From the NCBI GenBank assembly GCA_036339465.1, contig JAYZAY010000064.1, forward strand, positions 1-64,000: a stretch of DNA of 64,000 nucleotides. Direction: 5' to 3'. Each line of letters starts with the position of its first letter. Positions within the stretch are counted from its first letter, which is position 1. The stretch comes from Myxococcota bacterium. Its GTDB lineage: Bacteria; Myxococcota; XYA12-FULL-58-9; JABJBS01. Positions 1 to 64,000 of the stretch are shown here, in pieces. Both the position numbers and the translations under genes were made by a program. The notes beneath the pieces were generated by a model. It was not told the origin of the DNA and searched no databases. It saw nothing but the letters and a program-made list of their open reading frames with translations.

Positions 1-475
1 AAAGAGCACGGGCCCAATCTTCAAAGTGATGAACATAGTTGAGATGGTTGTAAGTGGTTTTAGCGAGGGCCTGAAAATCACCCCTCCTGGCTAAAACAAA
101 AGCAATCTTTACATAACCCCGAATGGACTCACCCAATTCCCGATGCAGTCCGTCTGAAATTTGGCCGGAATACTTTAATTCCGCACCCAAAGCCTTGGCT
201 TTCTTCATAGGCGTGAAATCGCCGGAAATGATATGGATTCCCTGCAAGTTATAGTACTTAGCCCATATATCCACAAACAAAGCCAGGAGGAGTGTCGAAA
301 ATTCGGCAAACACCAAAGGGATGGTCACCTTTAGAGACTTCCCATTGGTGGCCCAAGCGTACACCATGCCTCTTCGGCAATTCAAAACAATGGCACATAG
401 AATATGGAGAAACCCACCCTCAGTTTCGACTACTTTTTGGCTGCGGTCATGAATTAAAACGGCTTGACTCGGCAT
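1..475 (-). CDS. Hypothetical protein, truncated by the window edge (not in the ORF track)
   Basis: Manual translation: ATG at 475 preceded by GAGGA-like SD; open frame MPSQAVLIHDRSQKVVETEGGFLHILC...HHFEDWARAL runs to base 1 without a stop. Confidence 0.65.
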   Translation of the reverse strand, partial: MPSQAVLIHDRSQKVVETEGGFLHILCAIVLNCRRGMVYAWATNGKSLKVTIPLVFAEFSTLLLALFVDIWAKYYNLQGIHIISGDFTPMKKAKALGAELKYSGQISDGLHRELGESIRGYVKIAFVLARRGDFQALAKTTYNHLNYVHHFEDWARAL

Positions 476-850
476 ATCATCCTCGTTGATTGCTCCCCCC
501 GAAAAACTGTCGCCTCCATAAGAGCAAAATCCATACCAGCCACTGGATGTGTAAGGACAAGAAAGTGGCGATTATTTCAACACTTTCCGCAAATAATGGT
601 GGAATAGCGGATAAATCAACAAATCGGTGCACCATTATTGTTTGGGTTCAGCTCACCAATCATTGTCTGGGTTTGGGCTTATCAATAAGTCAATTTTAGA
701 AAGCTCTACTCCCCACTCTTGGAATATGGGTCTCCAAAGGGAAAATCTTCGAATTTCATGGGGGTTTCACCAACCAATCTAAACTCTAGAAACCTTTGCC
801 TTGACGATTTCTTAATGCTAATTTGCTGTTCATCATAATCAAATTGAAAC

Positions 851-1603
851 ATGCGCAAAACACATACTTCAAATCCAGAAAAAAACACAATCCTTCTTTT
901 TCATGGTTCTCCCGGCGGCCCAAAAGACTTTTTACACATCAAAGAAGGCCTAAAAGACTATCATTTTCGCGATGTTATTCGACCGGGTTATGAAACTTTT
1001 CAAACAGGGAATTCCCAAATAGGAGCACCGACGCTACCTTCTCCAACCATACTCATGGGATACTCGTGGGGAGCCGTCGCTGCATTGAGAACTGCGGACC
1101 TGAATCTGGAACAAACCAGTGCGATTATTCTAGCAGCCCCGATACTCTTTCCCAACCCTCAAGGTTTGTTTCGCAAATTAATACTCAATGCTCCTTTTGT
1201 GAGCGATATTATCATTCGCAGAAAATCCCCCGCTATTCTAGACGAATTCATCAAACAAACATGCTTCCCTGCACCTTGCCCTGAAGGTTACCGAGATTGG
1301 CTTGAAGAAATAACAGTGCCCGACATCTTAAAACAATGCGTCAAAGAAAAAATAGAAATCGCCCTGGATATTCCAGCCATATTAAGCCGTATTAACCTGC
1401 AAGAAATACCCGTCTTTGTTATCTGGGGTGACCAAGACCAAAGCGTCCACGAAATCGAACAAATACGCCCCATTCGTAGTCGCCTTTCTAACCTTCAAGA
1501 AGCTAAACTCCACGGCGCAGGACATGCTCTCATGTGGACTCATCATCAAGAAGTGCAAAAATCAATCGCACTTTTCCTCGAAACACTCACAGTCCGAAAT
1601 TAG
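851..1603 (+). CDS. Alpha/beta-fold hydrolase
   Basis: HGSPGG oxyanion motif, GYSWG nucleophile elbow, WGDQD acid, GAGH catalytic His. Confidence 0.9.
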   Translation: MRKTHTSNPEKNTILLFHGSPGGPKDFLHIKEGLKDYHFRDVIRPGYETFQTGNSQIGAPTLPSPTILMGYSWGAVAALRTADLNLEQTSAIILAAPILFPNPQGLFRKLILNAPFVSDIIIRRKSPAILDEFIKQTCFPAPCPEGYRDWLEEITVPDILKQCVKEKIEIALDIPAILSRINLQEIPVFVIWGDQDQSVHEIEQIRPIRSRLSNLQEAKLHGAGHALMWTHHQEVQKSIALFLETLTVRN

Positions 1604-1673
1604 ATTTATCATATAACGCCACCACAGGAGGGCACCACCGCGACACCCCATTCTCCCATACAAAGGAGCTACT

Positions 1674-2885
1674 TTAATGAGAAACGAGTTTCTCAAGCCT
1701 TTCTAAGATGGCTTTTGGACTCATTGTGCCTTTGTAAACATAGAGCTGCCCTGGTAAATCAGCATCAAGGACTTCCTCGCTTACACGAAGGCGACTACTG
1801 ACAGCAAAAATAATGGGCTGAGATAATCCTGCCTGAACCAATTCCACCCGGCGCCATACAGCATCTCTGCTCCAATACCCCATGACTTCGATAAACACGC
1901 AGGCCCCAGTCAGAGCGTGAATACAGACGAAATCAGGAACACACAGACCAACCCCTGGCAACTCAAGTAAATCATTGGCAACCTCGAGAGACCAACCTGT
2001 TTTCAAGCGCTCAAAAGATTTTCGGAATTTCTCCACCTCATCAGGCAACCTCAACACTTCGCTTGGATTGTGCCCTCGGCTTCCCGCGAGCCTAAATGGG
2101 CGAGGCTCAGCATCATTGCCCCAGCGAACATCCGCATTAAGCTCCCATTCATCAACTTCTTCCAGAGCAGGTAAAAGCAATGCTAGTTGCAGTCCATACT
2201 TGGTAACCGCCTTGAAAATACTGAACGGACCATCAATCTCGACCGAGTAAGAACCATCGACTTGAGCTTCAATTCGATAAAGTAATCGTCTAAATTTTAA
2301 ACGCCTAAAGAAAACCCGATAAACCCCGGGGTCACTGCATCTTAATGTAATTACAACGCGAACAGCCCTGAGTAAAACCGCCTGCTTCTGTGCCATCTCG
2401 AAATGGTCCAACAAAGCCCTAGGCTCGATCAGATCGAATTTCATGAGCACATGGTTTTCCCTCAGATCAGCAAAGAGATGGTCTTCAGAAACCTGGGCAT
2501 CAATACCTAACTCCGCCCCCACTTCTGAATAAATCGACAAAGGCTGAAAAATAGAATCATCACCCATATGCCGCCTATGGGAAGCTGCCCGGCTAAATAG
2601 GGCCCTACGATAAACGCTCGGTTCAATTTCATCGCGCGGTTCATAAGAGCACCGATCGCTTAGAATCTTTCGTAGGCCTTTAACCAATTTATAGTCCCTA
2701 GGATCCCCATCAACATCGCCCATCAATCCCTCGATATGATGACGACTTGCCCCTAAATTGTCACGGAGAATCCGGATAGAATGCTCTGCCACTGTCATCA
2801 GGCGGGCATATTCCGCTTCCTTGAGGGGCTGCACAAATAAGCCGCCGGATCGCCGGCGTATACGTACCAAATCAGCTGTAAGCAA
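1674..2885 (-). CDS. DUF790 family (Bax1-like) PD-(D/E)xK nuclease
   Basis: MLTADL start, IDGPFSIF...KYGLQLA, C-terminal VPDF...FIEVMGYW; TTG start with GGAGG SD; overlaps the helicase stop. Confidence 0.85.
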   Translation of the reverse strand: MLTADLVRIRRRSGGLFVQPLKEAEYARLMTVAEHSIRILRDNLGASRHHIEGLMGDVDGDPRDYKLVKGLRKILSDRCSYEPRDEIEPSVYRRALFSRAASHRRHMGDDSIFQPLSIYSEVGAELGIDAQVSEDHLFADLRENHVLMKFDLIEPRALLDHFEMAQKQAVLLRAVRVVITLRCSDPGVYRVFFRRLKFRRLLYRIEAQVDGSYSVEIDGPFSIFKAVTKYGLQLALLLPALEEVDEWELNADVRWGNDAEPRPFRLAGSRGHNPSEVLRLPDEVEKFRKSFERLKTGWSLEVANDLLELPGVGLCVPDFVCIHALTGACVFIEVMGYWSRDAVWRRVELVQAGLSQPIIFAVSSRLRVSEEVLDADLPGQLYVYKGTMSPKAILERLEKLVSH

Positions 2886-4251
2886 CGTGATCCCTCCTCC
2901 GATTACTGGTTCTCATTTCAGAGGTGTCATTGGCCACTAATTCATAGAGAATCGCCTTTTTGTCACCCTTCTTCCGCAAAATGCGACCCAACCTCTGGAC
3001 ATGTTCTCGCACCGAACCGCTGCCCGACATGATGATTCCCACATTGGCTTCGGGCATATCAACACCTTCGTTGAGAACTTTCGACGTTGCTAAGGCGTTG
3101 TAGGTCCCCTCGGAAAAATCCCTGAGGATCTCGCTTCGCTCACTTACCTTGGTTTGATGTGTGATGACAGGAACAAGAAATCGACGAGACATTTCATAGG
3201 CCGATTGATTTCGTTCTGTAAATAGAAGCACACGATCCCTTCGATGCCGATGCAATAAATGTTCTACGTAGCCAAGTTTGGAGGGAGCGGCGAAAGCTAG
3301 ATGCTTTTGGCGTTGATAGGACTTCATTGCACCGCGACCCTCTGCGCTCAGAGAGGACCGAATCACAAATTGCGCCCACCCATCCGGGGCACTCATCCGG
3401 ATACCTTGAGAACGAATAAATTGGAGATATATTTGCCGAGCCTCGTTATATCCCTCACGCTCCTTGGGTGTGAGCTCCACCAATATTTGTTCGACTCGGT
3501 AGTCGGCTAAGTGCTCTCCTGTAAGCTCCCCGATATCACGTCGATACACAAGTGGCCCAATCAAAGAGTTTAGATTGACATCTTTGCCATCAGCACGTTC
3601 AGGGGTTGCCGTCAGTCCCAAACGATAGGGAGCCAAACAACTCTGGGCCGCGAGAGAATAAGCGTCGCTCGGTAAATGGTGGCATTCATCAAAGATCACC
3701 AGACCGAACTTTGCACCAAGATTTTCCATATGCATATAGGCCGAATCATAGGTCGTCACAGTGATCGGCTTAGGCGAATGCTCACCACCACCAATAACAC
3801 CAACCTCCATACCGAAACTCGAACGAATCAGGTCATACCACTGCGAAACCAAATCGAGCGTCGGAGCCACCACCAAGGTGTGTTTTCTCATACTATCCAT
3901 CGCCAATAGGGCCACATAACTTTTTCCCGCACCGGTCGGTAAAACCACAACCCCTCGTCCGGCCGCATTTTTCCATGCTTCAAGGGCCTCTTCCTGGAAA
4001 TATCGCGACGTTCTACGAACTTGAAGACCATTGCCTAAGTCACCATAGCCGCAAGCTGAATCCTTAATGGGGCTGGATTGCCCAGATAGACTTTGGGTGA
4101 TCTCTGCATAGCTCAAGGCCGGGGCCCGAAAACAAGATGTTCGTGGGTCCCATTTCACACCTGCAGGTAATAGGGAGACCATCTCCTCTCGAAGGCCACG
4201 TATCTCTATGGTTCCTGCGACAAAACGAAGTTCTATTTCCAACAAAGTCAT
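2872..4251 (-). CDS. XPB/Rad25-like superfamily 2 helicase
   Basis: LPTGAGKS (Walker A), DECHH, GLTATPER, EGVDMP, QRLGRILR. Confidence 0.9.
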   Translation of the reverse strand: MTLLEIELRFVAGTIEIRGLREEMVSLLPAGVKWDPRTSCFRAPALSYAEITQSLSGQSSPIKDSACGYGDLGNGLQVRRTSRYFQEEALEAWKNAAGRGVVVLPTGAGKSYVALLAMDSMRKHTLVVAPTLDLVSQWYDLIRSSFGMEVGVIGGGEHSPKPITVTTYDSAYMHMENLGAKFGLVIFDECHHLPSDAYSLAAQSCLAPYRLGLTATPERADGKDVNLNSLIGPLVYRRDIGELTGEHLADYRVEQILVELTPKEREGYNEARQIYLQFIRSQGIRMSAPDGWAQFVIRSSLSAEGRGAMKSYQRQKHLAFAAPSKLGYVEHLLHRHRRDRVLLFTERNQSAYEMSRRFLVPVITHQTKVSERSEILRDFSEGTYNALATSKVLNEGVDMPEANVGIIMSGSGSVREHVQRLGRILRKKGDKKAILYELVANDTSEMRTSNRRRDHVAYS

Positions 4252-4313
4252 CTCCGGGGTCTACCTCAGCTAGACCCCGGAAATGTCCTATTCAAGGCTG
4301 AAGGTCAATCTCA

Positions 4314-5189
4314 TCATAGGACCCCATCTCTCTTCTTCCCGTCGGTCATTTTCTTGAGCAGGTTATTACGACCCTTTTCGAAAAGCCAAAGGCTAAAATT
4401 CGGGAATAGACGATACAAGAGCCACAAAAATCTCAGACTCGTTGGAAGCACAATAATGGGGGTTTTTCGGGCTATTTTATGGAGACTTCTTTCGGCAAAG
4501 TCATCGGCTTTCATCATTGGAGGCGAATCCACATATTTCTGGATATCTTCGAAAGCTTGCCTGTCAAGCCGACCAAACTTTCCCCCATCTTGAGTCATAG
4601 GAGTTTCAATGAACCCAGGACATAAAACACTAACATGAACCCCCAAACGACGGGCCTGCCCCAAAAGGGCCATCGACAATCCCACCACTGCATGTTTGCT
4701 CATGGAATAACTGACGTTGACAGCCATAGGAATCAATCCGGCTCCCGATGCCGTGTTGATGATATGACCAAACCCCTGTTTGAGCATGAGGGGGTAAACC
4801 CCATGAACACCATTGACAATCCCACGGATGTTCACATCAATAACATAGTTCCAATCATTCAGTGATTCGTCCTTAACATCCCACCCGATTGAAACCCCCG
4901 CATTGTTGAACAAATAATCAATTCTACCATAACGCTCGATGGTTTCCTGGAGCAAAGCCTGAAAGTTACTAAAATCAGTCACGTCCAAATAACTTGCCGT
5001 TGCTTTGCCGCCAAGCTCACAAAGCACCCGAGCCTGATTCTCTGCCTCTTCAATTTGTAGATCAGCCAAAATGACTTCACAGCCCCGTCGAACCAAAGCA
5101 CGCCCCAAAGCCAATCCAATTCCGGAAGCCCCCCCAGTTATCACGGCCACCCCACCTTTGAACACTCTCAAGTCATCGTCTTTGTCCAT
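4314..5189 (-). CDS. Short-chain dehydrogenase/reductase (SDR)
   Basis: TGGASGIG, NNAG, YSMSK catalytic motif. Confidence 0.93.
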   Translation of the reverse strand: MDKDDDLRVFKGGVAVITGGASGIGLALGRALVRRGCEVILADLQIEEAENQARVLCELGGKATASYLDVTDFSNFQALLQETIERYGRIDYLFNNAGVSIGWDVKDESLNDWNYVIDVNIRGIVNGVHGVYPLMLKQGFGHIINTASGAGLIPMAVNVSYSMSKHAVVGLSMALLGQARRLGVHVSVLCPGFIETPMTQDGGKFGRLDRQAFEDIQKYVDSPPMMKADDFAERSLHKIARKTPIIVLPTSLRFLWLLYRLFPNFSLWLFEKGRNNLLKKMTDGKKRDGVL

Positions 5190-5368
5190 TATACTTCCTA
5201 TATACTCGCCCCGTTTCCCCGAGGCTACGCTCCATCATAGCCCCAAACGATCCGACACCCCCTAGGCTAGAATCCTACCCTGCTTTACTTTCTCCCTCCA
5301 GTCCTACAAGTGCCTTCATCCACACACCTGGCTTCGAGCATCGGTCTCTGTTACGTTTTGAATAAGCC

Positions 5369-5730
5369 AATAGGAAGCACGAATTCTCATTACAGACGCG
5401 AGTCAAACGATAGAGAGCGGCTTTAGAAACACTATTTGGAACCACTAAACGATACTTATAAACCTGCCAACACCGATAAAGACTGGCTAAAAAGAGCTAG
5501 GGACTCGCTGCCCATGTTTTTACGTTGGGCATGGATTTTCAGAGGATGAAGCAATGGAATCACGGATTCTCATTACAGAAAAAAAGTCAAACGGTGCAGC
5601 GACTTTACCAACACTATTTGAAACCACTGGACTGTGAGTTTAAAACAGCCAACAACGCTGAAGACTGCATAAGGATAGCTCGGGACTGGCGGCCCGACAT
5701 TATTACATTGGGCATGGAATTTCCGGAGAC
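5369..5730 (+). repeat. Degenerate tandem duplication (~180 bp unit) of the 5' end of the response-regulator gene
   Basis: 5369-5546 aligns with 5553-5730 through shared blocks ATTCTCATTACAGA, AGTCAAACG, AACACTATTTG, AACCACT, GCCAACA, AAGACTG, GGGACT, TTGGGCATGGA. Confidence 0.85.
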
Positions 5731-7045
5731 ATCCGGTATCGAGATTTGCGAACAGCTCAAAGCCGACGAGATTGTGGGTATGATTCCTGTGGTGATTATC
5801 TCTGCTGTGGCTTGCCCAGACCTTCAGGCCACAGCATTTGAAGCCGGCGTCATCGAATATATCATCAAACCGTGCTCCCCATGTTTCCTAAAACAGAGAA
5901 TCGAATCAATCTTAGACCCAATTGAAACCCACTACTCCAACCCAGGGGATGAAAGAACTGATTATACCGTACTTGTCGCTGAAAACTGCATCGCACTCAA
6001 ACTCCTCTATCAATACCAGCTAAGCCAACTCAATTGTAAGACAATCATATGCCCAGATGGACTCGAGGCTTGGCAAACCATCTGCAAGCGACCCCATGAA
6101 ATTGACTTGATCATCTGCGCTATGAACATGCCAAATATGGATGGCCGAGAACTGGCAAAGCGCATCCGAAGTGATTCCTCTTTTGACCAAATACCACTGA
6201 TTATGTCTTCGAAAGTTCAGGAACTTCTAGAAATCAAGGCGCTCCTGCATCTCGGCGCGAACGATTATCTTACCAAGCCATTTTCCCATGAAGAATTCGC
6301 GGCCCGCGTGAGAGCTCATTTAAGAACTCGAGTACTCATGCACGAACAAAAACACTTGAAGAACAAACTGAGCCAAATGAATAACATTCTCGAAGAGAGA
6401 GTTAAATTACAAACCCTAGATATCAGAGAAGCAAATCTTTCAGCAATTTACATGCTGGCAATGGCGAGCAATGCCAAAGACTCAGACACGGAAAATCAAG
6501 CTCAGCGCGTTCGTTTTTATTCAGAGGCACTGGCTTCTAAATTGGGATTCGACGAAAGCGAAGCCCAAGAAATCGGTTACGCCAGTATGCTACGCGACGT
6601 TGGAAAACTCGCCATTCCAGATCCAATACTGCAAAACCCCGAAAAACTCGATGACAAAGAGTTGGCGATTATGCGTACCCACCCAGAACAGGGTGCTCGA
6701 ATGTTGGGCAAGAGTGCATTCTTCAAAACAGCCCGTGAGCTCGCCCATTGTCACCACGAGCGATTTGATGGTAGCGGCTACCCACGGCAATTGGCCGGTG
6801 AATCCATACCAATCGCCGCCAGAATAGTCGCTGTCGCGGATGTCTACGATACCCTTTCTTCGAAACAAGTTGACGAGGCGGCCTGGAATGAAGAAGAGAT
6901 ATCCATTGGACTCATTAACATCTCCGGCACGCACCTTGATCCCAATTTCGTCAACATATTCCTCGAATGCATACACAACGGCACCGTAACCAAAATTAAG
7001 GGAAGATATTCAACCCCTTCTCCTAATGAACAGTCTGTCGCTTAA
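5525..7045 (+). CDS. REC-REC-HD-GYP protein with degenerate motifs; likely true start ATG 5554 with a frameshift in an A7 run
   Basis: Two receiver-like domains (ending YIIKP, YLTKPF), HHERFDGSGYP, ARIVAVADVYD; HD site reads RD. Confidence 0.85.
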   Translation: MGMDFQRMKQWNHGFSLQKKSQTVQRLYQHYLKPLDCEFKTANNAEDCIRIARDWRPDIITLGMEFPETSGIEICEQLKADEIVGMIPVVIISAVACPDLQATAFEAGVIEYIIKPCSPCFLKQRIESILDPIETHYSNPGDERTDYTVLVAENCIALKLLYQYQLSQLNCKTIICPDGLEAWQTICKRPHEIDLIICAMNMPNMDGRELAKRIRSDSSFDQIPLIMSSKVQELLEIKALLHLGANDYLTKPFSHEEFAARVRAHLRTRVLMHEQKHLKNKLSQMNNILEERVKLQTLDIREANLSAIYMLAMASNAKDSDTENQAQRVRFYSEALASKLGFDESEAQEIGYASMLRDVGKLAIPDPILQNPEKLDDKELAIMRTHPEQGARMLGKSAFFKTARELAHCHHERFDGSGYPRQLAGESIPIAARIVAVADVYDTLSSKQVDEAAWNEEEISIGLINISGTHLDPNFVNIFLECIHNGTVTKIKGRYSTPSPNEQSVA

Positions 7046-7292
7046 AGAACGATTCTTTCCAAATATCTTCGTCACCCATCAATATTCCCCTCAATGAGCG
7101 GTGAGCTGATGTTGTCGCCCCTGAAAAAACGACATTCTTGGTAATCTAAAGGCCAAACGCCCGTCTAAATTCGTCAATATTGGCGACCTTCGACGTCATT
7201 TTTCTCCCTCCAAAGATGGCGGCGAATGTCTTCGACAAAACAACCAGTGCCATTGCAGTCACTTAGAGAAGGCCTAAGCATCTGTAAAAACC

Positions 7293-7307
7293 TGGCACGT
7301 CCTTTGA
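7293..7307 (+). promoter_or_regulatory. Putative sigma54 (-24/-12) promoter
   Basis: TGGCACG-TCCT-TTGA versus consensus TGGCACG-N4-TTGC, correct spacing, ~30 bp upstream of ATG 7339. Confidence 0.55.
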
Positions 7308-7338
7308 TAGAGTCTGTCTACACCGCTGCCGCGAGAAA

Positions 7339-7890
7339 ATGACCATGCCCTCAATTCTACTCTACAATCAATTCATCGAGGAGTTCCTCCCCCCACGGGG
7401 ACATCTTCCATTGCTTCTACTCAGTTTCACCGTCTTACTATTGGTGACCTCAGTCCTTCTAAAACGTCTGCACAAGTCACAACATTCTGTGCGTATTGAA
7501 TTAGAACATCTTAACCAAGGGCTCATTCAACTCCGACAGGACCAAGAAAAAGAGCTGAAATATCTTCGTCAAACGCTGAATCAAAACAGAGGCCCCATCA
7601 CTGATCAAGAAATAGCGACACTCTTTGAAGAAATCACTCACCTCCCACCCTCGCTCCTGAAACAGTTTCTCAAAGAAGCTAAAATAGAGAATCTGGTCCA
7701 GAGTTTTCAAGAAACCTCGGTCGAGCGCCAATTATTGATCGGTCATTGCCTTGCAAAGCCCATTGCAAAAAAATTTCAAATTCAGATTCGTGATGTTCAT
7801 ATTGAACCAGAAGATATCAAGAGCGCCAAACGACAAATAATTACCCATGGAGTGAAAACAGGATTATTACTGAAACCAAAATCAGACTAA
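7339..7890 (+). CDS. Membrane-anchored protein with coiled coil and FliG C-terminal-like domain
   Basis: Hydrophobic segment LPLLLLSFTVLLLVTSVLL; LFEEITHLPPSLLKQFLKE...PEDIKSAKRQII follows the FliG_C pattern FEDL..LDDRSIQRLLRE...SDVEEAQQEI. Confidence 0.6.
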   Translation: MTMPSILLYNQFIEEFLPPRGHLPLLLLSFTVLLLVTSVLLKRLHKSQHSVRIELEHLNQGLIQLRQDQEKELKYLRQTLNQNRGPITDQEIATLFEEITHLPPSLLKQFLKEAKIENLVQSFQETSVERQLLIGHCLAKPIAKKFQIQIRDVHIEPEDIKSAKRQIITHGVKTGLLLKPKSD

Positions 7891-7951
7891 TTCACCAATT
7901 CTGTCGTGATTCTGTTGTATCGACTGAGAGATGTTTTCAAACAGATTGAAA

Positions 7952-8029
7952 TGGTCGGGGCGACACGATTCGAACGTGCGACCCCCTGCTCCCAAAGCAG
8001 GTGCTCTAGCCAGGCTGAGCTACGCCCCG
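7952..8029 (-). tRNA. tRNA-Pro (anticodon TGG)
   Basis: Reverse complement CGGGGCGTAGCTCAGCCTGGCTAGAGCACCTGCTTTGGGAGCAGGGGGTCGCACGTTCGAATCGTGTCGCCCCGACCA: cloverleaf, TTCGAAT T-loop, encoded CCA. Confidence 0.96.
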
Positions 8030-8163
8030 ACGCGAAAGCACCTAGTAATATGGAGACCAAGAGTTTTCAAGAGGGTAAACAAGAAAAGTAATTTCTTTGC
8101 TTCTCTCGAAAAATCAGTAGATTGGACTCGATCATCTTAATAATTAGGAGTAGAAACCGTCCC

Positions 8164-8376
8164 ATGGCTCCTGAAGATCATGTAAAGACTAAAGATTTAG
8201 TCCAAAATCACCAAGGAGAATCCCAATTGATACCGCCGGAACGAGAAGAAATATTGCCCCGTGAAGCAAATATGCTGTTGCCTGCCCCTAACACAGCACC
8301 GGACAATCCAAAAAGACCAGATCCAGTGATTGTAGAAACTCAGGTATTTACTTCACCCGGGGAGCCCAAGCCATGA
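8164..8376 (+). CDS. Small Pro-rich hypothetical protein
   Basis: AGGAG upstream of ATG 8164; stop overlaps the next start (ATGA). Confidence 0.35.
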   Translation: MAPEDHVKTKDLVQNHQGESQLIPPEREEILPREANMLLPAPNTAPDNPKRPDPVIVETQVFTSPGEPKP

Positions 8377-8810
8377 GCCAATCCCCCGAAGTCATCGCCG
8401 AAGAAATTGTCACACGCGTGCTTTCTAAATTGGGCACAACAGACCCCACCATCACAAGATTGATCGCTCAAGAAGTGGCTTCGGTACTTACCACCCATGA
8501 ATTGCCGTCAAACCATTCCACCTCTAGCCCCGAACGGGTCGTGCTCACGGCCAACGGCCGGAATCGACCAGGAATTGTCGTACGACTCACGTCCATTATC
8601 GATGAATTTGGAGGGGACATTCGAGACATCAATCAAACCATTGTCAGTGATTATTTTAGTATGGTGATAGTCGTCGATATAGCCGCCGCCACAAGTGTCG
8701 GTTCACGATTTGGCACCCTCAAACAAAGACTCGAAGGTGCCGGTAAAGACCTCGGAGTTCACGTGGTCGCCCTCCACGATGACATTCTAAGCACGATGCA
8801 TAGCGTCTAA
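8373..8810 (+). CDS. ACT domain protein (UPF0237-like) with N-terminal extension
   Basis: VVLTANGRNRPGIV...DIRDINQTIVSDYFSM...DILSTMHSV; usual partner of DUF711. Confidence 0.85.
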   Translation: MSQSPEVIAEEIVTRVLSKLGTTDPTITRLIAQEVASVLTTHELPSNHSTSSPERVVLTANGRNRPGIVVRLTSIIDEFGGDIRDINQTIVSDYFSMVIVVDIAAATSVGSRFGTLKQRLEGAGKDLGVHVVALHDDILSTMHSV

Positions 8811-8825
8811 GGCTGCAAAGCGCCC

Positions 8826-10214
8826 ATGATTTCAAAATACGTTAGCCAAAACCCAAAAGAAATCTTCGAGACCCTCCGAATGGTCGAATCGGAACATCTC
8901 GATATCCGAACCGTTACCTTAGGTATTTCCCTCTTAGATCTTGCCGGTAGAGACAATGACCTACCCAACCGAATCTACGACCGCGTCACCGAGCTCGCAC
9001 GTGATCTCGTTCCCACTGCTTCCCAAGTTCAAGAAGATTTGGGAATACCCATCATCAATAAAAGGGTCTCGGTCACACCCATAGCATTGATCTGTGGAGG
9101 TGATGCTGAACTCATGCACCGTTGCGGCCTAGCGCTAGATCAAGCAGCAAAGGATCTGGGCACTGACTATATCGCAGGTTTCTCAGCGCTTGTTCATAAA
9201 GGATTAAGCAAGGGAGATCAGAGTTATTTCCAAACCCTAACCAGGACTCTCTTGGAAACCGAACGGCTCTGCTGCTCGGTCAATCTCGCAAGCACGAGGG
9301 CCGGCATCAACATGGATGCCGTAAACCTCGTTGCCCAATGCATTCTAGACACAGCCCATGGTTGCGCCGACCAAGGTGGGATTGCCTGCGCGCGCTTTGT
9401 CGCCTTCGCCAATGCAGTGGAAGACAACCCCTTCATCGCTGGTGCTATGCACGGGATCGGCGAAGGACAAGCAGTATTAAACGTTGGGATCAGCGGCCCA
9501 GGTGTCGTCCATTCAGCGCTACATCGCCTTTGTAACAATCCTCCAAGCGATGGATTATCACTCTCAAGCATGGCCGATGTCATTAAAAGGATGTCATTTA
9601 AGGTCACGCGGGCCGGCGAACTCGTAGGTCGCGTCGTTGCCAAGAAAATCGGCGTAGAATTTGGAGTCGTCGATTTATCCCTTGCACCGACACCCGCCGA
9701 GGGCGACTCCGTGGCAGCGATTCTCGAAACCATGGGCTTAGAACGAATTGGTGCACATGGAACAACCGCCGCCCTACTGCTCCTCACCGATGCGGTGAAA
9801 CGGGGCGGGGCCATGGCTGCGTCATCAGTGGGGGGCCTCTCCGGCGCTTTTATACCCGTGAGCGAAGATGCAAACATGGTTGAAGCGGTTCGGGTGGGAG
9901 CCCTCACCATCGACAAGCTCGAAGCCATGACCAGCATCTGTTCGGTCGGCCTCGATATGGTCGCCATTCCCGGCGATACCCCAGTGGAAATTGTCGCTGG
10001 CATCATCGCAGACGAGCTCGCCATTGGGGTCATGAACAGTAAAACCACAGCCACTCGATTGCTTCCTGTTCCCAACAAAGGACCAGGGGAAATCGTACCC
10101 TATGGAGGCCTACTTGGGGATGCCATCGTCATGGAGGTAAATCGCTACTCACCCGCCAAATTCATAGGACTGGGTGGCCGTATTTCTGGTCCCATTCACG
10201 GATTGAGAAACTAG
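8826..10214 (+). CDS. PFL-like DUF711 / UPF0210 family protein
   Basis: LDIRTVTLGISL, INKRVSVTP, VGISGPGVV, DLSLAPTP, GGLSGAFIPVSED, CSVGLDM. Confidence 0.92.
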   Translation: MISKYVSQNPKEIFETLRMVESEHLDIRTVTLGISLLDLAGRDNDLPNRIYDRVTELARDLVPTASQVQEDLGIPIINKRVSVTPIALICGGDAELMHRCGLALDQAAKDLGTDYIAGFSALVHKGLSKGDQSYFQTLTRTLLETERLCCSVNLASTRAGINMDAVNLVAQCILDTAHGCADQGGIACARFVAFANAVEDNPFIAGAMHGIGEGQAVLNVGISGPGVVHSALHRLCNNPPSDGLSLSSMADVIKRMSFKVTRAGELVGRVVAKKIGVEFGVVDLSLAPTPAEGDSVAAILETMGLERIGAHGTTAALLLLTDAVKRGGAMAASSVGGLSGAFIPVSEDANMVEAVRVGALTIDKLEAMTSICSVGLDMVAIPGDTPVEIVAGIIADELAIGVMNSKTTATRLLPVPNKGPGEIVPYGGLLGDAIVMEVNRYSPAKFIGLGGRISGPIHGLRN

Positions 10215-10219
10215 GTTTC

Positions 10220-11035
10220 TCACGGCTCATCACCAGTAGCAATCCGATTCAAGCGATAAGCAGCTTCCTCATCTGAAAAGATAAACTCGACGCCTACTCC
10301 CCTTTTATGGTGTTTGACCCCCCGCCAACATACCACCACCTGGAGGGTCAGAAGCTCCGCACCATCGTGTTCTTCAATCTCTAATCGAAGCTGCTCACCA
10401 ATTCGATAACTGTCGGTCGTAATTAGAAACAAACCGCCACTTGCGATATCAGTGGGCACGGCCACTCCCTTGCCCAAAATCCTGTCAACACTGTGCAAAC
10501 GAACCTGCAAAGTGCGGTGATCTCGGACATACCTCCGACAATCGAGACCAACTATCGTAAACAAAGCGCGCCCCAATTGCTGCTCATAGTCACGCCACAG
10601 CAGCACCACGCGTTCAACAAAATGACCAAAAAGCTCACACTCGACCCCCTGTTTCCAGGCCAAACCAAAGCCCGGAATTCTGCCCAGACCCCCCTCAGAA
10701 ACCCTTGAATCCACTGAATTCTCGGCGCTAGGAAGTACTTCTTTTTCCCCGTCGCTTGCCAAAATAACATGGGCAACACGTCCCGAGAGCGTAAGAGGTC
10801 CCCAACCAAATGGAAGCAACATTTCCACTGAATATTCGTCGCCAATCTTCCCAACACACCGGCTCACCACAAAGCATCCTCCCTGGCTAATCGTGAGGGT
10901 TTCGGCTTCAAATGGTTCAAAATCGCCCCCCTTAACCACCACCGGAATCACCAGCGGATAACGGAGAGAATCACGTCCATTGGACCAAGCAGGGCTTACC
11001 ATGCTAGTATTAAATCCATGACCGGGCTTGAACAC
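10220..11035 (-). CDS. Tandem PilZ-domain protein
   Basis: RDSLR...TISQGG and RRYVR...DIASGGLF...GVGVEF. Confidence 0.75.
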   Translation of the reverse strand: MFKPGHGFNTSMVSPAWSNGRDSLRYPLVIPVVVKGGDFEPFEAETLTISQGGCFVVSRCVGKIGDEYSVEMLLPFGWGPLTLSGRVAHVILASDGEKEVLPSAENSVDSRVSEGGLGRIPGFGLAWKQGVECELFGHFVERVVLLWRDYEQQLGRALFTIVGLDCRRYVRDHRTLQVRLHSVDRILGKGVAVPTDIASGGLFLITTDSYRIGEQLRLEIEEHDGAELLTLQVVVCWRGVKHHKRGVGVEFIFSDEEAAYRLNRIATGDEP

Positions 11036-11106
11036 AAGTGTCTAAATTTTAAACTGGTTGTCGTTAAATTTGCCCAAAGCCCCAGTTCCAGATAATTTGA
11101 GGCCCC

Positions 11107-12333
11107 ATGGAAGAAATGAGAGATAGAATCGTCGCGCTTGCAAAGCGCTACCGCAGTAAATGCTCTGATTTGGTGAGGGAGATGATTGCAACCCCCTCCG
11201 AAAGTCAAAATGAAGAAGCTATCGCGGCAATCGTTCGCCGTGAGATGCTCAAACTCAATTACGATAGCGTCGATGTGGATCGCTTCGGAAACGTCATCGG
11301 TCGCATCGGTGATGGCCCTACCAAGATACTCTTTGATGGCCATCTCGACACCCCCGGTATCGGAGACCGCTCTTCGTGGCGCTTTGACCCCTATAATGGT
11401 GATATGAAAGCCGGTAAGATCTACGGCCATGGCGCAGCCAACAACAAAGGTGGCTTGGCCGCAGTCATCTATGGCGCAGCAATCATCAAAGAATTAGACC
11501 TCGCCAACGATTGCACCGTCTATGTAGCAGCCACAGTACAAGCCCATGACTGTGAGGGCCTCGCCTATAAGGCCATTTTGGACGTCGAGAAACTCTACCC
11601 CCATTTTGTGGTGGTCACCATGCCCACGGGCATGAGGATCTGCCGTGGACACCGAGGCCGGGCAGAAATCAAAGTGACCCTGCGCGGTGAACCGGTTCAC
11701 TCGTCGGCTCCCGGTGAGAGCTTCAACGCAGTCTATGGCATCGCCGATATCATCAAAAATATCCAAGCGCTTAACGAGAAACTGCCAAAAGATGACTTTC
11801 TAGGATCCGCCACGGTAGCCGTAACCCATGTAGAAGCTGATTTTAACGGACCAAACATGCTCCCAGAATCCTGCCATCTACTGATAGATAGACGACTCGC
11901 CTTCGACGAAGACCAAAAGTTGGTTCTGAACGAAATCCGAGACGCATGTAAAGACACCAAAGCAAAAGTTGAAATCGTTGAATTTGATGCCGCTAGCTAT
12001 CGTGGTCTCAGACTGCCCATTGAAAAATTCTTTCCATGCTGGAGCATCGACGAAGAACATCCATTGGTTGAATCGGTCCGAGGCGCATTCAGGAGCATCC
12101 TGAAAAAACCAGCCACCCTTGACTGCTGGAAAATGTCAACGCCTGGCGCCTATACCATGGGTATTTCTGGCATCCCAACCATCGGCTTCGGTCCTTCAGA
12201 AGAGATCTATTCAGGGCCGATCAATGACCACGTACGCATTGATGATCTCGAAAAATGTATGGCTGTTTATGCATCAATCCCCGACAATTTACCGGAAACC
12301 GACCCCATTAAGATTCCAAGGCGGCGGCGCTAA
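11107..12333 (+). CDS. M20 family (YgeY-like) metallo-hydrolase homologue, several metal ligands substituted
   Basis: VDRFGNVIG, FDGHLDT, RGHRGRAEI, GIPTIGFGP. Confidence 0.85.
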   Translation: MEEMRDRIVALAKRYRSKCSDLVREMIATPSESQNEEAIAAIVRREMLKLNYDSVDVDRFGNVIGRIGDGPTKILFDGHLDTPGIGDRSSWRFDPYNGDMKAGKIYGHGAANNKGGLAAVIYGAAIIKELDLANDCTVYVAATVQAHDCEGLAYKAILDVEKLYPHFVVVTMPTGMRICRGHRGRAEIKVTLRGEPVHSSAPGESFNAVYGIADIIKNIQALNEKLPKDDFLGSATVAVTHVEADFNGPNMLPESCHLLIDRRLAFDEDQKLVLNEIRDACKDTKAKVEIVEFDAASYRGLRLPIEKFFPCWSIDEEHPLVESVRGAFRSILKKPATLDCWKMSTPGAYTMGISGIPTIGFGPSEEIYSGPINDHVRIDDLEKCMAVYASIPDNLPETDPIKIPRRRR

Positions 12334-13414
12334 AACCCCGCTCCCCAACTGCTTTAGTATCTGCCCCTTCCAACACCATCTCTTTGGGCGCGTAATCGCT
12401 TTTTCGAAACCACCAAAAAACGCCACCGAGCAAAGTGACCGCCTCCGCTGCCCAAAACCCCAACGCAGCCGATAAAATAGATTGCTCCAATCCAATTTTC
12501 TTCGCGAGAAGCAAGGCCTGAACGAGTTCACGCACGCCCTCCCCCGCAATGGTAAAAGGACTCACCACCGTAGCAAAAATCTGAATCGACGATGCAAATG
12601 TGATTTCCCAAAAAGCGGCATCACTTGCACCAACAGCCAAAGCCGTAAAAAAATACATGGCAGCGGTTAAGAAATGAACACCAAAGGACAAAACAAAACA
12701 TCCGAGTAAAATGGTTGTCCGCTGATCATAAGCCCGAAATGCGCAAACGAGCTTCCTTAAAATAGCTTCGGCCTTCGCAAATTGGCGAGGAACCAAACCA
12801 CCAATTTTTTCCAACCAACCCGGCTTCCACAATAGAACAAACGACAAAAGGACAACGCCCGAGGCTAAAGGCACCGCAATTTTCGTGACCAAATCCAGAT
12901 TTTGCCCAAGAATGTGCGCCCCAAAGGGAAAAGCCACCAAGAAAGTTAAAAAGAGCCCCGTCAACCCCATACATTTTTCAATGACGGTCGCCGCTCCTAC
13001 CTCAAGGGTGCGCTTACTAAAACGCGAAGCATCGTAAAACTTATAGCCATCGAGCCCCACCGTCGAAGGTAAAAACGTTCCTAAAAAGCGGCCAATCAGA
13101 AAAGAAGAGAAAATATGGCCAAAATTAAACCGGACCCCTTGGCCAATAAGTAAGAAATACCAGCGAAACATAGAGCACAAAATCCCCAGGCATTTGATGA
13201 ACGTCGCCAAAACCAAACAGGGAACCAAAACCCCTAAATCGATTCGACTAAAGAGCCGAGCCATCGCCTCCAACACCGCAATCTTCTCACCATCCTGTCC
13301 CTGAATCTGGTGACTCAAGAGAAAATAGAAGACCAAGAAAGTTAGGCCAAACTTGAGAAACAACCGAATTTTTCTCGGCTTTCCGCCCCCAGACGGGTCA
13401 ATTTTCAACTGCAT
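12308..13414 (-). CDS. Lysylphosphatidylglycerol-synthase-TM / UPF0104 flippase-like membrane protein
   Basis: Multi-TM; RWYFLL, FLPSTVGLDGYK, PFTIAGEGVRE. Confidence 0.8.
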   Translation of the reverse strand: MQLKIDPSGGGKPRKIRLFLKFGLTFLVFYFLLSHQIQGQDGEKIAVLEAMARLFSRIDLGVLVPCLVLATFIKCLGILCSMFRWYFLLIGQGVRFNFGHIFSSFLIGRFLGTFLPSTVGLDGYKFYDASRFSKRTLEVGAATVIEKCMGLTGLFLTFLVAFPFGAHILGQNLDLVTKIAVPLASGVVLLSFVLLWKPGWLEKIGGLVPRQFAKAEAILRKLVCAFRAYDQRTTILLGCFVLSFGVHFLTAAMYFFTALAVGASDAAFWEITFASSIQIFATVVSPFTIAGEGVRELVQALLLAKKIGLEQSILSAALGFWAAEAVTLLGGVFWWFRKSDYAPKEMVLEGADTKAVGERGFSAAALES

Positions 13415-13504
13415 ACAAAAGCTCTATCCTATTTTTTTACTCCATACCACTTCTCAGCCAAGCCTCATGCTTGACTCAAGCATTACATTCAGTAGAAAGG
13501 CCTT

Positions 13505-14305
13505 ATGTCTGAAAATTTTTATCTACAAAGACCCATTGTTTCCTTCGACCTCGAAACCACCGGCCTAAGCGTGGAAAACGACCGAATCGTGGAAATATCC
13601 TGCGTTAAATTGTCTGCAAACGGCCGAGAGGTGTTAACCCGCCGGGTCAATCCCGAGAGACCCATCCCTCCCGAAGCAGCGGCCATCCATGGCATCACAG
13701 ATGCCGATGTCCAGGATGCTCCCCCTTTCCGGGAGGTCGCCGATGAAGTGTTCAATTTTATGCGGGAAGCAGACCTAACGGGTTTCAATATCGCCCGTTT
13801 CGACATGCCGCTCCTAAAAAATGAATTCGCGCGATTGGATGTCACTTTTCCCGAACCAAACACCGCGATTGTGGACTCCCATACAATTTTTACGCGTCGG
13901 GAGCCGAGAAACTTGACTGCGGCCTATCGCTTTTATTGCGACAAAACCTTGGACAATGCCCATAGCGCAGAGCCCGATGCTATCGCCGCCGCCGACGTAC
14001 TGATGGCCCAATTGGAAAAATATGAAGATCTGCCTCGAAATGCCGCCGAACTTCAACAATCCCTCATTCCCCAAGACCGACTAGACCCGGCGGGCAAGAT
14101 TGTGTGGCGAAACGGCCTCGCCGTCCTCAATTTCGGAAAAAATCGGTATCGCAGCCTCAAAGAATTGAGTGAGAAATCTCCTGGATACCTTGAATGGATG
14201 GCCCGTACCGGAGATTTTAGCCCCGAAGTTCAGGCCCTGGTCGAAAATGCTCTCAAAGGAGACTTCCCAAAAGCTACGACCGCAATCGCAGCTTCCCCTT
14301 CATAG
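13505..14305 (+). CDS. DEDDh 3'-5' exonuclease (DnaQ/epsilon-like)
   Basis: FDLETTG, GFNIARFD, HSAEPD; C-terminal NFGK...PGYLEWM. Confidence 0.9.
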   Translation: MSENFYLQRPIVSFDLETTGLSVENDRIVEISCVKLSANGREVLTRRVNPERPIPPEAAAIHGITDADVQDAPPFREVADEVFNFMREADLTGFNIARFDMPLLKNEFARLDVTFPEPNTAIVDSHTIFTRREPRNLTAAYRFYCDKTLDNAHSAEPDAIAAADVLMAQLEKYEDLPRNAAELQQSLIPQDRLDPAGKIVWRNGLAVLNFGKNRYRSLKELSEKSPGYLEWMARTGDFSPEVQALVENALKGDFPKATTAIAASPS

Positions 14306-14747
14306 CTCTTTCCATTTCCCGATTGGCATCCTTCTTTTTCAGATCTTGGCGACGGTCAACCTGGGTCTGTCCCTTGGCAAGGGCTATTTCTACCTTCAAT
14401 CGACTTCCCTTAAAATAGAGAGCAATAGGCACAATGGTGTAACCCTTGTCACGGCTCCGAATAAGCAACTTATCGATTTCCCTACGATGCAGCAAAAGCT
14501 TACGGGTGCGCGTAGTCTCGTGATTAAATTGGTTCCCTTTGGAGTACGACCCGATAAAACCGTTGATTAAGAAAGCTTCTTGATTCACGATCTGAACGTA
14601 AGCTTCTTTCAAATGGGCATTGCCCTCTCGACAAGCCTTCACTTCGGTACCCGATAGTACAATCCCCGCTTCAAAACAGTCACCTATTTTATAGTCATGG
14701 AAGGCTTTCTTATTGCGATAGACTTGATTCGGTTGTGATTTCGCCAT
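14274..14747 (-). CDS. smpB: SsrA-binding protein
   Basis: NKKAFHDY, EAGIVLSGTEVK, RTRKLLLHRREI. Confidence 0.97.
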   Translation of the reverse strand: MAKSQPNQVYRNKKAFHDYKIGDCFEAGIVLSGTEVKACREGNAHLKEAYVQIVNQEAFLINGFIGSYSKGNQFNHETTRTRKLLLHRREIDKLLIRSRDKGYTIVPIALYFKGSRLKVEIALAKGQTQVDRRQDLKKKDANREMERAMKGKLRLRS

Positions 14748-14892
14748 TCATCGTTACTCAGTTGAACTTTAACGCCTACTAGCATACCTAATCATTAAGG
14801 GAAGTAAATCCTGGGTGAATTTGCTGCCCCGAGCGATGAGCGCTCCCCAGAAAATCGGCAAGGCCCAGCCACAGCCCGTGAGGATAAAATCA

Positions 14893-15342
14893 ATGACCAC
14901 TCTTGTACAACGCGTACTCATTCCCATCGACTTTTCCAACGCGGCTCGCTCAGCTTTCAATTACGGAGTCAACCTCGCCACCAAATTTGGAGCCGACACC
15001 TTTATCCTCCATGTGTCGGAACCTATCCGCTCCTTTGACCTTAATAAGAAAAAATACATTGAAACCCAAGATGCTATCGAGCGCGTCGAAGAAGGTGTGC
15101 AGCGTCGCATTGACGAACTTTGGAACGAAGGTGGAATAGATGCTGTGGACCGACGAAAAATACATCTGATTGTCCGAGGGGGGCGGGCTGCCCACGAGAT
15201 ATTAGAAACTGCAGAAGCACGCAATGTTGACCTCATCGTGATGGGCACAAGCGAAGCAAATGAGTTCGGCGGAGTCGGCGGAACCGCCGAAAGAGTCATA
15301 CGAGCCGCAAAATGCTCCGTGCTCTGTGTCAAGAATTCATAA
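14893..15342 (+). CDS. Universal stress protein
   Basis: RVLIPIDFS, VDLIVMG, GGTAERVIRAAKCSVL; ATG 14893 after AGGA. Confidence 0.9.
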   Translation: MTTLVQRVLIPIDFSNAARSAFNYGVNLATKFGADTFILHVSEPIRSFDLNKKKYIETQDAIERVEEGVQRRIDELWNEGGIDAVDRRKIHLIVRGGRAAHEILETAEARNVDLIVMGTSEANEFGGVGGTAERVIRAAKCSVLCVKNS

Positions 15343-15350
15343 AAACATCT

Positions 15351-18314
15351 TTAGAGCTGACTTCCCACCCCGAGATAAAAATCTGGCTTAATACCTTCGA
15401 CATATTCCGTATTAAATCGACCATTTTCATAAAATGGCCATGCGATAGCCCCCCGAACAGTCAGAGGAATCGCCCATCCCAACGAGAGATCGGCTCGTAA
15501 TTCAGCCCCCAACCCCACCCGCGGATCAAACCACTTACCGCCAATCTCTTCAAAGGTATTTCCCGCATCCACAAATATTGCGCCATGAAACCTCTCCAGA
15601 TAGACAGGAAGCGTCCAGAGGCCTCGCTCCACATGGAGCAAGGGAAATCGATACTCAAAATAAGTAGCCCAAAGTCCTGGTCCGATGGTCGCCTTAACTG
15701 AACTCCTGGAAAATCCACGGAGAGGGTAGAAATTTCCCGTTTGGGCCGACAAAAATGAAGTCGCTTGTTGCCCACCGAGATAAAATTTTTCTTTCTCATC
15801 TGGGCCCAAACTTACAGAGAGCACCCCGCGAATCGCCACCACATGGTTCACAAACCATGGGCTATTCCAGTAATATCGAGCATCCGATGTAAAGAGAACC
15901 TGATTCAATTCAGCCCCCAACCAAGGAGAATAGAACCGAAACGCAGCACTTAGAGCACGGCCATACTCAGCACTTACTGAATGAGGAAACCTTAGGGCCA
16001 GCCGGTAACTATAACCGGCCTCCAACCACCCAAAATCTCCTAGCGCCAACAACTTCGCCGCAGATGCATTGTTTTCGCTGGTCCTACGTTCAAAACGATA
16101 CTGCATCGAAAAGTAGTGACGTAAGCGAACAGGCCAACTGATGCCCCCCGAAAGATTGGTACGGTGCTCAACCAGATTGCCTGCATCGAGTGGGTAAGCA
16201 GTCCAGCTATCCCCCACCGCCAGTGAGAAAGTGGGGTAAAACACATTATTTGCATAGGATGCATTCCAGCTTATTGAAGACGTTTGAAGACTACTTGAAA
16301 CCGCAAGAGCATAGGAGTGCTCCCCCAAAACATCTCGACCAAACGTCATGAGCTTTAAAGTGATATCTTCATTCAAAGTGTAAATAGAGGGTAGCAGAAC
16401 CCAATTATCATTGAATGGTAGCAATGACTCATAGAGATCGTACTCTTCAATGGATTCATCCTCCCCAAGAACAATATCAAGCTCGTCTTTTCGAGGCTTT
16501 GAAACAACTTTGTCGTCCCGCACAAAATCCTCATCCAACTGATATTCAAGACCGAATTCAGAGCCAACATCTTTCCATTGTGCGGGCTCGAAAGGTATCT
16601 CGTGGATATCAAAACCTATAGCAGATGCATTCCGAAACAGTAGCGTCCCCCCTTGGGGATGCACATGGGGCTGAAATCCCCCTCCGACCAAATTCGTAAT
16701 CTGGAAATAACGCCCCGTATCTAGAGCATAACCGTAAATATTGAAGATCCCGGTTCTATCGGACTCGAAAAGGACATACCGCCCATCTGGACTCCAAACC
16801 GGATTGGCATCCACAGCTCGATCACCGGTGATGCGACGAATGATAACCCCCGTCTGGGAATCCAACAACCAAATATCTCGGTATCCCCCCGGTACCCAGA
16901 CTGATACCGCTATCTTTGTTCCGTCCGGTGAGAATTGAGGTGAAGCGAACTGCATGTCCCCATGGGGAGGAACCAATTGCGACACTTTTATTCGAGAATC
17001 CCAACCATCATCAAACCTACCGATACTCAGCCACGTTTGATGTAAACTCCCCTGTACAAAGACTATTTTCGTTCCATCGGGAGACAAAGACGGGTCTCGA
17101 GCACGCAGAGACAAAGACGGACCTCCCTTCTCTCCAACCCTGTCAATACGACCTGTGGGAACGTGGAAACGATAAAGATCGCTATAGTTGTTAAAGCGAT
17201 TATTGATCGCATTCTGAGAATAGAAAAAATATTCGGAATCCGAAGAGAATGAAAATCGTGGGCTAAAGGTTTGAAGCACAAGAAAGCGATCAGCACTCCC
17301 ATCCAAGTTAACCCTTCTCACCGTCGAACCATCCTTCGGGCTCGTACGAGAATAGATAATATAGTCACCTGTGGGGCTGTAACGTGCTCCTGTGATATTT
17401 CGTCCATGCTTCGTAATGGCGCGCGAAGATGTCATTCCTTCTTTTATGACCCTATCTCGCTCTCGAATTGCGTCCGCTAAGACCTCAAGCCGCCAGTCTG
17501 TCCACAAAGCCACTAACCCTTTGCCAAAAATGTATTTCGAGATGGGATAATAAAAATAGGGGATGGGCATCGCCGCATTTCCCCGATGCAAAGCCGCAAC
17601 GGCACCGCGTCCGAATTTTTCCGCCAACCAAAGGTGAAATGTCCCCCCATAAAAATAGGCAGCATTGGGTCCTGGCCAGTCAGAGAATTGAATGTGGGCC
17701 TGATCAATTTCGAGGAATCGGTCTTCCAGAGCCGCCACCCTTAAAACCATTTTCACGTACGATGAGCGACCACGCCCCGTGCCCGAAAGCATCGTCTCGG
17801 CATAAACCGCCAGCCCCTCACTAAGAAACTGTGGGGTGTATGTATTCATGGAAACATATTTCCCAAAGACATAACGGAGCCAGCGGGTAAACCCATAGCT
17901 CTGGTCCAAATCACAAATATGGGCCAATTCGTGCGTTACCAAAATTCTTAACCAATCTTCATAATCGGAAAGCCCAGTGGTTTCGACAGGTGCTGCCAAA
18001 TAGAGTCGGATCGTATTGCGGGGCATCACCTGGGCCGACCCATTGGCTCCATCATAAGAATCGCTTAAGACAATATCGACCACACCCTCGGGCTTAAAAA
18101 CGAGGAGCTCGGTCAAACGAGTAAGCGCACCCTCGGCGATTCGGCCAATTCTGACCGCCATGTTTCGATACGCCGACTCTGGATAATGGACATTGAAATT
18201 CTTGGTTTTGACAGTCCGCCAATCCAAGCCCGGCTCATAAACCGACGCTCCCTGTACCCACGGACAGACAAAGAGAAACGTAATAAAAACAACTATCCTA
18301 CCAGAATAAACCAA
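15351..18314 (-). CDS. Outer-membrane protein: gluzincin-like peptidase domain, PD40/TolB-like beta-propeller, Omp85/BamA-like barrel
   Basis: Signal peptide; THELAH...SEGLA; repeated FSPDG/WSPDG; YPLRGF, EYRFPL, GLGAELR, C-terminal FYLGVG. Confidence 0.8.
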   Translation of the reverse strand: MVYSGRIVVFITFLFVCPWVQGASVYEPGLDWRTVKTKNFNVHYPESAYRNMAVRIGRIAEGALTRLTELLVFKPEGVVDIVLSDSYDGANGSAQVMPRNTIRLYLAAPVETTGLSDYEDWLRILVTHELAHICDLDQSYGFTRWLRYVFGKYVSMNTYTPQFLSEGLAVYAETMLSGTGRGRSSYVKMVLRVAALEDRFLEIDQAHIQFSDWPGPNAAYFYGGTFHLWLAEKFGRGAVAALHRGNAAMPIPYFYYPISKYIFGKGLVALWTDWRLEVLADAIRERDRVIKEGMTSSRAITKHGRNITGARYSPTGDYIIYSRTSPKDGSTVRRVNLDGSADRFLVLQTFSPRFSFSSDSEYFFYSQNAINNRFNNYSDLYRFHVPTGRIDRVGEKGGPSLSLRARDPSLSPDGTKIVFVQGSLHQTWLSIGRFDDGWDSRIKVSQLVPPHGDMQFASPQFSPDGTKIAVSVWVPGGYRDIWLLDSQTGVIIRRITGDRAVDANPVWSPDGRYVLFESDRTGIFNIYGYALDTGRYFQITNLVGGGFQPHVHPQGGTLLFRNASAIGFDIHEIPFEPAQWKDVGSEFGLEYQLDEDFVRDDKVVSKPRKDELDIVLGEDESIEEYDLYESLLPFNDNWVLLPSIYTLNEDITLKLMTFGRDVLGEHSYALAVSSSLQTSSISWNASYANNVFYPTFSLAVGDSWTAYPLDAGNLVEHRTNLSGGISWPVRLRHYFSMQYRFERRTSENNASAAKLLALGDFGWLEAGYSYRLALRFPHSVSAEYGRALSAAFRFYSPWLGAELNQVLFTSDARYYWNSPWFVNHVVAIRGVLSVSLGPDEKEKFYLGGQQATSFLSAQTGNFYPLRGFSRSSVKATIGPGLWATYFEYRFPLLHVERGLWTLPVYLERFHGAIFVDAGNTFEEIGGKWFDPRVGLGAELRADLSLGWAIPLTVRGAIAWPFYENGRFNTEYVEGIKPDFYLGVGSQL

Positions 18315-18462
18315 GGACGTAGTCTCCCACGAACAATCATCCTAAATCAGCACGGTGACGTTCACGCCTTCTTATACAGTTCTGCCAAGCTTTCCAAAGA
18401 AACCCAATGTTATTCATCTCAACAGCAGATAACCTTATGGGTCATCAAAAATCATCAGATTG

Positions 18463-18491
18463 TTGACTGTTAAACCCATGAAGTCAATGAT
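18463..18491 (+). promoter_or_regulatory. Inverted repeat TTGACT-N13-AGTCAA overlapping a sigma70-like promoter between divergent genes
   Basis: TTGACT 18463-18468, AGTCAA 18482-18487; AATGAT lies 17 bp after the first hexamer. Confidence 0.4.
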
Positions 18492-18533
18492 GTAAGACGT
18501 TGTCGGTCTAGGCAATAGGGGAAGGGGAACAAC

Positions 18534-21173
18534 ATGAATCATCTTACACGGTGTGCGGTTGTGCCCGTGCCTAGAATTGTGCCAACCAAGATATATTTGG
18601 GGATCACTTTTGTCGTTAGCCTGCTCTTTTGGGGTTGCGACACACCCACTATTCTACAGGATACTCAAGCTGTGATTGCGCAGTTCAATCCAGACGAAGG
18701 CATCATTCCCAGCCCCTCAGACCTTCTGAGAAATGCGGAAACCGGACAACTCGAGATTCCCAACGATGAAGAAAGTCTCGCTGACAAGACACCCCTCGAG
18801 CGGGATCTCATCGGCAAGTTGAATAGACACTATGGATGGTCAACACAATCCGAAGGCTCGCTCACTTTCGATGACACCATAGATCACACAACCATTTCCG
18901 AAAAAAGCATTCTCGTTTTCAAACACCTGGAGAACTCTTTCGAAATAGTGGAAGTCAATTTTGAGCAGGCGCAGACCGAGGACGGACACAAAATAACGAT
19001 CATTCCACCAAGTGGTGGATGGGATAGCAACCAATCCTATTTAATCGCGGCAATTGGGGAGGGGCATCCTGACGGACTTAAGGGTATAAGTGGAAAAGAC
19101 GTCGTTTGCGATGCGGCATTTTGGTATCTCCGACTTCAGGAGAACCTAGAAAATCATCTCAATGCCATACCGGGCAAAACACTCGAAGAACAAAAAGAAA
19201 AGGCAACTGCACTCGAAGAAGTTCGAAAAAACTACAGCCCCTACTTCGACCACCTAGAATCATTGGGTTACCCAAGAAGCTCTGTGGCATTATTATGGGA
19301 TTTCACCACCACCCAAGCCACTGAAATATGGATGGACAAGCGTGCCGGTAAAATGCCTCTCCCCTCCGACTTCATCAGAAATCCGTTGACCAAGAAAGTC
19401 GAACTTCCAATCCCCGATGACTACGATGAGTTTAGGCGTTCGAATCTAGAGACATTAAATTCCTACGACGGCTTTGGCTTAAGTTCAGAACTCATCTTTG
19501 AATTGACCCTCCCCATCAATGAAGAAACCCTCAACGAGAAAAGTGTCCTTTTATTGGAAGAAGGCCCAGAACAAGCGTGGCTACCCATCCCCATCGATCT
19601 CGAAACTCGAACCGGAAACCGCTCGGTAAGGATTCAACCCAAAGACGCACCTCTCAAGCCCGATACCTTCTATGCCGTCATAGTCACCAGTGAACTCAAA
19701 GATCACAATGGTTACAGCGTAGAAACCATGCTTCCAGGAAGCTTCGTCCTGGCGAAAAACCCCGTTTTAAACCAAGAAGGCGACCCACAAATCAAAGGAT
19801 TGGACAAAACAACCGCCCAAAAGCTAGAGTTCGTTCGCCACAAAACTTTTGCAGCCACTGAGTATTGGGCTCAAATGACCACAACCTCCACCCAGCAAGT
19901 CGCTGCTGCCTGGTCATTCAAAACGGTTTCAATCTACGACAAAATAGTGAAGAGCCGGGATCTGGCCCAACAACTCAACAGCGATCCAAACCCCGTTATC
20001 CGTAGAGAACTATCGGCGTTTAAGGCTCTCCTCGATTTCCCCATTGGAATCATGAGCACTTTTTACGTCGATACGATTTTTGAAGGCTATCTCAAAATGC
20101 CCACACTTCTCGATGCGGAAACGCGTCGAAACTTCAAGAACGATATCTGGGATATTGAAAATGTCCGATTCACCATGACCATTCCTAAAAACGTCGACAA
20201 AAATACCCCCCTTAAAGTCGTCATCTTCGGTCATGCCATCGTCACGGAGCGGAGATTTGTCTACGCAGTCGCCGATGCGATGGCCAAGCGGGGCTACGCG
20301 ACCATCGGCATCGACTTCCCCTACCATGGCGCACGGACCCACTGTGCTAACACTGGCCCCCTCTGCTTTCCAAATCCATTCGATTCAGAAGGCGACATGT
20401 GGTGCCCAGACCCTTGCCAAGGAAATTCCACCTGTGCGGAGGATGGTCGATGCATCGACAATAACGGTGAAGGTAACCAACTCTCCAAATGGCCCATTCT
20501 TCCTATGTACCAAGCCAGTGGAGCAGCTTTTCTCGAACTCGATAACCTACCCGCGACCCGCGACCATTTCTACCAAGCCGTGGGCGATCTTAGTACACTG
20601 AAACGGTCTCTCGAAGTCGGTAATTGGAAAAGCGCCATTGGCTACGAATTGGATCCAAATATCTCCTATGTCGGTCAAAGTCTCGGTGGCATCATAGGTG
20701 GCGTTTTTGCTGCAGTTCAGCCCTCCCTGCAAAGAGTCGTTCTCAATGTTCCCGGCGGAAATCTAGTGGATATTTTTCGGGAATCTGGCCACTTCAAATC
20801 CCATTTTAGCCAATTTATCCGAGCGCATGATATCATCCCAGGAACCGAAGATTACGACAAACTACTACTCGCCGCTCGGTGGCTCGTGGATGTCATAGAC
20901 CCCATCAATTATGCGCGTTACCTGCAATCCGAATCCTTTGAACCCACCTTCGACTTTGGCCCACGCTCAGTGATGATCCAAAAAGCCAAAGGGGATTTTA
21001 TCATCCCAAATTTTACCACCGAAAAACTCGCCAAGGTCGGAGACATCAAGATGTTTGACTATTCCGGTACGCACGCCTTCATCGTCGTCCCCATCGAGCC
21101 TGCCTACTACTCTGGCCTTCGCGACATCGGTAAATTCATAAAAAGAGGTGTGTTTCCCGATGAAGACGAATAA
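18534..21173 (+). CDS. Lipoprotein lipase/esterase with duplicated Ig-like N-terminal modules
   Basis: Lipobox LFWGC; repeated P.PSD..RN..T...E.P module; VIFGHAI, IDFPYHG, GQSLGG, late His (THAF). Confidence 0.8.
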   Translation: MNHLTRCAVVPVPRIVPTKIYLGITFVVSLLFWGCDTPTILQDTQAVIAQFNPDEGIIPSPSDLLRNAETGQLEIPNDEESLADKTPLERDLIGKLNRHYGWSTQSEGSLTFDDTIDHTTISEKSILVFKHLENSFEIVEVNFEQAQTEDGHKITIIPPSGGWDSNQSYLIAAIGEGHPDGLKGISGKDVVCDAAFWYLRLQENLENHLNAIPGKTLEEQKEKATALEEVRKNYSPYFDHLESLGYPRSSVALLWDFTTTQATEIWMDKRAGKMPLPSDFIRNPLTKKVELPIPDDYDEFRRSNLETLNSYDGFGLSSELIFELTLPINEETLNEKSVLLLEEGPEQAWLPIPIDLETRTGNRSVRIQPKDAPLKPDTFYAVIVTSELKDHNGYSVETMLPGSFVLAKNPVLNQEGDPQIKGLDKTTAQKLEFVRHKTFAATEYWAQMTTTSTQQVAAAWSFKTVSIYDKIVKSRDLAQQLNSDPNPVIRRELSAFKALLDFPIGIMSTFYVDTIFEGYLKMPTLLDAETRRNFKNDIWDIENVRFTMTIPKNVDKNTPLKVVIFGHAIVTERRFVYAVADAMAKRGYATIGIDFPYHGARTHCANTGPLCFPNPFDSEGDMWCPDPCQGNSTCAEDGRCIDNNGEGNQLSKWPILPMYQASGAAFLELDNLPATRDHFYQAVGDLSTLKRSLEVGNWKSAIGYELDPNISYVGQSLGGIIGGVFAAVQPSLQRVVLNVPGGNLVDIFRESGHFKSHFSQFIRAHDIIPGTEDYDKLLLAARWLVDVIDPINYARYLQSESFEPTFDFGPRSVMIQKAKGDFIIPNFTTEKLAKVGDIKMFDYSGTHAFIVVPIEPAYYSGLRDIGKFIKRGVFPDEDE

Positions 21174-22380
21174 ACAAAAACTCCAACTGCTAGGCTTCTT
21201 CGTTTCTCTGTGTCCTTTCTTTTTTCAAAGCAGTGCCTTCGCCGCAGGATACCATAGCATAGAGAGCGAAATTTCAAGCCTCGGCCTCGGTGGAGCGAGC
21301 GCCGGAAATATTTATGCCATCGATGGTGCCCTAAGAAATCCAGCCATTGGAGGATTCCAGCTAGGGTTTCGGGGAAACATCGGTCTGGCACTCGCGAACC
21401 CTACTCTGAGCGCAACCAGCTCAAGTGGGGAAATCCATTCAGAAAACGGCCCAAGCCTACCTCCCGTTGCCCATGTTGGATATACAGCCGATGGACTTTC
21501 CATCGACTTGGGACTCCAGATCCCCTATGGATCTTCAATCAAGTGGCCCGAGGACTGGGTCGGCCGATACACTTTGGTTAAAGCCCACATGGCAATTTTT
21601 CGTTCCACCCTATCTGTCGCTTATCAAGTGGGAAATTTCGCCATGGGCATAGGCTTTATCTATGATTTGGGGCGACTCAACCTCAACCAAAAACGCGCGT
21701 TCATCTCTGAAGACGGAGAGGTCGACCTCCAAATGTCAGGTGGAGCGAGTGGTTTTACCGCGGGCATCCTCGCCAAACTCCACGACAAAGTGCATTTGGG
21801 ATTGACCTTCGTGAGTGGCCAAACCGTCGATTTCAAAGGACAAGCCAATTTCTCAATACCCTCTTCGTTTCAAGGTTTTGCAGAAGACGGCCCAGTCATT
21901 GCCACCCTGGAATTTCCCCACAAAGTCAGCACAGGTGTCGTTTGGAAACCCCTCTCCGAACTGCTTCTAACCGCCGATTTAGAATGGTGGAACTGGTCTA
22001 GGCTTCAAGAGTTTACCATCGATTTCGCATCTCCCATCACAGAAGATGTAGAAAAACAGAGAGATTGGAATGACACCCTCACCATCCGACTGGGAACCGC
22101 TTACCAAGTTTCCGAAATAGTTCAGGTCAAAATTGGAGGTTTTTTCGACCAAAGCCCCGTCCCACACAAAACCGCAGGTGCCGATTCACCCGACTCCGAC
22201 CGGCTGGGACTTAGCACAGGCCTAACCCTTTCTCTTCTCGATAAGATCCACTTAAATCTGGCCTACCAATGGGTGAATCTTCTGGGTATCAACAATCCAG
22301 CCATCCCTCTCGAATTACCAAACCAGTTTAACGGCACCTTCCATGTCGCTGCATTAGGCCTCTCCTACGGAAAGACCTAG
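21160..22380 (+). CDS. FadL/OmpP1-family outer-membrane transporter
   Basis: Signal peptide, GLGGA...NPA hatch motif, PYG, WNDT, PDSDR; overlaps the lipase stop. Confidence 0.88.
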   Translation: MKTNKQKLQLLGFFVSLCPFFFQSSAFAAGYHSIESEISSLGLGGASAGNIYAIDGALRNPAIGGFQLGFRGNIGLALANPTLSATSSSGEIHSENGPSLPPVAHVGYTADGLSIDLGLQIPYGSSIKWPEDWVGRYTLVKAHMAIFRSTLSVAYQVGNFAMGIGFIYDLGRLNLNQKRAFISEDGEVDLQMSGGASGFTAGILAKLHDKVHLGLTFVSGQTVDFKGQANFSIPSSFQGFAEDGPVIATLEFPHKVSTGVVWKPLSELLLTADLEWWNWSRLQEFTIDFASPITEDVEKQRDWNDTLTIRLGTAYQVSEIVQVKIGGFFDQSPVPHKTAGADSPDSDRLGLSTGLTLSLLDKIHLNLAYQWVNLLGINNPAIPLELPNQFNGTFHVAALGLSYGKT

Positions 22381-22453
22381 ACACCAAAAGGTTGCGTCAA
22401 AATTGAACACTCTGCGTTGCGAATCCAAAGCGTCTTTGGTATTCGCTGTGGTT

Positions 22454-23188
22454 ATGAATGCTAAGCGACGAATCGCCATTGCGCTCCTATTGTTCTCGGC
22501 ATGGAGCCCATCCCAGGCCCTCGCTTTTCTTCTACCAGCCGACTTCATTCTCAAGCGCACCCTAGAAAAGCACTATCTCAGAACATATGATGGCATGAGT
22601 ATCGTGGTGGCCTCCGAATTAACGGCCCCCGGTTCGGTAAGAGCGGAACGTTGGTATCTAAAGAAACCCAGTATGTTTCGTATTAGTCTCGAAAATAAAA
22701 GCGATGCACTCTACGTCCAAAATAAGGAACAAGCGAAGCTATCAACTGAAGGTGAAGAAATTCCAGAGCAACTGATGAAGCTCTTGGCTTATTTGTGGGT
22801 ACCCGAAAAAGAAAGTCATAAAAATGCGCTTCGTGATCTCCTGATAAATTTGAAAAGTGCAGAGATCGATTCAGAAACAGTGTCGATCAAGAGAGACGCT
22901 CAACACATTGTGTATGTCATTGGGGCACTTCCCTGGGAAAATCAAAAGTCACAAATTTGGATCGATAAACAATCATTTATACCAAGACGTTACCGGCTGG
23001 TCCAAACAAAAGGCACCGAAATAACCGCCTGGGAAATTCAATTCAAGGCTTATGAGAAAACCGAATTCGGTGTGAGTTTCCCAACACGACTCGAAATCTA
23101 TAAGAATAAGAAACTTCAAATAACTCGCTCACTTAAGGACATCCAATCCACCAAGACCCTCCCCAATTCCCTCTTTGATATTTCGTGA
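22454..23188 (+). CDS. LolA-like periplasmic carrier-fold protein
   Basis: Signal peptide; YLKKPSMFRI, QIWIDKQSFIP, FPTRLEI, C-terminal LPNSLF. Confidence 0.6.
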   Translation: MNAKRRIAIALLLFSAWSPSQALAFLLPADFILKRTLEKHYLRTYDGMSIVVASELTAPGSVRAERWYLKKPSMFRISLENKSDALYVQNKEQAKLSTEGEEIPEQLMKLLAYLWVPEKESHKNALRDLLINLKSAEIDSETVSIKRDAQHIVYVIGALPWENQKSQIWIDKQSFIPRRYRLVQTKGTEITAWEIQFKAYEKTEFGVSFPTRLEIYKNKKLQITRSLKDIQSTKTLPNSLFDIS

Positions 23189-23355
23189 CCCTCATTGGGC
23201 GCCATCCATCGTTCACAAAAAAGAAACAAAAAGAGAGGAAGGCGAAAAAATTTTCAGACAAATTGCTTTGCCCTCAAATCGAACCCTTATAGTATTAACT
23301 CAAGATGGATAAGGCTGCATACGCTCCTAACGAAACTCAACTAAAGAAGTAGACC

Positions 23356-26205
23356 ATGCAGGATGCTCCCCCCGACCTCAACGTGTCAAATCTCGCATAT
23401 GTAGAAGAACTCTACGATGCATACCTTCAAAACCCCAACAGTGTGTCCGATATCTGGAAGAAAATTTTCGCAGACTACGACAATCAAATGACAAACGGGA
23501 CCCCCCCCAGGCTCGGACCGTCATTCAAACCCACCTCGATTTTCAATCCCGCCTCCAGCAATAAAAACACCAATGGTGCTCAAGAAATGAGTGAATCTAG
23601 CCATCACTCGTTGGACGAATCGAGCATCGCTCACCAAGCCGCCATTATGCAAGAGCGGCTCATGCAATTGGTTCGAGCTTATCGAGTGCGAGGGCATCTT
23701 ATTGCATCGGTGGACCCCCTCGACTTACCCCGTCCACCACAACCAGAACTATTTCCCGCCTTCTATGGCTTTTCACAAGAGGAGATGAACCAAAAATTCT
23801 CTGGGGACTCCATCCACGCCTTAACTCCCATGACTCTACGCGATATTGTCGCTCGTCTAAAAAGAACCTACTGCGAGGCCATCGGGGTCCAATACATGCA
23901 CATCGACGACCTTGTCATGAAAGTATGGCTCGAAGAACGCATGGAAATCACTGAAAATAAGATCATGCTGACCCATGGGCAGAAGCTGAAAACCCTCACA
24001 ACATTAACAGACGCCGTTATTCTAGAGGAATTTATTCAACGCAAGTTCGTGGGCTCCAAAAGTTTTTCCCTCGAAGGGTCAGAGAGTATCATCCCTCTTC
24101 TGCACCATGCGATCGAAACCGCAGGAGAGGATGGCGTCGAAGAAGTCGTATTGTCCATGGCTCACCGTGGCCGCCTCAATGTTCTTGTGAATATTATGGG
24201 AAAAAGTCCCGCAGACATTTTCCGCGAATTCGCCGACAAAGACCCCGAAGCATTTCTCGGGCGTGGCGATGTGAAATATCACAAAGGCTATAGTAGCGAT
24301 TGGAAAACCGTTTCCGGTAGGAATGTTCACCTCTCACTCTGTTTCAACCCAAGTCACCTCGAATTCGTCAATCCGGTTGCTTTGGGAAGAACACGTGCGA
24401 AACAAGACCGGAGACAAGATAAAGATCGTTCTAAGGTTTTAACCCTGGTCATTCATGGAGACGCCGCATTCGCTGGTGAAGGCGTCGTTCAAGAAACCTT
24501 AAACCTAAGTGAACTCACTGGCTACCAAACCGGTGGGACCCTCCACGTAATCATCAATAACCAAATTGGTTTTACCACTGACCCGTCAGACCACCGATCT
24601 TGTACATACGCGACCGATGTCGGCAAAATGCTTCAAATCCCGATTTTCCATGTCAATGGGGAAAACCCGGAGGCGGTAGCCCAAGTGGTACGCCTGGCAA
24701 GTGAATTTCGGCGCACATTCCAGCGGGACGTCATTATCGACATGTATAGTTTTCGACGCCTTGGCCACAACGAAGGAGACGAACCGGCTTTCACCCAACC
24801 CGTGATGTATCGAGCCATTCGCGCGCGACCAAATGTTCGAGAAGGTTACCTCCAAAACCTCCTAAAGCCCGGGGGAGTCACCCAAGAAGAAGCTGCCCAG
24901 ATTGCGCATGCACGAAAACAGTACCTAGAAACCCAACTCAGAGTAGCCACTGACCAAACCAAGGTGAAGAGTGACGAAACCCTCGGTGGATCATGGCGTG
25001 GATATTATGGTGGCCGGGAACAGAGTGCGGATCATCCCAAAACGAGGCTGCCCCTTAGCAGGCTTAGCTACCTCTTAGAAATTCAAACCTTTTTGCCCGA
25101 CACATTTACACCGCACGCCAAACTTAAACGAATCTTGGAAGGTCGAGGAGCCATGGCTCGAGGAGAGAGGAAGCTCGATTGGGGAGCCGCAGAGGCACTT
25201 GCCTTCGCAAGTCTTCTGATTGAAGGTACAGGAATCCGACTAACAGGCCAAGACAGCCAACGAGGCACCTTCAGTCACAGACATTCAGTGCTCCATGATT
25301 TTGAAACCGGCGAAAGTTATATGCCACTTCGCCATCTTGATCCAGACCAAGCCAAGGTAGAAATTCACAATAGCCCCCTGACAGAATCCGCGGTTTTAGC
25401 CTTCGAATATGGGTTCAGTATGGACATGCCCGATACTCTTTGTATCTGGGAAGCCCAATTTGGTGACTTCGCGAACGTCGCCCAAGTGATCTTCGACCAA
25501 TTTATTTCAAGTGGGGAAGATAAATGGCAGAGACTCAGCGGCCTCGTCGTCCTCCTCCCCCACGCCTTCGAAGGCATGGGCCCCGAGCATTCTAGTGCAC
25601 GACTTGAACGCTTCTTAAATATGGCTGCTGAAGACAATATGCAGATTTGCTACCCCAGTACACCGTCTCAGTGCTTCCATATGTTCCGCCGCCAAGCCCT
25701 CAGGAAATGGACTAAACCGCTGATTGTGATGAGTCCCAAGAGCTTACTTCGACATCCTAAAGCGGTTTCAAGCCTTGAGGAATTGGCGCAAGGTTCATTC
25801 CACAGGATTCTTCCTGATCAGCGTGAAACTCAAACCGAGACATCGAGAATACTGATATGCAGCGGTAAGATTTATTATGAGCTGGACGCAAAACGAGAAG
25901 AACTCGGTAGAAATGACGTCGCAATTCTCAGGATTGAGCAATTCTACCCGCTTCCGCAATCTGATATTGAGGATGCATTCGCCCACTACGGAGAGGAAGT
26001 ACCCGTGTATTGGGTACAAGACGAACCGGAAAACATGGGCGCTTGGCGCCATTTACGCGCGCGCTTCGGACACAGCATTGGTGGGCGTTGGCCCTTTTAT
26101 GGAATCCACCGCCCCGAATCCGCGAGCCCTGCCACTGGTTCTTTCAGTAGCCACAAACTCGAACAAACTCGACTCCTTGACGACGCATTTGCATCTAAAC
26201 CATGA
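23356..26205 (+). CDS. sucA: 2-oxoglutarate dehydrogenase E1
   Basis: AYRVRGH, MAHRGRLN, GDVKYH, HGDAAF, WEAQFGDF, HSSARLER. Confidence 0.98.
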   Translation: MQDAPPDLNVSNLAYVEELYDAYLQNPNSVSDIWKKIFADYDNQMTNGTPPRLGPSFKPTSIFNPASSNKNTNGAQEMSESSHHSLDESSIAHQAAIMQERLMQLVRAYRVRGHLIASVDPLDLPRPPQPELFPAFYGFSQEEMNQKFSGDSIHALTPMTLRDIVARLKRTYCEAIGVQYMHIDDLVMKVWLEERMEITENKIMLTHGQKLKTLTTLTDAVILEEFIQRKFVGSKSFSLEGSESIIPLLHHAIETAGEDGVEEVVLSMAHRGRLNVLVNIMGKSPADIFREFADKDPEAFLGRGDVKYHKGYSSDWKTVSGRNVHLSLCFNPSHLEFVNPVALGRTRAKQDRRQDKDRSKVLTLVIHGDAAFAGEGVVQETLNLSELTGYQTGGTLHVIINNQIGFTTDPSDHRSCTYATDVGKMLQIPIFHVNGENPEAVAQVVRLASEFRRTFQRDVIIDMYSFRRLGHNEGDEPAFTQPVMYRAIRARPNVREGYLQNLLKPGGVTQEEAAQIAHARKQYLETQLRVATDQTKVKSDETLGGSWRGYYGGREQSADHPKTRLPLSRLSYLLEIQTFLPDTFTPHAKLKRILEGRGAMARGERKLDWGAAEALAFASLLIEGTGIRLTGQDSQRGTFSHRHSVLHDFETGESYMPLRHLDPDQAKVEIHNSPLTESAVLAFEYGFSMDMPDTLCIWEAQFGDFANVAQVIFDQFISSGEDKWQRLSGLVVLLPHAFEGMGPEHSSARLERFLNMAAEDNMQICYPSTPSQCFHMFRRQALRKWTKPLIVMSPKSLLRHPKAVSSLEELAQGSFHRILPDQRETQTETSRILICSGKIYYELDAKREELGRNDVAILRIEQFYPLPQSDIEDAFAHYGEEVPVYWVQDEPENMGAWRHLRARFGHSIGGRWPFYGIHRPESASPATGSFSSHKLEQTRLLDDAFASKP

Positions 26206-26291
26206 ACGTGTAGTCTTATAGTCAGAAACAACCAGGAGTCACCTTGTAACCGCGGAGCTAAGCCGTTTGTCTCAACCAAACCAAAAGAAAG

Positions 26292-27545
26292 ATGAGTGCA
26301 ATGTCCATTGAATTACGAATTCCTGCAGTTGGTGAATCTATCACAGAAGTTGAAGTTGGTGAGTGGCTGAAAAATGTCGGCGACCCTGTCGGTACCGATG
26401 AAACCATCGTGATGATTGAAACCGACAAAGTAACCGCTGAAATTTTAGCCCCCAAACCTGGTAAGGTTACCCAAATTATCAAGAAAGAAGGTGAAGCAGC
26501 AACTGTCGGTGAAGTCATTGGCTATATGGATACCGCAGAACAAGCAGAGGTCAGTAGCCCCACTCCCGCTGCTCCAGAGCCGGCCGCTAAGCCACCTGCA
26601 CCGCAGGTAACAACCGTCATGCCTGCAGCGCAGCGAGAACTGGCCGCCCGGGGCATCGAAGCCAATGACGTCAATCCAACCGGACCCGGCGGGCGCCTAC
26701 TCAAAGAAGACGTCGTTCGCCATGTCCCACAGGAGGTGCCAGCACCAACGCCAGCACCAACGCCAGCACCAACGCCAGCACCGGTGGCGGCCAAACCAGC
26801 ACCGACACCAGCGCCCATTCAACCACCCGTAGTCAGTAACGAAGGTCGTATCGACGAAGCCGTCACCATGACCCCCCTTCGGCGGAAAGTCGCCCAGCGA
26901 TTGGTCGAAGCACAACAAAACGCCGCACTTCTAACAACATTCAACGAAGTCGACATGTCTGAGGTAATGAAAACTCGGAAGATTTATCAAGAATCATTTA
27001 TAAAAAAGAACGACATAAAATTAGGGTTCATGTCCTTTTTTATCAAGGCGACCATTGATGCTCTTAAGGAAATTCCGCAAATCAACGCGGAACTTAAGGG
27101 CCAAGAAATCATCTATAAAAACTACTTTGACATAGGTGTCGCTGTGGGAGGCGGTAAAGGCTTGGTGGTTCCGGTCATCAGAAATGCCGAAAAGCTGAGT
27201 TTTTCGGAAATAGAACTGACAATTCGTGATTTTGGAACCCGGGCCAAGGCCGGTAAATTAAAATTAGAGGAGCTCCAGGGTGGTACTTTCACCATTTCAA
27301 ATGGAGGTGTTTATGGGTCCCTACTTTCGACCCCTATCGTAAATCCGCCCCAAAGCGGTATTTTAGGGCTCCACGGAATCAAGGAGCGCCCCATGGCCAT
27401 TCACGGAGAAGTGGTAATTCGACCCATGATGTACATCGCACTGACTTACGACCACAGAATTGTCGATGGTCGTGAAGCAGTCACTTTCCTAAATCGCATC
27501 AAAGATTGTATTGAAGCCCCTGAGCGTATGTTGCTGGAGATCTGA
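26292..27545 (+). CDS. sucB: Dihydrolipoamide succinyltransferase E2
   Basis: Lipoyl ETDKV, E3-binding domain, [16 protein letters not shown]. Confidence 0.97.
26739..26782 (+). repeat. 12-bp coding tandem repeat (PAPT)x3 in the SucB linker
   Basis: CCAGCACCAACG x3 plus a partial copy. Confidence 0.85.
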
Positions 27546-27551
27546 TATAAA

Positions 27552-28946
27552 ATGAGTGAACATCAATTCGACCTAGTCGTCATCGGAGCTGGCCCTGGTG
27601 GATACGTCGCTGCGATTCGCGCCGCACAATTGGGGCTCAACGTCGCCTGTATCGAAAAAGAAACCGCCTTGGGAGGAACTTGTCTACGGGTTGGGTGCAT
27701 TCCCAGTAAGGCCCTCCTAGAAGCAAGCAGCAAATATACCGACGTTCGAAACAAGTTTGCCAACTTCGGTATTGTGGTCAACGATATACAATTAGACCTT
27801 TCAAAAATGCTGAAACATAAAGATAAAACCGTCACTGCACTCACCAAGGGTATCAGCGGGTTGTTCAAAAAGAATGGGATCAGTCACTACCCAGGACTGG
27901 GCACAATCACCGCTCCTGGTAAAGTGCAAGTAAGTAACCCTGACAGCTCAACCACTGAGCTGACAACCCGCTACATTCTCATTGCCACCGGCAGCAGTGT
28001 CACCAAATTACCCAGCATCGAATTCTCTGGGGACCGTATTGGAACAAGTACCGAGGCACTATCATACCCTGAAGTCCCCAATCATCTAGTCGTCATTGGC
28101 GCTGGAGTGATCGGATTGGAATTGGGAAGTGTTTGGAGCCGACTGGGTGCCAAAGTTACTGTAGTCGAATACTTGGACCGCATTCTGCCAGGGATGGACT
28201 CAGAAATAGCCCAAGAAGCACAACGTTTACTTAAGAAACAAGGGTTAGAATTCCAGTTAAATACCAAAGTTGTAGGCGCAACCACCAACGGCTCGGACTG
28301 CATGGTGATGATCGAGGGAGCAGAACCCATCACCGCAGATCGGGTGCTGGTCTCCGTCGGTCGAAAACCCAACACTGAAGGGCTGGGACTAGAAAACGTC
28401 GGAATCGAAACCTCAAAACGCGGGCAAGTGGCCGTTAACAAGCGTTTTGAAACCTCAGTACCTGGTATTTTTGCTATCGGCGATGTCATCGAAGGGCCAA
28501 TGCTGGCCCATAAGGCCGAAGAAGAGGGCATCGCGTGCGTAGAAGAACTCGTAACAGGTTACGGCCATGTCAATTACAATGCCATTCCAAGCGTCGTTTA
28601 CACCGATCCTGAAATTGCGTCCGTAGGGCAAACAGAGGAACAGCTAAACGAAGCTCAAATCCGATACCGCAAAGGCGTCTTTCCACTGGCTGCCAACGGA
28701 CGAGCAAGATCCGTGGGTCAACCCGATGGGAAAATCAAAGTTCTTGCCGATGCGCAAACAGATCGTATCCTCGGGGTACACATTATTGCCTCCCATGCGG
28801 GCGATTTAATCGCCGAGGCAGTCACCGCCATGGAATTCGGTGCGAGCAGCGAAGATTTGGCAAGGGTCTGCCATGCCCACCCCACCATGGCCGAAGCGCT
28901 TAAAGAGGCTGCCCTTGCCGTCGACAAACGACCTATCCATATTTAG
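27552..28946 (+). CDS. lpdA: Dihydrolipoamide dehydrogenase E3
   Basis: GAGPGG, GGTCLRVGCIPSK, HAHPTMAE. Confidence 0.97.
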   Translation: MSEHQFDLVVIGAGPGGYVAAIRAAQLGLNVACIEKETALGGTCLRVGCIPSKALLEASSKYTDVRNKFANFGIVVNDIQLDLSKMLKHKDKTVTALTKGISGLFKKNGISHYPGLGTITAPGKVQVSNPDSSTTELTTRYILIATGSSVTKLPSIEFSGDRIGTSTEALSYPEVPNHLVVIGAGVIGLELGSVWSRLGAKVTVVEYLDRILPGMDSEIAQEAQRLLKKQGLEFQLNTKVVGATTNGSDCMVMIEGAEPITADRVLVSVGRKPNTEGLGLENVGIETSKRGQVAVNKRFETSVPGIFAIGDVIEGPMLAHKAEEEGIACVEELVTGYGHVNYNAIPSVVYTDPEIASVGQTEEQLNEAQIRYRKGVFPLAANGRARSVGQPDGKIKVLADAQTDRILGVHIIASHAGDLIAEAVTAMEFGASSEDLARVCHAHPTMAEALKEAALAVDKRPIHI

Positions 28947-28977
28947 ACAGCATCATTGTCTTTGATCTGACCATCCC

Positions 28978-31386
28978 ATGTTGAAAAATCGAGCCCAAGT
29001 TATTCTCGACCAGCCACTTCCGGTCCTGGACTACGAAATCCCAGAAAAATTGAACGAAGGACTTGAGGTTGGCCAAGCGGTTAAAGTCCCGCTAGGAAAC
29101 CGGCAAACCCTCGGGTACGTGACTCAAATCAACCACAATCCCAAACCCGTCGATTTTAAACTGAAGGAAATTACAAAACTTGAGGAAAACCGTCGCTCAC
29201 TTCCAAGCCCCCTCCTAAAATTGGTCATTTTCGCAGCGGATTATTATCAGATACCTCACGGTGAAATGTTAAACGCAATCCTGCCTCAGACTGCGCGCAC
29301 CCCATCTTACAAGTACATTCTAACAGACCTTCCCGTGGAAAATGCACCTGGAAGAATCACAGATAAAGATGCCCTCATCTTGGAGCTCGGGGAAAAATAT
29401 CCGAATGGCTTCACCGTGATAAGCGCAGAACAGCAGCTAAAATCCAAACGCACCCCTGCGCTACAAAGGCTAAAGCGTCTAGAACAAAAGGGATTACTGG
29501 AACGAATCACAAAAAAAGCCGGCCCCCGCAAACTCAAGGCCTATCAAAGAATAATTTCTGACCTGGCTTTGAAAGAATTACCGCCCACGGAACAAGAAAT
29601 CCTGGAACAATTCTCCACTGACTCACCCATCACGGTAGCAGCAATCCTACCGCAACTCCCAAATGCGTACCCAAAACTCCGAAAGCTTGAAGCAAAAGGA
29701 TACTTGCAGTCTCACCTTCTTACTCAGAGTATCCGTCCACCTGACTGGGCGCGTCTCACCCAAAAAGAACCATTAGAACTAACCTCAAATCAACAACAAG
29801 CACTTTCTATGATCGAAAACCTACGGAAAGGAGCGTTGTTTACCCCCTGTCTCCTTCACGGCGTCACCGGGAGCGGCAAAACTGAAGTTTATCTACGCCT
29901 CATTGAAAAATGTTTATTTCAATCCAAAACCGCATTGGTCTTGGTTCCCGAAATCGCATTGACACCCCAACTTACTGCTTTATTCCAACAACGTTTTGGT
30001 GACCAAGTCGCAACTTTTCACTCTGGGCTAACCCCGGCACAGCGGCGCGATGAATGGGATAGGATATGGCGTGGTGATGCATCCATTGGGGTGGGGGCTC
30101 GGAGCGCACTATTCTTACCCATCCGAAACCTCGACCTGATCGTCGTGGATGAAGAGCACGAAACATCTTACAAGCAAGACGAAACACCCCACTACCACGC
30201 ACGGGATTTAGCCATCTATCGAGCCAAACTGGAAGGTGCCCAAATTGTCCTGGGTTCGGCCACTCCATCTCTGGAGTCCTACCAAAATTCTCAAAAGAAA
30301 CGATATCACTACCAACCCATGGGACAACGCGTTCATAGTCGCCCTTTGCCTCCTGTGGAGCTACTTTCGCTCAGAGAGGAACCTCGAGTTGGATCAGGTA
30401 TCTTTACCAATACGATGCTTACGCAGATTGAAACCACGCTCCAAAATGATAATCAAGTAATCCTTTTCTTGAATCGGCGTGGCTACGCATCTTGTGTGAC
30501 TTGCCAAGAATGCGGGTTTTGTTTTCAATGTCCCGCTTGTGAAGTCAGCTTGACCCTCCACCGTCAAAAAGGGCTCCTCCTCTGCCATTACTGTGCGTTC
30601 GAACAGATGGTTTTGGACAAATGCCCTGATTGCCAAAGTGAAAGCTTAAGGGGATCGGGAATGGGCACCGAGAAGATTGAAATGGAAATACGAAGTTTTC
30701 TCGGTCCAAACTTGGGTATTGTAAGGTTGGACCGAGATACAACCCAGTCCCGTAACAAACTGCGCGAAACCATCGAAACATTTCGCAGCGGCGAAGCCCA
30801 GGTGTTGATCGGAACTCAGATGGTAACCAAAGGACACGATTTTCACAATGTTACGCTCGTAGGTGTTATCGCAGCAGATGCGAGTCTCAACTTTCCTGAT
30901 TTCAGAGCAGCGGAAAGAACTTTCCAACTATTAACCCAAGTAGCGGGAAGAGCGGGAAGAGGCAGCCAAGAGGGAAAAGTACTTTTTCAGACCTACGACC
31001 CCGAACACTACGCAATCAGATATGCTGCCGAACACGACTACGAAAAATTCGTAAAAGAAGAACTCACTTTTCGGAAAGAGCTGGGGTATCCTCCGTTCGG
31101 ATATCTCGCCTTAATACGCGTGGAATCACCGGACCAAAATATGGCCATGGCCGAAGCCAATGCGGTCGCTGAAACCCTTGGAAAAGCATGGCTCTCGATA
31201 GAAGACGTGGAAATCTTGGGCCCCGCCCCTGCCCCATTGGCCAGACTTCGGGAAGCATGGCGATTCCAGATTCTCCTCAAAGCCAAAACTCGTCGGGCCT
31301 TACAATCTATCCTAAGAGCCCTACCAAATCGGCAGCAAACTGGTGCAAAACGAATTGTTGATATAGATCCAATCAGTATGTTGTAA
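28978..31386 (+). CDS. priA: Primosomal protein N'
   Basis: GVTGSGKTE, DEEH, SATPS, four CxxC, QVAGRAGR. Confidence 0.97.
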   Translation: MLKNRAQVILDQPLPVLDYEIPEKLNEGLEVGQAVKVPLGNRQTLGYVTQINHNPKPVDFKLKEITKLEENRRSLPSPLLKLVIFAADYYQIPHGEMLNAILPQTARTPSYKYILTDLPVENAPGRITDKDALILELGEKYPNGFTVISAEQQLKSKRTPALQRLKRLEQKGLLERITKKAGPRKLKAYQRIISDLALKELPPTEQEILEQFSTDSPITVAAILPQLPNAYPKLRKLEAKGYLQSHLLTQSIRPPDWARLTQKEPLELTSNQQQALSMIENLRKGALFTPCLLHGVTGSGKTEVYLRLIEKCLFQSKTALVLVPEIALTPQLTALFQQRFGDQVATFHSGLTPAQRRDEWDRIWRGDASIGVGARSALFLPIRNLDLIVVDEEHETSYKQDETPHYHARDLAIYRAKLEGAQIVLGSATPSLESYQNSQKKRYHYQPMGQRVHSRPLPPVELLSLREEPRVGSGIFTNTMLTQIETTLQNDNQVILFLNRRGYASCVTCQECGFCFQCPACEVSLTLHRQKGLLLCHYCAFEQMVLDKCPDCQSESLRGSGMGTEKIEMEIRSFLGPNLGIVRLDRDTTQSRNKLRETIETFRSGEAQVLIGTQMVTKGHDFHNVTLVGVIAADASLNFPDFRAAERTFQLLTQVAGRAGRGSQEGKVLFQTYDPEHYAIRYAAEHDYEKFVKEELTFRKELGYPPFGYLALIRVESPDQNMAMAEANAVAETLGKAWLSIEDVEILGPAPAPLARLREAWRFQILLKAKTRRALQSILRALPNRQQTGAKRIVDIDPISML

Positions 31387-31405
31387 GCTTTCAGATTGGT
31401 TAGAT

Positions 31406-34400
31406 ATGGCAAAAAACGTTCTTGTTCTTAATGATGCCGACAACTCACTCGGTGAACTGATTCAGGCGCTGCAAAAGGCGGGCTATACAGCCTATTCTTC
31501 GGACAATGCGGACGCTTGCATTGATCTCTTCGATGAAATTAAGCCCAAAGCACTCTATATGAGCCTCTTAACCATTGGAGTACTCGATTCATTACAAGTC
31601 ATTCGCATGGATCCCGACGGTGCGAATATCACAATTGCCTTTCTAGGAACCGGCAAAGAAGGCATTAAGAATGACAAAGCAGCCAAAGCCCGTGGTGGCG
31701 ATGCATTCTACAAATTCCCCCCCGACATCAGTTCAATCCTAGGAGATACCCGAAAATGGATCGGTGCTGGAGAAAAAGACGCGCCCCTACCCACTCTATC
31801 TGGTGGTGAACCACCACTCGAAGAAGCACCTCCCCCAACAGAAGAAGCCGTAGAACCACCCCCTGAAGAAACCGGAGCAGAAGAGACCCTAGCAGAAGCT
31901 GCCGACCAGCTTCTTGAGGAAATCACCGAAGAGCTGCCCCCCGCCCCCGAGCCAGAGGACTCCACGGTTGCCAAAGCAACGGCCGAGTCAGCGCAAGAAG
32001 ACGAAATTGTCCCGCTCGCAGAAAAGATCCCCAAGTTAGAAGAGACACCCTCCGAAAAAAAACCTGGTGCTGAAGCTCCTTCGACAACAGATTCCTCGGC
32101 GACAGAAGACGCCGCAACAGTTTCACCAGCAACAGAAGACGCCGCACCGGACTCGCCAGTAACAGAAGACGCCGCACCAGACTCGACAGTAACAAAAGCC
32201 GCCGCACCGGACTCGACAGCAATAGATTCGCCAGCAACAGAAGACGCCGCACCAGACTCGACAGAAACAGATTCGACAGCAATAGATTCGCCAGCAATAG
32301 AAGACGCCGCACCAGAAACTAGCACAGAAAGCCCAGAGTCAACGTCTGCTACCGAAACGCCTCCAAGAGAGAGCGGCACTGCATCAACTGAAGGCACGCC
32401 CACAACAGAACCGAGCGCCCCCACCGAAACAGCGCCCAGCCCTAAAGCGGAAGCCCAAATCCAAGAGCTAAAAGAAAGACTTGAGAAGGTTCAAAACGAA
32501 CTGGGCGTTTTCAAACAGCTTGCAGAGGTCGCAGAACAAGACTTAACCTCTCAAAAAGAGCAAGTCGAAAAACTTATGGAGGACGTTTCAACTCTAGAAT
32601 CCGACAAAGCCTCCTTAGAAGAAAAACGAAAAGAAGAAGAAACCCTAAGGCAAGTGAGCCATGAAGCCCTCGAAGAGTCCAAGAAAGCATCAATCGCAAT
32701 CGCCGAACAATTAAATGATGAAACAAAACGACGTGAAGGACTCGAAAAAGAGCTCGAGAAATCAAATCAGGATATAGGAAAGCTGCGTTCGGAAATCTCC
32801 AACCTCCAGCAACATCAATCCCAACTAGAACATAGTCAGGCAAACACATCGGATTCCTTGAATAAACTAAGAAATTCGCTCGAAGAAGAGCAAGCTAGAG
32901 CCCAAAAATCCCAAAAAGATGCCGTGGATACAATTCACTTCCTCAAAGAAGAACGGGAGAAACTAACCCGAGAACTTGAAGACCTTCATCGCGACCTTAA
33001 TTCAAAAAATGACAGGTCGCGCCTCAGAGAACAACAATACTCGCTGGAAAGAGAAAAAATCATCACGGATATCCGTAAGCAAACCGAGGACAATATCCGA
33101 AATGAATTGGTACAACAGGCCCGGTACCGATCACTGTATAAAGAACTCCATCCAGAATGGGATGGCGCCCCCCCGGATGTCATTCTCAGTGACTGGAGAC
33201 AGGTAAAAACTGATATTTCTAGTCACAGACATTACGCCAATCCCGCTACCTCCAGTATGACCCCTCTTCACGGGGTCCCCCCTGTCCCTGGGCCATCACT
33301 CCCAGGACAACCGGAACGACACCCCAGGCCGGGTGACGAACTGACAGGCACTCAACTTAAAGCCCCCGTACCCAGCAACGGCCATCTAGATGGCCCCAAC
33401 GATATTGCATTGCTCTTCACCAAGTTTTGGTGGGAACAAATAACAGGTCGCATTGATTTCTTGCGCGGCTCGGAACAAAAAGTAATCTACCTCCAAAGCG
33501 GTAAACCTATCGATGCTTACTCAAATCAGCCCGGTGATTCCCTAGCTCATTACTTAATGCGTCGAGGCAAACTTTCAAGAAATCAATATTTACAAGCCCA
33601 ACCAATCCCGCCACGAGGCACCCGAACCCAAGCGGCCAGTCTAGCCGAAATGGGCCTACTCAAGCCCGAAGAACTGGTTGCATGCGTGTCTGATCACCTA
33701 CGGGAAATTGTTTGGTCACTTTTCAGCTGGGAAAGTGGTGAATTCACTTATTATTTCGAAAACCCAGATGGCTCGGAACTTAAGACAATTCCGGAAGATC
33801 CGCGAACCTTAATCCTCGAAGGTATTCGGAGAAAATATGAGTATCCAAGACAAACTGCGGTAATCGGCCCATCAAGTACGGTGATGAAGTGGGCATCGGG
33901 CCAACCCGGAACGGTACCGTGGCTACCCAGTCAATTTCAAGATGCCCGGATTTTAAAACGCTTTGACGGCAAGCACACACTCTCGGACATAGTACTGGAA
34001 ACCGGAATGCCCAGCGATATGATTTATCCGCTGGCAATCACGCTCTACACCCTTGGCACCCTCGAACTCAGAATCCGCGGTACAGAAACATCTCAAGTCA
34101 CCATGGACCCGAAAATTCAGTCTATGGAGTTCTCTCGTATCCAGAATAAGCTAGAGGAAATACGACAAGCCGATTATTTCACCATTTTAGGTTTAACCCC
34201 CAGAGCAACCCCATTTGAAATTGACGCAGCATTTCGTCAAGTAATGAATGACTTCTCCCCCACCGCCTTTACGCCCCAAACCAGCGAAAAAGAACAGGGC
34301 AGCATGGCTGAAATTAGCCGAGGTATTCACGAAGCCTATGAAGTCCTAAAAAATGACCGCCTACGGATGGCCTATGCCCGTAACCTCCCGGCCTCACAAC

Positions 34401-34414
34401 CCTCCCGCCATTAA
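31406..34414 (+). CDS. Multidomain protein: atypical receiver, acidic repeat linker, coiled coil, DUF4388-like, J-like domain
   Basis: N-terminal REC-like fold; heptad region; TGRIDF...IYLQSG...LFSWESGEF...LILEGIRR; DYFTILG...EAYEVL. Confidence 0.75.
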   Translation: MAKNVLVLNDADNSLGELIQALQKAGYTAYSSDNADACIDLFDEIKPKALYMSLLTIGVLDSLQVIRMDPDGANITIAFLGTGKEGIKNDKAAKARGGDAFYKFPPDISSILGDTRKWIGAGEKDAPLPTLSGGEPPLEEAPPPTEEAVEPPPEETGAEETLAEAADQLLEEITEELPPAPEPEDSTVAKATAESAQEDEIVPLAEKIPKLEETPSEKKPGAEAPSTTDSSATEDAATVSPATEDAAPDSPVTEDAAPDSTVTKAAAPDSTAIDSPATEDAAPDSTETDSTAIDSPAIEDAAPETSTESPESTSATETPPRESGTASTEGTPTTEPSAPTETAPSPKAEAQIQELKERLEKVQNELGVFKQLAEVAEQDLTSQKEQVEKLMEDVSTLESDKASLEEKRKEEETLRQVSHEALEESKKASIAIAEQLNDETKRREGLEKELEKSNQDIGKLRSEISNLQQHQSQLEHSQANTSDSLNKLRNSLEEEQARAQKSQKDAVDTIHFLKEEREKLTRELEDLHRDLNSKNDRSRLREQQYSLEREKIITDIRKQTEDNIRNELVQQARYRSLYKELHPEWDGAPPDVILSDWRQVKTDISSHRHYANPATSSMTPLHGVPPVPGPSLPGQPERHPRPGDELTGTQLKAPVPSNGHLDGPNDIALLFTKFWWEQITGRIDFLRGSEQKVIYLQSGKPIDAYSNQPGDSLAHYLMRRGKLSRNQYLQAQPIPPRGTRTQAASLAEMGLLKPEELVACVSDHLREIVWSLFSWESGEFTYYFENPDGSELKTIPEDPRTLILEGIRRKYEYPRQTAVIGPSSTVMKWASGQPGTVPWLPSQFQDARILKRFDGKHTLSDIVLETGMPSDMIYPLAITLYTLGTLELRIRGTETSQVTMDPKIQSMEFSRIQNKLEEIRQADYFTILGLTPRATPFEIDAAFRQVMNDFSPTAFTPQTSEKEQGSMAEISRGIHEAYEVLKNDRLRMAYARNLPASQPSRH
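32099..32316 (+). repeat. Coding 30-bp/15-bp modular tandem repeats (TEDAAPDSP)
   Basis: Recurring ACAGAAGACGCCGCACC(A/G)GACTCG and ACAGCAATAGATTCG. Confidence 0.85.
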
Positions 34415-34515
34415 GTTTGGCGTCGACTTTTCACCAAAAAACGCTGAAGATATAAGGAGAACTTGACGCACTTAGCCGATGGTGTCATGGCGGTCGTTAA
34501 AGGAGTTTGCTAATC

Positions 34516-35100
34516 ATGGCGATACGAAAAATTTGTATTTGGCCGGATCCTGCCCTCGCAGAGATTGCACAGCCCGTCACACAGTTTGATTCAGAGCTTA
34601 AAACACTCGTCTTAGATCTGTTTGATACCATGTATGAAGCGAACGGGGTCGGTTTGGCCGCAACCCAGGTGGCCGTGAATTTAAGGGTGCTCGTAATCGA
34701 CCTGGACCCCAATAACTCGGCCGAGGACGACCCAGAAGTTCAAGAGGAACTTGAGTCATTTAATTACAACGGCCCAAAAGAATTTATCAACCCTGAAATC
34801 CGACGAAAAGAGGGTAGTCTTACCTGGGAAGAAGGTTGCCTCTCGGTCCCCGGCTATACCGACAAAGTCGAACGAGCAGAACATGTAACCGTGCGCGCCC
34901 AAAACCGAGAAGGCGAAACATTTGAACTGGCTGCTTCTGGACTCTACGCCGTAGCCATTCAACATGAAATGGACCATCTCGTGGGTAAGGTTTTCGTGGA
35001 ATATTCCTCCCGAATGAAACGCGACATGGCCAGGAAGAAAATGGTCAGACTGAAAAGCTCGGGCATCGATGACGGCGTGGTCGCCGCCGCCAACCTTTAA
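34516..35100 (+). CDS. def: Peptide deformylase
   Basis: GVGLAATQ, EGCLSVP, QHEMDH. Confidence 0.97.
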   Translation: MAIRKICIWPDPALAEIAQPVTQFDSELKTLVLDLFDTMYEANGVGLAATQVAVNLRVLVIDLDPNNSAEDDPEVQEELESFNYNGPKEFINPEIRRKEGSLTWEEGCLSVPGYTDKVERAEHVTVRAQNREGETFELAASGLYAVAIQHEMDHLVGKVFVEYSSRMKRDMARKKMVRLKSSGIDDGVVAAANL

Positions 35101-35146
35101 ATTCAATTACCGACCACACAACTCAATCACAGGAATTCCTAAGTCC

Positions 35147-36109
35147 ATGAGTGCACCATTCCGAATGATAATGATGGGTTCACCTGATTTTGCCGTGCCC
35201 ACCCTGAGAGAAATCTTAAAAGACCCCACAAAATTTGAAGTGATTTTAGTTATCACCCAACCAGACAAAAAGGCTGGTCGCGGCCGAAAAGTGTTGCCCT
35301 GCCCCATGGCCAAATTCGGCGAGAGTAAGGACTTGGTGGTCGCTAAGCCCAAGACCCTAAGAAACAAGGACTTCCAAGAAGAGCTCAGGCAACTCAATCC
35401 CGACTTTATCGTTGTGGCAGCCTACGGTAAAATACTACCCCAAGAAGTTTTGAGTATACCAAAATTTGGCTGCATAAATGTTCACGCATCCCTCCTCCCT
35501 CAATACCGGGGTGCATCCCCAGTCGCCCACGCAATTCTAGGGGGAGATTCAACCACTGGTGTCTCCATCATGGGGATGACTGAAGGCTTGGATGAAGGGC
35601 CCATCTTTGCAACAAACACGTGCAAAATCACGGACAACCATACCCGGATTTCTCTCACCCAAGAACTCGCAGAAATAGGCGCAAACCTACTTACCGACAC
35701 CCTTCCCGCCATAGCCAATGGTACTCTTCAAGGAATACCTCAACCCGAACATGGTTCCAGCTACGCCCGAAAAATCGACAAGCCCGATGGCCTCCTAGAT
35801 TTCTCGAAGTCGGCCGTTGATTTAGAGCGTCAAATCAGAGCCTTCAACCCTTGGCCTGGTACCTTCACCTTCCTCAAGAACCAGAGAGTGAGAATCCATG
35901 CCGCAACCACTTCTAGTACCCAACACCCAGAACGGCCGGGTCACGTATACGCAATAGATAAAGCCGGTATCAGTGTAACCTGTGGTTTCGGCTCACTAAA
36001 CATTACTCAAATCCAACCAGAAGGAAAGAAAAACATGGATGCATCCTCCTGGGTAGCGGGACGAGGAATTGCCGTTGGAAACTGCTTCGGTATGACGGCC
36101 GACGCATAA
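35147..36109 (+). CDS. fmt: Methionyl-tRNA formyltransferase
   Basis: MGSPDFA, TQPD, INVHASLLPQYRGASP; follows def. Confidence 0.97.
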   Translation: MSAPFRMIMMGSPDFAVPTLREILKDPTKFEVILVITQPDKKAGRGRKVLPCPMAKFGESKDLVVAKPKTLRNKDFQEELRQLNPDFIVVAAYGKILPQEVLSIPKFGCINVHASLLPQYRGASPVAHAILGGDSTTGVSIMGMTEGLDEGPIFATNTCKITDNHTRISLTQELAEIGANLLTDTLPAIANGTLQGIPQPEHGSSYARKIDKPDGLLDFSKSAVDLERQIRAFNPWPGTFTFLKNQRVRIHAATTSSTQHPERPGHVYAIDKAGISVTCGFGSLNITQIQPEGKKNMDASSWVAGRGIAVGNCFGMTADA

Positions 36110-36210
36110 ATAAAATCGTTTGCAGCAATCCAAGAAAGGCGATATCCATAGCTAATAAAGGGGCCAAAACTTGTTTTGTATCCCCGTCAACATTCCCGAG
36201 GCATCTTAAA

Positions 36211-36540
36211 ATGAGTGACTCTGATTTAAAAACATTTAAAATTGGTGATACCCATCAACCGACGGTTGCTGCCTCTGCTTCCCATCGGGCATCACAAGCC
36301 GCAAAAGGGAAGCCAACCGTGGGCTTCCCTAGACTCGAAAAGCTATTGGAAACGGAAACGGCCGAAACCGTCGACACAAAAATGAACGCAATCTTAACCA
36401 ATTTGGGCAATTTAGAATCCCAAGCCGACAGCCCCAAAGAAAAAGCGTGCGCTAAAAGAGCGACAGCAGCAGTATCTCAAGCCCATGAAATGCTTATATT
36501 TCTTTACGAAACCAAAAGCCTGGTGACACCCGGTGGCTGA
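36211..36540 (+). CDS. Small helical protein, candidate YscE-like needle co-chaperone
   Basis: Helix-hairpin pattern RLEKLL...NAILTNL...AVSQAHEML; directly before the needle-like gene. Confidence 0.5.
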   Translation: MSDSDLKTFKIGDTHQPTVAASASHRASQAAKGKPTVGFPRLEKLLETETAETVDTKMNAILTNLGNLESQADSPKEKACAKRATAAVSQAHEMLIFLYETKSLVTPGG

Positions 36541-36652
36541 AAAAAGTCAAAGCCCCTGTATTTTTTAACCGAAAGCCTTCGGGCTTGCTAATGTCACTAC
36601 GAGCGACGAAAATTCAACAAAGCTCAAAGAACTGAAACCACGGAGTTTTGCA

Positions 36653-37132
36653 ATGACAAACATTAAGAACAATTCAATAGGCAACCAAGTAGACGTCAAC
36701 AAAAGCCGTGCTCGACAAACACAGAATGCATCAAAGAGCTTTGCTTCAGCAGTAGCCAATACAACTGCGGGGGTAGCACGCTCTGTGGGTGCCGTGGTAC
36801 CTGGAGGCTCTATCTTAACTGCTGCAGCTAGTTCCATTCAAAACTCTGTCGGTTCACCTAACGCACGAAATGTAAGCTTGGCTGGAACAACTACAACATC
36901 CTCAACCAATGACACATTTTCCGCAGTCAACGAGCTCGCTGCAAGCGGCGACTCTTCTGCCACAATGTTTAACGCTACCAAAGAGCTACAAGAACTCAAC
37001 CAGCAATTTAACCTAGAATATTTGAATCTCCAGCAAGAAATGCAGGGAGAAAACCGAAAATTCAGTGCTATTTCTAACGTCATGAAAACCAAGCATGACA
37101 CTGCCAAGGGTATGATTCAGAACGTACGATAA
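36653..37132 (+). CDS. Candidate T3SS needle/filament subunit (SctF-like)
   Basis: C-terminus YLNLQQEMQ...FSAISNVMKTKHDTAKGMIQNVR resembles PrgI/YscF C-terminal helices; Ser/Ala/Thr-rich N-terminus. Confidence 0.6.
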   Translation: MTNIKNNSIGNQVDVNKSRARQTQNASKSFASAVANTTAGVARSVGAVVPGGSILTAAASSIQNSVGSPNARNVSLAGTTTTSSTNDTFSAVNELAASGDSSATMFNATKELQELNQQFNLEYLNLQQEMQGENRKFSAISNVMKTKHDTAKGMIQNVR

Positions 37133-37158
37133 TGCCAAACAGTGTACGTCGCTCACTC

Positions 37159-37202
37159 CAAACGCCGCAGGTCGCTCATGCCACCTGCGGCGTTTGTGTT
37201 TT
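37159..37202 (+). terminator. Rho-independent terminator-like hairpin
   Basis: CAAACGCCGCAGGT-N10-ACCTGCGGCGTTTG followed by TGTTTT. Confidence 0.75.
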
Positions 37203-37282
37203 AACGGTACCTGTTTTAAAATTCTCCTGAGACCGCTAACGCATCGACCAGTGAACTGGCCCCGACGTAAGGACTAATTTAA

Positions 37283-37705
37283 ATGACAGATACGATATCG
37301 GATATAATTCAAGGAATAGTTCCCATCGAGCAAAAAGACCTAAGTCTACTTCTGGAGATAGGTTATTTCTACCTGGAGTTACAGAAGTTTAAAGAAGCGG
37401 AGGAAATTTTTAATGGAGTCGCAGCTTTGATCCCTCACAGCGAAATCCCGCACATAGCCTTGGGACATCTTTATTTTTCCCAAGGTCACTTCAACCCCGC
37501 ACTCAAAGCCAATAAAGCAGCCGTTCTGCTCAATACAGAGTCCGCGCCGGCCCACGCAGCTGTTGGAGAAGTCCTCTTCTTCCTAAAAAAACCGGACGAC
37601 GCAGTGACCGCGCTCAATAAAGCAATCCAATGTTCACCAGAAAGCCCTGCCGCAGAATTCGCTCAAGCGTTGCTTCACGCGAATGAAGTCGGCGTATTTG
37701 GTTAA
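37283..37705 (+). CDS. TPR T3SS chaperone (YscG/CdsG-like candidate)
   Basis: Three TPRs; LLLEIGY...EAEEIFNGV..LIPHSEIPHIALG. Confidence 0.75.
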   Translation: MTDTISDIIQGIVPIEQKDLSLLLEIGYFYLELQKFKEAEEIFNGVAALIPHSEIPHIALGHLYFSQGHFNPALKANKAAVLLNTESAPAHAAVGEVLFFLKKPDDAVTALNKAIQCSPESPAAEFAQALLHANEVGVFG

Positions 37706-37725
37706 TCGGTTAGAAGGAGTGAGCT

Positions 37726-38199
37726 ATGACAAAGGTTGGGGGCGGACCCAAGCCGCCGGTTCAAGTACCCATTCATGAACAAACGGGTAAAGCAGAGGAG
37801 CAAAAAGAGACAGCTAAAGGAGACGCTAAGGGGGCCCAAGTTCAGCGAGACCGATTCGAGGCATCTCGCTCTCCCCTAGCAAATCGCCTCCAAGCTCTCC
37901 AAGCACAACGGGGGACGGCCAAGCTACAATTCAGTAACGCTGAAATGGCCGAGTTGGTGAAAACTTTCGGCGCGATCCTTAAACAGAACCCACAAGCAGA
38001 CCGAAAAAAGAGAGCAAAATTGTTCGCGGAAGCATTGCTCAAGAAAAAGAAGAAATTTAAGAAATTCTTCAGTTCTGCTGCAGAACAAGATCTCGAAAAC
38101 CTCTTTGATGCCATAGCCGAGCAACTAGAGAGTTCACCTGTCTTTGCGCAGTTGGTTGACGACGTATCCGAAGAGTCCATTAAATTCGCAGGGAGTTGA
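37726..38199 (+). CDS. Hypothetical T3SS-associated protein
   Basis: AAGGAG SD; disordered N-terminus, helical C-terminus; stop 4 bp before the sigma gene. Confidence 0.7.
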   Translation: MTKVGGGPKPPVQVPIHEQTGKAEEQKETAKGDAKGAQVQRDRFEASRSPLANRLQALQAQRGTAKLQFSNAEMAELVKTFGAILKQNPQADRKKRAKLFAEALLKKKKKFKKFFSSAAEQDLENLFDAIAEQLESSPVFAQLVDDVSEESIKFAGS

Positions 38200-38203
38200 T
38201 ATC

Positions 38204-38956
38204 ATGAGTGGTTCACCCAGCTCCAATGCTCCAAGTAAAACAACCCAAGGCAAAGGGGCCAAAAAGAACATGGATTTCACCAATTCAAGGGCTGTGGTAG
38301 AGCAATACACTCCCTATGTTCGGTCAATCGCCACCAAAGCAAGCAGAAATCTTCCACCCGACATCGAACTTGATGACTTGGTCGGATATGGAATGGTCGG
38401 ACTTCTCGAAGCAGCCCAGCGATTCGATCCAGAAGCGGGTGCCAATTTCATGACATTTGCGTTCTACAGAATCAGGGGGGCCGTGTATGATGGCCTTCGT
38501 AGCATGGGTTGGATGAGCCGCACAGAATACGCCAAGGCCAGATTCGAAGAACGAGCCAACGAATATTTGGCCGCACTTGCCTTTGCCGAGGAAACAGGGG
38601 CTCAGGCTCCCGAAAATCCATTTGAAATTGCAGTGGAAGATTTGGCGGCGGCTGTTGAGGGTCTTGCTGCGGTATACCTTACCGCCATCGACGGAACGGA
38701 AGGACTCCAACTCGAAGATGATAAGAATCCCAAACCAGATGAGAAACTTGGACTTGAGCAAGCTCGATCTCTGGTTAGAAAGACAATTTCTAAGCTTGGT
38801 GGCCAAGAACGAACCCTAATGGAACTCTACTATTACAGTGAAATGAGTCTGCAAGAAGTCGGTGAAAAACTCGGACTCTCTAAAAGCTGGACAAGTCGGT
38901 TGCATAAACGAGTTATCGAAAAACTAAGACGGATATTGGATGACGAATTAGGCTAA
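38204..38956 (+). CDS. FliA/WhiG-family sigma factor
   Basis: DDLVGYGMVGLLEAAQRFDP, FAFYRIRGAVYDGLR, region 4 MSLQEVGEKLGLSKSWTSRLH; GGGAG SD. Confidence 0.92.
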   Translation: MSGSPSSNAPSKTTQGKGAKKNMDFTNSRAVVEQYTPYVRSIATKASRNLPPDIELDDLVGYGMVGLLEAAQRFDPEAGANFMTFAFYRIRGAVYDGLRSMGWMSRTEYAKARFEERANEYLAALAFAEETGAQAPENPFEIAVEDLAAAVEGLAAVYLTAIDGTEGLQLEDDKNPKPDEKLGLEQARSLVRKTISKLGGQERTLMELYYYSEMSLQEVGEKLGLSKSWTSRLHKRVIEKLRRILDDELG

Positions 38957-39082
38957 TTCTGTGACCATGATCTCGGTAAACCCATTATCACGTAAAGGGG
39001 CTATAGAAAAGCAGCCATTTTACATCCAATGTGGGTACTAATTATGAACAATGAATCTTTGATAAACGCTCGGAGGTAATCC

Positions 39083-39580
39083 ATGGACCCCGTCGGTGGT
39101 GGAATAGGCAAAGCAGCTGCGGCGCTTATGAAAGAAATGCAGCAGGTACAACAACAAGCCGAGCAAATGCAGGAAGCTCAACAAACACAGCAAGTTGACA
39201 GTGCACAATTTCAGCAAGCCATGCAAGATCAACAGGGCCCAGAGAACGTAAATAAGACCAACGCGGTACAACCCACTCCCCAAGGCTCAAGTATTCTCTC
39301 TCAAGTACACGCTTCAGGGGCCAGTCCCTCCCAAGCAATTGGGCAAACCGAAAGAGTCGAAAAGACTCAAGTTGCTCAAATGCTTGAAGGTTTAGCAGAT
39401 GGGCAGCAAGAGATGAATAACATCATGGAAAAAGCTCTATCTGGCGATAAACTATCAAGCCAAGAACTCCTCGCCATGCAAGCTAAGATTTACCGATTTA
39501 CCCAAGAAATGGAGATCACATCTAAAGTTGTCGAAAAGAGTACCAGTGGCCTCAAGCAAACCATGAACACTCAGGTTTAA
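39083..39580 (+). CDS. T3SS inner rod-like protein (SctI/HrpB2-like)
   Basis: C-terminus LSSQELLAMQ...EITSKVVEKSTSGLKQTMNTQV; directly upstream of sctJ. Confidence 0.7.
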   Translation: MDPVGGGIGKAAAALMKEMQQVQQQAEQMQEAQQTQQVDSAQFQQAMQDQQGPENVNKTNAVQPTPQGSSILSQVHASGASPSQAIGQTERVEKTQVAQMLEGLADGQQEMNNIMEKALSGDKLSSQELLAMQAKIYRFTQEMEITSKVVEKSTSGLKQTMNTQV

Positions 39581-39609
39581 TTCCCCTACTTTCTTTACGA
39601 AAGTCACCT

Positions 39610-39619
39610 CCCCCCCCCC
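39610..39619 (+). repeat. Poly-C10 tract in the sctI-sctJ intergenic region
   Basis: Ten consecutive C. Confidence 0.85.
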
Positions 39620-39704
39620 TAACTAAGTTGCTTCAACCGCTCACCGAGGATAGCCCTTCCTATAAGCGGAGAGGGTCCCGCCAGCGACTCCTAATCACAA
39701 TTGG

Positions 39705-40610
39705 ATGGGACTAAAGATAATGCGACCAAAGCGACTTAGCCAAAAGATCAAGAATCGGAATCATTACTTATCAAGACTCACCCTGCTCCTGGGCGCCATG
39801 ACATTCTCCACTGCGTGTGCGCCAGAAACCATTATTCATGACATCGGTGAACGAGAAGCAAATACGATTCTTGAGCTCCTAGCCGACCACGATATTCAAG
39901 CAAATAAACTAATGAAGAGCGATGGCCGAACAACCAAATTTGACGTCCTAGTCAATTCAGATAAAGCTATGAGCTCTATTAGACTGCTCAATCAATACGA
40001 ATTACCAAGACGTGCTGACAAAGGCTACGCTGACGTCTTTGGGGAAGGTGGCCTCATCCCTACGTCATCAGAAGAAAAAGCCAAAGAACTGGCCGCGCTC
40101 GAAGGTGAAATTCAAAAGCAACTCAAATTGGTGGATGGTATCCTCGATACCGAAGTCAATCTGGTCATCCCTGAAAACAATCCACTGCGTAACAACGAAG
40201 AGCAACAACCTACCCCCACCGCAAGTTTGACCATCCGATACCTACCGGGTAAAGGCGGAAGTAAACCCATCACGGAACAACAAGTTCAGGTGCTTGTATC
40301 TGCGGCTGTCGAAAATCTAAGTGCGGACAAAGTCTTTCCGCTCATGACCCCTGTCACCATCGGCTACAAAACAGAAGGACTAAGGGATGATCGCGATTCA
40401 GTAAAAGGCTCATGGATAGGGCGACTCGATAAAAAGACAGTGAACATTTTAACCATCCTAATCACCGTATTATTCGTCGTACTCGCAAGTCTACTTGTCG
40501 TTTCCCAATTACGACTAAATAACGTCCGCGGTCGCTTGCTCCGACTCCAAAACGAAATCGCCAATGCACGGAAAAGACAGTCCGGGGACAGCCTGCCCCC
40601 AGCCAGCTGA
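39705..40610 (+). CDS. sctJ: T3SS inner-membrane ring lipoprotein
   Basis: Lipobox FSTAC; EREANTI; LIPTSSEEK; PTASL; C-terminal TM. Confidence 0.88.
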   Translation: MGLKIMRPKRLSQKIKNRNHYLSRLTLLLGAMTFSTACAPETIIHDIGEREANTILELLADHDIQANKLMKSDGRTTKFDVLVNSDKAMSSIRLLNQYELPRRADKGYADVFGEGGLIPTSSEEKAKELAALEGEIQKQLKLVDGILDTEVNLVIPENNPLRNNEEQQPTPTASLTIRYLPGKGGSKPITEQQVQVLVSAAVENLSADKVFPLMTPVTIGYKTEGLRDDRDSVKGSWIGRLDKKTVNILTILITVLFVVLASLLVVSQLRLNNVRGRLLRLQNEIANARKRQSGDSLPPAS

Positions 40611-40633
40611 CAGATTGCTAAAGGTTAAGTACG

Positions 40634-41677
40634 GTGCACCCGTTTTTCCATCCACTAACTCCCTATGAAACCATGCAACTCCTGACCTCTTTGGCTGTTG
40701 CTGGTCCCGAGGCTGTAGAACTTTTACGTTTTATCCCCGAGGAACAAAGAGAACGAATCAACGAAAAAGCAACGTCACTGCTCAAACTTGAAGGTGAAAA
40801 ACGGATCCCGTTTGTCGTCTCGCAGCTCAAAGAACTCTTAAGTGGAGACAATATCGGCTTCGACAAAATCGAGCCAAGCTGGATTTTGGATGAATTACTG
40901 GAAGAAGAACCTATTTCTATCGGAATTCTCCTTATAACCCTGCCACCAAACACCACCAAAATCTGTATCAAGATGCTCCCAGATACAATTCGTGAACAAC
41001 TTCCACCAAGATCTGCCGTCATCGAAACCCCGCCCCTGGTTCAAAAAGCAGCACTTCGACAATTCGAATCGCGCTTTACCCCAATGCCTTGTTTTGGCGC
41101 TTTGAGAGAGTTTCAGTTCCAAGACCTCCTCCGATTAGAAAGTTCCGATTGGCATCAACTTTTAAACGTTATTGGTAAAGTCGAGGTCGGTCAGGCATTC
41201 GTGTCAGTAGGTAAAATGGCTTTGGTTGATTTCTGCCGACAGCTTTCAGCCACAGACGCAGAAAATCTGCTCGCAACGGTCAAACGACACCCAGAAATGA
41301 CCCCTGAAGAAATCAAAACCGGACAAAGATTTCTCTCCCGAATTGCTGGCTCCTTTAAGGCAATGGATGAACTCTTTTCGTGTGCGAGTTTGTGGCGTCT
41401 TGCCAAAGCCACCTATGGAGAACCGAAACGATTCACCCAACAAATAGCCCTGCGAATACCGAGAAAGTGGGGAATCCAATACCTAGACTATCTCGAGAAA
41501 ATACCAGAAATGGATGACCTAAACCCCCAAGATTTTTTAAACTATCAGGATTCAATCCTCATTGAGCTCATTCATCTAATCCATAACCAAGCCATCAATT
41601 TTCAAATGGGAAAAGCAAATATTGTGATGAATACGCCCGATCGCTACAAGAATGCCAGTACTGCGAATGACAATTAA
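40634..41677 (+). CDS. SctK-position protein with FliG-like middle and C-terminal motifs
   Basis: EEEPISIGILLITLPP resembles FliG EHPQTIALILSYL; FQFQDLLRL resembles FTFEDL; lies between sctJ and sctL. Confidence 0.6.
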   Translation: MHPFFHPLTPYETMQLLTSLAVAGPEAVELLRFIPEEQRERINEKATSLLKLEGEKRIPFVVSQLKELLSGDNIGFDKIEPSWILDELLEEEPISIGILLITLPPNTTKICIKMLPDTIREQLPPRSAVIETPPLVQKAALRQFESRFTPMPCFGALREFQFQDLLRLESSDWHQLLNVIGKVEVGQAFVSVGKMALVDFCRQLSATDAENLLATVKRHPEMTPEEIKTGQRFLSRIAGSFKAMDELFSCASLWRLAKATYGEPKRFTQQIALRIPRKWGIQYLDYLEKIPEMDDLNPQDFLNYQDSILIELIHLIHNQAINFQMGKANIVMNTPDRYKNASTANDN

Positions 41678-41722
41678 CATTGCCCCCTTTTAACCTAACC
41701 CCGGCCGTGGCAAAATCAACCT

Positions 41723-42385
41723 ATGGGAAAAGTAATTAAAAAAGGAATCGGAGACGACACAGGGTTTCAGGACCTCGTTTCCACCGATGAACCAACACGG
41801 CGAGCACCAATCATCGAGCGCGCTACAGTCGAAGCAAAAGATGAAGCTTCCGAAATTATAACGAAAGCCAAAAGTGAAGCCGAACAAATCATTCAAGCGG
41901 CAGAAGAAAAAGCAAAACACCTTGAGGCAGAAGCCCATGAACGCGGTTTTTCTGAAGGCAAAGAAGAAGGGGCATCCCAGTTACTCGAAACCGTAACCAA
42001 AGCCAGTAAGAGGATCCAGCAGACCGAAGACGCTCTTTCCAAAAACATTAAGGATCTGGCGATTGGCATAGCCAAAAAGATCTTGGGTCAAGAGCTACAA
42101 TCAAATCCTGATGCTGTGGTGGCACTTGTTAAACAAGCCCTCACCGACAAGGCGAGACAACGTAAAGAAATCAGCTTACGAATAAATCCAGAGGATTTGG
42201 AACACATCCGATCCAGTAGAAGCGAACTTCTTGAAGTATTAAGCCGTTGCCGCGAAATCTCAATTAGGGAGGATCCAGACGTAGCGCGGTTTGGAGTCAT
42301 TATAGAAACAGAAGCGGGTACCATTGATGCCCAATTAGAAACTCAGCTAGAGGCAATTCAAAATGTTCTCAGAGCGATGCCCTAA
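41723..42385 (+). CDS. sctL: T3SS stator (SctL/FliH)
   Basis: AxxxA repeats, ERGFSEGKEEG, LRINPED, IIETEAGTIDA. Confidence 0.9.
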   Translation: MGKVIKKGIGDDTGFQDLVSTDEPTRRAPIIERATVEAKDEASEIITKAKSEAEQIIQAAEEKAKHLEAEAHERGFSEGKEEGASQLLETVTKASKRIQQTEDALSKNIKDLAIGIAKKILGQELQSNPDAVVALVKQALTDKARQRKEISLRINPEDLEHIRSSRSELLEVLSRCREISIREDPDVARFGVIIETEAGTIDAQLETQLEAIQNVLRAMP

Positions 42386-42400
42386 AGCCGAGAACAAAAA

Positions 42401-43741
42401 ATGAGTGACGGAGCACCTATCATCGACATTAATCAATATCTCCAAGCGATCGAACAAGCCGAAACGGTTTCTGTTCGGGGCCGAGTTCTAGAGGTTACTG
42501 GACTGGTTATTAAGGCCCTGATCCCCGGAGTCCGAATTGGTGAAATGTGTTACGTCGATACGGGAATCGGCAATAGAATCGTCTGTGAAGTCGTCGGATT
42601 TCAAGACGAAAATGTGATGCTCATGCCCCTTGGGGAAGCACACGGTATTGGCCCAGACAGCGAAGTTTTAGCTACAGGAAGACCTTTCTCAGTTCGATGT
42701 GGTTGGGGCCTCCTAGGACGCGTTCTAGATGGCTTAGGACGACCTATTGATGGTGGCCCTGCCCTAGATGACCTTCCCGATCTCGTGGATTGGCCGGTGG
42801 AACGTGAAGCCCCAGACCCCATGAAACGAATGCGAATTACCGAGAGTATCGCCATGGGAGTTAGAGCCATCGACGGACTTTTAACCGTCGGTCTAGGCCA
42901 AAGAGTTGGGCTTTTTGCCGGTTCCGGGGTTGGCAAATCGACTCTCATGGGCCAGATCGCCAGAAATACTGAAGCTGAAGTTGTTGTCGTCTGTCTCATT
43001 GGTGAGCGGGGTCGTGAAGTAAGAGACTTTATAGAAGAATCCCTAGGCGATGAGGGTCTCCGAAAGGCGGTTCTAATTGTGGCGACCTCAAATACCCCCT
43101 CCTTGGTTCGCTTAAAGAGCGCTTTTATTTCCACCGCAATTGCCGAATGGTTTAGGGATCAGGGAAAGAAAGTTCTCTTTATGATGGACAGCTCAACCCG
43201 ATTTGCACGTGCTCAACGCGAAATAGGTCTAGCCATAGGAGAGCCACCCGCCCGGCAAGGCTATCCACCGAGCGTATTTTTTCAGATCCCTAGGCTCATG
43301 GAACGCACCGGTAACAATGAGACGGGTTCAATCACGGCCCTCTATACCATTTTGGTTCAAGGCGGAGATATGGAGGAACCTATCGCTGATGAAGTGCGCG
43401 GTATCCTAGACGGCCATATTATCCTTAATCGAGAGCTGGGCGCACGAAACCACTGGCCCGCTATCGATATACTGCCTTCTCTTTCCAGAGTCATGAATGG
43501 AGTTGCCGGTGACCAACACAAAGCGGCGGCCGCCAAGTTACGAGAAGTACTAGCAACCTACGAAAAACAGCGGGATCTTATTCTCCTCGGAGCATACCAA
43601 TACGGTACAGACACAAAAACAGATTATGCCATCGACAAAATCGAAGAAGTCGAAGCATTCCTTAGACAAGGCATGCTTGAATGCGACGATTTTGAAACAA
43701 CCGTTCATAAGCTAGCCAGCATGTTCACAGACGTAATGTAG
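42401..43741 (+). CDS. sctN: T3SS ATPase (SctN/FliI)
   Basis: GSGVGKS, IGERGREV, GEPPARQGYPPS, GSITALYT, LDGHI. Confidence 0.96.
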   Translation: MSDGAPIIDINQYLQAIEQAETVSVRGRVLEVTGLVIKALIPGVRIGEMCYVDTGIGNRIVCEVVGFQDENVMLMPLGEAHGIGPDSEVLATGRPFSVRCGWGLLGRVLDGLGRPIDGGPALDDLPDLVDWPVEREAPDPMKRMRITESIAMGVRAIDGLLTVGLGQRVGLFAGSGVGKSTLMGQIARNTEAEVVVVCLIGERGREVRDFIEESLGDEGLRKAVLIVATSNTPSLVRLKSAFISTAIAEWFRDQGKKVLFMMDSSTRFARAQREIGLAIGEPPARQGYPPSVFFQIPRLMERTGNNETGSITALYTILVQGGDMEEPIADEVRGILDGHIILNRELGARNHWPAIDILPSLSRVMNGVAGDQHKAAAAKLREVLATYEKQRDLILLGAYQYGTDTKTDYAIDKIEEVEAFLRQGMLECDDFETTVHKLASMFTDVM

Positions 43742-43760
43742 GGTGAATTGAGTTAACTCC

Positions 43761-44255
43761 ATGGCCAAAAAACAAGAATATCGACTACAAGCGCTATTGG
43801 AAATCCGGAAACGCACCAAAGAGGACAAAGAACAAGAACTCGGTCAGTGCCTACAACGTTTGGAGACAGAAAAAGACAGCCTCGCCGGAATGAAGAAAAA
43901 ATTAGAGGAAATGCTCCAAGACCGCGAACGAAGAGCAAAAGAATACGCCGATAAGCAGATGCGTGGCGAGATGAGCGCCCAAGCAATGACCGGAGCCCAA
44001 TCTTACCTGAAAAGACTGAAAGAGAGTGAGGCCATCCAAGAAGAACTTATTCGAGATCAAGAATCGGTGATTCGCCAAAGGCAAGATGAAGTTCAAGCAG
44101 CAAGAGAAATACTCTTAGAAGCAACCCAAGAACTAAAAAGCCTAGAGAAACACAAGGAAAAATGGGAAAAAAAGGTCAAGAAAGAAAGACAAGCCAAGGA
44201 AGAACAAGAGCAAGAACAATTGGCACAGGCTATCTTTTTAAATAGGGAGAAATAA
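43761..44255 (+). CDS. sctO: T3SS stalk (SctO/FliJ-like)
   Basis: YRLQALLEIR start, long coiled coil, directly after the ATPase. Confidence 0.8.
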   Translation: MAKKQEYRLQALLEIRKRTKEDKEQELGQCLQRLETEKDSLAGMKKKLEEMLQDRERRAKEYADKQMRGEMSAQAMTGAQSYLKRLKESEAIQEELIRDQESVIRQRQDEVQAAREILLEATQELKSLEKHKEKWEKKVKKERQAKEEQEQEQLAQAIFLNREK

Positions 44256-44320
44256 GGAGAAATAAGGAGAAATAAGGAGAAATAAGGAGAAATAAGGAGA
44301 AATAAGGAGAAATAAGGAAG
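44241..44320 (+). repeat. 10-bp tandem repeat AATAAGGAGA (6 perfect plus 2 imperfect copies)
   Basis: Perfect copies 44251-44310; flanking variants AATAGGGAGA and AATAAGGAAG. Confidence 0.95.
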
Positions 44321-44406
44321 AAAACAAATCTTCTAACCCGTGACCCCACCAAACGATAATGTGATTAAGGCTGCCTGCCAAGGTAAGTACAAGGAGCCCA
44401 CCTATT

Positions 44407-45249
44407 ATGAGCGACCGAGTCCAAGACCGCCGTGAAGCACAAATAACAGAGCAAAAACGCCTGGAAAAGGAAACATCGAAAAAAGACACACAGAAGTCTT
44501 CAGACCGAAAATTCTCACAGACAATGAAAAATGCTGCCTCCGAAACCACAACCAGATCAAACCAACCTCCAAGTACAAATCGCCCTAAAGGGGCAGCCAG
44601 CAAGAATAGCAGCGCGCAAGCGCTCGCAGCGCGCAAGGGAATTGCTTCGCAAAAATTCAGTGACACTCTCTTTGGAACAGGAGAGAAAAACCTAAATTAC
44701 TCCAAAGACTTAAGTAGCAACAGGGCCGAGCAAAAAGATCAAGAAAGACTCGAATTCAACGATTCGAAGCAACAAGACTCCGTTAAGGAGCTGAACGAGA
44801 ATGACCCACTGGCCGCAATAAGTGAGAGGCAAAGTCAATCAGGACAGGGGGGCAGTTTCGGGCAACCCCACGACGAGGGCCACCAACCTGAGACAGGTAG
44901 CCTAGACACAATCGATAACATAGGAAATCCGTCTGGCACCAAAAACGTGAAGCAAAGTCAGGGCGCTGGCCAAGCAGGTCAAATCCCACCCGCTATCCTT
45001 GAAAAACTCGTCAACCAAGTAATGGCCGGTGTGGATGAAATAGGCCAACCCCAATTCATCATCGAACTTAACCAAGAAACTTTGCAGGGTGCAAGAATCG
45101 AGATCAAACGGGCTGAAGACGGCATCGAGATAATATTCACGAGTCCTCACAAAGATATCCAAAACCTGATTAAATCAAATGAAAATCGACTACATCGAGC
45201 ATTTCACCACCGCGGGCTCAACCTTAATAAAGTCTCTGTGAGTAGCTAA
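44407..45249 (+). CDS. Ruler protein (SctP/FliK-like)
   Basis: Disordered polar N-terminus; C-terminal FliK_C-like FIIELNQETLQGARIEI...LHRAFHHRGLNL; follows sctO. Confidence 0.75.
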   Translation: MSDRVQDRREAQITEQKRLEKETSKKDTQKSSDRKFSQTMKNAASETTTRSNQPPSTNRPKGAASKNSSAQALAARKGIASQKFSDTLFGTGEKNLNYSKDLSSNRAEQKDQERLEFNDSKQQDSVKELNENDPLAAISERQSQSGQGGSFGQPHDEGHQPETGSLDTIDNIGNPSGTKNVKQSQGAGQAGQIPPAILEKLVNQVMAGVDEIGQPQFIIELNQETLQGARIEIKRAEDGIEIIFTSPHKDIQNLIKSNENRLHRAFHHRGLNLNKVSVSS

Positions 45250-45389
45250 TCACTCCACTTCTCATCCTCTATCTACCATTCACTAAACATCTCAATTTGC
45301 CCCCGAGCTCTTCAATGATATAAGGCTTGGCGTTGGACAGAGTGGGCTGATGCCCATGATAATTTTCAGACGAAAGAAATGGACAAAAC

Positions 45390-46649
45390 ATGGATTCGGT
45401 TAGAGCCTACCAATTCCATAATCTCCCCAAATACAATCGCCTTGAAGCGGGATTACTCGAAACATCTAGCGTGTTTCTTTCTAATAATCTTTTTGGACCA
45501 AGCCTCCTCCAAGCAATCCAAAGCAAGCTGGGTGAACTTGTCCGAACCTCCGTCCAACTTACAAACTCCCCTCCAACCCTACTTAAAGGCACCGAAGTCA
45601 GCCAGTTACTACCGGAACAAGGCTGCTTCATGCATTTACAGTGCAACCCTACGACTGAGCGGATCCTAGTGGACATTGATGCCGGTTTGGCACTGGGGTG
45701 GATCGATGCAATGTTCGGTGCCCAAGTCAAAATAACCCCTGTACAACGACCACTTAACGAAATCGAAAGAGGAGCATTCTCGTACATCATTCTAAATGTT
45801 CTAGCTGAAATTCATTCCGGTTGGTCGCACGGACCGCAATTGTCCCTGAGCTTAATGGAGACGTTCAGTTCTCGAAAAAACGCCATGACCACGTTAGACC
45901 TAAACGGAAACCATTTCCACCTAGGAATCACCATCGCTTTTGCCAAAAGCCTTGGCTATATTCGGCTATTTGTGCCCACAAGCTTGATGTCGGAACTTGC
46001 AACTTGGGCCTTACTGGATCAGGTCTCTCATGATTCACTCAGCTTTCGAAGAAAACGAGCTGCGATGCTTCATGATCTAGATTGTAAAGCGCGCTGTGAA
46101 ATTGCTCGGATTGGCCTAAGTATTGAGGAGCTAAAAAACTTGGAACGTGGGGATATTATTATCCCCGAAGACCATGGCATTAGTCTTGGTCCTAACGGAC
46201 CATCCGGAGACCTGCAAATTAGACTGGGGCGAGGTCAAAACGGCTACCTCCAGACCCAATTAATTCCAGATTCCGGACAATTAAAATGTGCCATTCAATC
46301 GATCATTATACATGAACAACCCAATGAGGTTCCCATGGACGAAGACCAAATATTAAACGAAACAAACGGTGAAATGGTGGAAAACCCTGCCCACAACGAC
46401 AATCTAGAGCAAACCGAGGGACTTCTTAATGATATCCAATCTCCCGTAGTCGTTGAGCTAGGCCGACTCAATTTGAATGCGGGTCAGGTGATTCGCCTCA
46501 AGGAAGGACAAATTCTTCGCCTCCCTCGAGCCGCCACTGATCCGGTCGATCTCGTCGTCAATGGTCGCGTCTTCGCCCGGGGGCAACTTGTGGAAGTCGA
46601 GGGAGAGCTGGGTGTTCGAATCCTTCAGCTCGCTGGCTCTCAATCCTAA
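45390..46649 (+). CDS. sctQ: T3SS sorting-platform/C-ring protein (SctQ, FliM/FliN-like)
   Basis: RPLNEIERG; two SPOA domains (LERGDII; VVVELGR...VDLVVNG...GELGVRI). Confidence 0.9.
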   Translation: MDSVRAYQFHNLPKYNRLEAGLLETSSVFLSNNLFGPSLLQAIQSKLGELVRTSVQLTNSPPTLLKGTEVSQLLPEQGCFMHLQCNPTTERILVDIDAGLALGWIDAMFGAQVKITPVQRPLNEIERGAFSYIILNVLAEIHSGWSHGPQLSLSLMETFSSRKNAMTTLDLNGNHFHLGITIAFAKSLGYIRLFVPTSLMSELATWALLDQVSHDSLSFRRKRAAMLHDLDCKARCEIARIGLSIEELKNLERGDIIIPEDHGISLGPNGPSGDLQIRLGRGQNGYLQTQLIPDSGQLKCAIQSIIIHEQPNEVPMDEDQILNETNGEMVENPAHNDNLEQTEGLLNDIQSPVVVELGRLNLNAGQVIRLKEGQILRLPRAATDPVDLVVNGRVFARGQLVEVEGELGVRILQLAGSQS

Positions 46650-46667
46650 ATACCCCAGGAACCATTC

Positions 46668-47264
46668 ATGAAAACATTGGTGCTTGCCCTAGGGCTCATC
46701 ATGGGAACGCTGGCAGGGCCTGCTTCCTCTACTGAAGCAGTGAAGTCTCCTAAAGTCCTCTCTAAGGGCGAAAAGGCCACATCACCAAATATTGCCCCTA
46801 AGGCACCAAGTGGAAAACCAGACCAGTCACCTGCTCCAGCACCGAGCCCACCCCCAAGTTCTTACGACATATCCAAAGAAAATGCCGGACAGGTCTCTAA
46901 AGCCAATGAAGAAACTGATAATGATTTTGGTACCGCTCTTTTGAAGATGATTATTTCCCTTGGGGCGGTCCTGGCTTTGCTCATCATCATCGGCAGGGTT
47001 TTTCGGGGGAAATTAAAGTACTTTGGCTTCCCCGGCCAAACAAACGACATGAAATTGTTGACTCGCTTACCACTGGATAGCAAACACGTCCTTTTCGTGG
47101 TTGAAGTGGGTTCCAAGAACAAGTTACTTCTTGGCGGCGGTAACGGAAGCCTTTCTTTATTGAGAGAGTTCTCTTCAGAAGAAACCGACAGGTTGGCTTC
47201 CTCAGAGCCCGTTCAGGCAAACATCGAAACGGGATCACTACATCCTCGTGTAAAGGAAGCATAG
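46668..47264 (+). CDS. FliO-like export-gate assembly protein
   Basis: TM LLKMIISLGAVLALLII, then MKLLTRLPLDSKHVLFVVEVG...LLLG...LSLL; sits before sctR. Confidence 0.78.
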   Translation: MKTLVLALGLIMGTLAGPASSTEAVKSPKVLSKGEKATSPNIAPKAPSGKPDQSPAPAPSPPPSSYDISKENAGQVSKANEETDNDFGTALLKMIISLGAVLALLIIIGRVFRGKLKYFGFPGQTNDMKLLTRLPLDSKHVLFVVEVGSKNKLLLGGGNGSLSLLREFSSEETDRLASSEPVQANIETGSLHPRVKEA

Positions 47265-47270
47265 GCTATT

Positions 47271-48065
47271 ATGAAACGACTCTGGAACACGATGAACTGG
47301 GCAATAGCCTTGACAATGCTGCACTGGATGGACGCTGCACCCGCCTTGGCTGTGAAAAAGGGGGCTGACGCCCTCGGCTCAAATAGCCTTGCGAATCGAC
47401 CCTTAATTCTTCTAACCGCCCTAGCCGGCCTCGCTCTCGTACCATTTGTTCTAATAATGGTCACTTCGTTCGTAAAAATTGCGGTGGTGCTCTCCATCGT
47501 GAGACAGGCCGTGGGAACTCAGCAAATCCCTCCAACGCAAGTCATTACCGGGTTGGGAATCGTTCTTACCGTCTACATTATGATGCCAGTGGGACTGGAA
47601 GTCTATCACAACGCCCAGGAGAGAATGCTTCAGGAATCGCCCAAGGGCGAAAGTATGAAAATGAGCGACCTTACGGTGCAACAAGCTCTAGACCTCGCCA
47701 AGGAGGCAGAAGGCCCAATGAAAGGTTTTCTGGTAAAACATGCCCATTTGAAAGATCGGGACATGTTCTACAAACTCGCTTGGAGAATGAGAAAACCGCG
47801 AGATAGAGCAACGCTTTCCGACCAAGATTGGGCCATCATTATTCCTGCCTTCGTCATCAGTGAACTCAAGGAAGCCTTTCAAATTGGGTTCATTCTATTC
47901 GTCCCGTTCTTGGTGGTCGACATGGTCGTCGCCAACATACTTATGGCCCTGGGTATGCAGATGCTCTCGCCAACAACGATATCCCTCCCATTCAAAATCC
48001 TCTTATTCGTAATGGTCGATGGATGGTACCTAATAACCAAGGGCCTTGTGATAGGATATCAGTGA
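47271..48065 (+). CDS. sctR: Export gate SctR/FliP
   Basis: MVTSFVKIAVVL, QQIPP, PAFVISELKEAFQIG, ISLPFKILLF. Confidence 0.96.
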   Translation: MKRLWNTMNWAIALTMLHWMDAAPALAVKKGADALGSNSLANRPLILLTALAGLALVPFVLIMVTSFVKIAVVLSIVRQAVGTQQIPPTQVITGLGIVLTVYIMMPVGLEVYHNAQERMLQESPKGESMKMSDLTVQQALDLAKEAEGPMKGFLVKHAHLKDRDMFYKLAWRMRKPRDRATLSDQDWAIIIPAFVISELKEAFQIGFILFVPFLVVDMVVANILMALGMQMLSPTTISLPFKILLFVMVDGWYLITKGLVIGYQ

Positions 48066-48072
48066 GGAACAT

Positions 48073-48351
48073 ATGGACCAGGAAGTCATAGAGTTTATCA
48101 TTCGAATTACCAACGAAGCCCTATTGATGATTATCGTGGTTTGCGGACCGCCCATTCTTCTTAGTATGATCGTGGGGCTCTTAATTTCACTCTTTCAAGC
48201 GGTTACCCAACTTCAAGAACAGACCCTCACCTTCGTCCCTAAGATGATCGTTATCTTCGGGGTTCTCGCTGCTCTGGGACCTTGGCTTGGGGGAACACTT
48301 TTGACCTTTGCGCAAAAGTGCTTCTCCGAATTCCCAAAATACTTATTTTGA
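48073..48351 (+). CDS. sctS: Export gate SctS/FliQ
   Basis: FQAVTQLQEQTLTFVPK. Confidence 0.96.
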   Translation: MDQEVIEFIIRITNEALLMIIVVCGPPILLSMIVGLLISLFQAVTQLQEQTLTFVPKMIVIFGVLAALGPWLGGTLLTFAQKCFSEFPKYLF

Positions 48352-48367
48352 TACTACGACGAAGCGC

Positions 48368-49198
48368 ATGGAAGACTTTCTAATAAAAGCCAGAGAACTC
48401 CTAAGTTACACCACGGAGCTTATGACCTTCGCTTTGTTGATAGGTCGTACCATGCCAATGATCGTTCTAACCCCCTTTCTCGCTGGCAAGATCGCTCCCA
48501 CCGAACTCAAGATGGGCTTGGGAATCTCCCTAAGCCTACTTATTTGGCCCGTGGCTACCGCAGGTATGACAGGGCAACTCGTTTACGCTCCGGGCCCCTT
48601 TCTCTTACTGATGCTGAAAGAAACCTTCATCGGTTTCGCCATAGGATTTGTCAATGCACACATCTTTTATGCCATGGAAATGTCCGGTCGTATCATTGAC
48701 ACTGTACGGGGGGTTTCCATGTCCGAGGTCCAAGTTCCCCATTCTCAACAGCGTGCAACCCTAACCGGGAGTCTCTACTATCAATTACTCTTAATCGTAT
48801 TTTTTGCGGCCGGGGGTCACCATGTGTTTTTCAATGCATACTTTGATTCGTATTTAACAATTCCTATCAACGAAGGAATTGCCACCGGACTGGGCCTCAC
48901 CGCACTCACCGACTTCATCGCCAAATTGACTGGGGATATACTTACCATCGCCGTCAGATTGGCAGCACCCATTATCGCAGCCACATTAATTACGGACATC
49001 GTTTTCGGGATTCTAAACCGCGTTGCCCCGCAACTTAACGCATATTTCATGTCTATGCCCGTAAAGGCTCTCGGGGGCGTGATCGTCATATTCATTGCAT
49101 TCTCGGCTGTGCTTGCAAGCTTCAATGAGTTTACAATATGGGGCTCCGAAGCAATGAGAGATATAATCGCATATTTCTCAAAAACCATAGGCATGTAA
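48368..49198 (+). CDS. sctT: Export gate SctT/FliR
   Basis: KETFIG, GRIIDTVRG, LNRVAPQLN. Confidence 0.93.
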   Translation: MEDFLIKARELLSYTTELMTFALLIGRTMPMIVLTPFLAGKIAPTELKMGLGISLSLLIWPVATAGMTGQLVYAPGPFLLLMLKETFIGFAIGFVNAHIFYAMEMSGRIIDTVRGVSMSEVQVPHSQQRATLTGSLYYQLLLIVFFAAGGHHVFFNAYFDSYLTIPINEGIATGLGLTALTDFIAKLTGDILTIAVRLAAPIIAATLITDIVFGILNRVAPQLNAYFMSMPVKALGGVIVIFIAFSAVLASFNEFTIWGSEAMRDIIAYFSKTIGM

Positions 49199-50314
49199 AT
49201 GTCAGACGGCGGTACAGGCGAAAAAACGGAAGAGCCAACCCCGGAGAGGCTTAGAAAACTCCGAGAAGACGGGAATGTATCCAAAAGTCAGGACGTCACT
49301 TCGGCCGTTTCGTTCTTAGTGGTCTTTTGTGTTCTAGCGGGCTCTTTTGGTTTCATCGCTGAGGAAATCCGTGAGCTGATTGATATAGCATTGATTGGGT
49401 TTACCTCGCAGGAAGCCCCCGGAGTTCTTGCCAATCGACTCTTGATGCAGGGAATGATCACCCTTGGGAAATGCTGCGCCCCTGTGCTAGCCGCTGCATT
49501 TATCTTGGGTATTTCCATGAACTTGGCGCAGGTAGGCTTTCTCTTCACTCTGAAGCCCATCACACCAGACATCAAAAAAATTAACCCAATCCAGGGCTTC
49601 AAGAACTTAGTGAATATGAAGAAGCTCGTGGAACTCCTTAAAACAATTATAAAATTTACCGCAATCAGTATCATTTCGTACTTCGCCCTGAATGACGCAA
49701 TGCGTGACGTCATTTTAACTATCCGAAGTGACCTCACTATTGGTATGTTGGTTACCGGCGAAATTATCTGGGACTTTTGTATCAGAATTGGCGCCGTATT
49801 CGTGGTAATTGCGTTGGCAGACGCACTTTACCAAAAAAAGAGGTATATTAAAGATAATAGGATGTCGAAATATGACATCAAACAAGAATATAAACAGTCG
49901 GAAGGTGACCCCCAGCTTAAAGCCGAGAGGAAACAGCTGCACCGAGAAATGGCCAACGGCTCCGGTCAAAAGGGAGCTGTAAAAAAGGCGGACGTCGTCG
50001 TGAGAAACCCAGATCACATAGCTGTAGCCATCAAGTACAATAAAGAAACAGACGACGCTGCCCCAACCGTCGTCGCTAAGGGTGAGCGTATTTGGGCGGA
50101 GAAAATCCTCGAAGAAGCAAGGCACTACGGGGTTCCAATTGTTCGAAACGTGCCTTTGGCCCAAGCACTTAATAAAGTAGACGTCGGAAACGAAATCCCC
50201 GAAGAACTCTACGATGCGGTAGCTGAAGTGTTGAATTTTGTTTACACCCTTGCAGAAGAGCAACAAAATAAGGGTAAAAAGAAACTCCCGAGAGGTAAGA
50301 GAAATGGCCAATAA
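49199..50314 (+). CDS. sctU: Switch protein SctU/FlhB
   Basis: EKTEEPTP, KQSEGDP, NPDHIAVA, VRNVPLAQAL. Confidence 0.95.
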   Translation: MSDGGTGEKTEEPTPERLRKLREDGNVSKSQDVTSAVSFLVVFCVLAGSFGFIAEEIRELIDIALIGFTSQEAPGVLANRLLMQGMITLGKCCAPVLAAAFILGISMNLAQVGFLFTLKPITPDIKKINPIQGFKNLVNMKKLVELLKTIIKFTAISIISYFALNDAMRDVILTIRSDLTIGMLVTGEIIWDFCIRIGAVFVVIALADALYQKKRYIKDNRMSKYDIKQEYKQSEGDPQLKAERKQLHREMANGSGQKGAVKKADVVVRNPDHIAVAIKYNKETDDAAPTVVAKGERIWAEKILEEARHYGVPIVRNVPLAQALNKVDVGNEIPEELYDAVAEVLNFVYTLAEEQQNKGKKKLPRGKRNGQ

Positions 50315-50771
50315 TATTAGTAGCTTTAAAGCGTTCACTCAAACTCCGGCGAATATTAGCGAACACGGTGCCACCATCGAAGAGCTAAAGTCGCAGGGAA
50401 CTCCCGACCCCAATCCGCTCGCCAGCCCCATGGCTACCTCAGCAGCAGCGGACGTGGGCTTGGCCATGAAACCGCGAATAGAAACCCAAAGAGATCCCAA
50501 CGAACCAATGAGGGTCAATCATTTCAACGGGCCAAGTTACACCCACATGGTGAGTCGAGACGCAGTCGCAAAATTGGCGAACAATGCACTATTAAACGGT
50601 TTGGGTGAAGCACTTGCGAACCCAGAACTCCAAATGAATCTATCCAGCAACGCTAGGAACCAACTTCAAAGCCTACTGAGAAAAGTAGGGGCGATGGCCC
50701 ATGACGTACAGGGGCTAAACAAGCAAGTAGAGCAAATCTACGCCCGTTTCGTCAGCCACCAACAAGTATAA
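50304..50771 (+). CDS. Hypothetical T3SS protein (SctX-like candidate)
   Basis: ATG 50304 after GAGGT, overlaps the sctU stop; disordered N-terminus, helical C-terminus; precedes a TPR chaperone. Confidence 0.55.
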   Translation: MANNISSFKAFTQTPANISEHGATIEELKSQGTPDPNPLASPMATSAAADVGLAMKPRIETQRDPNEPMRVNHFNGPSYTHMVSRDAVAKLANNALLNGLGEALANPELQMNLSSNARNQLQSLLRKVGAMAHDVQGLNKQVEQIYARFVSHQQV

Positions 50772-50827
50772 ACACCCAACACACTCCGCCCCACCTACAA
50801 ACTCCCACTTTTCTGAAGACCAGATTT

Positions 50828-51331
50828 ATGATAGGCTCCCCTGCCATGTCGACAAATAATTCACCAGAAAAAGCGCTGACAGTAGCTGAGGAACGGATCA
50901 AGGAACTCGCTGAAGAGTGGGGTTTGGGAAAAGTAAAACTTAAGGATATTGTGGGGCTCTCTCCTGATGAACTCTACGCAATATCGGCCCAAGGCTATCA
51001 CTTTTTTCTCCAGGGCAAATCAGAACGCGCTCAAGTCATTTTTGAGGGACTGGCCGCGCTGGATCCAACAAATGCGTATTATCACCGAGCGCTTGGGGCG
51101 GTCTACTGGAAACAAAAAGACCCCACTAAAGCCCTAAAGCAGTTTGGTTATGCCATTCGTATCGCCCCAAAAGATGCCTCATCCTATGTTAATAGGGCTG
51201 AAGTATTCGTCGCCACCAAACAATTTGCCGAAGCCAAAGCCGATCTAACCAAAGTATTGGCCTTGGTAACCCCCAGCCAAGAAGCTATTCAACAAAAAGC
51301 AAAAGCTATATTACAAATGATAACGGCATGA
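50828..51331 (+). CDS. SycD/LcrH- or SctY-like TPR chaperone
   Basis: LKDIVGLSPDELYAI...GYHFFLQGK...IFEGLAALDP; three TPRs. Confidence 0.8.
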   Translation: MIGSPAMSTNNSPEKALTVAEERIKELAEEWGLGKVKLKDIVGLSPDELYAISAQGYHFFLQGKSERAQVIFEGLAALDPTNAYYHRALGAVYWKQKDPTKALKQFGYAIRIAPKDASSYVNRAEVFVATKQFAEAKADLTKVLALVTPSQEAIQQKAKAILQMITA

Positions 51332-51377
51332 TAACCGATCGGCTCCCTATGCGATCGCTGAAAAAGTCCAATCAGCG

Positions 51378-51407
51378 TTGACATAACTACTTCTGAGTTG
51401 TTACTCC
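51378..51407 (+). promoter_or_regulatory. Possible sigma70 promoter for the TPR membrane protein
   Basis: Perfect TTGACA at 51378; weak -10 (TGTTACTCC). Confidence 0.3.
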
Positions 51408-51464
51408 AATCGTTTAAACTCTCGTTTTTCCTGGCTTTTTAATTGCTACATCGGAGACGTAAGA

Positions 51465-53474
51465 ATGTCGGAACCTGAACGCCGTAAGCAAAACTTGATC
51501 GAGCAACTGACGAAACTTGAAGACAATTATAAAAGTGATCCCAGTAAGCACGGGGCAGCCCTCGCTGAAGCCTACGTTGATCAGGGTCGCCCAACCGATG
51601 CTGTTAAACTACTCGAAAAAAATGGGTTGCCCCAGTCCGTAGACGTTAAACTCCTTTTCGTCCGAGCACTCTTTGACTCTTTTCAAAATGAAGAAGCCAT
51701 AGGCATGCTCAAGGAACTAACGCAAAAGGAAGATTTAAGCGATCATCCTGAAGCCCAACTACTTCTAGGTGAAATGGCTTTTGAAGAAGGCAAGCCCGAC
51801 GAAGCCAAATCGTATCTCCGAACAGCATACCAACTACGGCCAGATTCGGCCAAAGTCATCAAACTTCTCAAAGCCTTGGGCGAGAAGATAGACGCCCCTG
51901 ATACTTCAGTTGGTAGCGATAATGAGGTCCGAGAATTCAACATCGATGACAGCCAAACAGATAGTGCAGGCCGCGCAGGCCTTCATATTTTTCTCGGCCT
52001 GCTCATCTTTGGTGTGGCTTTTGGCGGATACATTTTATCCGCAAGAAAAAGCCACGAAGCTAAAACTTTAGCTGCCGAAGCACTCCCAATGCTTGAACGT
52101 GGAGACATCAAAACCATGTTGGAGGCAGAGGAAAAATACAATGAGGTCTTTAAAATCGACTCTACCAATGATTATGGTGTCGCAGGTATGGCCTACCTCA
52201 ATTCGTTTCTATGGGCAGTGCACGGCCTAGAAACCGCCAAAGACAAAGCCCTCGATTACACCAACCGAGCCATTGAGCAGGATATCCTAAGCGCCGAACG
52301 ATATGCTGCGGAAGCCTTAGCTGCCGTAGCAAGTGGAGACCAAAAGAAAGCCCAAAGCATTGTAAAAGCAGTGGCCGAAAAAGGCGGCGTCTCTGACAAA
52401 CTCTACTTCGCGCTGGGGTTGTCACTGGAGGCTGAAGGTAAAGTCCGAGCCGCTCGTGATAACTTTCGCAAGGCCCACGAACTTAAACTTAAATCGCCAC
52501 ACTACGCAACTGCACTCGCCGATGTTTACAATGCAGAAGGCGACGGGCGAAATGCACGGCTTTTTTGGGCTAGAGCCGCTAAGGCCAACAGTAGTTACGT
52601 CATTGGCTCATCTAGAAACCTTTGGGGTAAAGTACAAAGAGGGCAACCCACCGGCCCCATTGAGAAAGAGCTCAAACGGTACCTGAATTTTCCTGAAGCG
52701 CTCGTCGGACCATTCGATAAGAGTGCATTGCTTACCACTCAAGCCGCATTGGCGCTCCGAGAGGGTAAGAAGGATATCGCCATTCAAAAGCTGGATGCTG
52801 CCATCGCTATCAAGGGTGAGATCGCACGGCTATTACATCTCAAAGGCCTCGCATTGTTGGCTTCGGGTAAAAAAGAAGAGGGTTTTAGCCTCTTACAAAA
52901 AGCCAACACGAAACTCCCAAGTAGCTTCAAGTATTTGGAAGCACTCATTGTGAATTACACCGAATACGACGAAGCAGATAAAGCGATTGAAATCCTTAGG
53001 GCCAAAGAAAAAGACCTAAAAGACGAACCCGAATTTCACGTACTCATGGGAAATGCCTATCGAGTAAAACAAGATTATCCCAAAGCAGACATTGCTTTCG
53101 ATAATGCCCTGAAAATTTCAAAGAAATACCCCTACGCTCTCTTGGGTAAGGCGGTGGTTTTAAAAGACCAGAACAAATATGAAGATGCCATCAAATGGTT
53201 CGAAAAAGCTGCCGGCGCCAAAGCCAAGTTTCCTGAGATCTATGAAAACATTGGTATCATGTTTGTCCTTCTCGGGGACAAGACGGGTGGAGACAAACAA
53301 TTAGAAGAATCTGAAAAACAACTCACCGCTCTGGGTACTGGAAAACTGGATATGGCTAAATTCTATTCAAGAGTTGTCACTGCAGTCGGCGCAAAATCAT
53401 GGACTCTCAAAGTAAAATGGGAAGGAAAGCTGAAAGCCCTAGAAGCTGCCCCAACGAAAACAGCGGCACAGTGA
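51465..53474 (+). CDS. Bitopic TPR-repeat membrane protein
   Basis: N-terminal TPRs, single TM LHIFLGLLIFGVAFGGYIL, many C-terminal TPRs. Confidence 0.82.
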   Translation: MSEPERRKQNLIEQLTKLEDNYKSDPSKHGAALAEAYVDQGRPTDAVKLLEKNGLPQSVDVKLLFVRALFDSFQNEEAIGMLKELTQKEDLSDHPEAQLLLGEMAFEEGKPDEAKSYLRTAYQLRPDSAKVIKLLKALGEKIDAPDTSVGSDNEVREFNIDDSQTDSAGRAGLHIFLGLLIFGVAFGGYILSARKSHEAKTLAAEALPMLERGDIKTMLEAEEKYNEVFKIDSTNDYGVAGMAYLNSFLWAVHGLETAKDKALDYTNRAIEQDILSAERYAAEALAAVASGDQKKAQSIVKAVAEKGGVSDKLYFALGLSLEAEGKVRAARDNFRKAHELKLKSPHYATALADVYNAEGDGRNARLFWARAAKANSSYVIGSSRNLWGKVQRGQPTGPIEKELKRYLNFPEALVGPFDKSALLTTQAALALREGKKDIAIQKLDAAIAIKGEIARLLHLKGLALLASGKKEEGFSLLQKANTKLPSSFKYLEALIVNYTEYDEADKAIEILRAKEKDLKDEPEFHVLMGNAYRVKQDYPKADIAFDNALKISKKYPYALLGKAVVLKDQNKYEDAIKWFEKAAGAKAKFPEIYENIGIMFVLLGDKTGGDKQLEESEKQLTALGTGKLDMAKFYSRVVTAVGAKSWTLKVKWEGKLKALEAAPTKTAAQ

Positions 53475-53481
53475 ATCCGCT

Positions 53482-53910
53482 CTATTGAGCATCTAAGAAG
53501 CGGTCACGTTGCTCAAGAGCCGGTAATTCACATCGGCCCTTCTTACCGAACCATCGATATCTGTTTTTCGCAATTAAATTATAGAGACCATCGCGAATAA
53601 ACGGTGGCAAGAATAGGAAGGTCTGGCCCAGGCACCATGGGCCTCTGAGATAACCTGTCAATTTGAGAGCCGCCGTACTCCTAAAATAGAGTTCTCCGTC
53701 CTCAAACAAGACTAGGGTATCCTGTTGATCACTTGGTAACCCATGCGACTTTAGATAACCCCTACCAATATCAGACTGGAGCGAAGCGAAATAAATATTA
53801 GGGGCGCTCTCCCATCTCAGGATAAATTGTACTGTTCCGTGGCAGAAATTACAGACACCATCGTACAAGACAACTGTTCGAGGAGACTCTGTACAATCCA
53901 TAGACAACAT
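53482..53910 (-). CDS. DCC family (DUF393) thiol-disulfide oxidoreductase-like protein
   Basis: YDGVCNFC, FASLQS, NRYRWFGK. Confidence 0.92.
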   Translation of the reverse strand: MLSMDCTESPRTVVLYDGVCNFCHGTVQFILRWESAPNIYFASLQSDIGRGYLKSHGLPSDQQDTLVLFEDGELYFRSTAALKLTGYLRGPWCLGQTFLFLPPFIRDGLYNLIAKNRYRWFGKKGRCELPALEQRDRFLDAQ

Positions 53911-54530
53911 TATTTAGAATCGGTCCCCTGCGAAGGTGTCTCCTGCTCAACACTCGGCTTGAATGAGATCGGGCTATCACTCGCATCATCACTCGCATCA
54001 TCACTCGCATCATCGAATTGTGGCTGCCAAGTACGAGTTTCCTTACTAAGCCTCATACCTATTTTGGCTTCAGCTAAATCTTCAGTCCAAATTTCTAAGG
54101 TCCGCTCTTCGCCGTTATCCAGCCTAATCACCATTTTATCGACACCCTGTGAATGCTCGCGCTTAAGAAGTCGAATAATTTTTGCCGAATAGGTTTCTAT
54201 GTATCTGCCATAAAAATTCGTAAGTTCTAAATCCTGTTCGCTGGGTCCAGTGGCCTTCTTGACTCCCAACACCCCCATTGACTTCACAATAATTGTTCCA
54301 TCGGGAATCGGGACCGATTCCACCCAACGAGGTACCTTAGCGACCAATCCGACCAATATCTCTCCTCCGCGACTCTCTAGGACAATCCCTCGATAAGTTT
54401 CCATCAGCCCATGCAGAAACGGTGCAAAAAGAATAGAAACAACGGCAATTAACACCGGAGTCCGGTAGTGGCCGAAGCGTCTAAGCCCAGTCATTTGCTT
54501 AATGAACTCATCATCATCCTGGTCTGACAT
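53910..54530 (-). CDS. Hypothetical single-TM protein with (DDAS)x3 repeat
   Basis: TM near the N-terminus; 12-bp repeat around 53977-54013; stop overlaps the next start. Confidence 0.7.
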   Translation of the reverse strand: MSDQDDDEFIKQMTGLRRFGHYRTPVLIAVVSILFAPFLHGLMETYRGIVLESRGGEILVGLVAKVPRWVESVPIPDGTIIVKSMGVLGVKKATGPSEQDLELTNFYGRYIETYSAKIIRLLKREHSQGVDKMVIRLDNGEERTLEIWTEDLAEAKIGMRLSKETRTWQPQFDDASDDASDDASDSPISFKPSVEQETPSQGTDSK

Positions 54531-54542
54531 CGTTATTGCCCC

Positions 54543-55856
54543 CTAGAGTAACTTCATTTGTCCACTGGTGTGATGCCCCAGATTCCGCATAATCGCGGCA
54601 GCTTTTGGAAAAGAATCTGAATCACAGTAAAGCCGGGTTAACCCCACAACCTCTTCGAATCGCTTGTAAAGAGGCGTGTAATCTTCGATTCGGCTAATTC
54701 TACCCAACTCGGGCTCTAGGACAACCAAAGGAGGCTGAGTAATGGCCCCATGCTTGAAGTATTTTGAGAGCACACCTTGACTACTGGATTTCATGAAGTC
54801 CACCTTCCCTAAGCTCAACTGCTTCTCAAGAACTTCCGTTGTTGCCTCGTGTCCATAGTTGTGCTGCTCAAAAAGTAGCCGGTAAGATCTTCGCTCGACG
54901 ACCCTCTTGGCCCATTCGTTTTCGGACTTACGTAATTGGTTCCACATGAAAACGTCATCCGTGTTCAGGTATTCGTTGATATCGACAGGTAAGAGATAGC
55001 TCACAGAGTGAAAATAACGTTTTAGCATATTGTCGAAACAAACCGGTGTATGATGTAAATACACGGCCAGAAACATGTGGTACCGAGCCAATAAAAAGTT
55101 TTCGAAGGCCCAAACTCCCCGATGCTTAAGGGCCATCACCCAGTGACCATCCCACTCCAATGCAGTCAGATTAGAAACAAGCCACTCGTGGTCAAAATTC
55201 CCATAATTTACACCACAATAGTAAGCATCCCTCCGTAGATAATCCATGCGATCCGCATCCATCTCACTGGACACAATTTGATGGAGAATAGGAAGAAAAT
55301 TATGGCCACCAATCGTAAAGCTCTCCTCTTCATTCACAGGGGCGTGGCCCAATACCAAAGACGCCAAGTGCCTCCCGGTGATACCAAAATCCTGCATTTG
55401 CTCTTCGATAATTTGAGTCAATGGGGAATCAACGAGGATTTTAATTGTATAGTCTTCATGGGTCGCCTGCCGATTCGTTCCAGTAATCCAATCCGTTAAA
55501 TTCAAACGAACAACATCTGGCATAACCTTCTCGGTTACATGACTGAAAGGGGCATGGCCTACGTCATGAAACAAGACCGCTAGCCTCACCATCTGCCGAA
55601 AACGTACTTTGTCATTTTCAGCAATTGGCAGGGCAGATAGAACTCGCTCCACCATTTGGGTTGCCATCTGCATAGCCCCAAGACTATGGGCGTAGCGAGT
55701 GTGGGTCGCCCCTGGAAAAGCCAGCTCTGAAAACCCCAGTTGTTTAATATGCCTCAACCGCTGAAAGGGCTGAGCATCAATCAACGTTATTTCAGCAGGC
55801 GTAACTTCAATGGTTCCATGAATTGGATCATGGATGGATATTATCGGTGAGTCCAT
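54543..55856 (-). CDS. HD-domain phosphohydrolase (dNTP triphosphohydrolase-like)
   Basis: [46 protein letters not shown]. Confidence 0.92.
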
Positions 55857-58590
55857 GGCACTTCTTATACTTCTTTCCACTTCCACAAGGGCAGGGATCG
55901 TTGCGGCCTACCTTGGCGGTATCACGCCTAACAGTCTGCGGTTTGGCCTTCTCCTCATTGAGCTTCTTAGCGGGTCCTCTCGTCATAAGCTGATCTTGCT
56001 TGGCCCTTCTGGCTTCCAAACGTTCTTGATAGTCTTCTTCTGTCTCCGATGTAATTACCACCCGTGAGCCCTTGAGAATAACATCCGAACCAATTGCAGC
56101 CATCATACTTGCAAATAGATTGAATCCCTCCTTTTTATACTCTTGTTTCGGGTCTTTCTGAGCGTAGCCCCTCAGACTGATTCCCTCCCGAAGGTGGTCC
56201 ATGGTCCGAAGATGGTCTTTCCACATAGTATCGATGGTTTGGAGATAAATAATGCGCAGTACTGCAAAATATGCCTCCGAAGTATAATTCTCTTCTTTCT
56301 TCTTAATATCTGCTTCAATTTGCCCATATAAAGAATCTTCAAGCGCAACCCGCGTCATGTCCTCAAGATTAAATTCGGGTTCAAGTGCGAAAAGCTCCTT
56401 CGACATTTCTTTGACGCCATCCAAATCCCATTCACCTGGATGCGTTTTGTCAGGACACATTCTACCAACCATTCCAATCACCGCGATTTCAACTAAATCG
56501 AGATACATCTCCTTGGTCGTATCTTGCTCGGCCCCTATCATCTTGCGACGAAGAGCATAAACAGCCTTCCTTTGGTCATTCATAACATCATCGTATTCTA
56601 GAAGATGCTTACGAATATCAAAGTTGTGCCCCTCTACTTTCCTTTGAGCATTCTCAATACTCTTATTCACCATGGAATGCTCAATAACCTCTCCTTCCTC
56701 CATCCCAACCCGTTCCATCCAACCCTTGATACGATCTCCTCCAAAAATCCGCATCAGGTCATCTTCAAGGGAAACAAAGAACCGAGAACATCCCGGATCA
56801 CCCTGACGACCCGCACGCCCCCTAAGTTGATTATCGATCCGGCGAGAATCATGGCGCTCCGAACCAATAATACAAAGCCCACCGGCTGCCAGAACCTCGC
56901 TCTTCTCCTTTTCACACTGCTCTTTCATCGCCGTGAGAACACGCTCGTAGTGTTCTGCTTCTACATTCTCCTGACCACTCAACGACTGCATGGCCAAAAA
57001 CTCTGGGTTACCGCCTAGAAGGATATCGGTTCCTCGTCCCGCCATATTCGTCGCAATGGTCACCGCCGATTTTCGACCTGCCTGAGCGACAACCGTAGCT
57101 TCAGAACCATGGTACTTGGCATTCAAAACGTTGTGGTCAATTTTCATATTCCTCAAATAACGGGAAATTACCTCGCTCTTCTCAACGCTGATTGTCCCCA
57201 CCAAAACAGGCTGCCCCTTCTTGGAACGCTCCACAACCTCTTCACCAATATGTGCAAACTTCTCTCGTTCCGTTTTAAACACCAAGTCATTTTCATCCAA
57301 ACGAGCCAAGGGACGATTCGTCGGAATCACCAGACAATCTAAATCGTAAATGGAAGCAAATTCTGGAGCTTCAGTTTCCGCTGTTCCCGTCATCCCAGAA
57401 AGCTTCAGATACATCCGAAAATAATTTTGGTAAGTGATCGTCGCTAGAGTTTGGTTCTCATTCTCAATCTTAACCCCTTCTTTAGCCTCCACTGCCTGAT
57501 GGAGGCCATCGGACCAACGACGACCATCGAGAACCCGTCCCGTGTTTTCATCGATAATTTTTACCTTGCCATCAACCACCATATAATCAACATCCCGCTT
57601 GAATAAGGTGTGGGCTCGGAGTCCCTGATTAACATGGTGTAAAAGCTCTATATTATCTGGTTCATAAAGATTTTCGATCCCCAGTCTTTGCTCAACTTCG
57701 TGAATCCCTTTTTCCGTTAACATGGAAGTTCGACTCTTCTCATCAACGGTATAATCTTGTTCCCTTCTTAGACTGGGAATTATTCTATCAATCTTATTGT
57801 ATTTATCCGTGCTTTCCTCAGCTGGGCCACTGATGATTAATGGGGTTCGCGCCTCATCAATCAAAATAGAGTCGACCTCATCCACAATCGCGAAATGATG
57901 TCCCCGCTGACTGTAATCACCCAAAAAAAGCTTCATATTGTCTCGAAGATAATCAAAACCAAACTCGCTGTTTGTACCGTAGGTAATATCGGCTCCATAG
58001 GCAGCTTGCCGCTCCTTATCCGTCAGTCCACTGACAATGCATCCCACAGATAACCCCAAAAACCCGTAGAGCTTACCCATCCAAGCAGCATCTCGGCTGG
58101 CCAGGTATTCATTGACAGTAATGAGATGGACTCCCCTGCTCGCCAATGCATTGAGATAAACCGGCAATGTCGCCACCAGGGTCTTACCTTCACCCGTTTT
58201 CATTTCCGATATTCGGCCTTCATGGAGAGAAATTCCACCCACCATTTGCACATCGTAGTGACGCATACCTAAAACGCGACGCCCTGCTTCTCGAACCACG
58301 GCAAAAGCTTCCGGCAAAAGCTCACCAAGCGCACGGTCAAGGATCACGCGCTCAGCTTTCAATTCATCTTTGGTCTCCTGATAAGTAACACGAGACTTCG
58401 GGTCACCACCTAACTTCTCAAAGCTTTCGCTAAAGCGCTTCCGCAGCTCTTCTGTCTTTGCTTGCAACGCAGTGTCAGGTAAAGCTTTGAGCTTAGGTTC
58501 CCATTCATTGATTTGGTCCACGAGAACCAGGATCCGTTTAAGCTCTCGGTCGTTCTTTGTTGGAATTATCTTCCGCCACCAACTCGCCAT
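55828..58590 (-). CDS. secA: Preprotein translocase ATPase
   Basis: [45 protein letters not shown] motif [13 protein letters not shown]. Confidence 0.99.
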
Positions 58591-58676
58591 AATAATAAGC
58601 TCCCAAAAAACGCCTTATATTGCAGATTATATTGCAGATGAGGTGCCCAACTTAAGGACACACCTGCTACCGTCAA

Positions 58677-58703
58677 GGGGCTGATACTCTAGCTGTCAGC
58701 CCC
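58677..58703. other. GC-rich hairpin upstream of secA
   Basis: GGGGCTGA-N11-TCAGCCCC; a nearby 12-bp direct repeat TTATATTGCAGA x2 at 58615-58638. Confidence 0.5.
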
Positions 58704-60815
58704 GTCAACCCCAATCTTTTTGTTGCACCTGAACAAAAGCAAACCACCATGGCAGCCCTTGGGTTCCGAGACACTGATTTCATGGAGAACCTTGTTAGTA
58801 AAGAATTACTTTTCTCGAAAATTCAGATGGTTAAAGGACTCTGAAATCCCCATCGAATCAGCATCTCGACCAAAAGCACCTAGGCCATGGCGCATTCCAA
58901 AAATTGGATTCGGTCACGATTTTAAGTCCTTTTCCCCATGGCACCGCACAAAACATGGGAAGAAACGGATTCCTATCCATCCAATCAATCAATTCTGAAT
59001 TAAACAGCGCAGCAACACCCCACATGACCCACATGACTGGCCATATTCTACCCCCTGAAACTCTGAGTTCGAATCCGTTCAAGAGCGAGAAAGCCGACCA
59101 TAAGCGCCCAAGTGAGAAAGCTCAGTGAATGAAGTCATTGCCTCACTTCTCGAAAGTCGTTGTGAACCCTCTATCCAAACCACCATCTCAGAATAATCGG
59201 AAATTCTACTCTTCAGCACACAAAACCGAAAAACGATTGCCATAAAGGCAAGAAGACCTCAACAAAGCCAAAAGCCCCCTTGTCATCTAGGAGTAACACC
59301 CACCCAGCTGTAGAGAGAATAAACGCGCCATGAATTCCGAATGTGCCACATAGAATTATCCGGGTCATAGCCATTAGGAAAACGCCCGCAGACAATTAAA
59401 TTAAAAAATCATCGGACATCACCATCATCCCCATGAACAAAGCCACATTCAATAACCTCGCTTAGGGGCATTCATAAAAGGGAGTTTAGGTTCAGTTCCA
59501 CAATAAATGTCAAAAGAAGAAGAAGGGAATGGCCCATACTCGTTGTCCTCACCAATAATCTTCTTTTGAGGAAGAGCGAAGACCTACATCAATGACATCG
59601 GCCGGATGATTCTCGTAATAGATGAAGCCTCCAATGACTGAAAAACGCGCTATTATATCCCAAAATCGACACTAATTATTGGTCATAAGATCGCGGGCTT
59701 AATATGTTCTAAAAAGGATTGACCGAAAGAGATACTCCATTCAGCACCGACACAGATTTACTCCGACCAACGATGCATTCCAATCCGAAATCAACCGACA
59801 TTTTACTTTGCCCCCAAACAAAGAGAGTAAAACTCGCAAACTCGCCATGCCTACTACTCCTGGTCCTAAAGTTGAGACGTCGTATCAAGAGCCGGACTTC
59901 CTGGCTAAATTGGTTTGGCAGCAATACGAGAGCCCCAAATTAAATCGGAATACGACACCTCATTCTCAAAGAAGCAACAATTAAATCACTCTCTAGACAA
60001 TTCGTTACACCTTATCGCAATAGGCATCTGCACCCCCCATCGCCTTGGGAAAAGCGACAAAATAGATCAACTTCCCCGACTCCTTATCCGCCCCCAAAAA
60101 TTTCCTGAATCAAGAAAAAGACCAAGATTTGAGTCACCCAAGCGTCACTCTGCGTCAATTCTGAAACCGAAACACGAAGTATTTCAACTTAACTTTTGTC
60201 GTAAACACAAATGCCACCATCACCCTCATTAACTTGGGACAACTCTCTCCAATCGCCGTACCTTTGAGCAAAGAATGACAAGAGAAACAACGCCCACCCC
60301 AATCATTCCACAAACCCCAAGTAGTAGGTTGCCATAAATTCGGCCACCTTAACTAAATCCTGAAAATAAAACGGAATTGGCATGTTGGGATTGTTGCATT
60401 ATCGAGCATTGTGGTTAATGATTCTCTTATGATAATCACATGCACCCAAAATGCGAGGATAATCGAAGTAGGGACTTTGATTAAAAACATTTACGGTGAA
60501 AAGAGGAAAAGCTCGAGCCATCTTACAAATCTCAATAACAGCTCTTTGAGGACCGACCTTGAGCTTAATCAAGACATCTGTTCAGGAAGATTTTTTATGA
60601 GGGGTGATGATAAGTCTTGGAATCGGAATTTTCCTGTTCTCAGTGATTGTTTCAAAATCCTGTTTTGCTTGTAATTCAGGAGAAGAGTATAAGAATAGTG
60701 CTCGCCACACAGGTGGTGATCCACGAAAGGAAAATTGGGGCCTAGGCATAATGCCTTAAGTTTCGTTTTTCGACCTCTCGCTTGCATAGACAGGCGATAA
60801 CAAGGGAGTTTAGAG

Positions 60816-61253
60816 TTGGCAGCTAAGAAAAAGAAACCAGCAGCAAAGAAACCAGCAGCAAAGAAACCTGCAGCAAAGAAACCTGCAGCAAAGAAACCTG
60901 CTGCAAAGAAACCAGCAGCAAAGAAACCTGCAGCAAAGAAACCTGCTGCTAAGAAAAAGGTAGCGGCGAAGAAGCCTGCTGCCAAGAAAAAGGTAGCGGC
61001 GAAGCAGCCTGCTAAGAAAGCAGCAGCTAACCGAGCACCGACTTTGACCAAGAAAAACTTCAAGTGGGATGAGGGACTGACTGGCAAATCTAAGTCACGT
61101 AAGACTCCATTTGATACCATGGATCAAGTGGAGGCAAAGCATATCAAGTCTGTGCTTGATGCTTACGGCGGAGATATTCAAAGAACTGGGCTTGCTCTTG
61201 GAATTGCCCGGTCCACTGTCTACCGAAAAATGAAGCGTTATAAGCTTCGCTAG
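60816..61253 (+). CDS. Histone H1-like (KKPAA)n protein fused to a Fis-type HTH
   Basis: TTG start after AGGGAG; 8 tandem KKPAA plus variants; C-terminal TMDQVEAKHI..VL...GGDIQRTGLALGIARSTVYRKMKRY. Confidence 0.88.
   Translation: MAAKKKKPAAKKPAAKKPAAKKPAAKKPAAKKPAAKKPAAKKPAAKKKVAAKKPAAKKKVAAKQPAKKAAANRAPTLTKKNFKWDEGLTGKSKSRKTPFDTMDQVEAKHIKSVLDAYGGDIQRTGLALGIARSTVYRKMKRYKLR
60831..60950 (+). repeat. 15-bp coding tandem repeat x8 (KKPAA)
   Basis: AAGAAACC(A/T)GC(A/T)GC(A/T) units differing only at synonymous sites. Confidence 0.93.
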
Positions 61254-61410
61254 AACCCTAACCTACTGTTTTTATTAAGTAAGCCTCCTATTTCACCGCC
61301 TCATTTCCGCGCGCACAACTTCCTGGTGACAAACCCTGGAGTTTTCTGCATAAGTCTATCTCAAAATAGCGCCCCTTCTTCATTCGATGTAAGGGTAAGG
61401 AGGTAGACGC

Positions 61411-62238
61411 ATGTCTCAAGACCAAACAGAACTAAAAAGGCGAATCGACGAAGCCTTCCAAAATAGGGATCTACTTCAAAGCTCCGAATACGTAGAGGCC
61501 ATCCAACAAACAGTTGCTCTCCTAGACCGAGGGCATCTCCGAATAGCAACACCGACTGACGATGACTGGAAGGTCCACACATGGCTTAAGAAAGCGGTTC
61601 TCCTTTACTTTGTAACCGCCAAAATGGAAACCATGGAGCTAGGGCCTTTCGAGTTTTTTGATAAGATTCCCCTTAAACGCAATTTAAAGGAGCAAGGCAT
61701 TCGCGTCGTTCCCCCGGGAACAGCCCGATTTGGTTCTCACCTTGAGCCTGGTGCCGTTCTCATGCCTGGTTACGTAAATATTGGTGCCTACATCGGAGCA
61801 CATACGATGGTGGATACTTGGGCAACCGTCGGTTCATGTGCGCAAATCGGGAAAAGCGTCCACCTGTCTGGAGGAGTAGGCATCGGTGGAGTATTAGAGC
61901 CACCACAAGCCGCCCCCGTCATCATTGAAGACAACGCATTCATCGGCTCACGCTGTATCGTCGTCGAGGGCGTCCGCATAGGCCAGGCCGCAGTTCTCGG
62001 CGCCGGCGTAACACTCACAGCATCAACCCCCATCATCGACGTTACGGGCCCCCACGAAAAGGTCATGAAGGGACGCGTACCGCCCAGAAGTGTCGTGGTT
62101 CCTGGAAGTAGACCGAAAAAATTTCCCGCTGGCGAATACCTCATGCCATGCGCGCTTATCATTGGTGAGCGCCGTCAAAGCACGGACGAAAAAACCTCAC
62201 TCAATGATGTTCTCCGGGAATTTGAATTGCAGATCTAG
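61411..62238 (+). CDS. dapD: Tetrahydrodipicolinate N-succinyltransferase
   Basis: WLKKAVLLYF, DKIPLK, MVDTWATVGSCAQIG, GVLEP, hexapeptide repeats. Confidence 0.96.
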   Translation: MSQDQTELKRRIDEAFQNRDLLQSSEYVEAIQQTVALLDRGHLRIATPTDDDWKVHTWLKKAVLLYFVTAKMETMELGPFEFFDKIPLKRNLKEQGIRVVPPGTARFGSHLEPGAVLMPGYVNIGAYIGAHTMVDTWATVGSCAQIGKSVHLSGGVGIGGVLEPPQAAPVIIEDNAFIGSRCIVVEGVRIGQAAVLGAGVTLTASTPIIDVTGPHEKVMKGRVPPRSVVVPGSRPKKFPAGEYLMPCALIIGERRQSTDEKTSLNDVLREFELQI

Positions 62239-62342
62239 ACACGAGGCAAGATTGTTGAACCATGACCTCGTCTTCTGTGAAAGCGTCGAGAACCATCAAA
62301 CAGCGGATCCAATAGACCCCAAAAAGCTCCAAATGGTATGCG

Positions 62343-63380
62343 ATGAATAGCCACTATCTAAAGACCGAAATCGGTCAAATCGAGACTCTCTTCACCACTG
62401 CACCCCAACCAGAGGACTGGCTCCGAAAATTGGGCATGTCTCAACCACCTCCCATCAGCTTTCATCCTCAGGCCCTTGTACTCGGCAGCCTAAAAACACA
62501 AAAACCAACCATCGGGCTTGTTGTGCCACTGTACAATAACAACCTTTCCGACTCTCTCGACAATTTCCTCGACTCCAGTAATTTTGGACACCTAGCATCA
62601 GCACTGGCCCTACTCCGCTGGGCTAACAGTCAAGCCGACCTCCCAATTCGACCCGTTGTCATACCCTACCTAGAAAATCCCAATAACAACCAGTCTCCCT
62701 TGGAAAACCTCTTTCAAAAACAAAGAGATTTGAATCATCTAGATTTGGCACTAGTCCTGCACCCAACCGGAGGAAGACTGTGGTTGGGCTCAAAAAGCGA
62801 AGCTAGATTCAAACTAGAATACCAAGGAAACGAGGCAACGGGTACAGCCACACCTTTTTCTCACCTTGAAAAAGTCGCGGCACTACTCTCAAAATTGGCA
62901 CTAGAGCTCAAACATCCCCCCCATGAACGAAACGAGTTCGAAGACCAAAGCAGTGATATAAGCCTTCATCGAATCGAGACCGGGCCCACCAACCAGGCGA
63001 GCCACTGTCCTACCACCTTTTCCCTGACACTTACATGTAGACTCCCTGCCACAACATCCCATTTTCGACTTGAAGAATGGATTCAAAGCCACTTGGGCAA
63101 AAAACTTGGGCCAAGTAGCCACCAACTTAGATTTATCCCGGGCTTCAAGGGCGCATTACAACATCCCCTAGTCAAACAATGGGTCCGACGACAAGGGCTC
63201 AAAGCACTCGATGCAAAATCATGGAGCCCCACCGCCTACCTTCAACAATTTGACATCGATACCTTCGCCTTCGGTGTCAAGAAATCAACAAAAGACGGAA
63301 ATCGCAAAGCTCCCTATTTCGAATTGTTTAGAGTATTACGGGAACTCTTTGACTCGCCACTCGAAGACTTTGCCTCCTAA
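62343..63380 (+). CDS. Highly diverged DapE/M20-like protein without recognisable metal ligands
   Basis: Follows dapD; DLALVLHPTGGRLWLG resembles DLAIVLEPT; M20 dimerisation-like segment TNQASHCPTTFSLTLTCR; IDTFAFG. Confidence 0.5.
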   Translation: MNSHYLKTEIGQIETLFTTAPQPEDWLRKLGMSQPPPISFHPQALVLGSLKTQKPTIGLVVPLYNNNLSDSLDNFLDSSNFGHLASALALLRWANSQADLPIRPVVIPYLENPNNNQSPLENLFQKQRDLNHLDLALVLHPTGGRLWLGSKSEARFKLEYQGNEATGTATPFSHLEKVAALLSKLALELKHPPHERNEFEDQSSDISLHRIETGPTNQASHCPTTFSLTLTCRLPATTSHFRLEEWIQSHLGKKLGPSSHQLRFIPGFKGALQHPLVKQWVRRQGLKALDAKSWSPTAYLQQFDIDTFAFGVKKSTKDGNRKAPYFELFRVLRELFDSPLEDFAS

Positions 63381-63455
63381 AAAACGGGATTCGATGAAAG
63401 CGCTCCCAACAATAGCCGGCAGGAAAACGAACGGCCAATTACAAAAGGACAAAAT

Positions 63456-64000
63456 ATCAAAGTCCCCAAACTACACATCATCCTCGATACAAACTCTACC
63501 CCCAGCCTATCGTATTTGGAGCTAGCCCGAAAATGCCTAAGAGGACAAGCTCCCTTAATCCAATATAGGAATAAATCACAACACGACATGACTGTTATTG
63601 CTTCAGAACTCAAAGAGATTGCACAACTTTGCGAAGCGTTTACAGCGACCTGCGTCATCAACGACCACCCCCACCTCGCAAGTAACATCCTTGGGGTTGG
63701 TGCCCACGTTGGCCAAGCGGATATGTCTCCACAGCTCGCACGAACCAAGCTCGGTGCCAATCGATTGTTGGGATACACCATCAATACGCGAAGGCAACTG
63801 CTGCATTTATCTGGGGGCGATGTTGATTACATTGGGGTAGGCCCGGTCTTCGAAACCAATTCCAAAGCCAAGCCCGCCCCAACCCTCGGACTCAAGGAAT
63901 TGGAAAAAATAGTCAAAGTGAGTCCAGTTCCTGTCATTGCCATTGGGGGAATCACACCAAACCGAGTGGCGCCAGTCCTAAATACAGGCGCGCACGGTAT
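63456..64000 (+). CDS. thiE: Thiamine-phosphate synthase, partial (runs off the window; start codon atypical)
   Basis: Manual translation: IQYRNK, VINDH, HVGQAD, DYIGVGPVFETNSK, VIAIGGI. Confidence 0.9.
   Translation, partial: MKVPKLHIILDTNSTPSLSYLELARKCLRGQAPLIQYRNKSQHDMTVIASELKEIAQLCEAFTATCVINDHPHLASNILGVGAHVGQADMSPQLARTKLGANRLLGYTINTRRQLLHLSGGDVDYIGVGPVFETNSKAKPAPTLGLKELEKIVKVSPVPVIAIGGITPNRVAPVLNTGAHG

Follow-up and report, generated by a model that had tools for sequence, protein, structure and literature searches.

The gene cluster and its parts

The DNA analysed (hereafter the window, 64,000 nucleotides) comprises positions 1 to 64,000 of the forward strand of contig JAYZAY010000064.1 from a Myxococcota bacterium of an uncultured lineage (GCA_036339465.1, here G000; genome completeness 92.8%). 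A cluster of type III secretion system (T3SS) genes lies within it, and each gene of the sctI-J-K-L-N-O-P-Q-fliO-R-S-T-U series proposed in a first-pass annotation was found in that order, on the + strand and with 0 internal stops. The features are:

36211..36540, + strand: u1, 109 aa, helical; likely SctE-type (YscE/PscE) needle co-chaperone, mostly by position
36653..37132, + strand: u2, 159 aa; likely SctF/HrpA-type needle or pilus subunit, the N-terminal 85-100 residues disordered and Ser/Ala/Asn-rich
37283..37705, + strand: TPR protein, 140 aa; likely SctG-type needle chaperone
37726..38199, + strand: u3, 157 aa, conserved, helical; at the yscH position
38144..38956, + strand: FliA/WhiG-family sigma factor (TIGR02479 E 5e-47, below cut-off)
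39083..39580, + strand: SctI inner rod (PF17001 E 6e-4; hhalign to SctI references 94%)
39705..40610, + strand: SctJ lipoprotein ring, 301 aa (TIGR02544 E 8e-35; lipobox Cys38; C-terminal hydrophobic helix)
40634..41677, + strand: SctK-position protein, still a recognisable full-length FliG homologue
41723..44255, + strand: SctL stator, SctN ATPase and SctO stalk, by family matches and, for SctN, also by tree
44407..47264, + strand: SctP/FliK ruler, SctQ (FliM-middle and FliN domains) and FliO
47271..50314, + strand: export gate SctR, SctS, SctT and SctU, by family matches and trees
50238..50771, + strand: u4, about 155-177 aa; yscX position before the TPR chaperone, position conserved
50828..51331, + strand: TPR chaperone, SycD/LcrH- or SctY-like (TIGR02552 91.9 bits, cut-off 104.8; hhalign to SctY references 96%)

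The TPR chaperones that had been named are present (genes at 37283 and 50828), and a short lipoprotein SctJ does stand in place of FliF, the 301-aa product carrying a lipobox while a separate 527-aa FliF is encoded on contig C18. The FliA-family sigma factor had been missed and the genes at 36211 and 36653 left uninterpreted. This sigma factor is likely the dedicated regulator of the cluster; its gene occupies the same position in the long locus of genome G115 and is also found beside the Pyrinomonadaceae system. A promoter scan of the locus was at chance level (20 vs 18.5) and no shared upstream motif was seen by eye.

The SctK-position family, from a query set that contained no flagellar locus, aligned with three FliG proteins (hhalign 97.2%, E 4e-11, 235 columns); the protein itself had no Pfam/NCBIfam match. 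SctN scored 602 bits with TIGR02546 (cut-off 605) and 592 bits with FliI clade 2 (cut-off 630). SctR passes TIGR01102 and fails FliP, SctU has an NPDH cleavage loop, and SctV, encoded on contig C59, passes TIGR01399 and fails FlhA. The position and sequence of u3 are conserved in 15 rows, with no family match in Pfam/NCBIfam searches or in hhalign against reference families. SctX was considered for u4 and rejected (hhalign to two SctX references, probability 0.07%). The metatranscriptome check that had been suggested gave no evidence for or against transcription: three marine runs gave small shares, and the scattered 151-base pieces in one RNA run (depth 2-10) do not demonstrate it because they cover the housekeeping gene fmt too.

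Phylogeny and the separate flagellum

This is a genuine non-flagellar cluster and it is intact, with SctR/S/T/U/V, SctN, SctJ and SctQ all present. The earlier description of the system as intact, myxobacterial-type, non-flagellar and early-branching is supported, with the correction that sctV lies outside the window. Phylogenies of SctN, SctR, SctU and SctV grouped the core proteins with non-flagellar systems. SctR fell on the non-flagellar side (100/99), the long clade not being resolved by SctR alone; SctU and SctN each recovered the long clade (98/94), with the G000 FliI elsewhere in the SctN tree; and SctV grouped with that of the G115 long locus (100/99), apart from FlhA (100/99). The SctN tree alone did not separate flagellar from non-flagellar proteins and placed Margulisbacteria FliI in an open fork. 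Since the trees were built under LG+G4 with no mixture model and no Chlamydia sequences, the near-root branching order is unsettled. Gene order and the SctN, SctU and SctV clades make the cluster orthologous to T3SS*, the long locus of Myxococcus.

The earlier statement that rod, hook, flagellin and mot genes are lacking holds for the cluster but not for the genome, in which rod, hook, ring, motor and flagellin genes lie on contigs C18, C100, C11 and C16 with their own FliF, FliG, FliH, FliI, FliJ and FliK. FliF, rod, hook, rings, flagellin and MotAB thus belong to a set separate from the cluster's gate. Contamination of the flagellar contigs was unsupported by GC, tetranucleotide distance or relatives. 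Of the two observations named beforehand as able to refute a non-flagellar assignment, flagellar genes elsewhere in the genome were found, but grouping of the core proteins with flagellar homologues was not; the flagellum therefore does not refute the non-flagellar class.

Because G000 has a single FliP/FlhB/FlhA-family set (one FliP and one FHIPEP match), with FliG-, FliM-, FliO- and FliA-like genes inside the cluster, the cluster might be read as the export gate of the organism's own flagellum. We regard this as highly improbable, given that trees separate both gate sets and that C18 and C100, which carry flagellar genes, break off precisely at motB and flgA respectively, the points at which genome G018 has its gate genes. 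Furthermore, two FliP matches occur in all five same-family genomes (partial in G003) and at least two FHIPEP matches in four of the five, while no flagellin match was obtained in 6/22 genomes of the order, of which the four whose loci were read (G006, G009, G012 and G017) keep the cluster.

The flagellar gene order proposed earlier is present, although the injectisome loci of Aeromonas (asc) and Nitratidesulfovibrio also run E-F-G-(H)-I-J-K-L and N-O-P-Q-R-S-T-U. G000 resembles Ysc-family/Desulfovibrio injectisomes in these orders, in an X-Y-like pair and in a subunit whose C-terminal helix is predicted to lie in a TPR groove. It differs from them in that the subunit has double the length and its N-terminus is disordered, that no SctC, periplasmic SctD domain, SctW or translocon was recognised in G000, and that FliG-, FliM-, FliO- and FliA-like parts are kept.

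A likely needle subunit and its predicted chaperones

Our profile searches indicate that u2 is likely a SctF/HrpA-type needle subunit. An HMM of 17 outside SctF sequences, run over 4131 G000 ORFs, placed sctI at rank 1 (E 3e-5) and u2 at rank 2 (E 0.035). In hhalign the u2 family matched the SctF profile at 71% (E 4e-5, score 28.9, 44 columns), the alignment running in register up to the C-terminus, against controls of at most 13.3 for 60 column shuffles, 12.7 for the reversed profile and 12.8 for SctI references; either half of the SctF reference set gave scores of 23.2 and 22.4. Against the sctI family the SctF profile does about equally well (59%), so the assignment of u2 to F rather than I is partly positional. 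Among homologues, MXAN_2434 gave E 9e-4 at 7000 sequences, the Acidobacteria homologue scored 29.8 bits with the HrpA model (E 6e-7; cut-off 34) and that of G115 matched TIGR02105 at E 0.02. PF09392 occurs in 11% of the members of one Atlas cluster neighbouring u2, which ranks 11 with a score of 0.92 and 194 shared features. No u2-family member reached a Pfam/NCBIfam needle cut-off (PF09392 in 4/62, best E 0.044), and unrelated families matched more members than PF09392 did. The u2 model (pLDDT 58) shows a short helix followed by one 58-residue helix, the PxxP hairpin being absent from its canonical place. No needle came up when PDB sequences were searched with u2, singly or as a profile, and a fold search returned coiled coils only (best Z 6.5). 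The u2 and tip-family (see below) profiles had no match among the G000 flagellar axial proteins, and our literature search found no publication naming u2/MXAN_2434 as a needle.

The gene lies between the YscE-like u1 and the YscG-like TPR gene. Among 43 u2-family genes in the fetched loci, the TPR gene follows in 33 (27 of those with u1 before) and sctI in five; the arrangement with u1 is that of yscE-F-G and the one with sctI that of prgI-J-K in reference loci. The u1 family (31-33 rows) matched five YscE-family references in hhalign with a probability of 10%, E 0.003 and a score of 22; among the 12 families tried this was the highest score, the runner-up reaching 15.5. The TPR protein matched YscG references at 87%, a match that is not specific because YscY/SctY references scored higher (95%); its orthologue cluster contains M. 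xanthus Q1D9L8, and a PDB search with it returned generic TPRs only.

The predicted u2-TPR complex scored 0.90 (best of three controls, 0.02), beyond a mark reached by 116/157 solved complexes and 2/215 mismatched pairs, which is a rough guide only (own alignments, three chains). Between runs at least 81% of the contacts are shared, partner pLDDT is at least 71, and the TPR protein is predicted to hold u2 residues 139-159, while just two residues of u1 are in confident partner contact. Resemblance to the solved structures of YscE-F-G may account for this score, and many helices can occupy a TPR groove. In class III chaperones, according to a passage in PMC13466201, a TPR groove holds the C-terminal helix of the needle subunit.

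In a competing account the system is truly needle-less; u2 would be a regulator or substrate escorted by a chaperone, either SctX-like or acting as a secreted anti-activator, and its terminal helix only a signal for export or chaperone binding. The sub-threshold needle-family scores, the missing hairpin and the slightly better SctY match of the TPR partner would suit this account, which we nevertheless consider improbable: the u2 profile scored at shuffle level against SctX references (12.8), its SctF match is in register, and u2 genes fill the needle slot in two independent gene orders, E-F-G and F-I-J. With a likely needle subunit and two predicted chaperones among its genes, the machine probably builds a filament. 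The first-pass annotation had overlooked these proteins, whose presence changes what 'intermediate' means.

Relation to the Myxococcus xanthus systems

The orthologue of u2 is MXAN_2434, the first gene of the 'needle-less' T3SS* (MXAN_2434-2464), described by Abby and Rocha (2012) as the 'long' Myxo NF-T3SS. The G115 long locus has the identical order u1-u2-TPR-u3-fliA-I-J-K-L-N-O-P-Q-fliO-R-S-T-U. G000 and T3SS* have in common gene order, clade, FliO, LcrH-type chaperones and the lack of a cognate secretin, whereas G000 scatters sctV (C59), an FHA-FHA-TM 'SctD' (C61:53578, 34% to its counterpart in G115) and a second LcrH (C30), and possesses a flagellum without Tad/Kil. Where G000 has large tip-like proteins, Myxococcaceae instead have duplicated 73-74 aa SctF-like genes.

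MXAN_2434 is transcribed and up-regulated with B. subtilis prey (log2FC 0.82, padj 0.002) and C. crescentus prey (log2FC 0.52, padj 0.018), and is absent from the genes differentially expressed with E. coli prey (PMC11804543 supplement). Passages in PMC10433427 and PMC12075869 state that T3SS* is required for bacterial lysis by M. xanthus; our literature search found no filament reported for it.

The short Myxo T3SS(2) (MXAN_5643-5654) likewise carries a u2 homologue, directly before sctI-sctJ (F-I-J), but forms a separate, earlier-branching SctV clade and is without u1, TPR and fliA; an excerpt of PMC10196010, citing Thiery 2022, describes it as not needed for prey killing. Identity of the G000 cluster with this short locus was ruled out by gene order and trees.

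Secretin, translocon and pilus

The earlier view that no cognate secretin is present was upheld, the sole secretin in G000 being PilQ in a pilM-Q operon (within the 92.8% complete genome); an extra secretin checked in three relatives was GspD. A hydropathy scan of 17 loci showed neither a hydrophobic translocon (SctE/SctB) nor a gatekeeper SctW beside LcrH genes. The Tad marker RcpC was found in 0/6 genomes of the family and 9/22 of the order, and CpaF and TadB/C had no match in G000. Kil/Tad co-occurrence, a trait of T3SS*, is thus not seen in the family of G000. The proposal of contact-dependent predation is weakened by this absence, Kil/Tad being needed in Myxococcus according to part of PMC12075869, but remains the most likely use.

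These findings bear on a reading in which u2 is a needle-family subunit forming a short periplasmic conduit to a borrowed outer-membrane channel (PilQ/GspD, or the Kil secretin in Myxococcus), with no surface filament. It is consistent with the missing cognate secretin, with the recruitment of T3SS* by the Kil/Tad pilus in M. xanthus predation (as a section of PMC12075869 describes) and with secretion of SctF to the periplasm without a secretin (Abby and Rocha, in a passage of PMC3459982). We judge it unlikely, as the family keeps the system without Tad, a ruler protein is retained, and a multi-copy family of large proteins that share the terminal helix but have very variable middles is easier to reconcile with display at the surface than with a stub confined to the periplasm.

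A variable tip-like protein family

This second family is order-wide and multi-copy, its members (175-1400 aa; C1:68052 and C3:24776 in G000) having very variable middles and ending in a helix related to that of u2. They may be filament-tip proteins carrying variable cargo. The tip-family profile matched SctF at 36%, and its Atlas neighbours include EspA in 12% and LcrV in 12%, the nearest clusters containing chlamydial T3SS proteins. For an EspA/LcrV family, no Pfam/NCBIfam match was obtained; the model (pLDDT 47) had no Foldseek match at E 0.001, and a PDB sequence search returned nothing. One member has a GDPH autocleavage (DUF1521) domain, and the orthologous long locus of M. xanthus likewise has a DUF1521 gene.

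Hrp pili are long and have variable N-termini. The HrpA match of the Acidobacteria homologue reached no curated cut-off, and fold searches were uninformative. Bordetella Bsp22 is a further look-alike. To our knowledge, a multi-copy family with large inserted domains is no known feature of Hrp pili or EspA/SseB-type filaments.

The filament could also be built for adhesion or for eukaryotic hosts (algae, protists) rather than for lysis of bacterial prey, which we think somewhat unlikely. This differs from our preferred explanation in target only, the structural reading being the same. The lack of Kil/Tad in the family, the chlamydial neighbours of the tip family and DUF1521 domains known from T3SS proteins acting on eukaryotes (as given in part of PMC6506597) would agree with such a target, whereas no translocon was seen and the M. 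xanthus orthologous locus, with its DUF1521 gene, is needed to lyse bacteria (passages in PMC10433427 and PMC12075869).

Proposed mechanism and significance

The best explanation, which we hold to be probable with some reserve, is that G000 has an orthologue of T3SS* that exports u2 as an SctF-like filament on the SctI rod for contact delivery of lytic cargo. FliA would turn the cluster genes on, and the gate (SctR-S-T-U, with SctV from C59), on an SctJ ring and a FliG/FliM-N-like C-ring, would export SctI and then u2. The SctF-like C-terminal helix of u2 would stack on the SctI rod with the disordered N-terminus facing outside; in HrpA pili the N-terminus is outside and the C-terminal helix stacked. 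SctP would set the switch, after which C1:68052 and C3:24776, with their related terminal helix, could lengthen or cap the filament and display their variable middle domains, LcrH-type chaperones escorting the later substrates. With no Kil/Tad pilus involved here, the machine would most likely be used to place lytic cargo on adjacent cells upon contact.

The myxobacterial T3SS has reportedly served since 2012 as a model step from flagellum to injectisome and is said to have lost SctF, and papers of 2023-2025 reportedly puzzle over how a needle-less T3SS* lyses prey. The published label 'needle-less' appears wrong for both the G000 system and T3SS*. If u2 is a needle, one assumed loss drops out of the evolutionary scheme. 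A lineage that is flagellated and Kil-free indicates that the machine can persist in the absence of the pilus believed to stand in for its needle. MXAN_2434 (with MXAN_2435 as putative chaperone) is now a named needle candidate in a genetically tractable organism, which makes the question testable. More tentatively, and as a possibility we would not yet back, the earliest-branching non-flagellar T3SSs may never have lost the needle, Myxococcota and some Acidobacteriota building a secretin-free surface filament of the MXAN_2434 family that is armed, in this order, with polymorphic, partly self-cleaving tip cargo. If that were true, the living intermediate between flagellum and injectisome would be a secretin-free antibacterial injectisome, and the lysis conduit of M. 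xanthus would be MXAN_2434 or its 74-aa paralogues, and not Kil tips alone.

Gene content and type of the window cluster

Features of the window referred to below are as follows.

36211-51331, cluster of 20 co-oriented genes, beginning with u1 (36211)
36653, u2, second gene of the cluster
37283, TPR gene, likely SctG-type chaperone
38144, FliA-family sigma factor gene
~44277-44320, sctO-sctP interval, 10-base purine-rich unit in four tandem copies
51465-53474, 669 aa TPR protein with one membrane helix, immediately 3' of the cluster
~60570-61120, minus-strand frame of AAGFF repeats, antisense of a plus-strand Lys/Ala-rich histone-like repeat

The cluster is flanked by fmt and a TPR membrane protein gene, shares the GC content of its contig and has no internal stop in any gene. 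Pfam and NCBIfam named sctI, J, L, N, O, P, Q, fliO, R, S, T, U and two TPR chaperones, recovering the order proposed in the first-pass annotation, and added the sigma factor gene. The gene in the sctK slot had zero matches in either library, and its family matched FliG at 97% over 235 columns (profile versus profile). The system previously described as intact is an intact ortholog of T3SS* (the Myxococcus xanthus 'long' locus, MXAN_2434-2464) with a flagellar-type C-ring, FliO and FliA; FliO in such systems is already published (bioRxiv 2025.05.06.652439, accessible part). The 669 aa TPR gene also adjoins the cluster in genomes G001 and G012, and does not in most other loci read.

The accessible part of Abby and Rocha (PMC3459982) distinguishes a long and a short myxobacterial locus, both reportedly without secretin and SctF. 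A complete Myxococcaceae genome (G115) carries both; between u1 and sctU its long locus has the same genes in the same order as the window, and a terminal sctV follows. In the SctV tree (each tree held 25–35 sequences, LG+G4) the copy from the genome of the window (G000) joined the G115 long copy at 100/99, then Acidobacteriota at 98/97 and seven canonical injectisomes at 98/96, with the short loci as first branch and FlhA separate at 100/99. The long clade had 98/94 support in the SctU tree, the SctN tree gave 98/94, and the SctR tree set the window apart from flagellar homologues at 100/99 without finer resolution. Because of this gene order and these four trees, the window system is assigned from sequence to the T3SS* type, so that the core-protein phylogeny suggested earlier gives a non-flagellar, long myxobacterial system. 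T3SS* is the type that M. xanthus requires to lyse its prey (PMC10433427, PMC10849154, PMC12075869, PMC12428579, accessible parts).

Related systems in other lineages

Pyrinomonadaceae (Acidobacteriota; loci L097, L098, L106) carry a related, secretin-less-looking T3SS, which the SctV tree places as sister to the long myxobacterial clade, with fliA, a DUF1521-like gene, LcrH, a divergent E-F-G triad, an FHA-FHA-TM gene, sctV-J-K-L-N, sctU, Q, fliO, R and S. A scattered long-type T3SS, with SctN and SctV in the long clade, occurs in G037 (loci L172, L224; 2.0 Mb) of family f16 (genome sizes 0.3–2.5 Mb), showing retention in small-genome members of the phylum.

A flagellum in the same genome

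G000 (4.17 Mb, 92.8% complete) comes from an order that comprises 22 genomes and shares its phylum with Myxococcaceae, and its closest SctN relatives are labelled Myxococcota, Deltaproteobacteria or uncultured Bdellovibrionales. Its flagellar genes lie on other contigs:

C18, flgB, flgC, fliE-K, flgD, flgE, motA, motB
C100, flgA, H, I, J, K, L
C11 and C16, flagellins

Of the two observations that the first-pass annotation had named as jointly contradicting it, rod, hook and flagellin genes do occur elsewhere in the genome, but the core proteins group with non-flagellar homologues. No second fliP, flhB or flhA was found in the assembly, as would be expected if the cluster were a gate shared with the flagellum. 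C18 terminates at motB and C100 at flgA, between which G018 has fliL-M-N-O-P-Q-R-flhB-flhA-flhF-flhG-fliA-flgF-flgG (by position and partial matches); two FliP matches occur in 5/5 same-family genomes and at least two FHIPEP matches in 4/5. The simple reading is an assembly gap. G000 has a single FHIPEP gene (C59:3664-5811), which passes the model for SctV but not that for FlhA and occupies the same chromosomal site as in G001 and G018. A shared gate is very improbable.

A candidate needle subunit

Sixty homologues of u2 occur in the protein collection; they vary at the N-terminus and are almost invariant over the final 50 residues. The u2 profile matched 168/201 genomes of the phylum (a count that takes in G186, flagged as unpublished, and some weak matches), 17/17 in the order and 59/64 in the G115 family. 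The alignment also includes a few Nif11-fused rows (P0019, P0046, P0049; 132–134 aa) with a Nif11-like N-terminus and the u2 C-terminal helix. By exact look-up, MXAN_2434 of M. xanthus DK1622 falls into the same 90% cluster as the G115 copy.

A profile of 17 SctF needle subunits from other bacteria (10 plasmid-annotated and 7 of 12 Desulfovibrio-type matches) placed the window sctI at the top of 4131 G000 ORFs, followed by u2. Profile-profile comparison of u2 with SctF gave 71% (score 28.9, reaching the last residue; shuffles ≤13.3, SctI references 12.8) and persisted against either half of the reference set; the sctI family matched SctI at 94% and SctF at 59%. Library matches in the u2 family were weak but recurrent (PF09392 4/62, HrpA pilin 4/62, HrpF 2/62), with unrelated families matching more members; an Acidobacteria copy matched HrpA at E 6e-7, and PF09392 lay on 11% of one Atlas neighbour cluster. 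No family member reached a curated needle cut-off in Pfam or NCBIfam, and PDB sequence, profile and fold searches returned no structural match. Profile searches probably overlooked u2 because of its long N-terminal extension; HrpA N-termini are likewise variable, and Bordetella Bsp22 is a further look-alike.

Gene order provides two independent checks on u2 as a needle gene. Among 43 u2-family genes, 33 precede a TPR gene, 27 of these with u1 also upstream (yscE-F-G pattern), and 5 precede sctI (prgI-J-K pattern); the remaining 5 have only u1 upstream (4) or sctJ downstream (1). The count leaves out three rows outside 100–260 aa and draws on loci biased toward best matches. Of the 12 families compared, u1 alone gave a notable YscE-reference match (E 0.003). 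A TPR-u1-u2 complex was predicted at 0.90 (best control 0.02), with u2 residues 139–159 in the TPR protein; the mark was reached by 116/157 solved and 2/215 mismatched pairs, counts only approximate for this case, and the pass may stem from resemblance to solved YscE-F-G complexes. The accessible part of PMC13466201 describes class III chaperones without mention of Myxococcus.

u2 is probably a member of the SctF/HrpA family. Its model has a long helix in place of the PxxP hairpin, which counts against needle identity; that u2 forms no polymer is quite improbable, and a surface filament is slightly favoured. According to the accessible part of the PMC11804543 supplement, MXAN_2434 is well transcribed, with modest induction by two of three prey, and labelled 'Type III secretion protein' in the UniProt column, a label that points to an automatic link to the system, not to a needle.

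Outer-membrane passage

The absence of a cognate secretin noted earlier was borne out: the sole secretin in G000 is PilQ. Relatives have 2–6 secretin matches; in the three relatives where the additional secretin was read, it is GspD of a T2SS operon absent from the G000 assembly. The 'SctD' (C61:53578) combines an FHA-FHA arrangement with a terminal membrane helix and lacks a periplasmic domain. No hydrophobic translocon-like gene was seen in loci beside LcrH genes; an orphan of 353 aa that contains a hydrophobic, Ala/Gly-rich stretch (C73:88607-89668, locus L234) was weighed as a translocator candidate and gave zero family match and zero homologue in the loci read. A system serving only as a periplasmic conduit would accord with the missing secretin and is unlikely. 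Searches of G000 and its family yielded no Tad/Kil system, so the M. xanthus model, which has Kil tips standing in for the needle, cannot hold here in its present form.

Further axial and tip candidates

The G115 long locus has two identical 74-aa genes with a u2-type terminal helix (L164:15252-15476 and 17667-17891), G029 at least two copies of a 73-aa gene of this kind (L042:1346-2044), and M. xanthus a 74-aa protein in two copies. These duplicated genes with their SctF-like helix, absent from G000, are candidates for the major pilin of the Myxococcaceae T3SS* locus. G000 has large proteins with a u2-like terminal helix:

C1:68052, 519 aa, DUF1521 domain with GDPH motif, putative tip family
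C3:24776, 591 aa, putative tip family

Both share an N-terminal helix motif, and the match of their C-terminal helix is 94% to the u2 family and 36% to SctF. The family occurs in 22/22 genomes of the order (2–22 matches each, 175 to about 1400 aa) and, outside it, in 0/19 with a single query and weakly in 3/184 with a profile. DUF1521 undergoes calcium-dependent autocleavage at GDPH in Bradyrhizobium and Vibrio T3SS proteins (PMC6506597, accessible part). EspA, LcrV or chlamydial CT620/621 domains occur among Atlas neighbours, which is no more than a lead, and the case for a tip or filament role is evenly balanced. Several relatives have an operon of LcrH, 235 aa, X, a tip-family member (280–306 aa), 760–800 aa and LcrH genes, of which G000 retains three (227 aa, 767 aa and LcrH; C30:56448-59982, locus L233). 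Throughout the order these three are kept together in an operon that includes a tip-family gene. This LcrH passes TIGR02552, and the 227 and 767 aa orphans, with zero family match, are candidate T3SS substrates.

Proposed mechanism

The T3SS itself is already known. No published description was found of its needle module, of its occurrence in a flagellated order without Kil, of the related Acidobacteriota system or of the polymorphic tip family, although subscription papers or preprint supplements may mention MXAN_2434; MXAN_2433-2437 turned up once in each of three papers, and supplement term searches gave zero matches. On the explanation that we favour, SctI and u2 would be exported with their chaperones, a needle or pilus would then be assembled, and cargo-bearing tip proteins would be added to it for contact-dependent delivery, a sequence of steps that is, as a whole, somewhat probable. 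The same structure could act on a non-predatory target, which is rather unlikely beside the delivery to prey suggested by the role of T3SS* in M. xanthus.

Follow-up and report, generated by a model that had tools for sequence, protein, structure and literature searches.

A candidate long needle-type subunit gene in a secretin-less, flagellum-like type III secretion cluster of a Myxococcota bacterium

Type III secretion systems described as needle-less

Work on predation by myxobacteria and on how injectisomes arose, in reviews as well as in primary papers, describes a type of type III secretion system (T3SS) without a needle homologue. Abby and Rocha 2012 inferred that a filament was present in the common ancestor and was lost in the Myxo group. 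The related system of M. xanthus is reported to be needed for prey lysis and has no known effector, and prey-lysis models assume that a needle is absent, for example by having Tad-pilus tips replace the missing needle. The first-pass annotation of the DNA analysed here had noted that this T3SS type is often described as needle-less, which these papers bear out. The main texts searched, among which Thiery et al. 2022 does not figure, contain no proposal of a needle gene for the myxobacterial T3SS.

The window, which is the whole 64,000-nt stretch that was analysed, carries a cluster of this type (Table 1). The genome, 92.8% complete, encodes a single secretin, PilQ, inside pilMNOPQ, and no T3SS secretin was found; FliO and a FliM-like SctQ are present, the combination that defines the secretin-less ‘Myxo’ NF-T3SS. 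No SctD was identified in the window, a PF16697 search yielding 16 generic FHA-type matches that all lie outside it, and sctV sits outside the cluster on another contig of the genome. The ruler and inner rod listed at first pass were recovered as a FliK-like SctP and an SctI-like gene, both with matches below cut-off. The SctI-like protein fell short of the curated scores (Pfam 20.6 bits vs 32.4; NCBIfam 17.1 vs 39), its family matched AscI plus MxiI in hhalign (P 3.8e-4), and its position ahead of sctJ fits. For the sigma-factor gene, ATG at 38204 is a likelier start than the listed TTG at 38144.

Table 1. Features of the T3SS cluster and of the module at its head, in order along the window.
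Feature	Position	Strand	Remarks
E109, small protein	36211..36540	+	109 aa; first gene of module, yscE position; no Pfam or NCBIfam family
Degenerate promoter-like copy, TAAC-N16-TGCTAA	36566..36591	+	3 of 10 specified bases off consensus
F159, long SctF-like protein	36653-37132	+	159 aa; N-terminal motifs, G/S/T-rich linker, needle-like C-terminal helix ~101-159
Terminator-like GC-rich hairpin, then U-run	37159..37205	+	after F gene
Three-TPR protein	37283..37705	+	140 aa; Pfam TPR_1 E 4.8e-11; predicted chaperone of F159 C-terminal helix
Conserved protein, no known family	37726..38199	+	157 aa; between TPR and sigma genes; 11 loci
FliA/WhiG-family sigma factor	38204..38956	+	Pfam Sigma70_r2, r4; TIGR02479 E 4.7e-47, 160.6 bits, cut-off 189.6
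SctI-like inner rod protein	39083..39580	+	below cut-off in Pfam (T3SS_basalb_I, E 6e-4) and NCBIfam (SctI, E 0.004)
SctJ inner-membrane ring lipoprotein	39705..40610	+	Pfam YscJ_FliF E 7.6e-17; NCBIfam SctJ E 7.9e-35, below cut-off
Protein in SctK position	40634..41677	+	347 aa; weak FliG_C only (E 0.04)
SctL	41723-42385	+	domain scan
SctN ATPase	42401-43741	+	53-54% identical to AscN, YscN and Desulfovibrio SctN
SctO	43761-44255	+	domain scan
FliK-like SctP, ruler candidate	44407-45249	+	Pfam Flg_hook E 7e-6, below cut-off
SctQ (FliM-like N-terminus), FliO-like protein, SctR, SctS, SctT, SctU	45390..50314	+	
LcrH/SycD-type TPR chaperone	50828..51331	+	NCBIfam TIGR02552 E 2.6e-26, 91.9 bits, cut-off 104.8

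The C-terminal helix of F159 and the needle family

The three ORFs of the proposed module, encoding E109, F159 and a TPR protein, are present on the forward strand as claimed at first pass, and the needle-like C-terminus reported for the middle one is real. The translation of F159 ends in ...YLNLQQEMQGENRKFSAISNVMKTKHDTAKGMIQNVR, and an ungapped comparison with MxiH (Shigella plasmid record) revealed nine identities in the last 21 residues and a shared final R. A survey of 1,208 stop-to-stop frames (50 aa or longer) from the window, loci of the same genome and the E. coli flg locus found nine identities in F159 alone and five in the runner-up. The protein is about twice as long as a needle, as had been noted, but the extension is not purely low-complexity: residues ~20-62 of the N-terminal half carry the family-conserved motifs R-Q-T-P..F-G and A-A-P-F-x-P-G-G-A-V-x-S-A-A, and these are followed by a variable G/S/T-rich linker.

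Profile-profile comparison with hhalign placed the family close to needle proteins. An alignment of 41 F-family sequences (A2) matched an alignment of 14 needle proteins (A3), which includes two sub-threshold needle-like sequences of the same phylum, with a probability of 96.3% and E 1.5e-9, and F159 residues 103-159 fell on needle columns 31-87 of 87. The family alignment A1 matched A3 at 1.6e-7. The best of these figures owe their strength to the two sub-threshold sequences in A3 or to a bridging family in A2; against a set of 12 needle proteins, each with a PF09392 match or a needle annotation, A2 gave 1.9e-6 (score 40.3), A2 without the bridging family 1e-4 (score 31.0) and A1 8e-4 (score 26.2). 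Real scores ranged from 26.2 to 57, while reversed A3 scored 14.5 and 30 column shuffles reached at most 17.6 (mean 11.3). A2 did not match AscI plus MxiI (P 0.58), the SctI family of the type found in the window (0.35) or the C-termini of E. coli rod and hook proteins (0.36). The bridging family is a sister family of 144-149-aa proteins from the same phylum that has its N-terminal architecture in common with F159 (residues 4-68; hhalign probability 94.2%, E 1.1e-7), and its C-termini score 25.0-28.1 bits on PF09392, just under the cut-off of 29.4.

Single-sequence and curated tests were negative. PF09392 (T3SS_needle_F) gave 12.8 bits on F159 (E 0.53 in a genome search; gathering threshold 29.4 bits) and matched only 2 of 33 family members, with a best E of 0.2; Pfam (hmmscan, E up to 1) and NCBIfam scans assigned F159 to no family, and AscF alone was insignificant against the F family (hhalign E 0.056-0.1). 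Searches of PDB chains with the single sequence and with the A1 profile stayed at chance level, with none below E 0.96. In a PDB profile search, the 43-residue chain 7y6c_F, from an entry for a T3SS needle with co-chaperone, ranked first of 177,635 sequences (E 0.35) and covered query positions 139-176 of 177. In the top ESM Atlas cluster (score 0.88, 47 aa), 19% of the members have PF09392, and the ninth-ranked cluster (0.84) is one of true needle proteins, all scores lying below the 0.9 bar and serving as leads only.

Two AlphaFold2 models of F159 (pLDDT 59 and 63, pTM 0.22 and 0.26) consist essentially of one 58-residue C-terminal helix (101-158, pLDDT ~80) with low-confidence N-terminal helices, and neither of these low-pTM models contains a confident helix-turn-helix hairpin. 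Foldseek retrieved nothing from the PDB with E up to 0.001 for the first model, and no resemblance to the N-terminal helix of needles could be detected in the N-terminal part of F159. The SctF-like assignment of the first-pass annotation is upheld by profile-profile comparison, the bridging family, the top PDB profile match and gene order, but not by single-sequence and curated tests. At the level of computed profiles, these results show that the last 40-57 residues of F159 are homologous to the needle C-terminal helix and end at the same terminal residue. In needles, this helix drives polymerisation and lines the lumen.

A predicted chaperone, gene order and expression signals

PscG and YscG enclose the C-terminal helix of their needle subunits, and the TPR protein is predicted to do the same for F159. 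Complex models of the TPR protein, E109 and F159 residues 86-159 gave ipSAE values of 0.86, 0.82 and 0.79 (best control 0.01), a level that 116 of 157 solved complexes attained, as did 2 of 215 mismatched pairs; partner pLDDT did not fall below 68, nor contact agreement below 62%. The contacts join F residues 126-159 to TPR residues 7-138. The model may reflect memory of the solved PscE-F-G or YscE-F-G structures. Of the trio proposed at first pass, the TPR-F159 pairing is predicted (ipSAE 0.82), whereas E109 touches F through a single residue (41), in a scoring that covered the F chain only.

For the TPR protein, SctY, LcrH and CdsG all stayed below cut-off in NCBIfam, the best T3SS-specific match being SctY (E 4.5e-9, 36.8 bits, cut-off 70), and the family matched the TPR gene beside a Desulfovibrio needle gene (hhalign E 4.8e-6). 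The label YscG-like suits its predicted function of binding a needle-like helix but not its family membership (AscG, hhalign E 0.32; CdsG, 16.2 bits against a cut-off of 170). E109 is one of a conserved family whose genes precede F in 22 loci, and it has no hhalign likeness to AscE (E 0.24) or to a 69-aa Desulfovibrio protein (E 0.18), which leaves size and position as the grounds on which it had been called YscE-like.

The F family is widespread in the phylum: 335 of the 401 genomes sampled have it, as do 274 of the 316 that are of high quality, usually as a single gene per T3SS cluster, and within T3SS loci it stands at the head of secretin-less clusters. The order E-F-TPR-X-sigma-SctI-SctJ was found in 34 of 80 related loci and F-SctI-SctJ-..-SctQRSTU in 19; a Desulfovibrio plasmid has hyp-needle-TPR-hyp-sctJ.

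The strong hairpin reported directly behind the F159 gene held up: the segment 37133-37215 folds at -39.8 kcal/mol (z -6.04), none of 200 shuffles was as stable, and a U-run follows. Of 45 related loci, 30 carry the promoter-like motif GCAAC-N16-CGATAA upstream of the F gene, the background rate being 0.02 per 180 nt. The -10 consensus of sigma-28 promoters resembles CGATAA. Across the window the motif is not enriched when up to two mismatches are allowed (61 found vs 59 expected), and the ORFs behind its 11 exact sites in the genome form no coherent picture, six of them having no Pfam family. The promoter in relatives, the FliA/WhiG-type sigma gene and the terminator together suggest a separately and strongly expressed late subunit, like flagellin, and the sigma factor of the cluster may control the F gene. 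Contigs from RNA libraries X3 and X5, of two studies, cover 36966-37108 and 36891-37108 at 100% identity, with DNA carry-over possible; those of X6 cover 37657-37947 and those of X1, possibly DNA, 36216-36722. Such Logan contigs are short and indicate that a sequence is present, not its level, ends or strand.

Readings of F159 and comparison with known systems

With moderate confidence, we favour the reading that F159 is a long and strongly diverged representative of the SctF superfamily, new in this form, and that it belongs to a flagellum-like T3SS of the kind seen in myxobacteria, which has no secretin. A needle relative beside a predicted chaperone suggests that the system may build a filament after all. 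The TPR protein would keep the subunit monomeric in the cytoplasm until export through SctRSTUV; exported subunits would stack on the SctI-like rod, with the FliK-like SctP setting the length. The resulting short filament might, without a secretin, stay periplasmic or use another outer-membrane conduit. In most relatives, expression would start from the gene's own GCAAC-N16-CGATAA promoter with its sigma-28-like -10 element.

Alternatively, F159 could be a T3SS-exported protein that does not polymerise and carries a needle-derived C-terminal helix, docking on the rod or export gate, whether as cap, plug, adaptor or effector, or a secreted peptide whose conserved helix works outside the cell, with the TPR protein as an ordinary substrate chaperone. 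We regard this as unlikely, though far from negligible. As a module, the C-terminal domain also follows Sec signal peptides, in ~20 of 80 loci (some of them assigned by eye), and Nif11-GG leaders, both typical of exported peptides, and these orphan loci have no T3SS neighbours in a Pfam scan that took 47 of 88 listed ORFs and left out antisense frames in GC-rich loci. FHIPEP was present in only two of five such genomes. The domain's function, then, need not be tied to a T3SS. Many larger proteins (233-511 aa) from the same phylum end in this domain as well, some encoded directly after LcrH-type chaperone genes, where translocators usually sit. The hairpin missing from the AlphaFold2 models, a TPR family nearer to SctY- and LcrH-type chaperones than to AscG, and the need for the M. 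xanthus system in prey lysis with no effector known, as papers report, point the same way. Against this stand the sctF position directly before sctI-sctJ in the 19 loci and the cluster-head position in 34 more, and the near-universal occurrence of F, usually once per cluster, which is unlike that of variable effectors. The extreme conservation and exact C-terminal end also fit the needs of a lattice-forming helix, and the ruler and rod would otherwise have nothing to measure.

It is very improbable that F159 and the TPR protein correspond to YscX-YscY, in which a TPR chaperone accompanies a substrate exported early, and not to YscF-YscG. SctY is the best T3SS-specific match of the TPR protein, albeit below cut-off, and the best hhalign result of its family is with the TPR gene that occupies the yscY position in Desulfovibrio (E 3.7e-8), but TPR-to-TPR scores are generic, the pair is not beside sctV, and the F family is unlike AscX (hhalign E 0.076) and the Desulfovibrio YscX-position protein (E 0.38) and like needle proteins. 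That the resemblance arose by chance between short polar helices, with no axial-protein ancestry, is disfavoured and scarcely credible: the matched region is short and all single-sequence tests are insignificant, but shuffled and reversed controls lie far lower, only F159 among the 1,208 frames attains its C-terminal identity, the match is specific to needles over SctI, rod proteins and YscX, and synteny is conserved.

If F159 is a diverged SctF, a wider proposal can be put forward, though we think it rather doubtful. The ‘needle-less’ T3SS would possess a chaperoned, probably periplasmic filament of a long SctF paralogue under flagellin-like control by the FliA-type sigma factor of the cluster, perhaps with an exported anti-sigma factor; the earliest injectisome branch would have kept both filament and flagellar late-gene checkpoint; and Sec- and Nif11-exported proteins of other phyla would have acquired the helix, possibly to form self-assembling fibres or to serve as decoys against such filaments. 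The F candidate and its predicted chaperone give models of prey lysis a defined gene for genetic and imaging work in a cultivable myxobacterium, and bear on whether the ancestral injectisome had a filament.

Compared with SctF (MxiH, PrgI, YscF/AscF, SsaG; PF09392), F159 has the same C-terminal helix motif, SN..K...D.....IQN.R, with the same end residue, a gene ahead of sctI-sctJ and a TPR partner predicted to bind the C-terminal helix. It differs in its 159 aa (~72-95 aa in SctF), its own N-terminal motifs and G/S/T-rich linker, its sub-threshold Pfam score, the lack of a modelled hairpin and a host system without secretin. With YscE-YscF-YscG and PscE-PscF-PscG the module has in common the order of small protein, subunit and TPR protein and the predicted wrapping of the subunit's C-terminal helix, whereas its TPR protein lies outside the YscG/CdsG family by sequence and its small protein has no detectable YscE likeness and a one-residue subunit contact in the model. 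Flagellin is expressed under sigma-28 (FliA) with a FlgM export checkpoint; here too a FliA/WhiG-family sigma gene lies in the cluster, a terminator follows the subunit gene, and in relatives a promoter with a CGATAA -10 element precedes that gene, though the -35 element GCAAC is unlike the sigma-28 consensus. The ‘needle-less’ T3SS* of myxobacteria (MXAN_2434-2464), or ‘Myxo’ NF-T3SS group of Abby and Rocha 2012, going by its published description, likewise lacks a secretin and has FliO, FliM-like features and LcrH-type chaperones. The gene order here is also kept in a 9.0-Mb complete genome of the phylum, where SctN is 66.5% identical, and the location of sctV outside the cluster sets the window's system apart from the myxobacterial T3SS*. 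The ‘Myxo’ T3SS papers state that there is no needle homologue; here a candidate stands at the head of the cluster.

Type and gene content of the secretion system

The window comes from a genome of 4.17 Mb in 102 contigs that encodes a single FHIPEP (SctV) protein. The gene for it lies on another contig, away from the T3SS cluster, amid housekeeping genes for ribosomal proteins, PP2C and tRNA pseudouridine synthase. PilQ, within pilMNOPQ, is the sole secretin of the genome, and we found neither a T3SS secretin nor a canonical needle gene (no PF09392 match above cut-off) in this 92.8% complete assembly. The first-pass annotation had assigned the system to a T3SS type often described as needle-less, which the literature bears out: passages of Abby and Rocha 2012 (PMC3459982), of reviews from 2023 (PMC10433427) and 2024 (PMC10849154) and of Herrou et al. 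2025 (PMC12075869) describe myxobacterial T3SSs without a secretin, a needle homologue or a translocon. The passages from Abby and Rocha 2012 (PMC3459982) also indicate that any SctF present ought to have turned up in their searches. SctN of the window shares 53-54% identity with AscN, YscN and the SctN of a Desulfovibrio plasmid, and 66.5% with that of G252, a genome of the same phylum that consists of one 9.0-Mb contig and has the same cluster order.

The three open reading frames proposed as a YscE-like, SctF-like and YscG-like trio (here E109, F159 and the TPR protein) are all present on the forward strand. Downstream of the sigma factor gene follow SctI-like, SctJ, a 347-aa gene at the SctK position, SctL, SctN and SctO genes; the cluster further holds an SctP candidate with a FliK-like C-terminus, SctQ with a FliM-like N-terminus, a FliO-like gene, SctR, S, T and U and an LcrH/SycD-type chaperone gene. 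The SctK-position gene weakly matches FliG_C and fliG (E 0.04 and 0.12), possibly another flagellum-like trait of the system. Upstream of the E109-F159 module lie a 1002-aa protein gene (DUF4388 plus a C-terminal DnaJ domain), def and fmt; at least part of this run, def and fmt and in many cases the DnaJ protein, recurs upstream of the F159-type gene (F) in 15 related loci.

Coordinates of the features discussed (window positions unless a contig or locus is named)
Feature	Position	Strand	Remarks
1002-aa protein, def, fmt	31406-36109		precede the E109-F159 module
E109	36211-36540	+	109-aa ORF
Degenerate motif copy	36566-36591		TAAC-N16-TGCTAA
F159	36653-37132	+	159-aa ORF, SctF-like candidate
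TPR protein	37283-37705	+	140-aa ORF
157-aa protein	37726-38199		conserved, no known family; precedes sigma gene; also in 11 related loci
Sigma factor, FliA/WhiG family	38204-38956		NCBIfam TIGR02479, E 4.7e-47, 160.6 bits, slightly below cut-off 189.6
SctK-position gene	40634-41677		347 aa
One-mismatch motif copy	44334-44359		just upstream of SctP-like gene
FHIPEP (SctV)	G000:C59:3664-5811	-	sole copy in the window's genome
527- and 599-aa frames ending needle-like	G000:C1:68061-68213; G000:C3:24785-24946	-; -	window's genome
Needle-like proteins with Sec or Nif11 leader	near 5600-6350 in each locus		L036, L038, L044, L050, L066, L070, L072, L077, L081, L086, L088-L091

Similarity of F159 to needle proteins

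Judged by curated families, F159 does not qualify as an SctF protein. It matched no Pfam or NCBIfam family, reached an E-value no lower than 0.96 against PDB sequences and scored 12.8 bits on PF09392 in the genome search (cut-off 29.4), a domain that only 2 of 33 members of its family matched (best E 0.2). Its relatives (60 proteins at E ≤0.01, or 389 at E ≤1e-5 with the G252 homologue as query) have no precomputed Pfam domains, and those with a source name are called hypothetical, save one labelled FliE and one labelled nitrous oxide reductase by JGI.

Profile comparison gave a different picture. A 41-member alignment of the F159 family matched 14 needle proteins (MxiH, AscF, a Desulfovibrio needle, nine PF09392-bearing relatives of the latter and two proteins of needle size from this phylum) with an hhalign probability of 96.3% and E of 1.5e-9, F159 residues 103-159 aligning with the last 57 needle columns, final residue included; a close-family alignment gave 1.6e-7. 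Because both large sets hold sequences able to inflate the score, we repeated the comparison with the 12 proteins that either contain PF09392 or have a needle annotation. E-values were then 1.9e-6 (score 40.3) for the wider alignment, 1e-4 (31.0) after removal of a bridging family and 8e-4 (26.2) for the close family; the reversed needle alignment scored 14.5, and 30 column shuffles averaged 11.3 without exceeding 17.6. This similarity is specific, since the wider alignment matched neither AscI plus MxiI (P 0.58), the window-type SctI family (0.35), E. coli rod and hook C-termini (0.36) nor AscX (0.076). The bridging family, 144-149-aa proteins of the same phylum, shares the N-terminal architecture of F159 (residues 4-68; probability 94.2%, E 1.1e-7), and its C-termini score 25.0-28.1 bits on PF09392, slightly below cut-off. 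Among 177,635 PDB sequences the top-ranked match to the wider profile, at an E of only 0.35, was 7y6c_F, a 43-residue chain of a T3SS needle/co-chaperone entry, aligned at the extreme C-terminus. Finally, the last 21 residues of F159 share 9 ungapped identities with MxiH, where the next best of 1,208 background frames shares 5. The needle-like C-terminus proposed at first pass is thus borne out, and homology of the C-terminal helix to that of needle proteins is well supported.

The rest of the protein is less needle-like. AlphaFold2 models of F159 and of a short-linker Anaeromyxobacter-type homologue, each with its own alignment, both have a confident C-terminal helix of 58 residues; their N-terminal helices are of low confidence (pTM 0.22 and 0.26), and neither model shows a confident form of the hairpin fold that defines needles. 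A Foldseek search with the F159 model, a check proposed at first pass, found no match. The N-terminal extension had been described as low-complexity; it is real, but residues ~20-62 bear motifs conserved family-wide.

Gene neighbourhood and the TPR partner

Scanning a single genome for each species, we obtained 145 F159 relatives, and neighbours of the best 80 were identified by tblastn with the window's proteins. The window's order, E-F-TPR-X-sigma-SctI-SctJ, recurs in 34 of these 80 loci, often preceded by def-fmt. Another 19, cultured Anaeromyxobacter species among them, have F-SctI-SctJ-...-SctQRSTU, the order of prgI-prgJ-prgK and mxiH-mxiI-mxiJ. At E ≤1e-5 the family profile hit 335 of 401 sampled genomes of the phylum, a tally that includes one genome flagged unpublished. 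High-quality genomes were hit in 274 of 316 cases, and those of the largest family in 164 of 172. In G252 an E-like gene, a 201-aa F-like gene, a TPR gene (40% identical), a 128-aa protein, sigma and SctI stand in the window's order; several LcrH-type genes and a 251-aa protein with a C-terminus scoring 25.8 bits on PF09392 follow sctU. Many larger proteins of the phylum (72-511 aa; loci L094-L119, L126, L099) have needle-like C-termini (12-31 bits), as do two long open frames in the window's genome. In two genomes such proteins lie directly 3' of LcrH-type chaperone genes downstream of sctU, the usual translocator place.

The TPR family has a general likeness to the TPR chaperones of T3SSs, to judge from profile matches to a Desulfovibrio gene at the yscY position (3.7e-8), the TPR gene adjoining the Desulfovibrio needle gene (4.8e-6), AcrH (7e-5) and AscY (2.7e-4). 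A model of the TPR protein, E109 and F159 residues 86-159, with an alignment for each chain, gave ipSAE values of 0.86, 0.82 and 0.79 (best of three controls, 0.01). Of 157 solved complexes 116 attained that mark, as did 2 of 215 mismatched pairs. The pLDDT of the partner was 68 or higher, and contact agreement 62% or higher. Predicted contacts run between TPR residues 7-138 and F residues 126-159. The model supports binding of the TPR protein to the C-terminal part of F159, although the pass may partly reflect memory because needle-chaperone complexes are already solved. Of the YscG-like assignment, a predicted TPR partner of the F helix therefore stands (0.82 against 0.01), but likeness to AscG does not (E 0.32), and matches to NCBIfam SctY, LcrH and CdsG all fell below cut-off. 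E109 is a member of a conserved family whose genes precede F in 22 loci. It resembles neither AscE (E 0.24) nor its Desulfovibrio counterpart (E 0.18) and, in the model, contacts F through a single residue; the label YscE-like thus describes its position and nothing more.

The reading we favour makes F159 a new, long SctF-superfamily variant, encoded at the head of a myxobacterial-type T3SS that lacks a secretin and accompanied by a predicted TPR chaperone; the SctF-like claim holds for C-terminal homology and not for curated-family score. We consider it probable that F159 is a filament subunit. The main competing reading, that F159 is an exported, non-polymerising derivative, is distinctly less probable but sizeable, because the C-terminal domain also occurs in orphans outside T3SS. 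About 20 of the 27 loci without a T3SS neighbour (among the best 80) encode 140-190-aa proteins with a Sec-type signal peptide (14 by a crude script, 6 more by eye), one of them lipobox-like, followed by a helical region and the same C-terminal domain, which shares 60-70% identity with its F159 counterpart; L086 and P0046, another F159 relative, instead have a Nif11-type leader with a terminal GG (Pfam Nif11 E 4.6e-4). Orphan records are labelled Acidobacteriota, Aminicenantes, Armatimonadota and other phyla, two being complete chromosomes. Two of five orphan-bearing genomes have FHIPEP, and 47 ORFs scanned in nine loci included no shared neighbours. Orphans align with the 14-needle set (E 1.9e-5) but reach only 0.09 against the 12-needle set. 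These loci show that the needle-like C-terminal domain can work outside a T3SS. Minor alternatives share the small remaining probability.

Promoter-like motif and terminator-like hairpin

GCAAC-N16-CGATAA occurs on the coding strand 49-140 nt upstream of F in 30 of 45 loci with enough upstream DNA. All 30 (among L015-L061) are of the type with a FliA/WhiG-type sigma gene, and none of 11 Anaeromyxobacter-type loci has the motif; in other parts of these loci CGATAA, the core of the sigma-28 -10 element, has a frequency of 0.02 per 180 nt. The copy in the window itself is degenerate, and the window's genome holds 38 exact motifs against 6 of the reversed pattern. It is conceivable that the 157-aa protein is a FlgM-like anti-sigma. 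The strong hairpin noted at first pass is confirmed: a GC-rich 14-bp stem with a U-run lies directly 3' of the F159 stop codon (-39.8 kcal/mol, z -6.04; none of 200 shuffles was as stable). Matches in public marine RNA libraries were limited to short contigs; those from two studies cover the F159 3' half at 100% identity and are silent on expression level and on a step-down at the hairpin. Together, the motif and the terminator after F suggest that F may be a separately transcribed, sigma-controlled subunit gene, as is flagellin.
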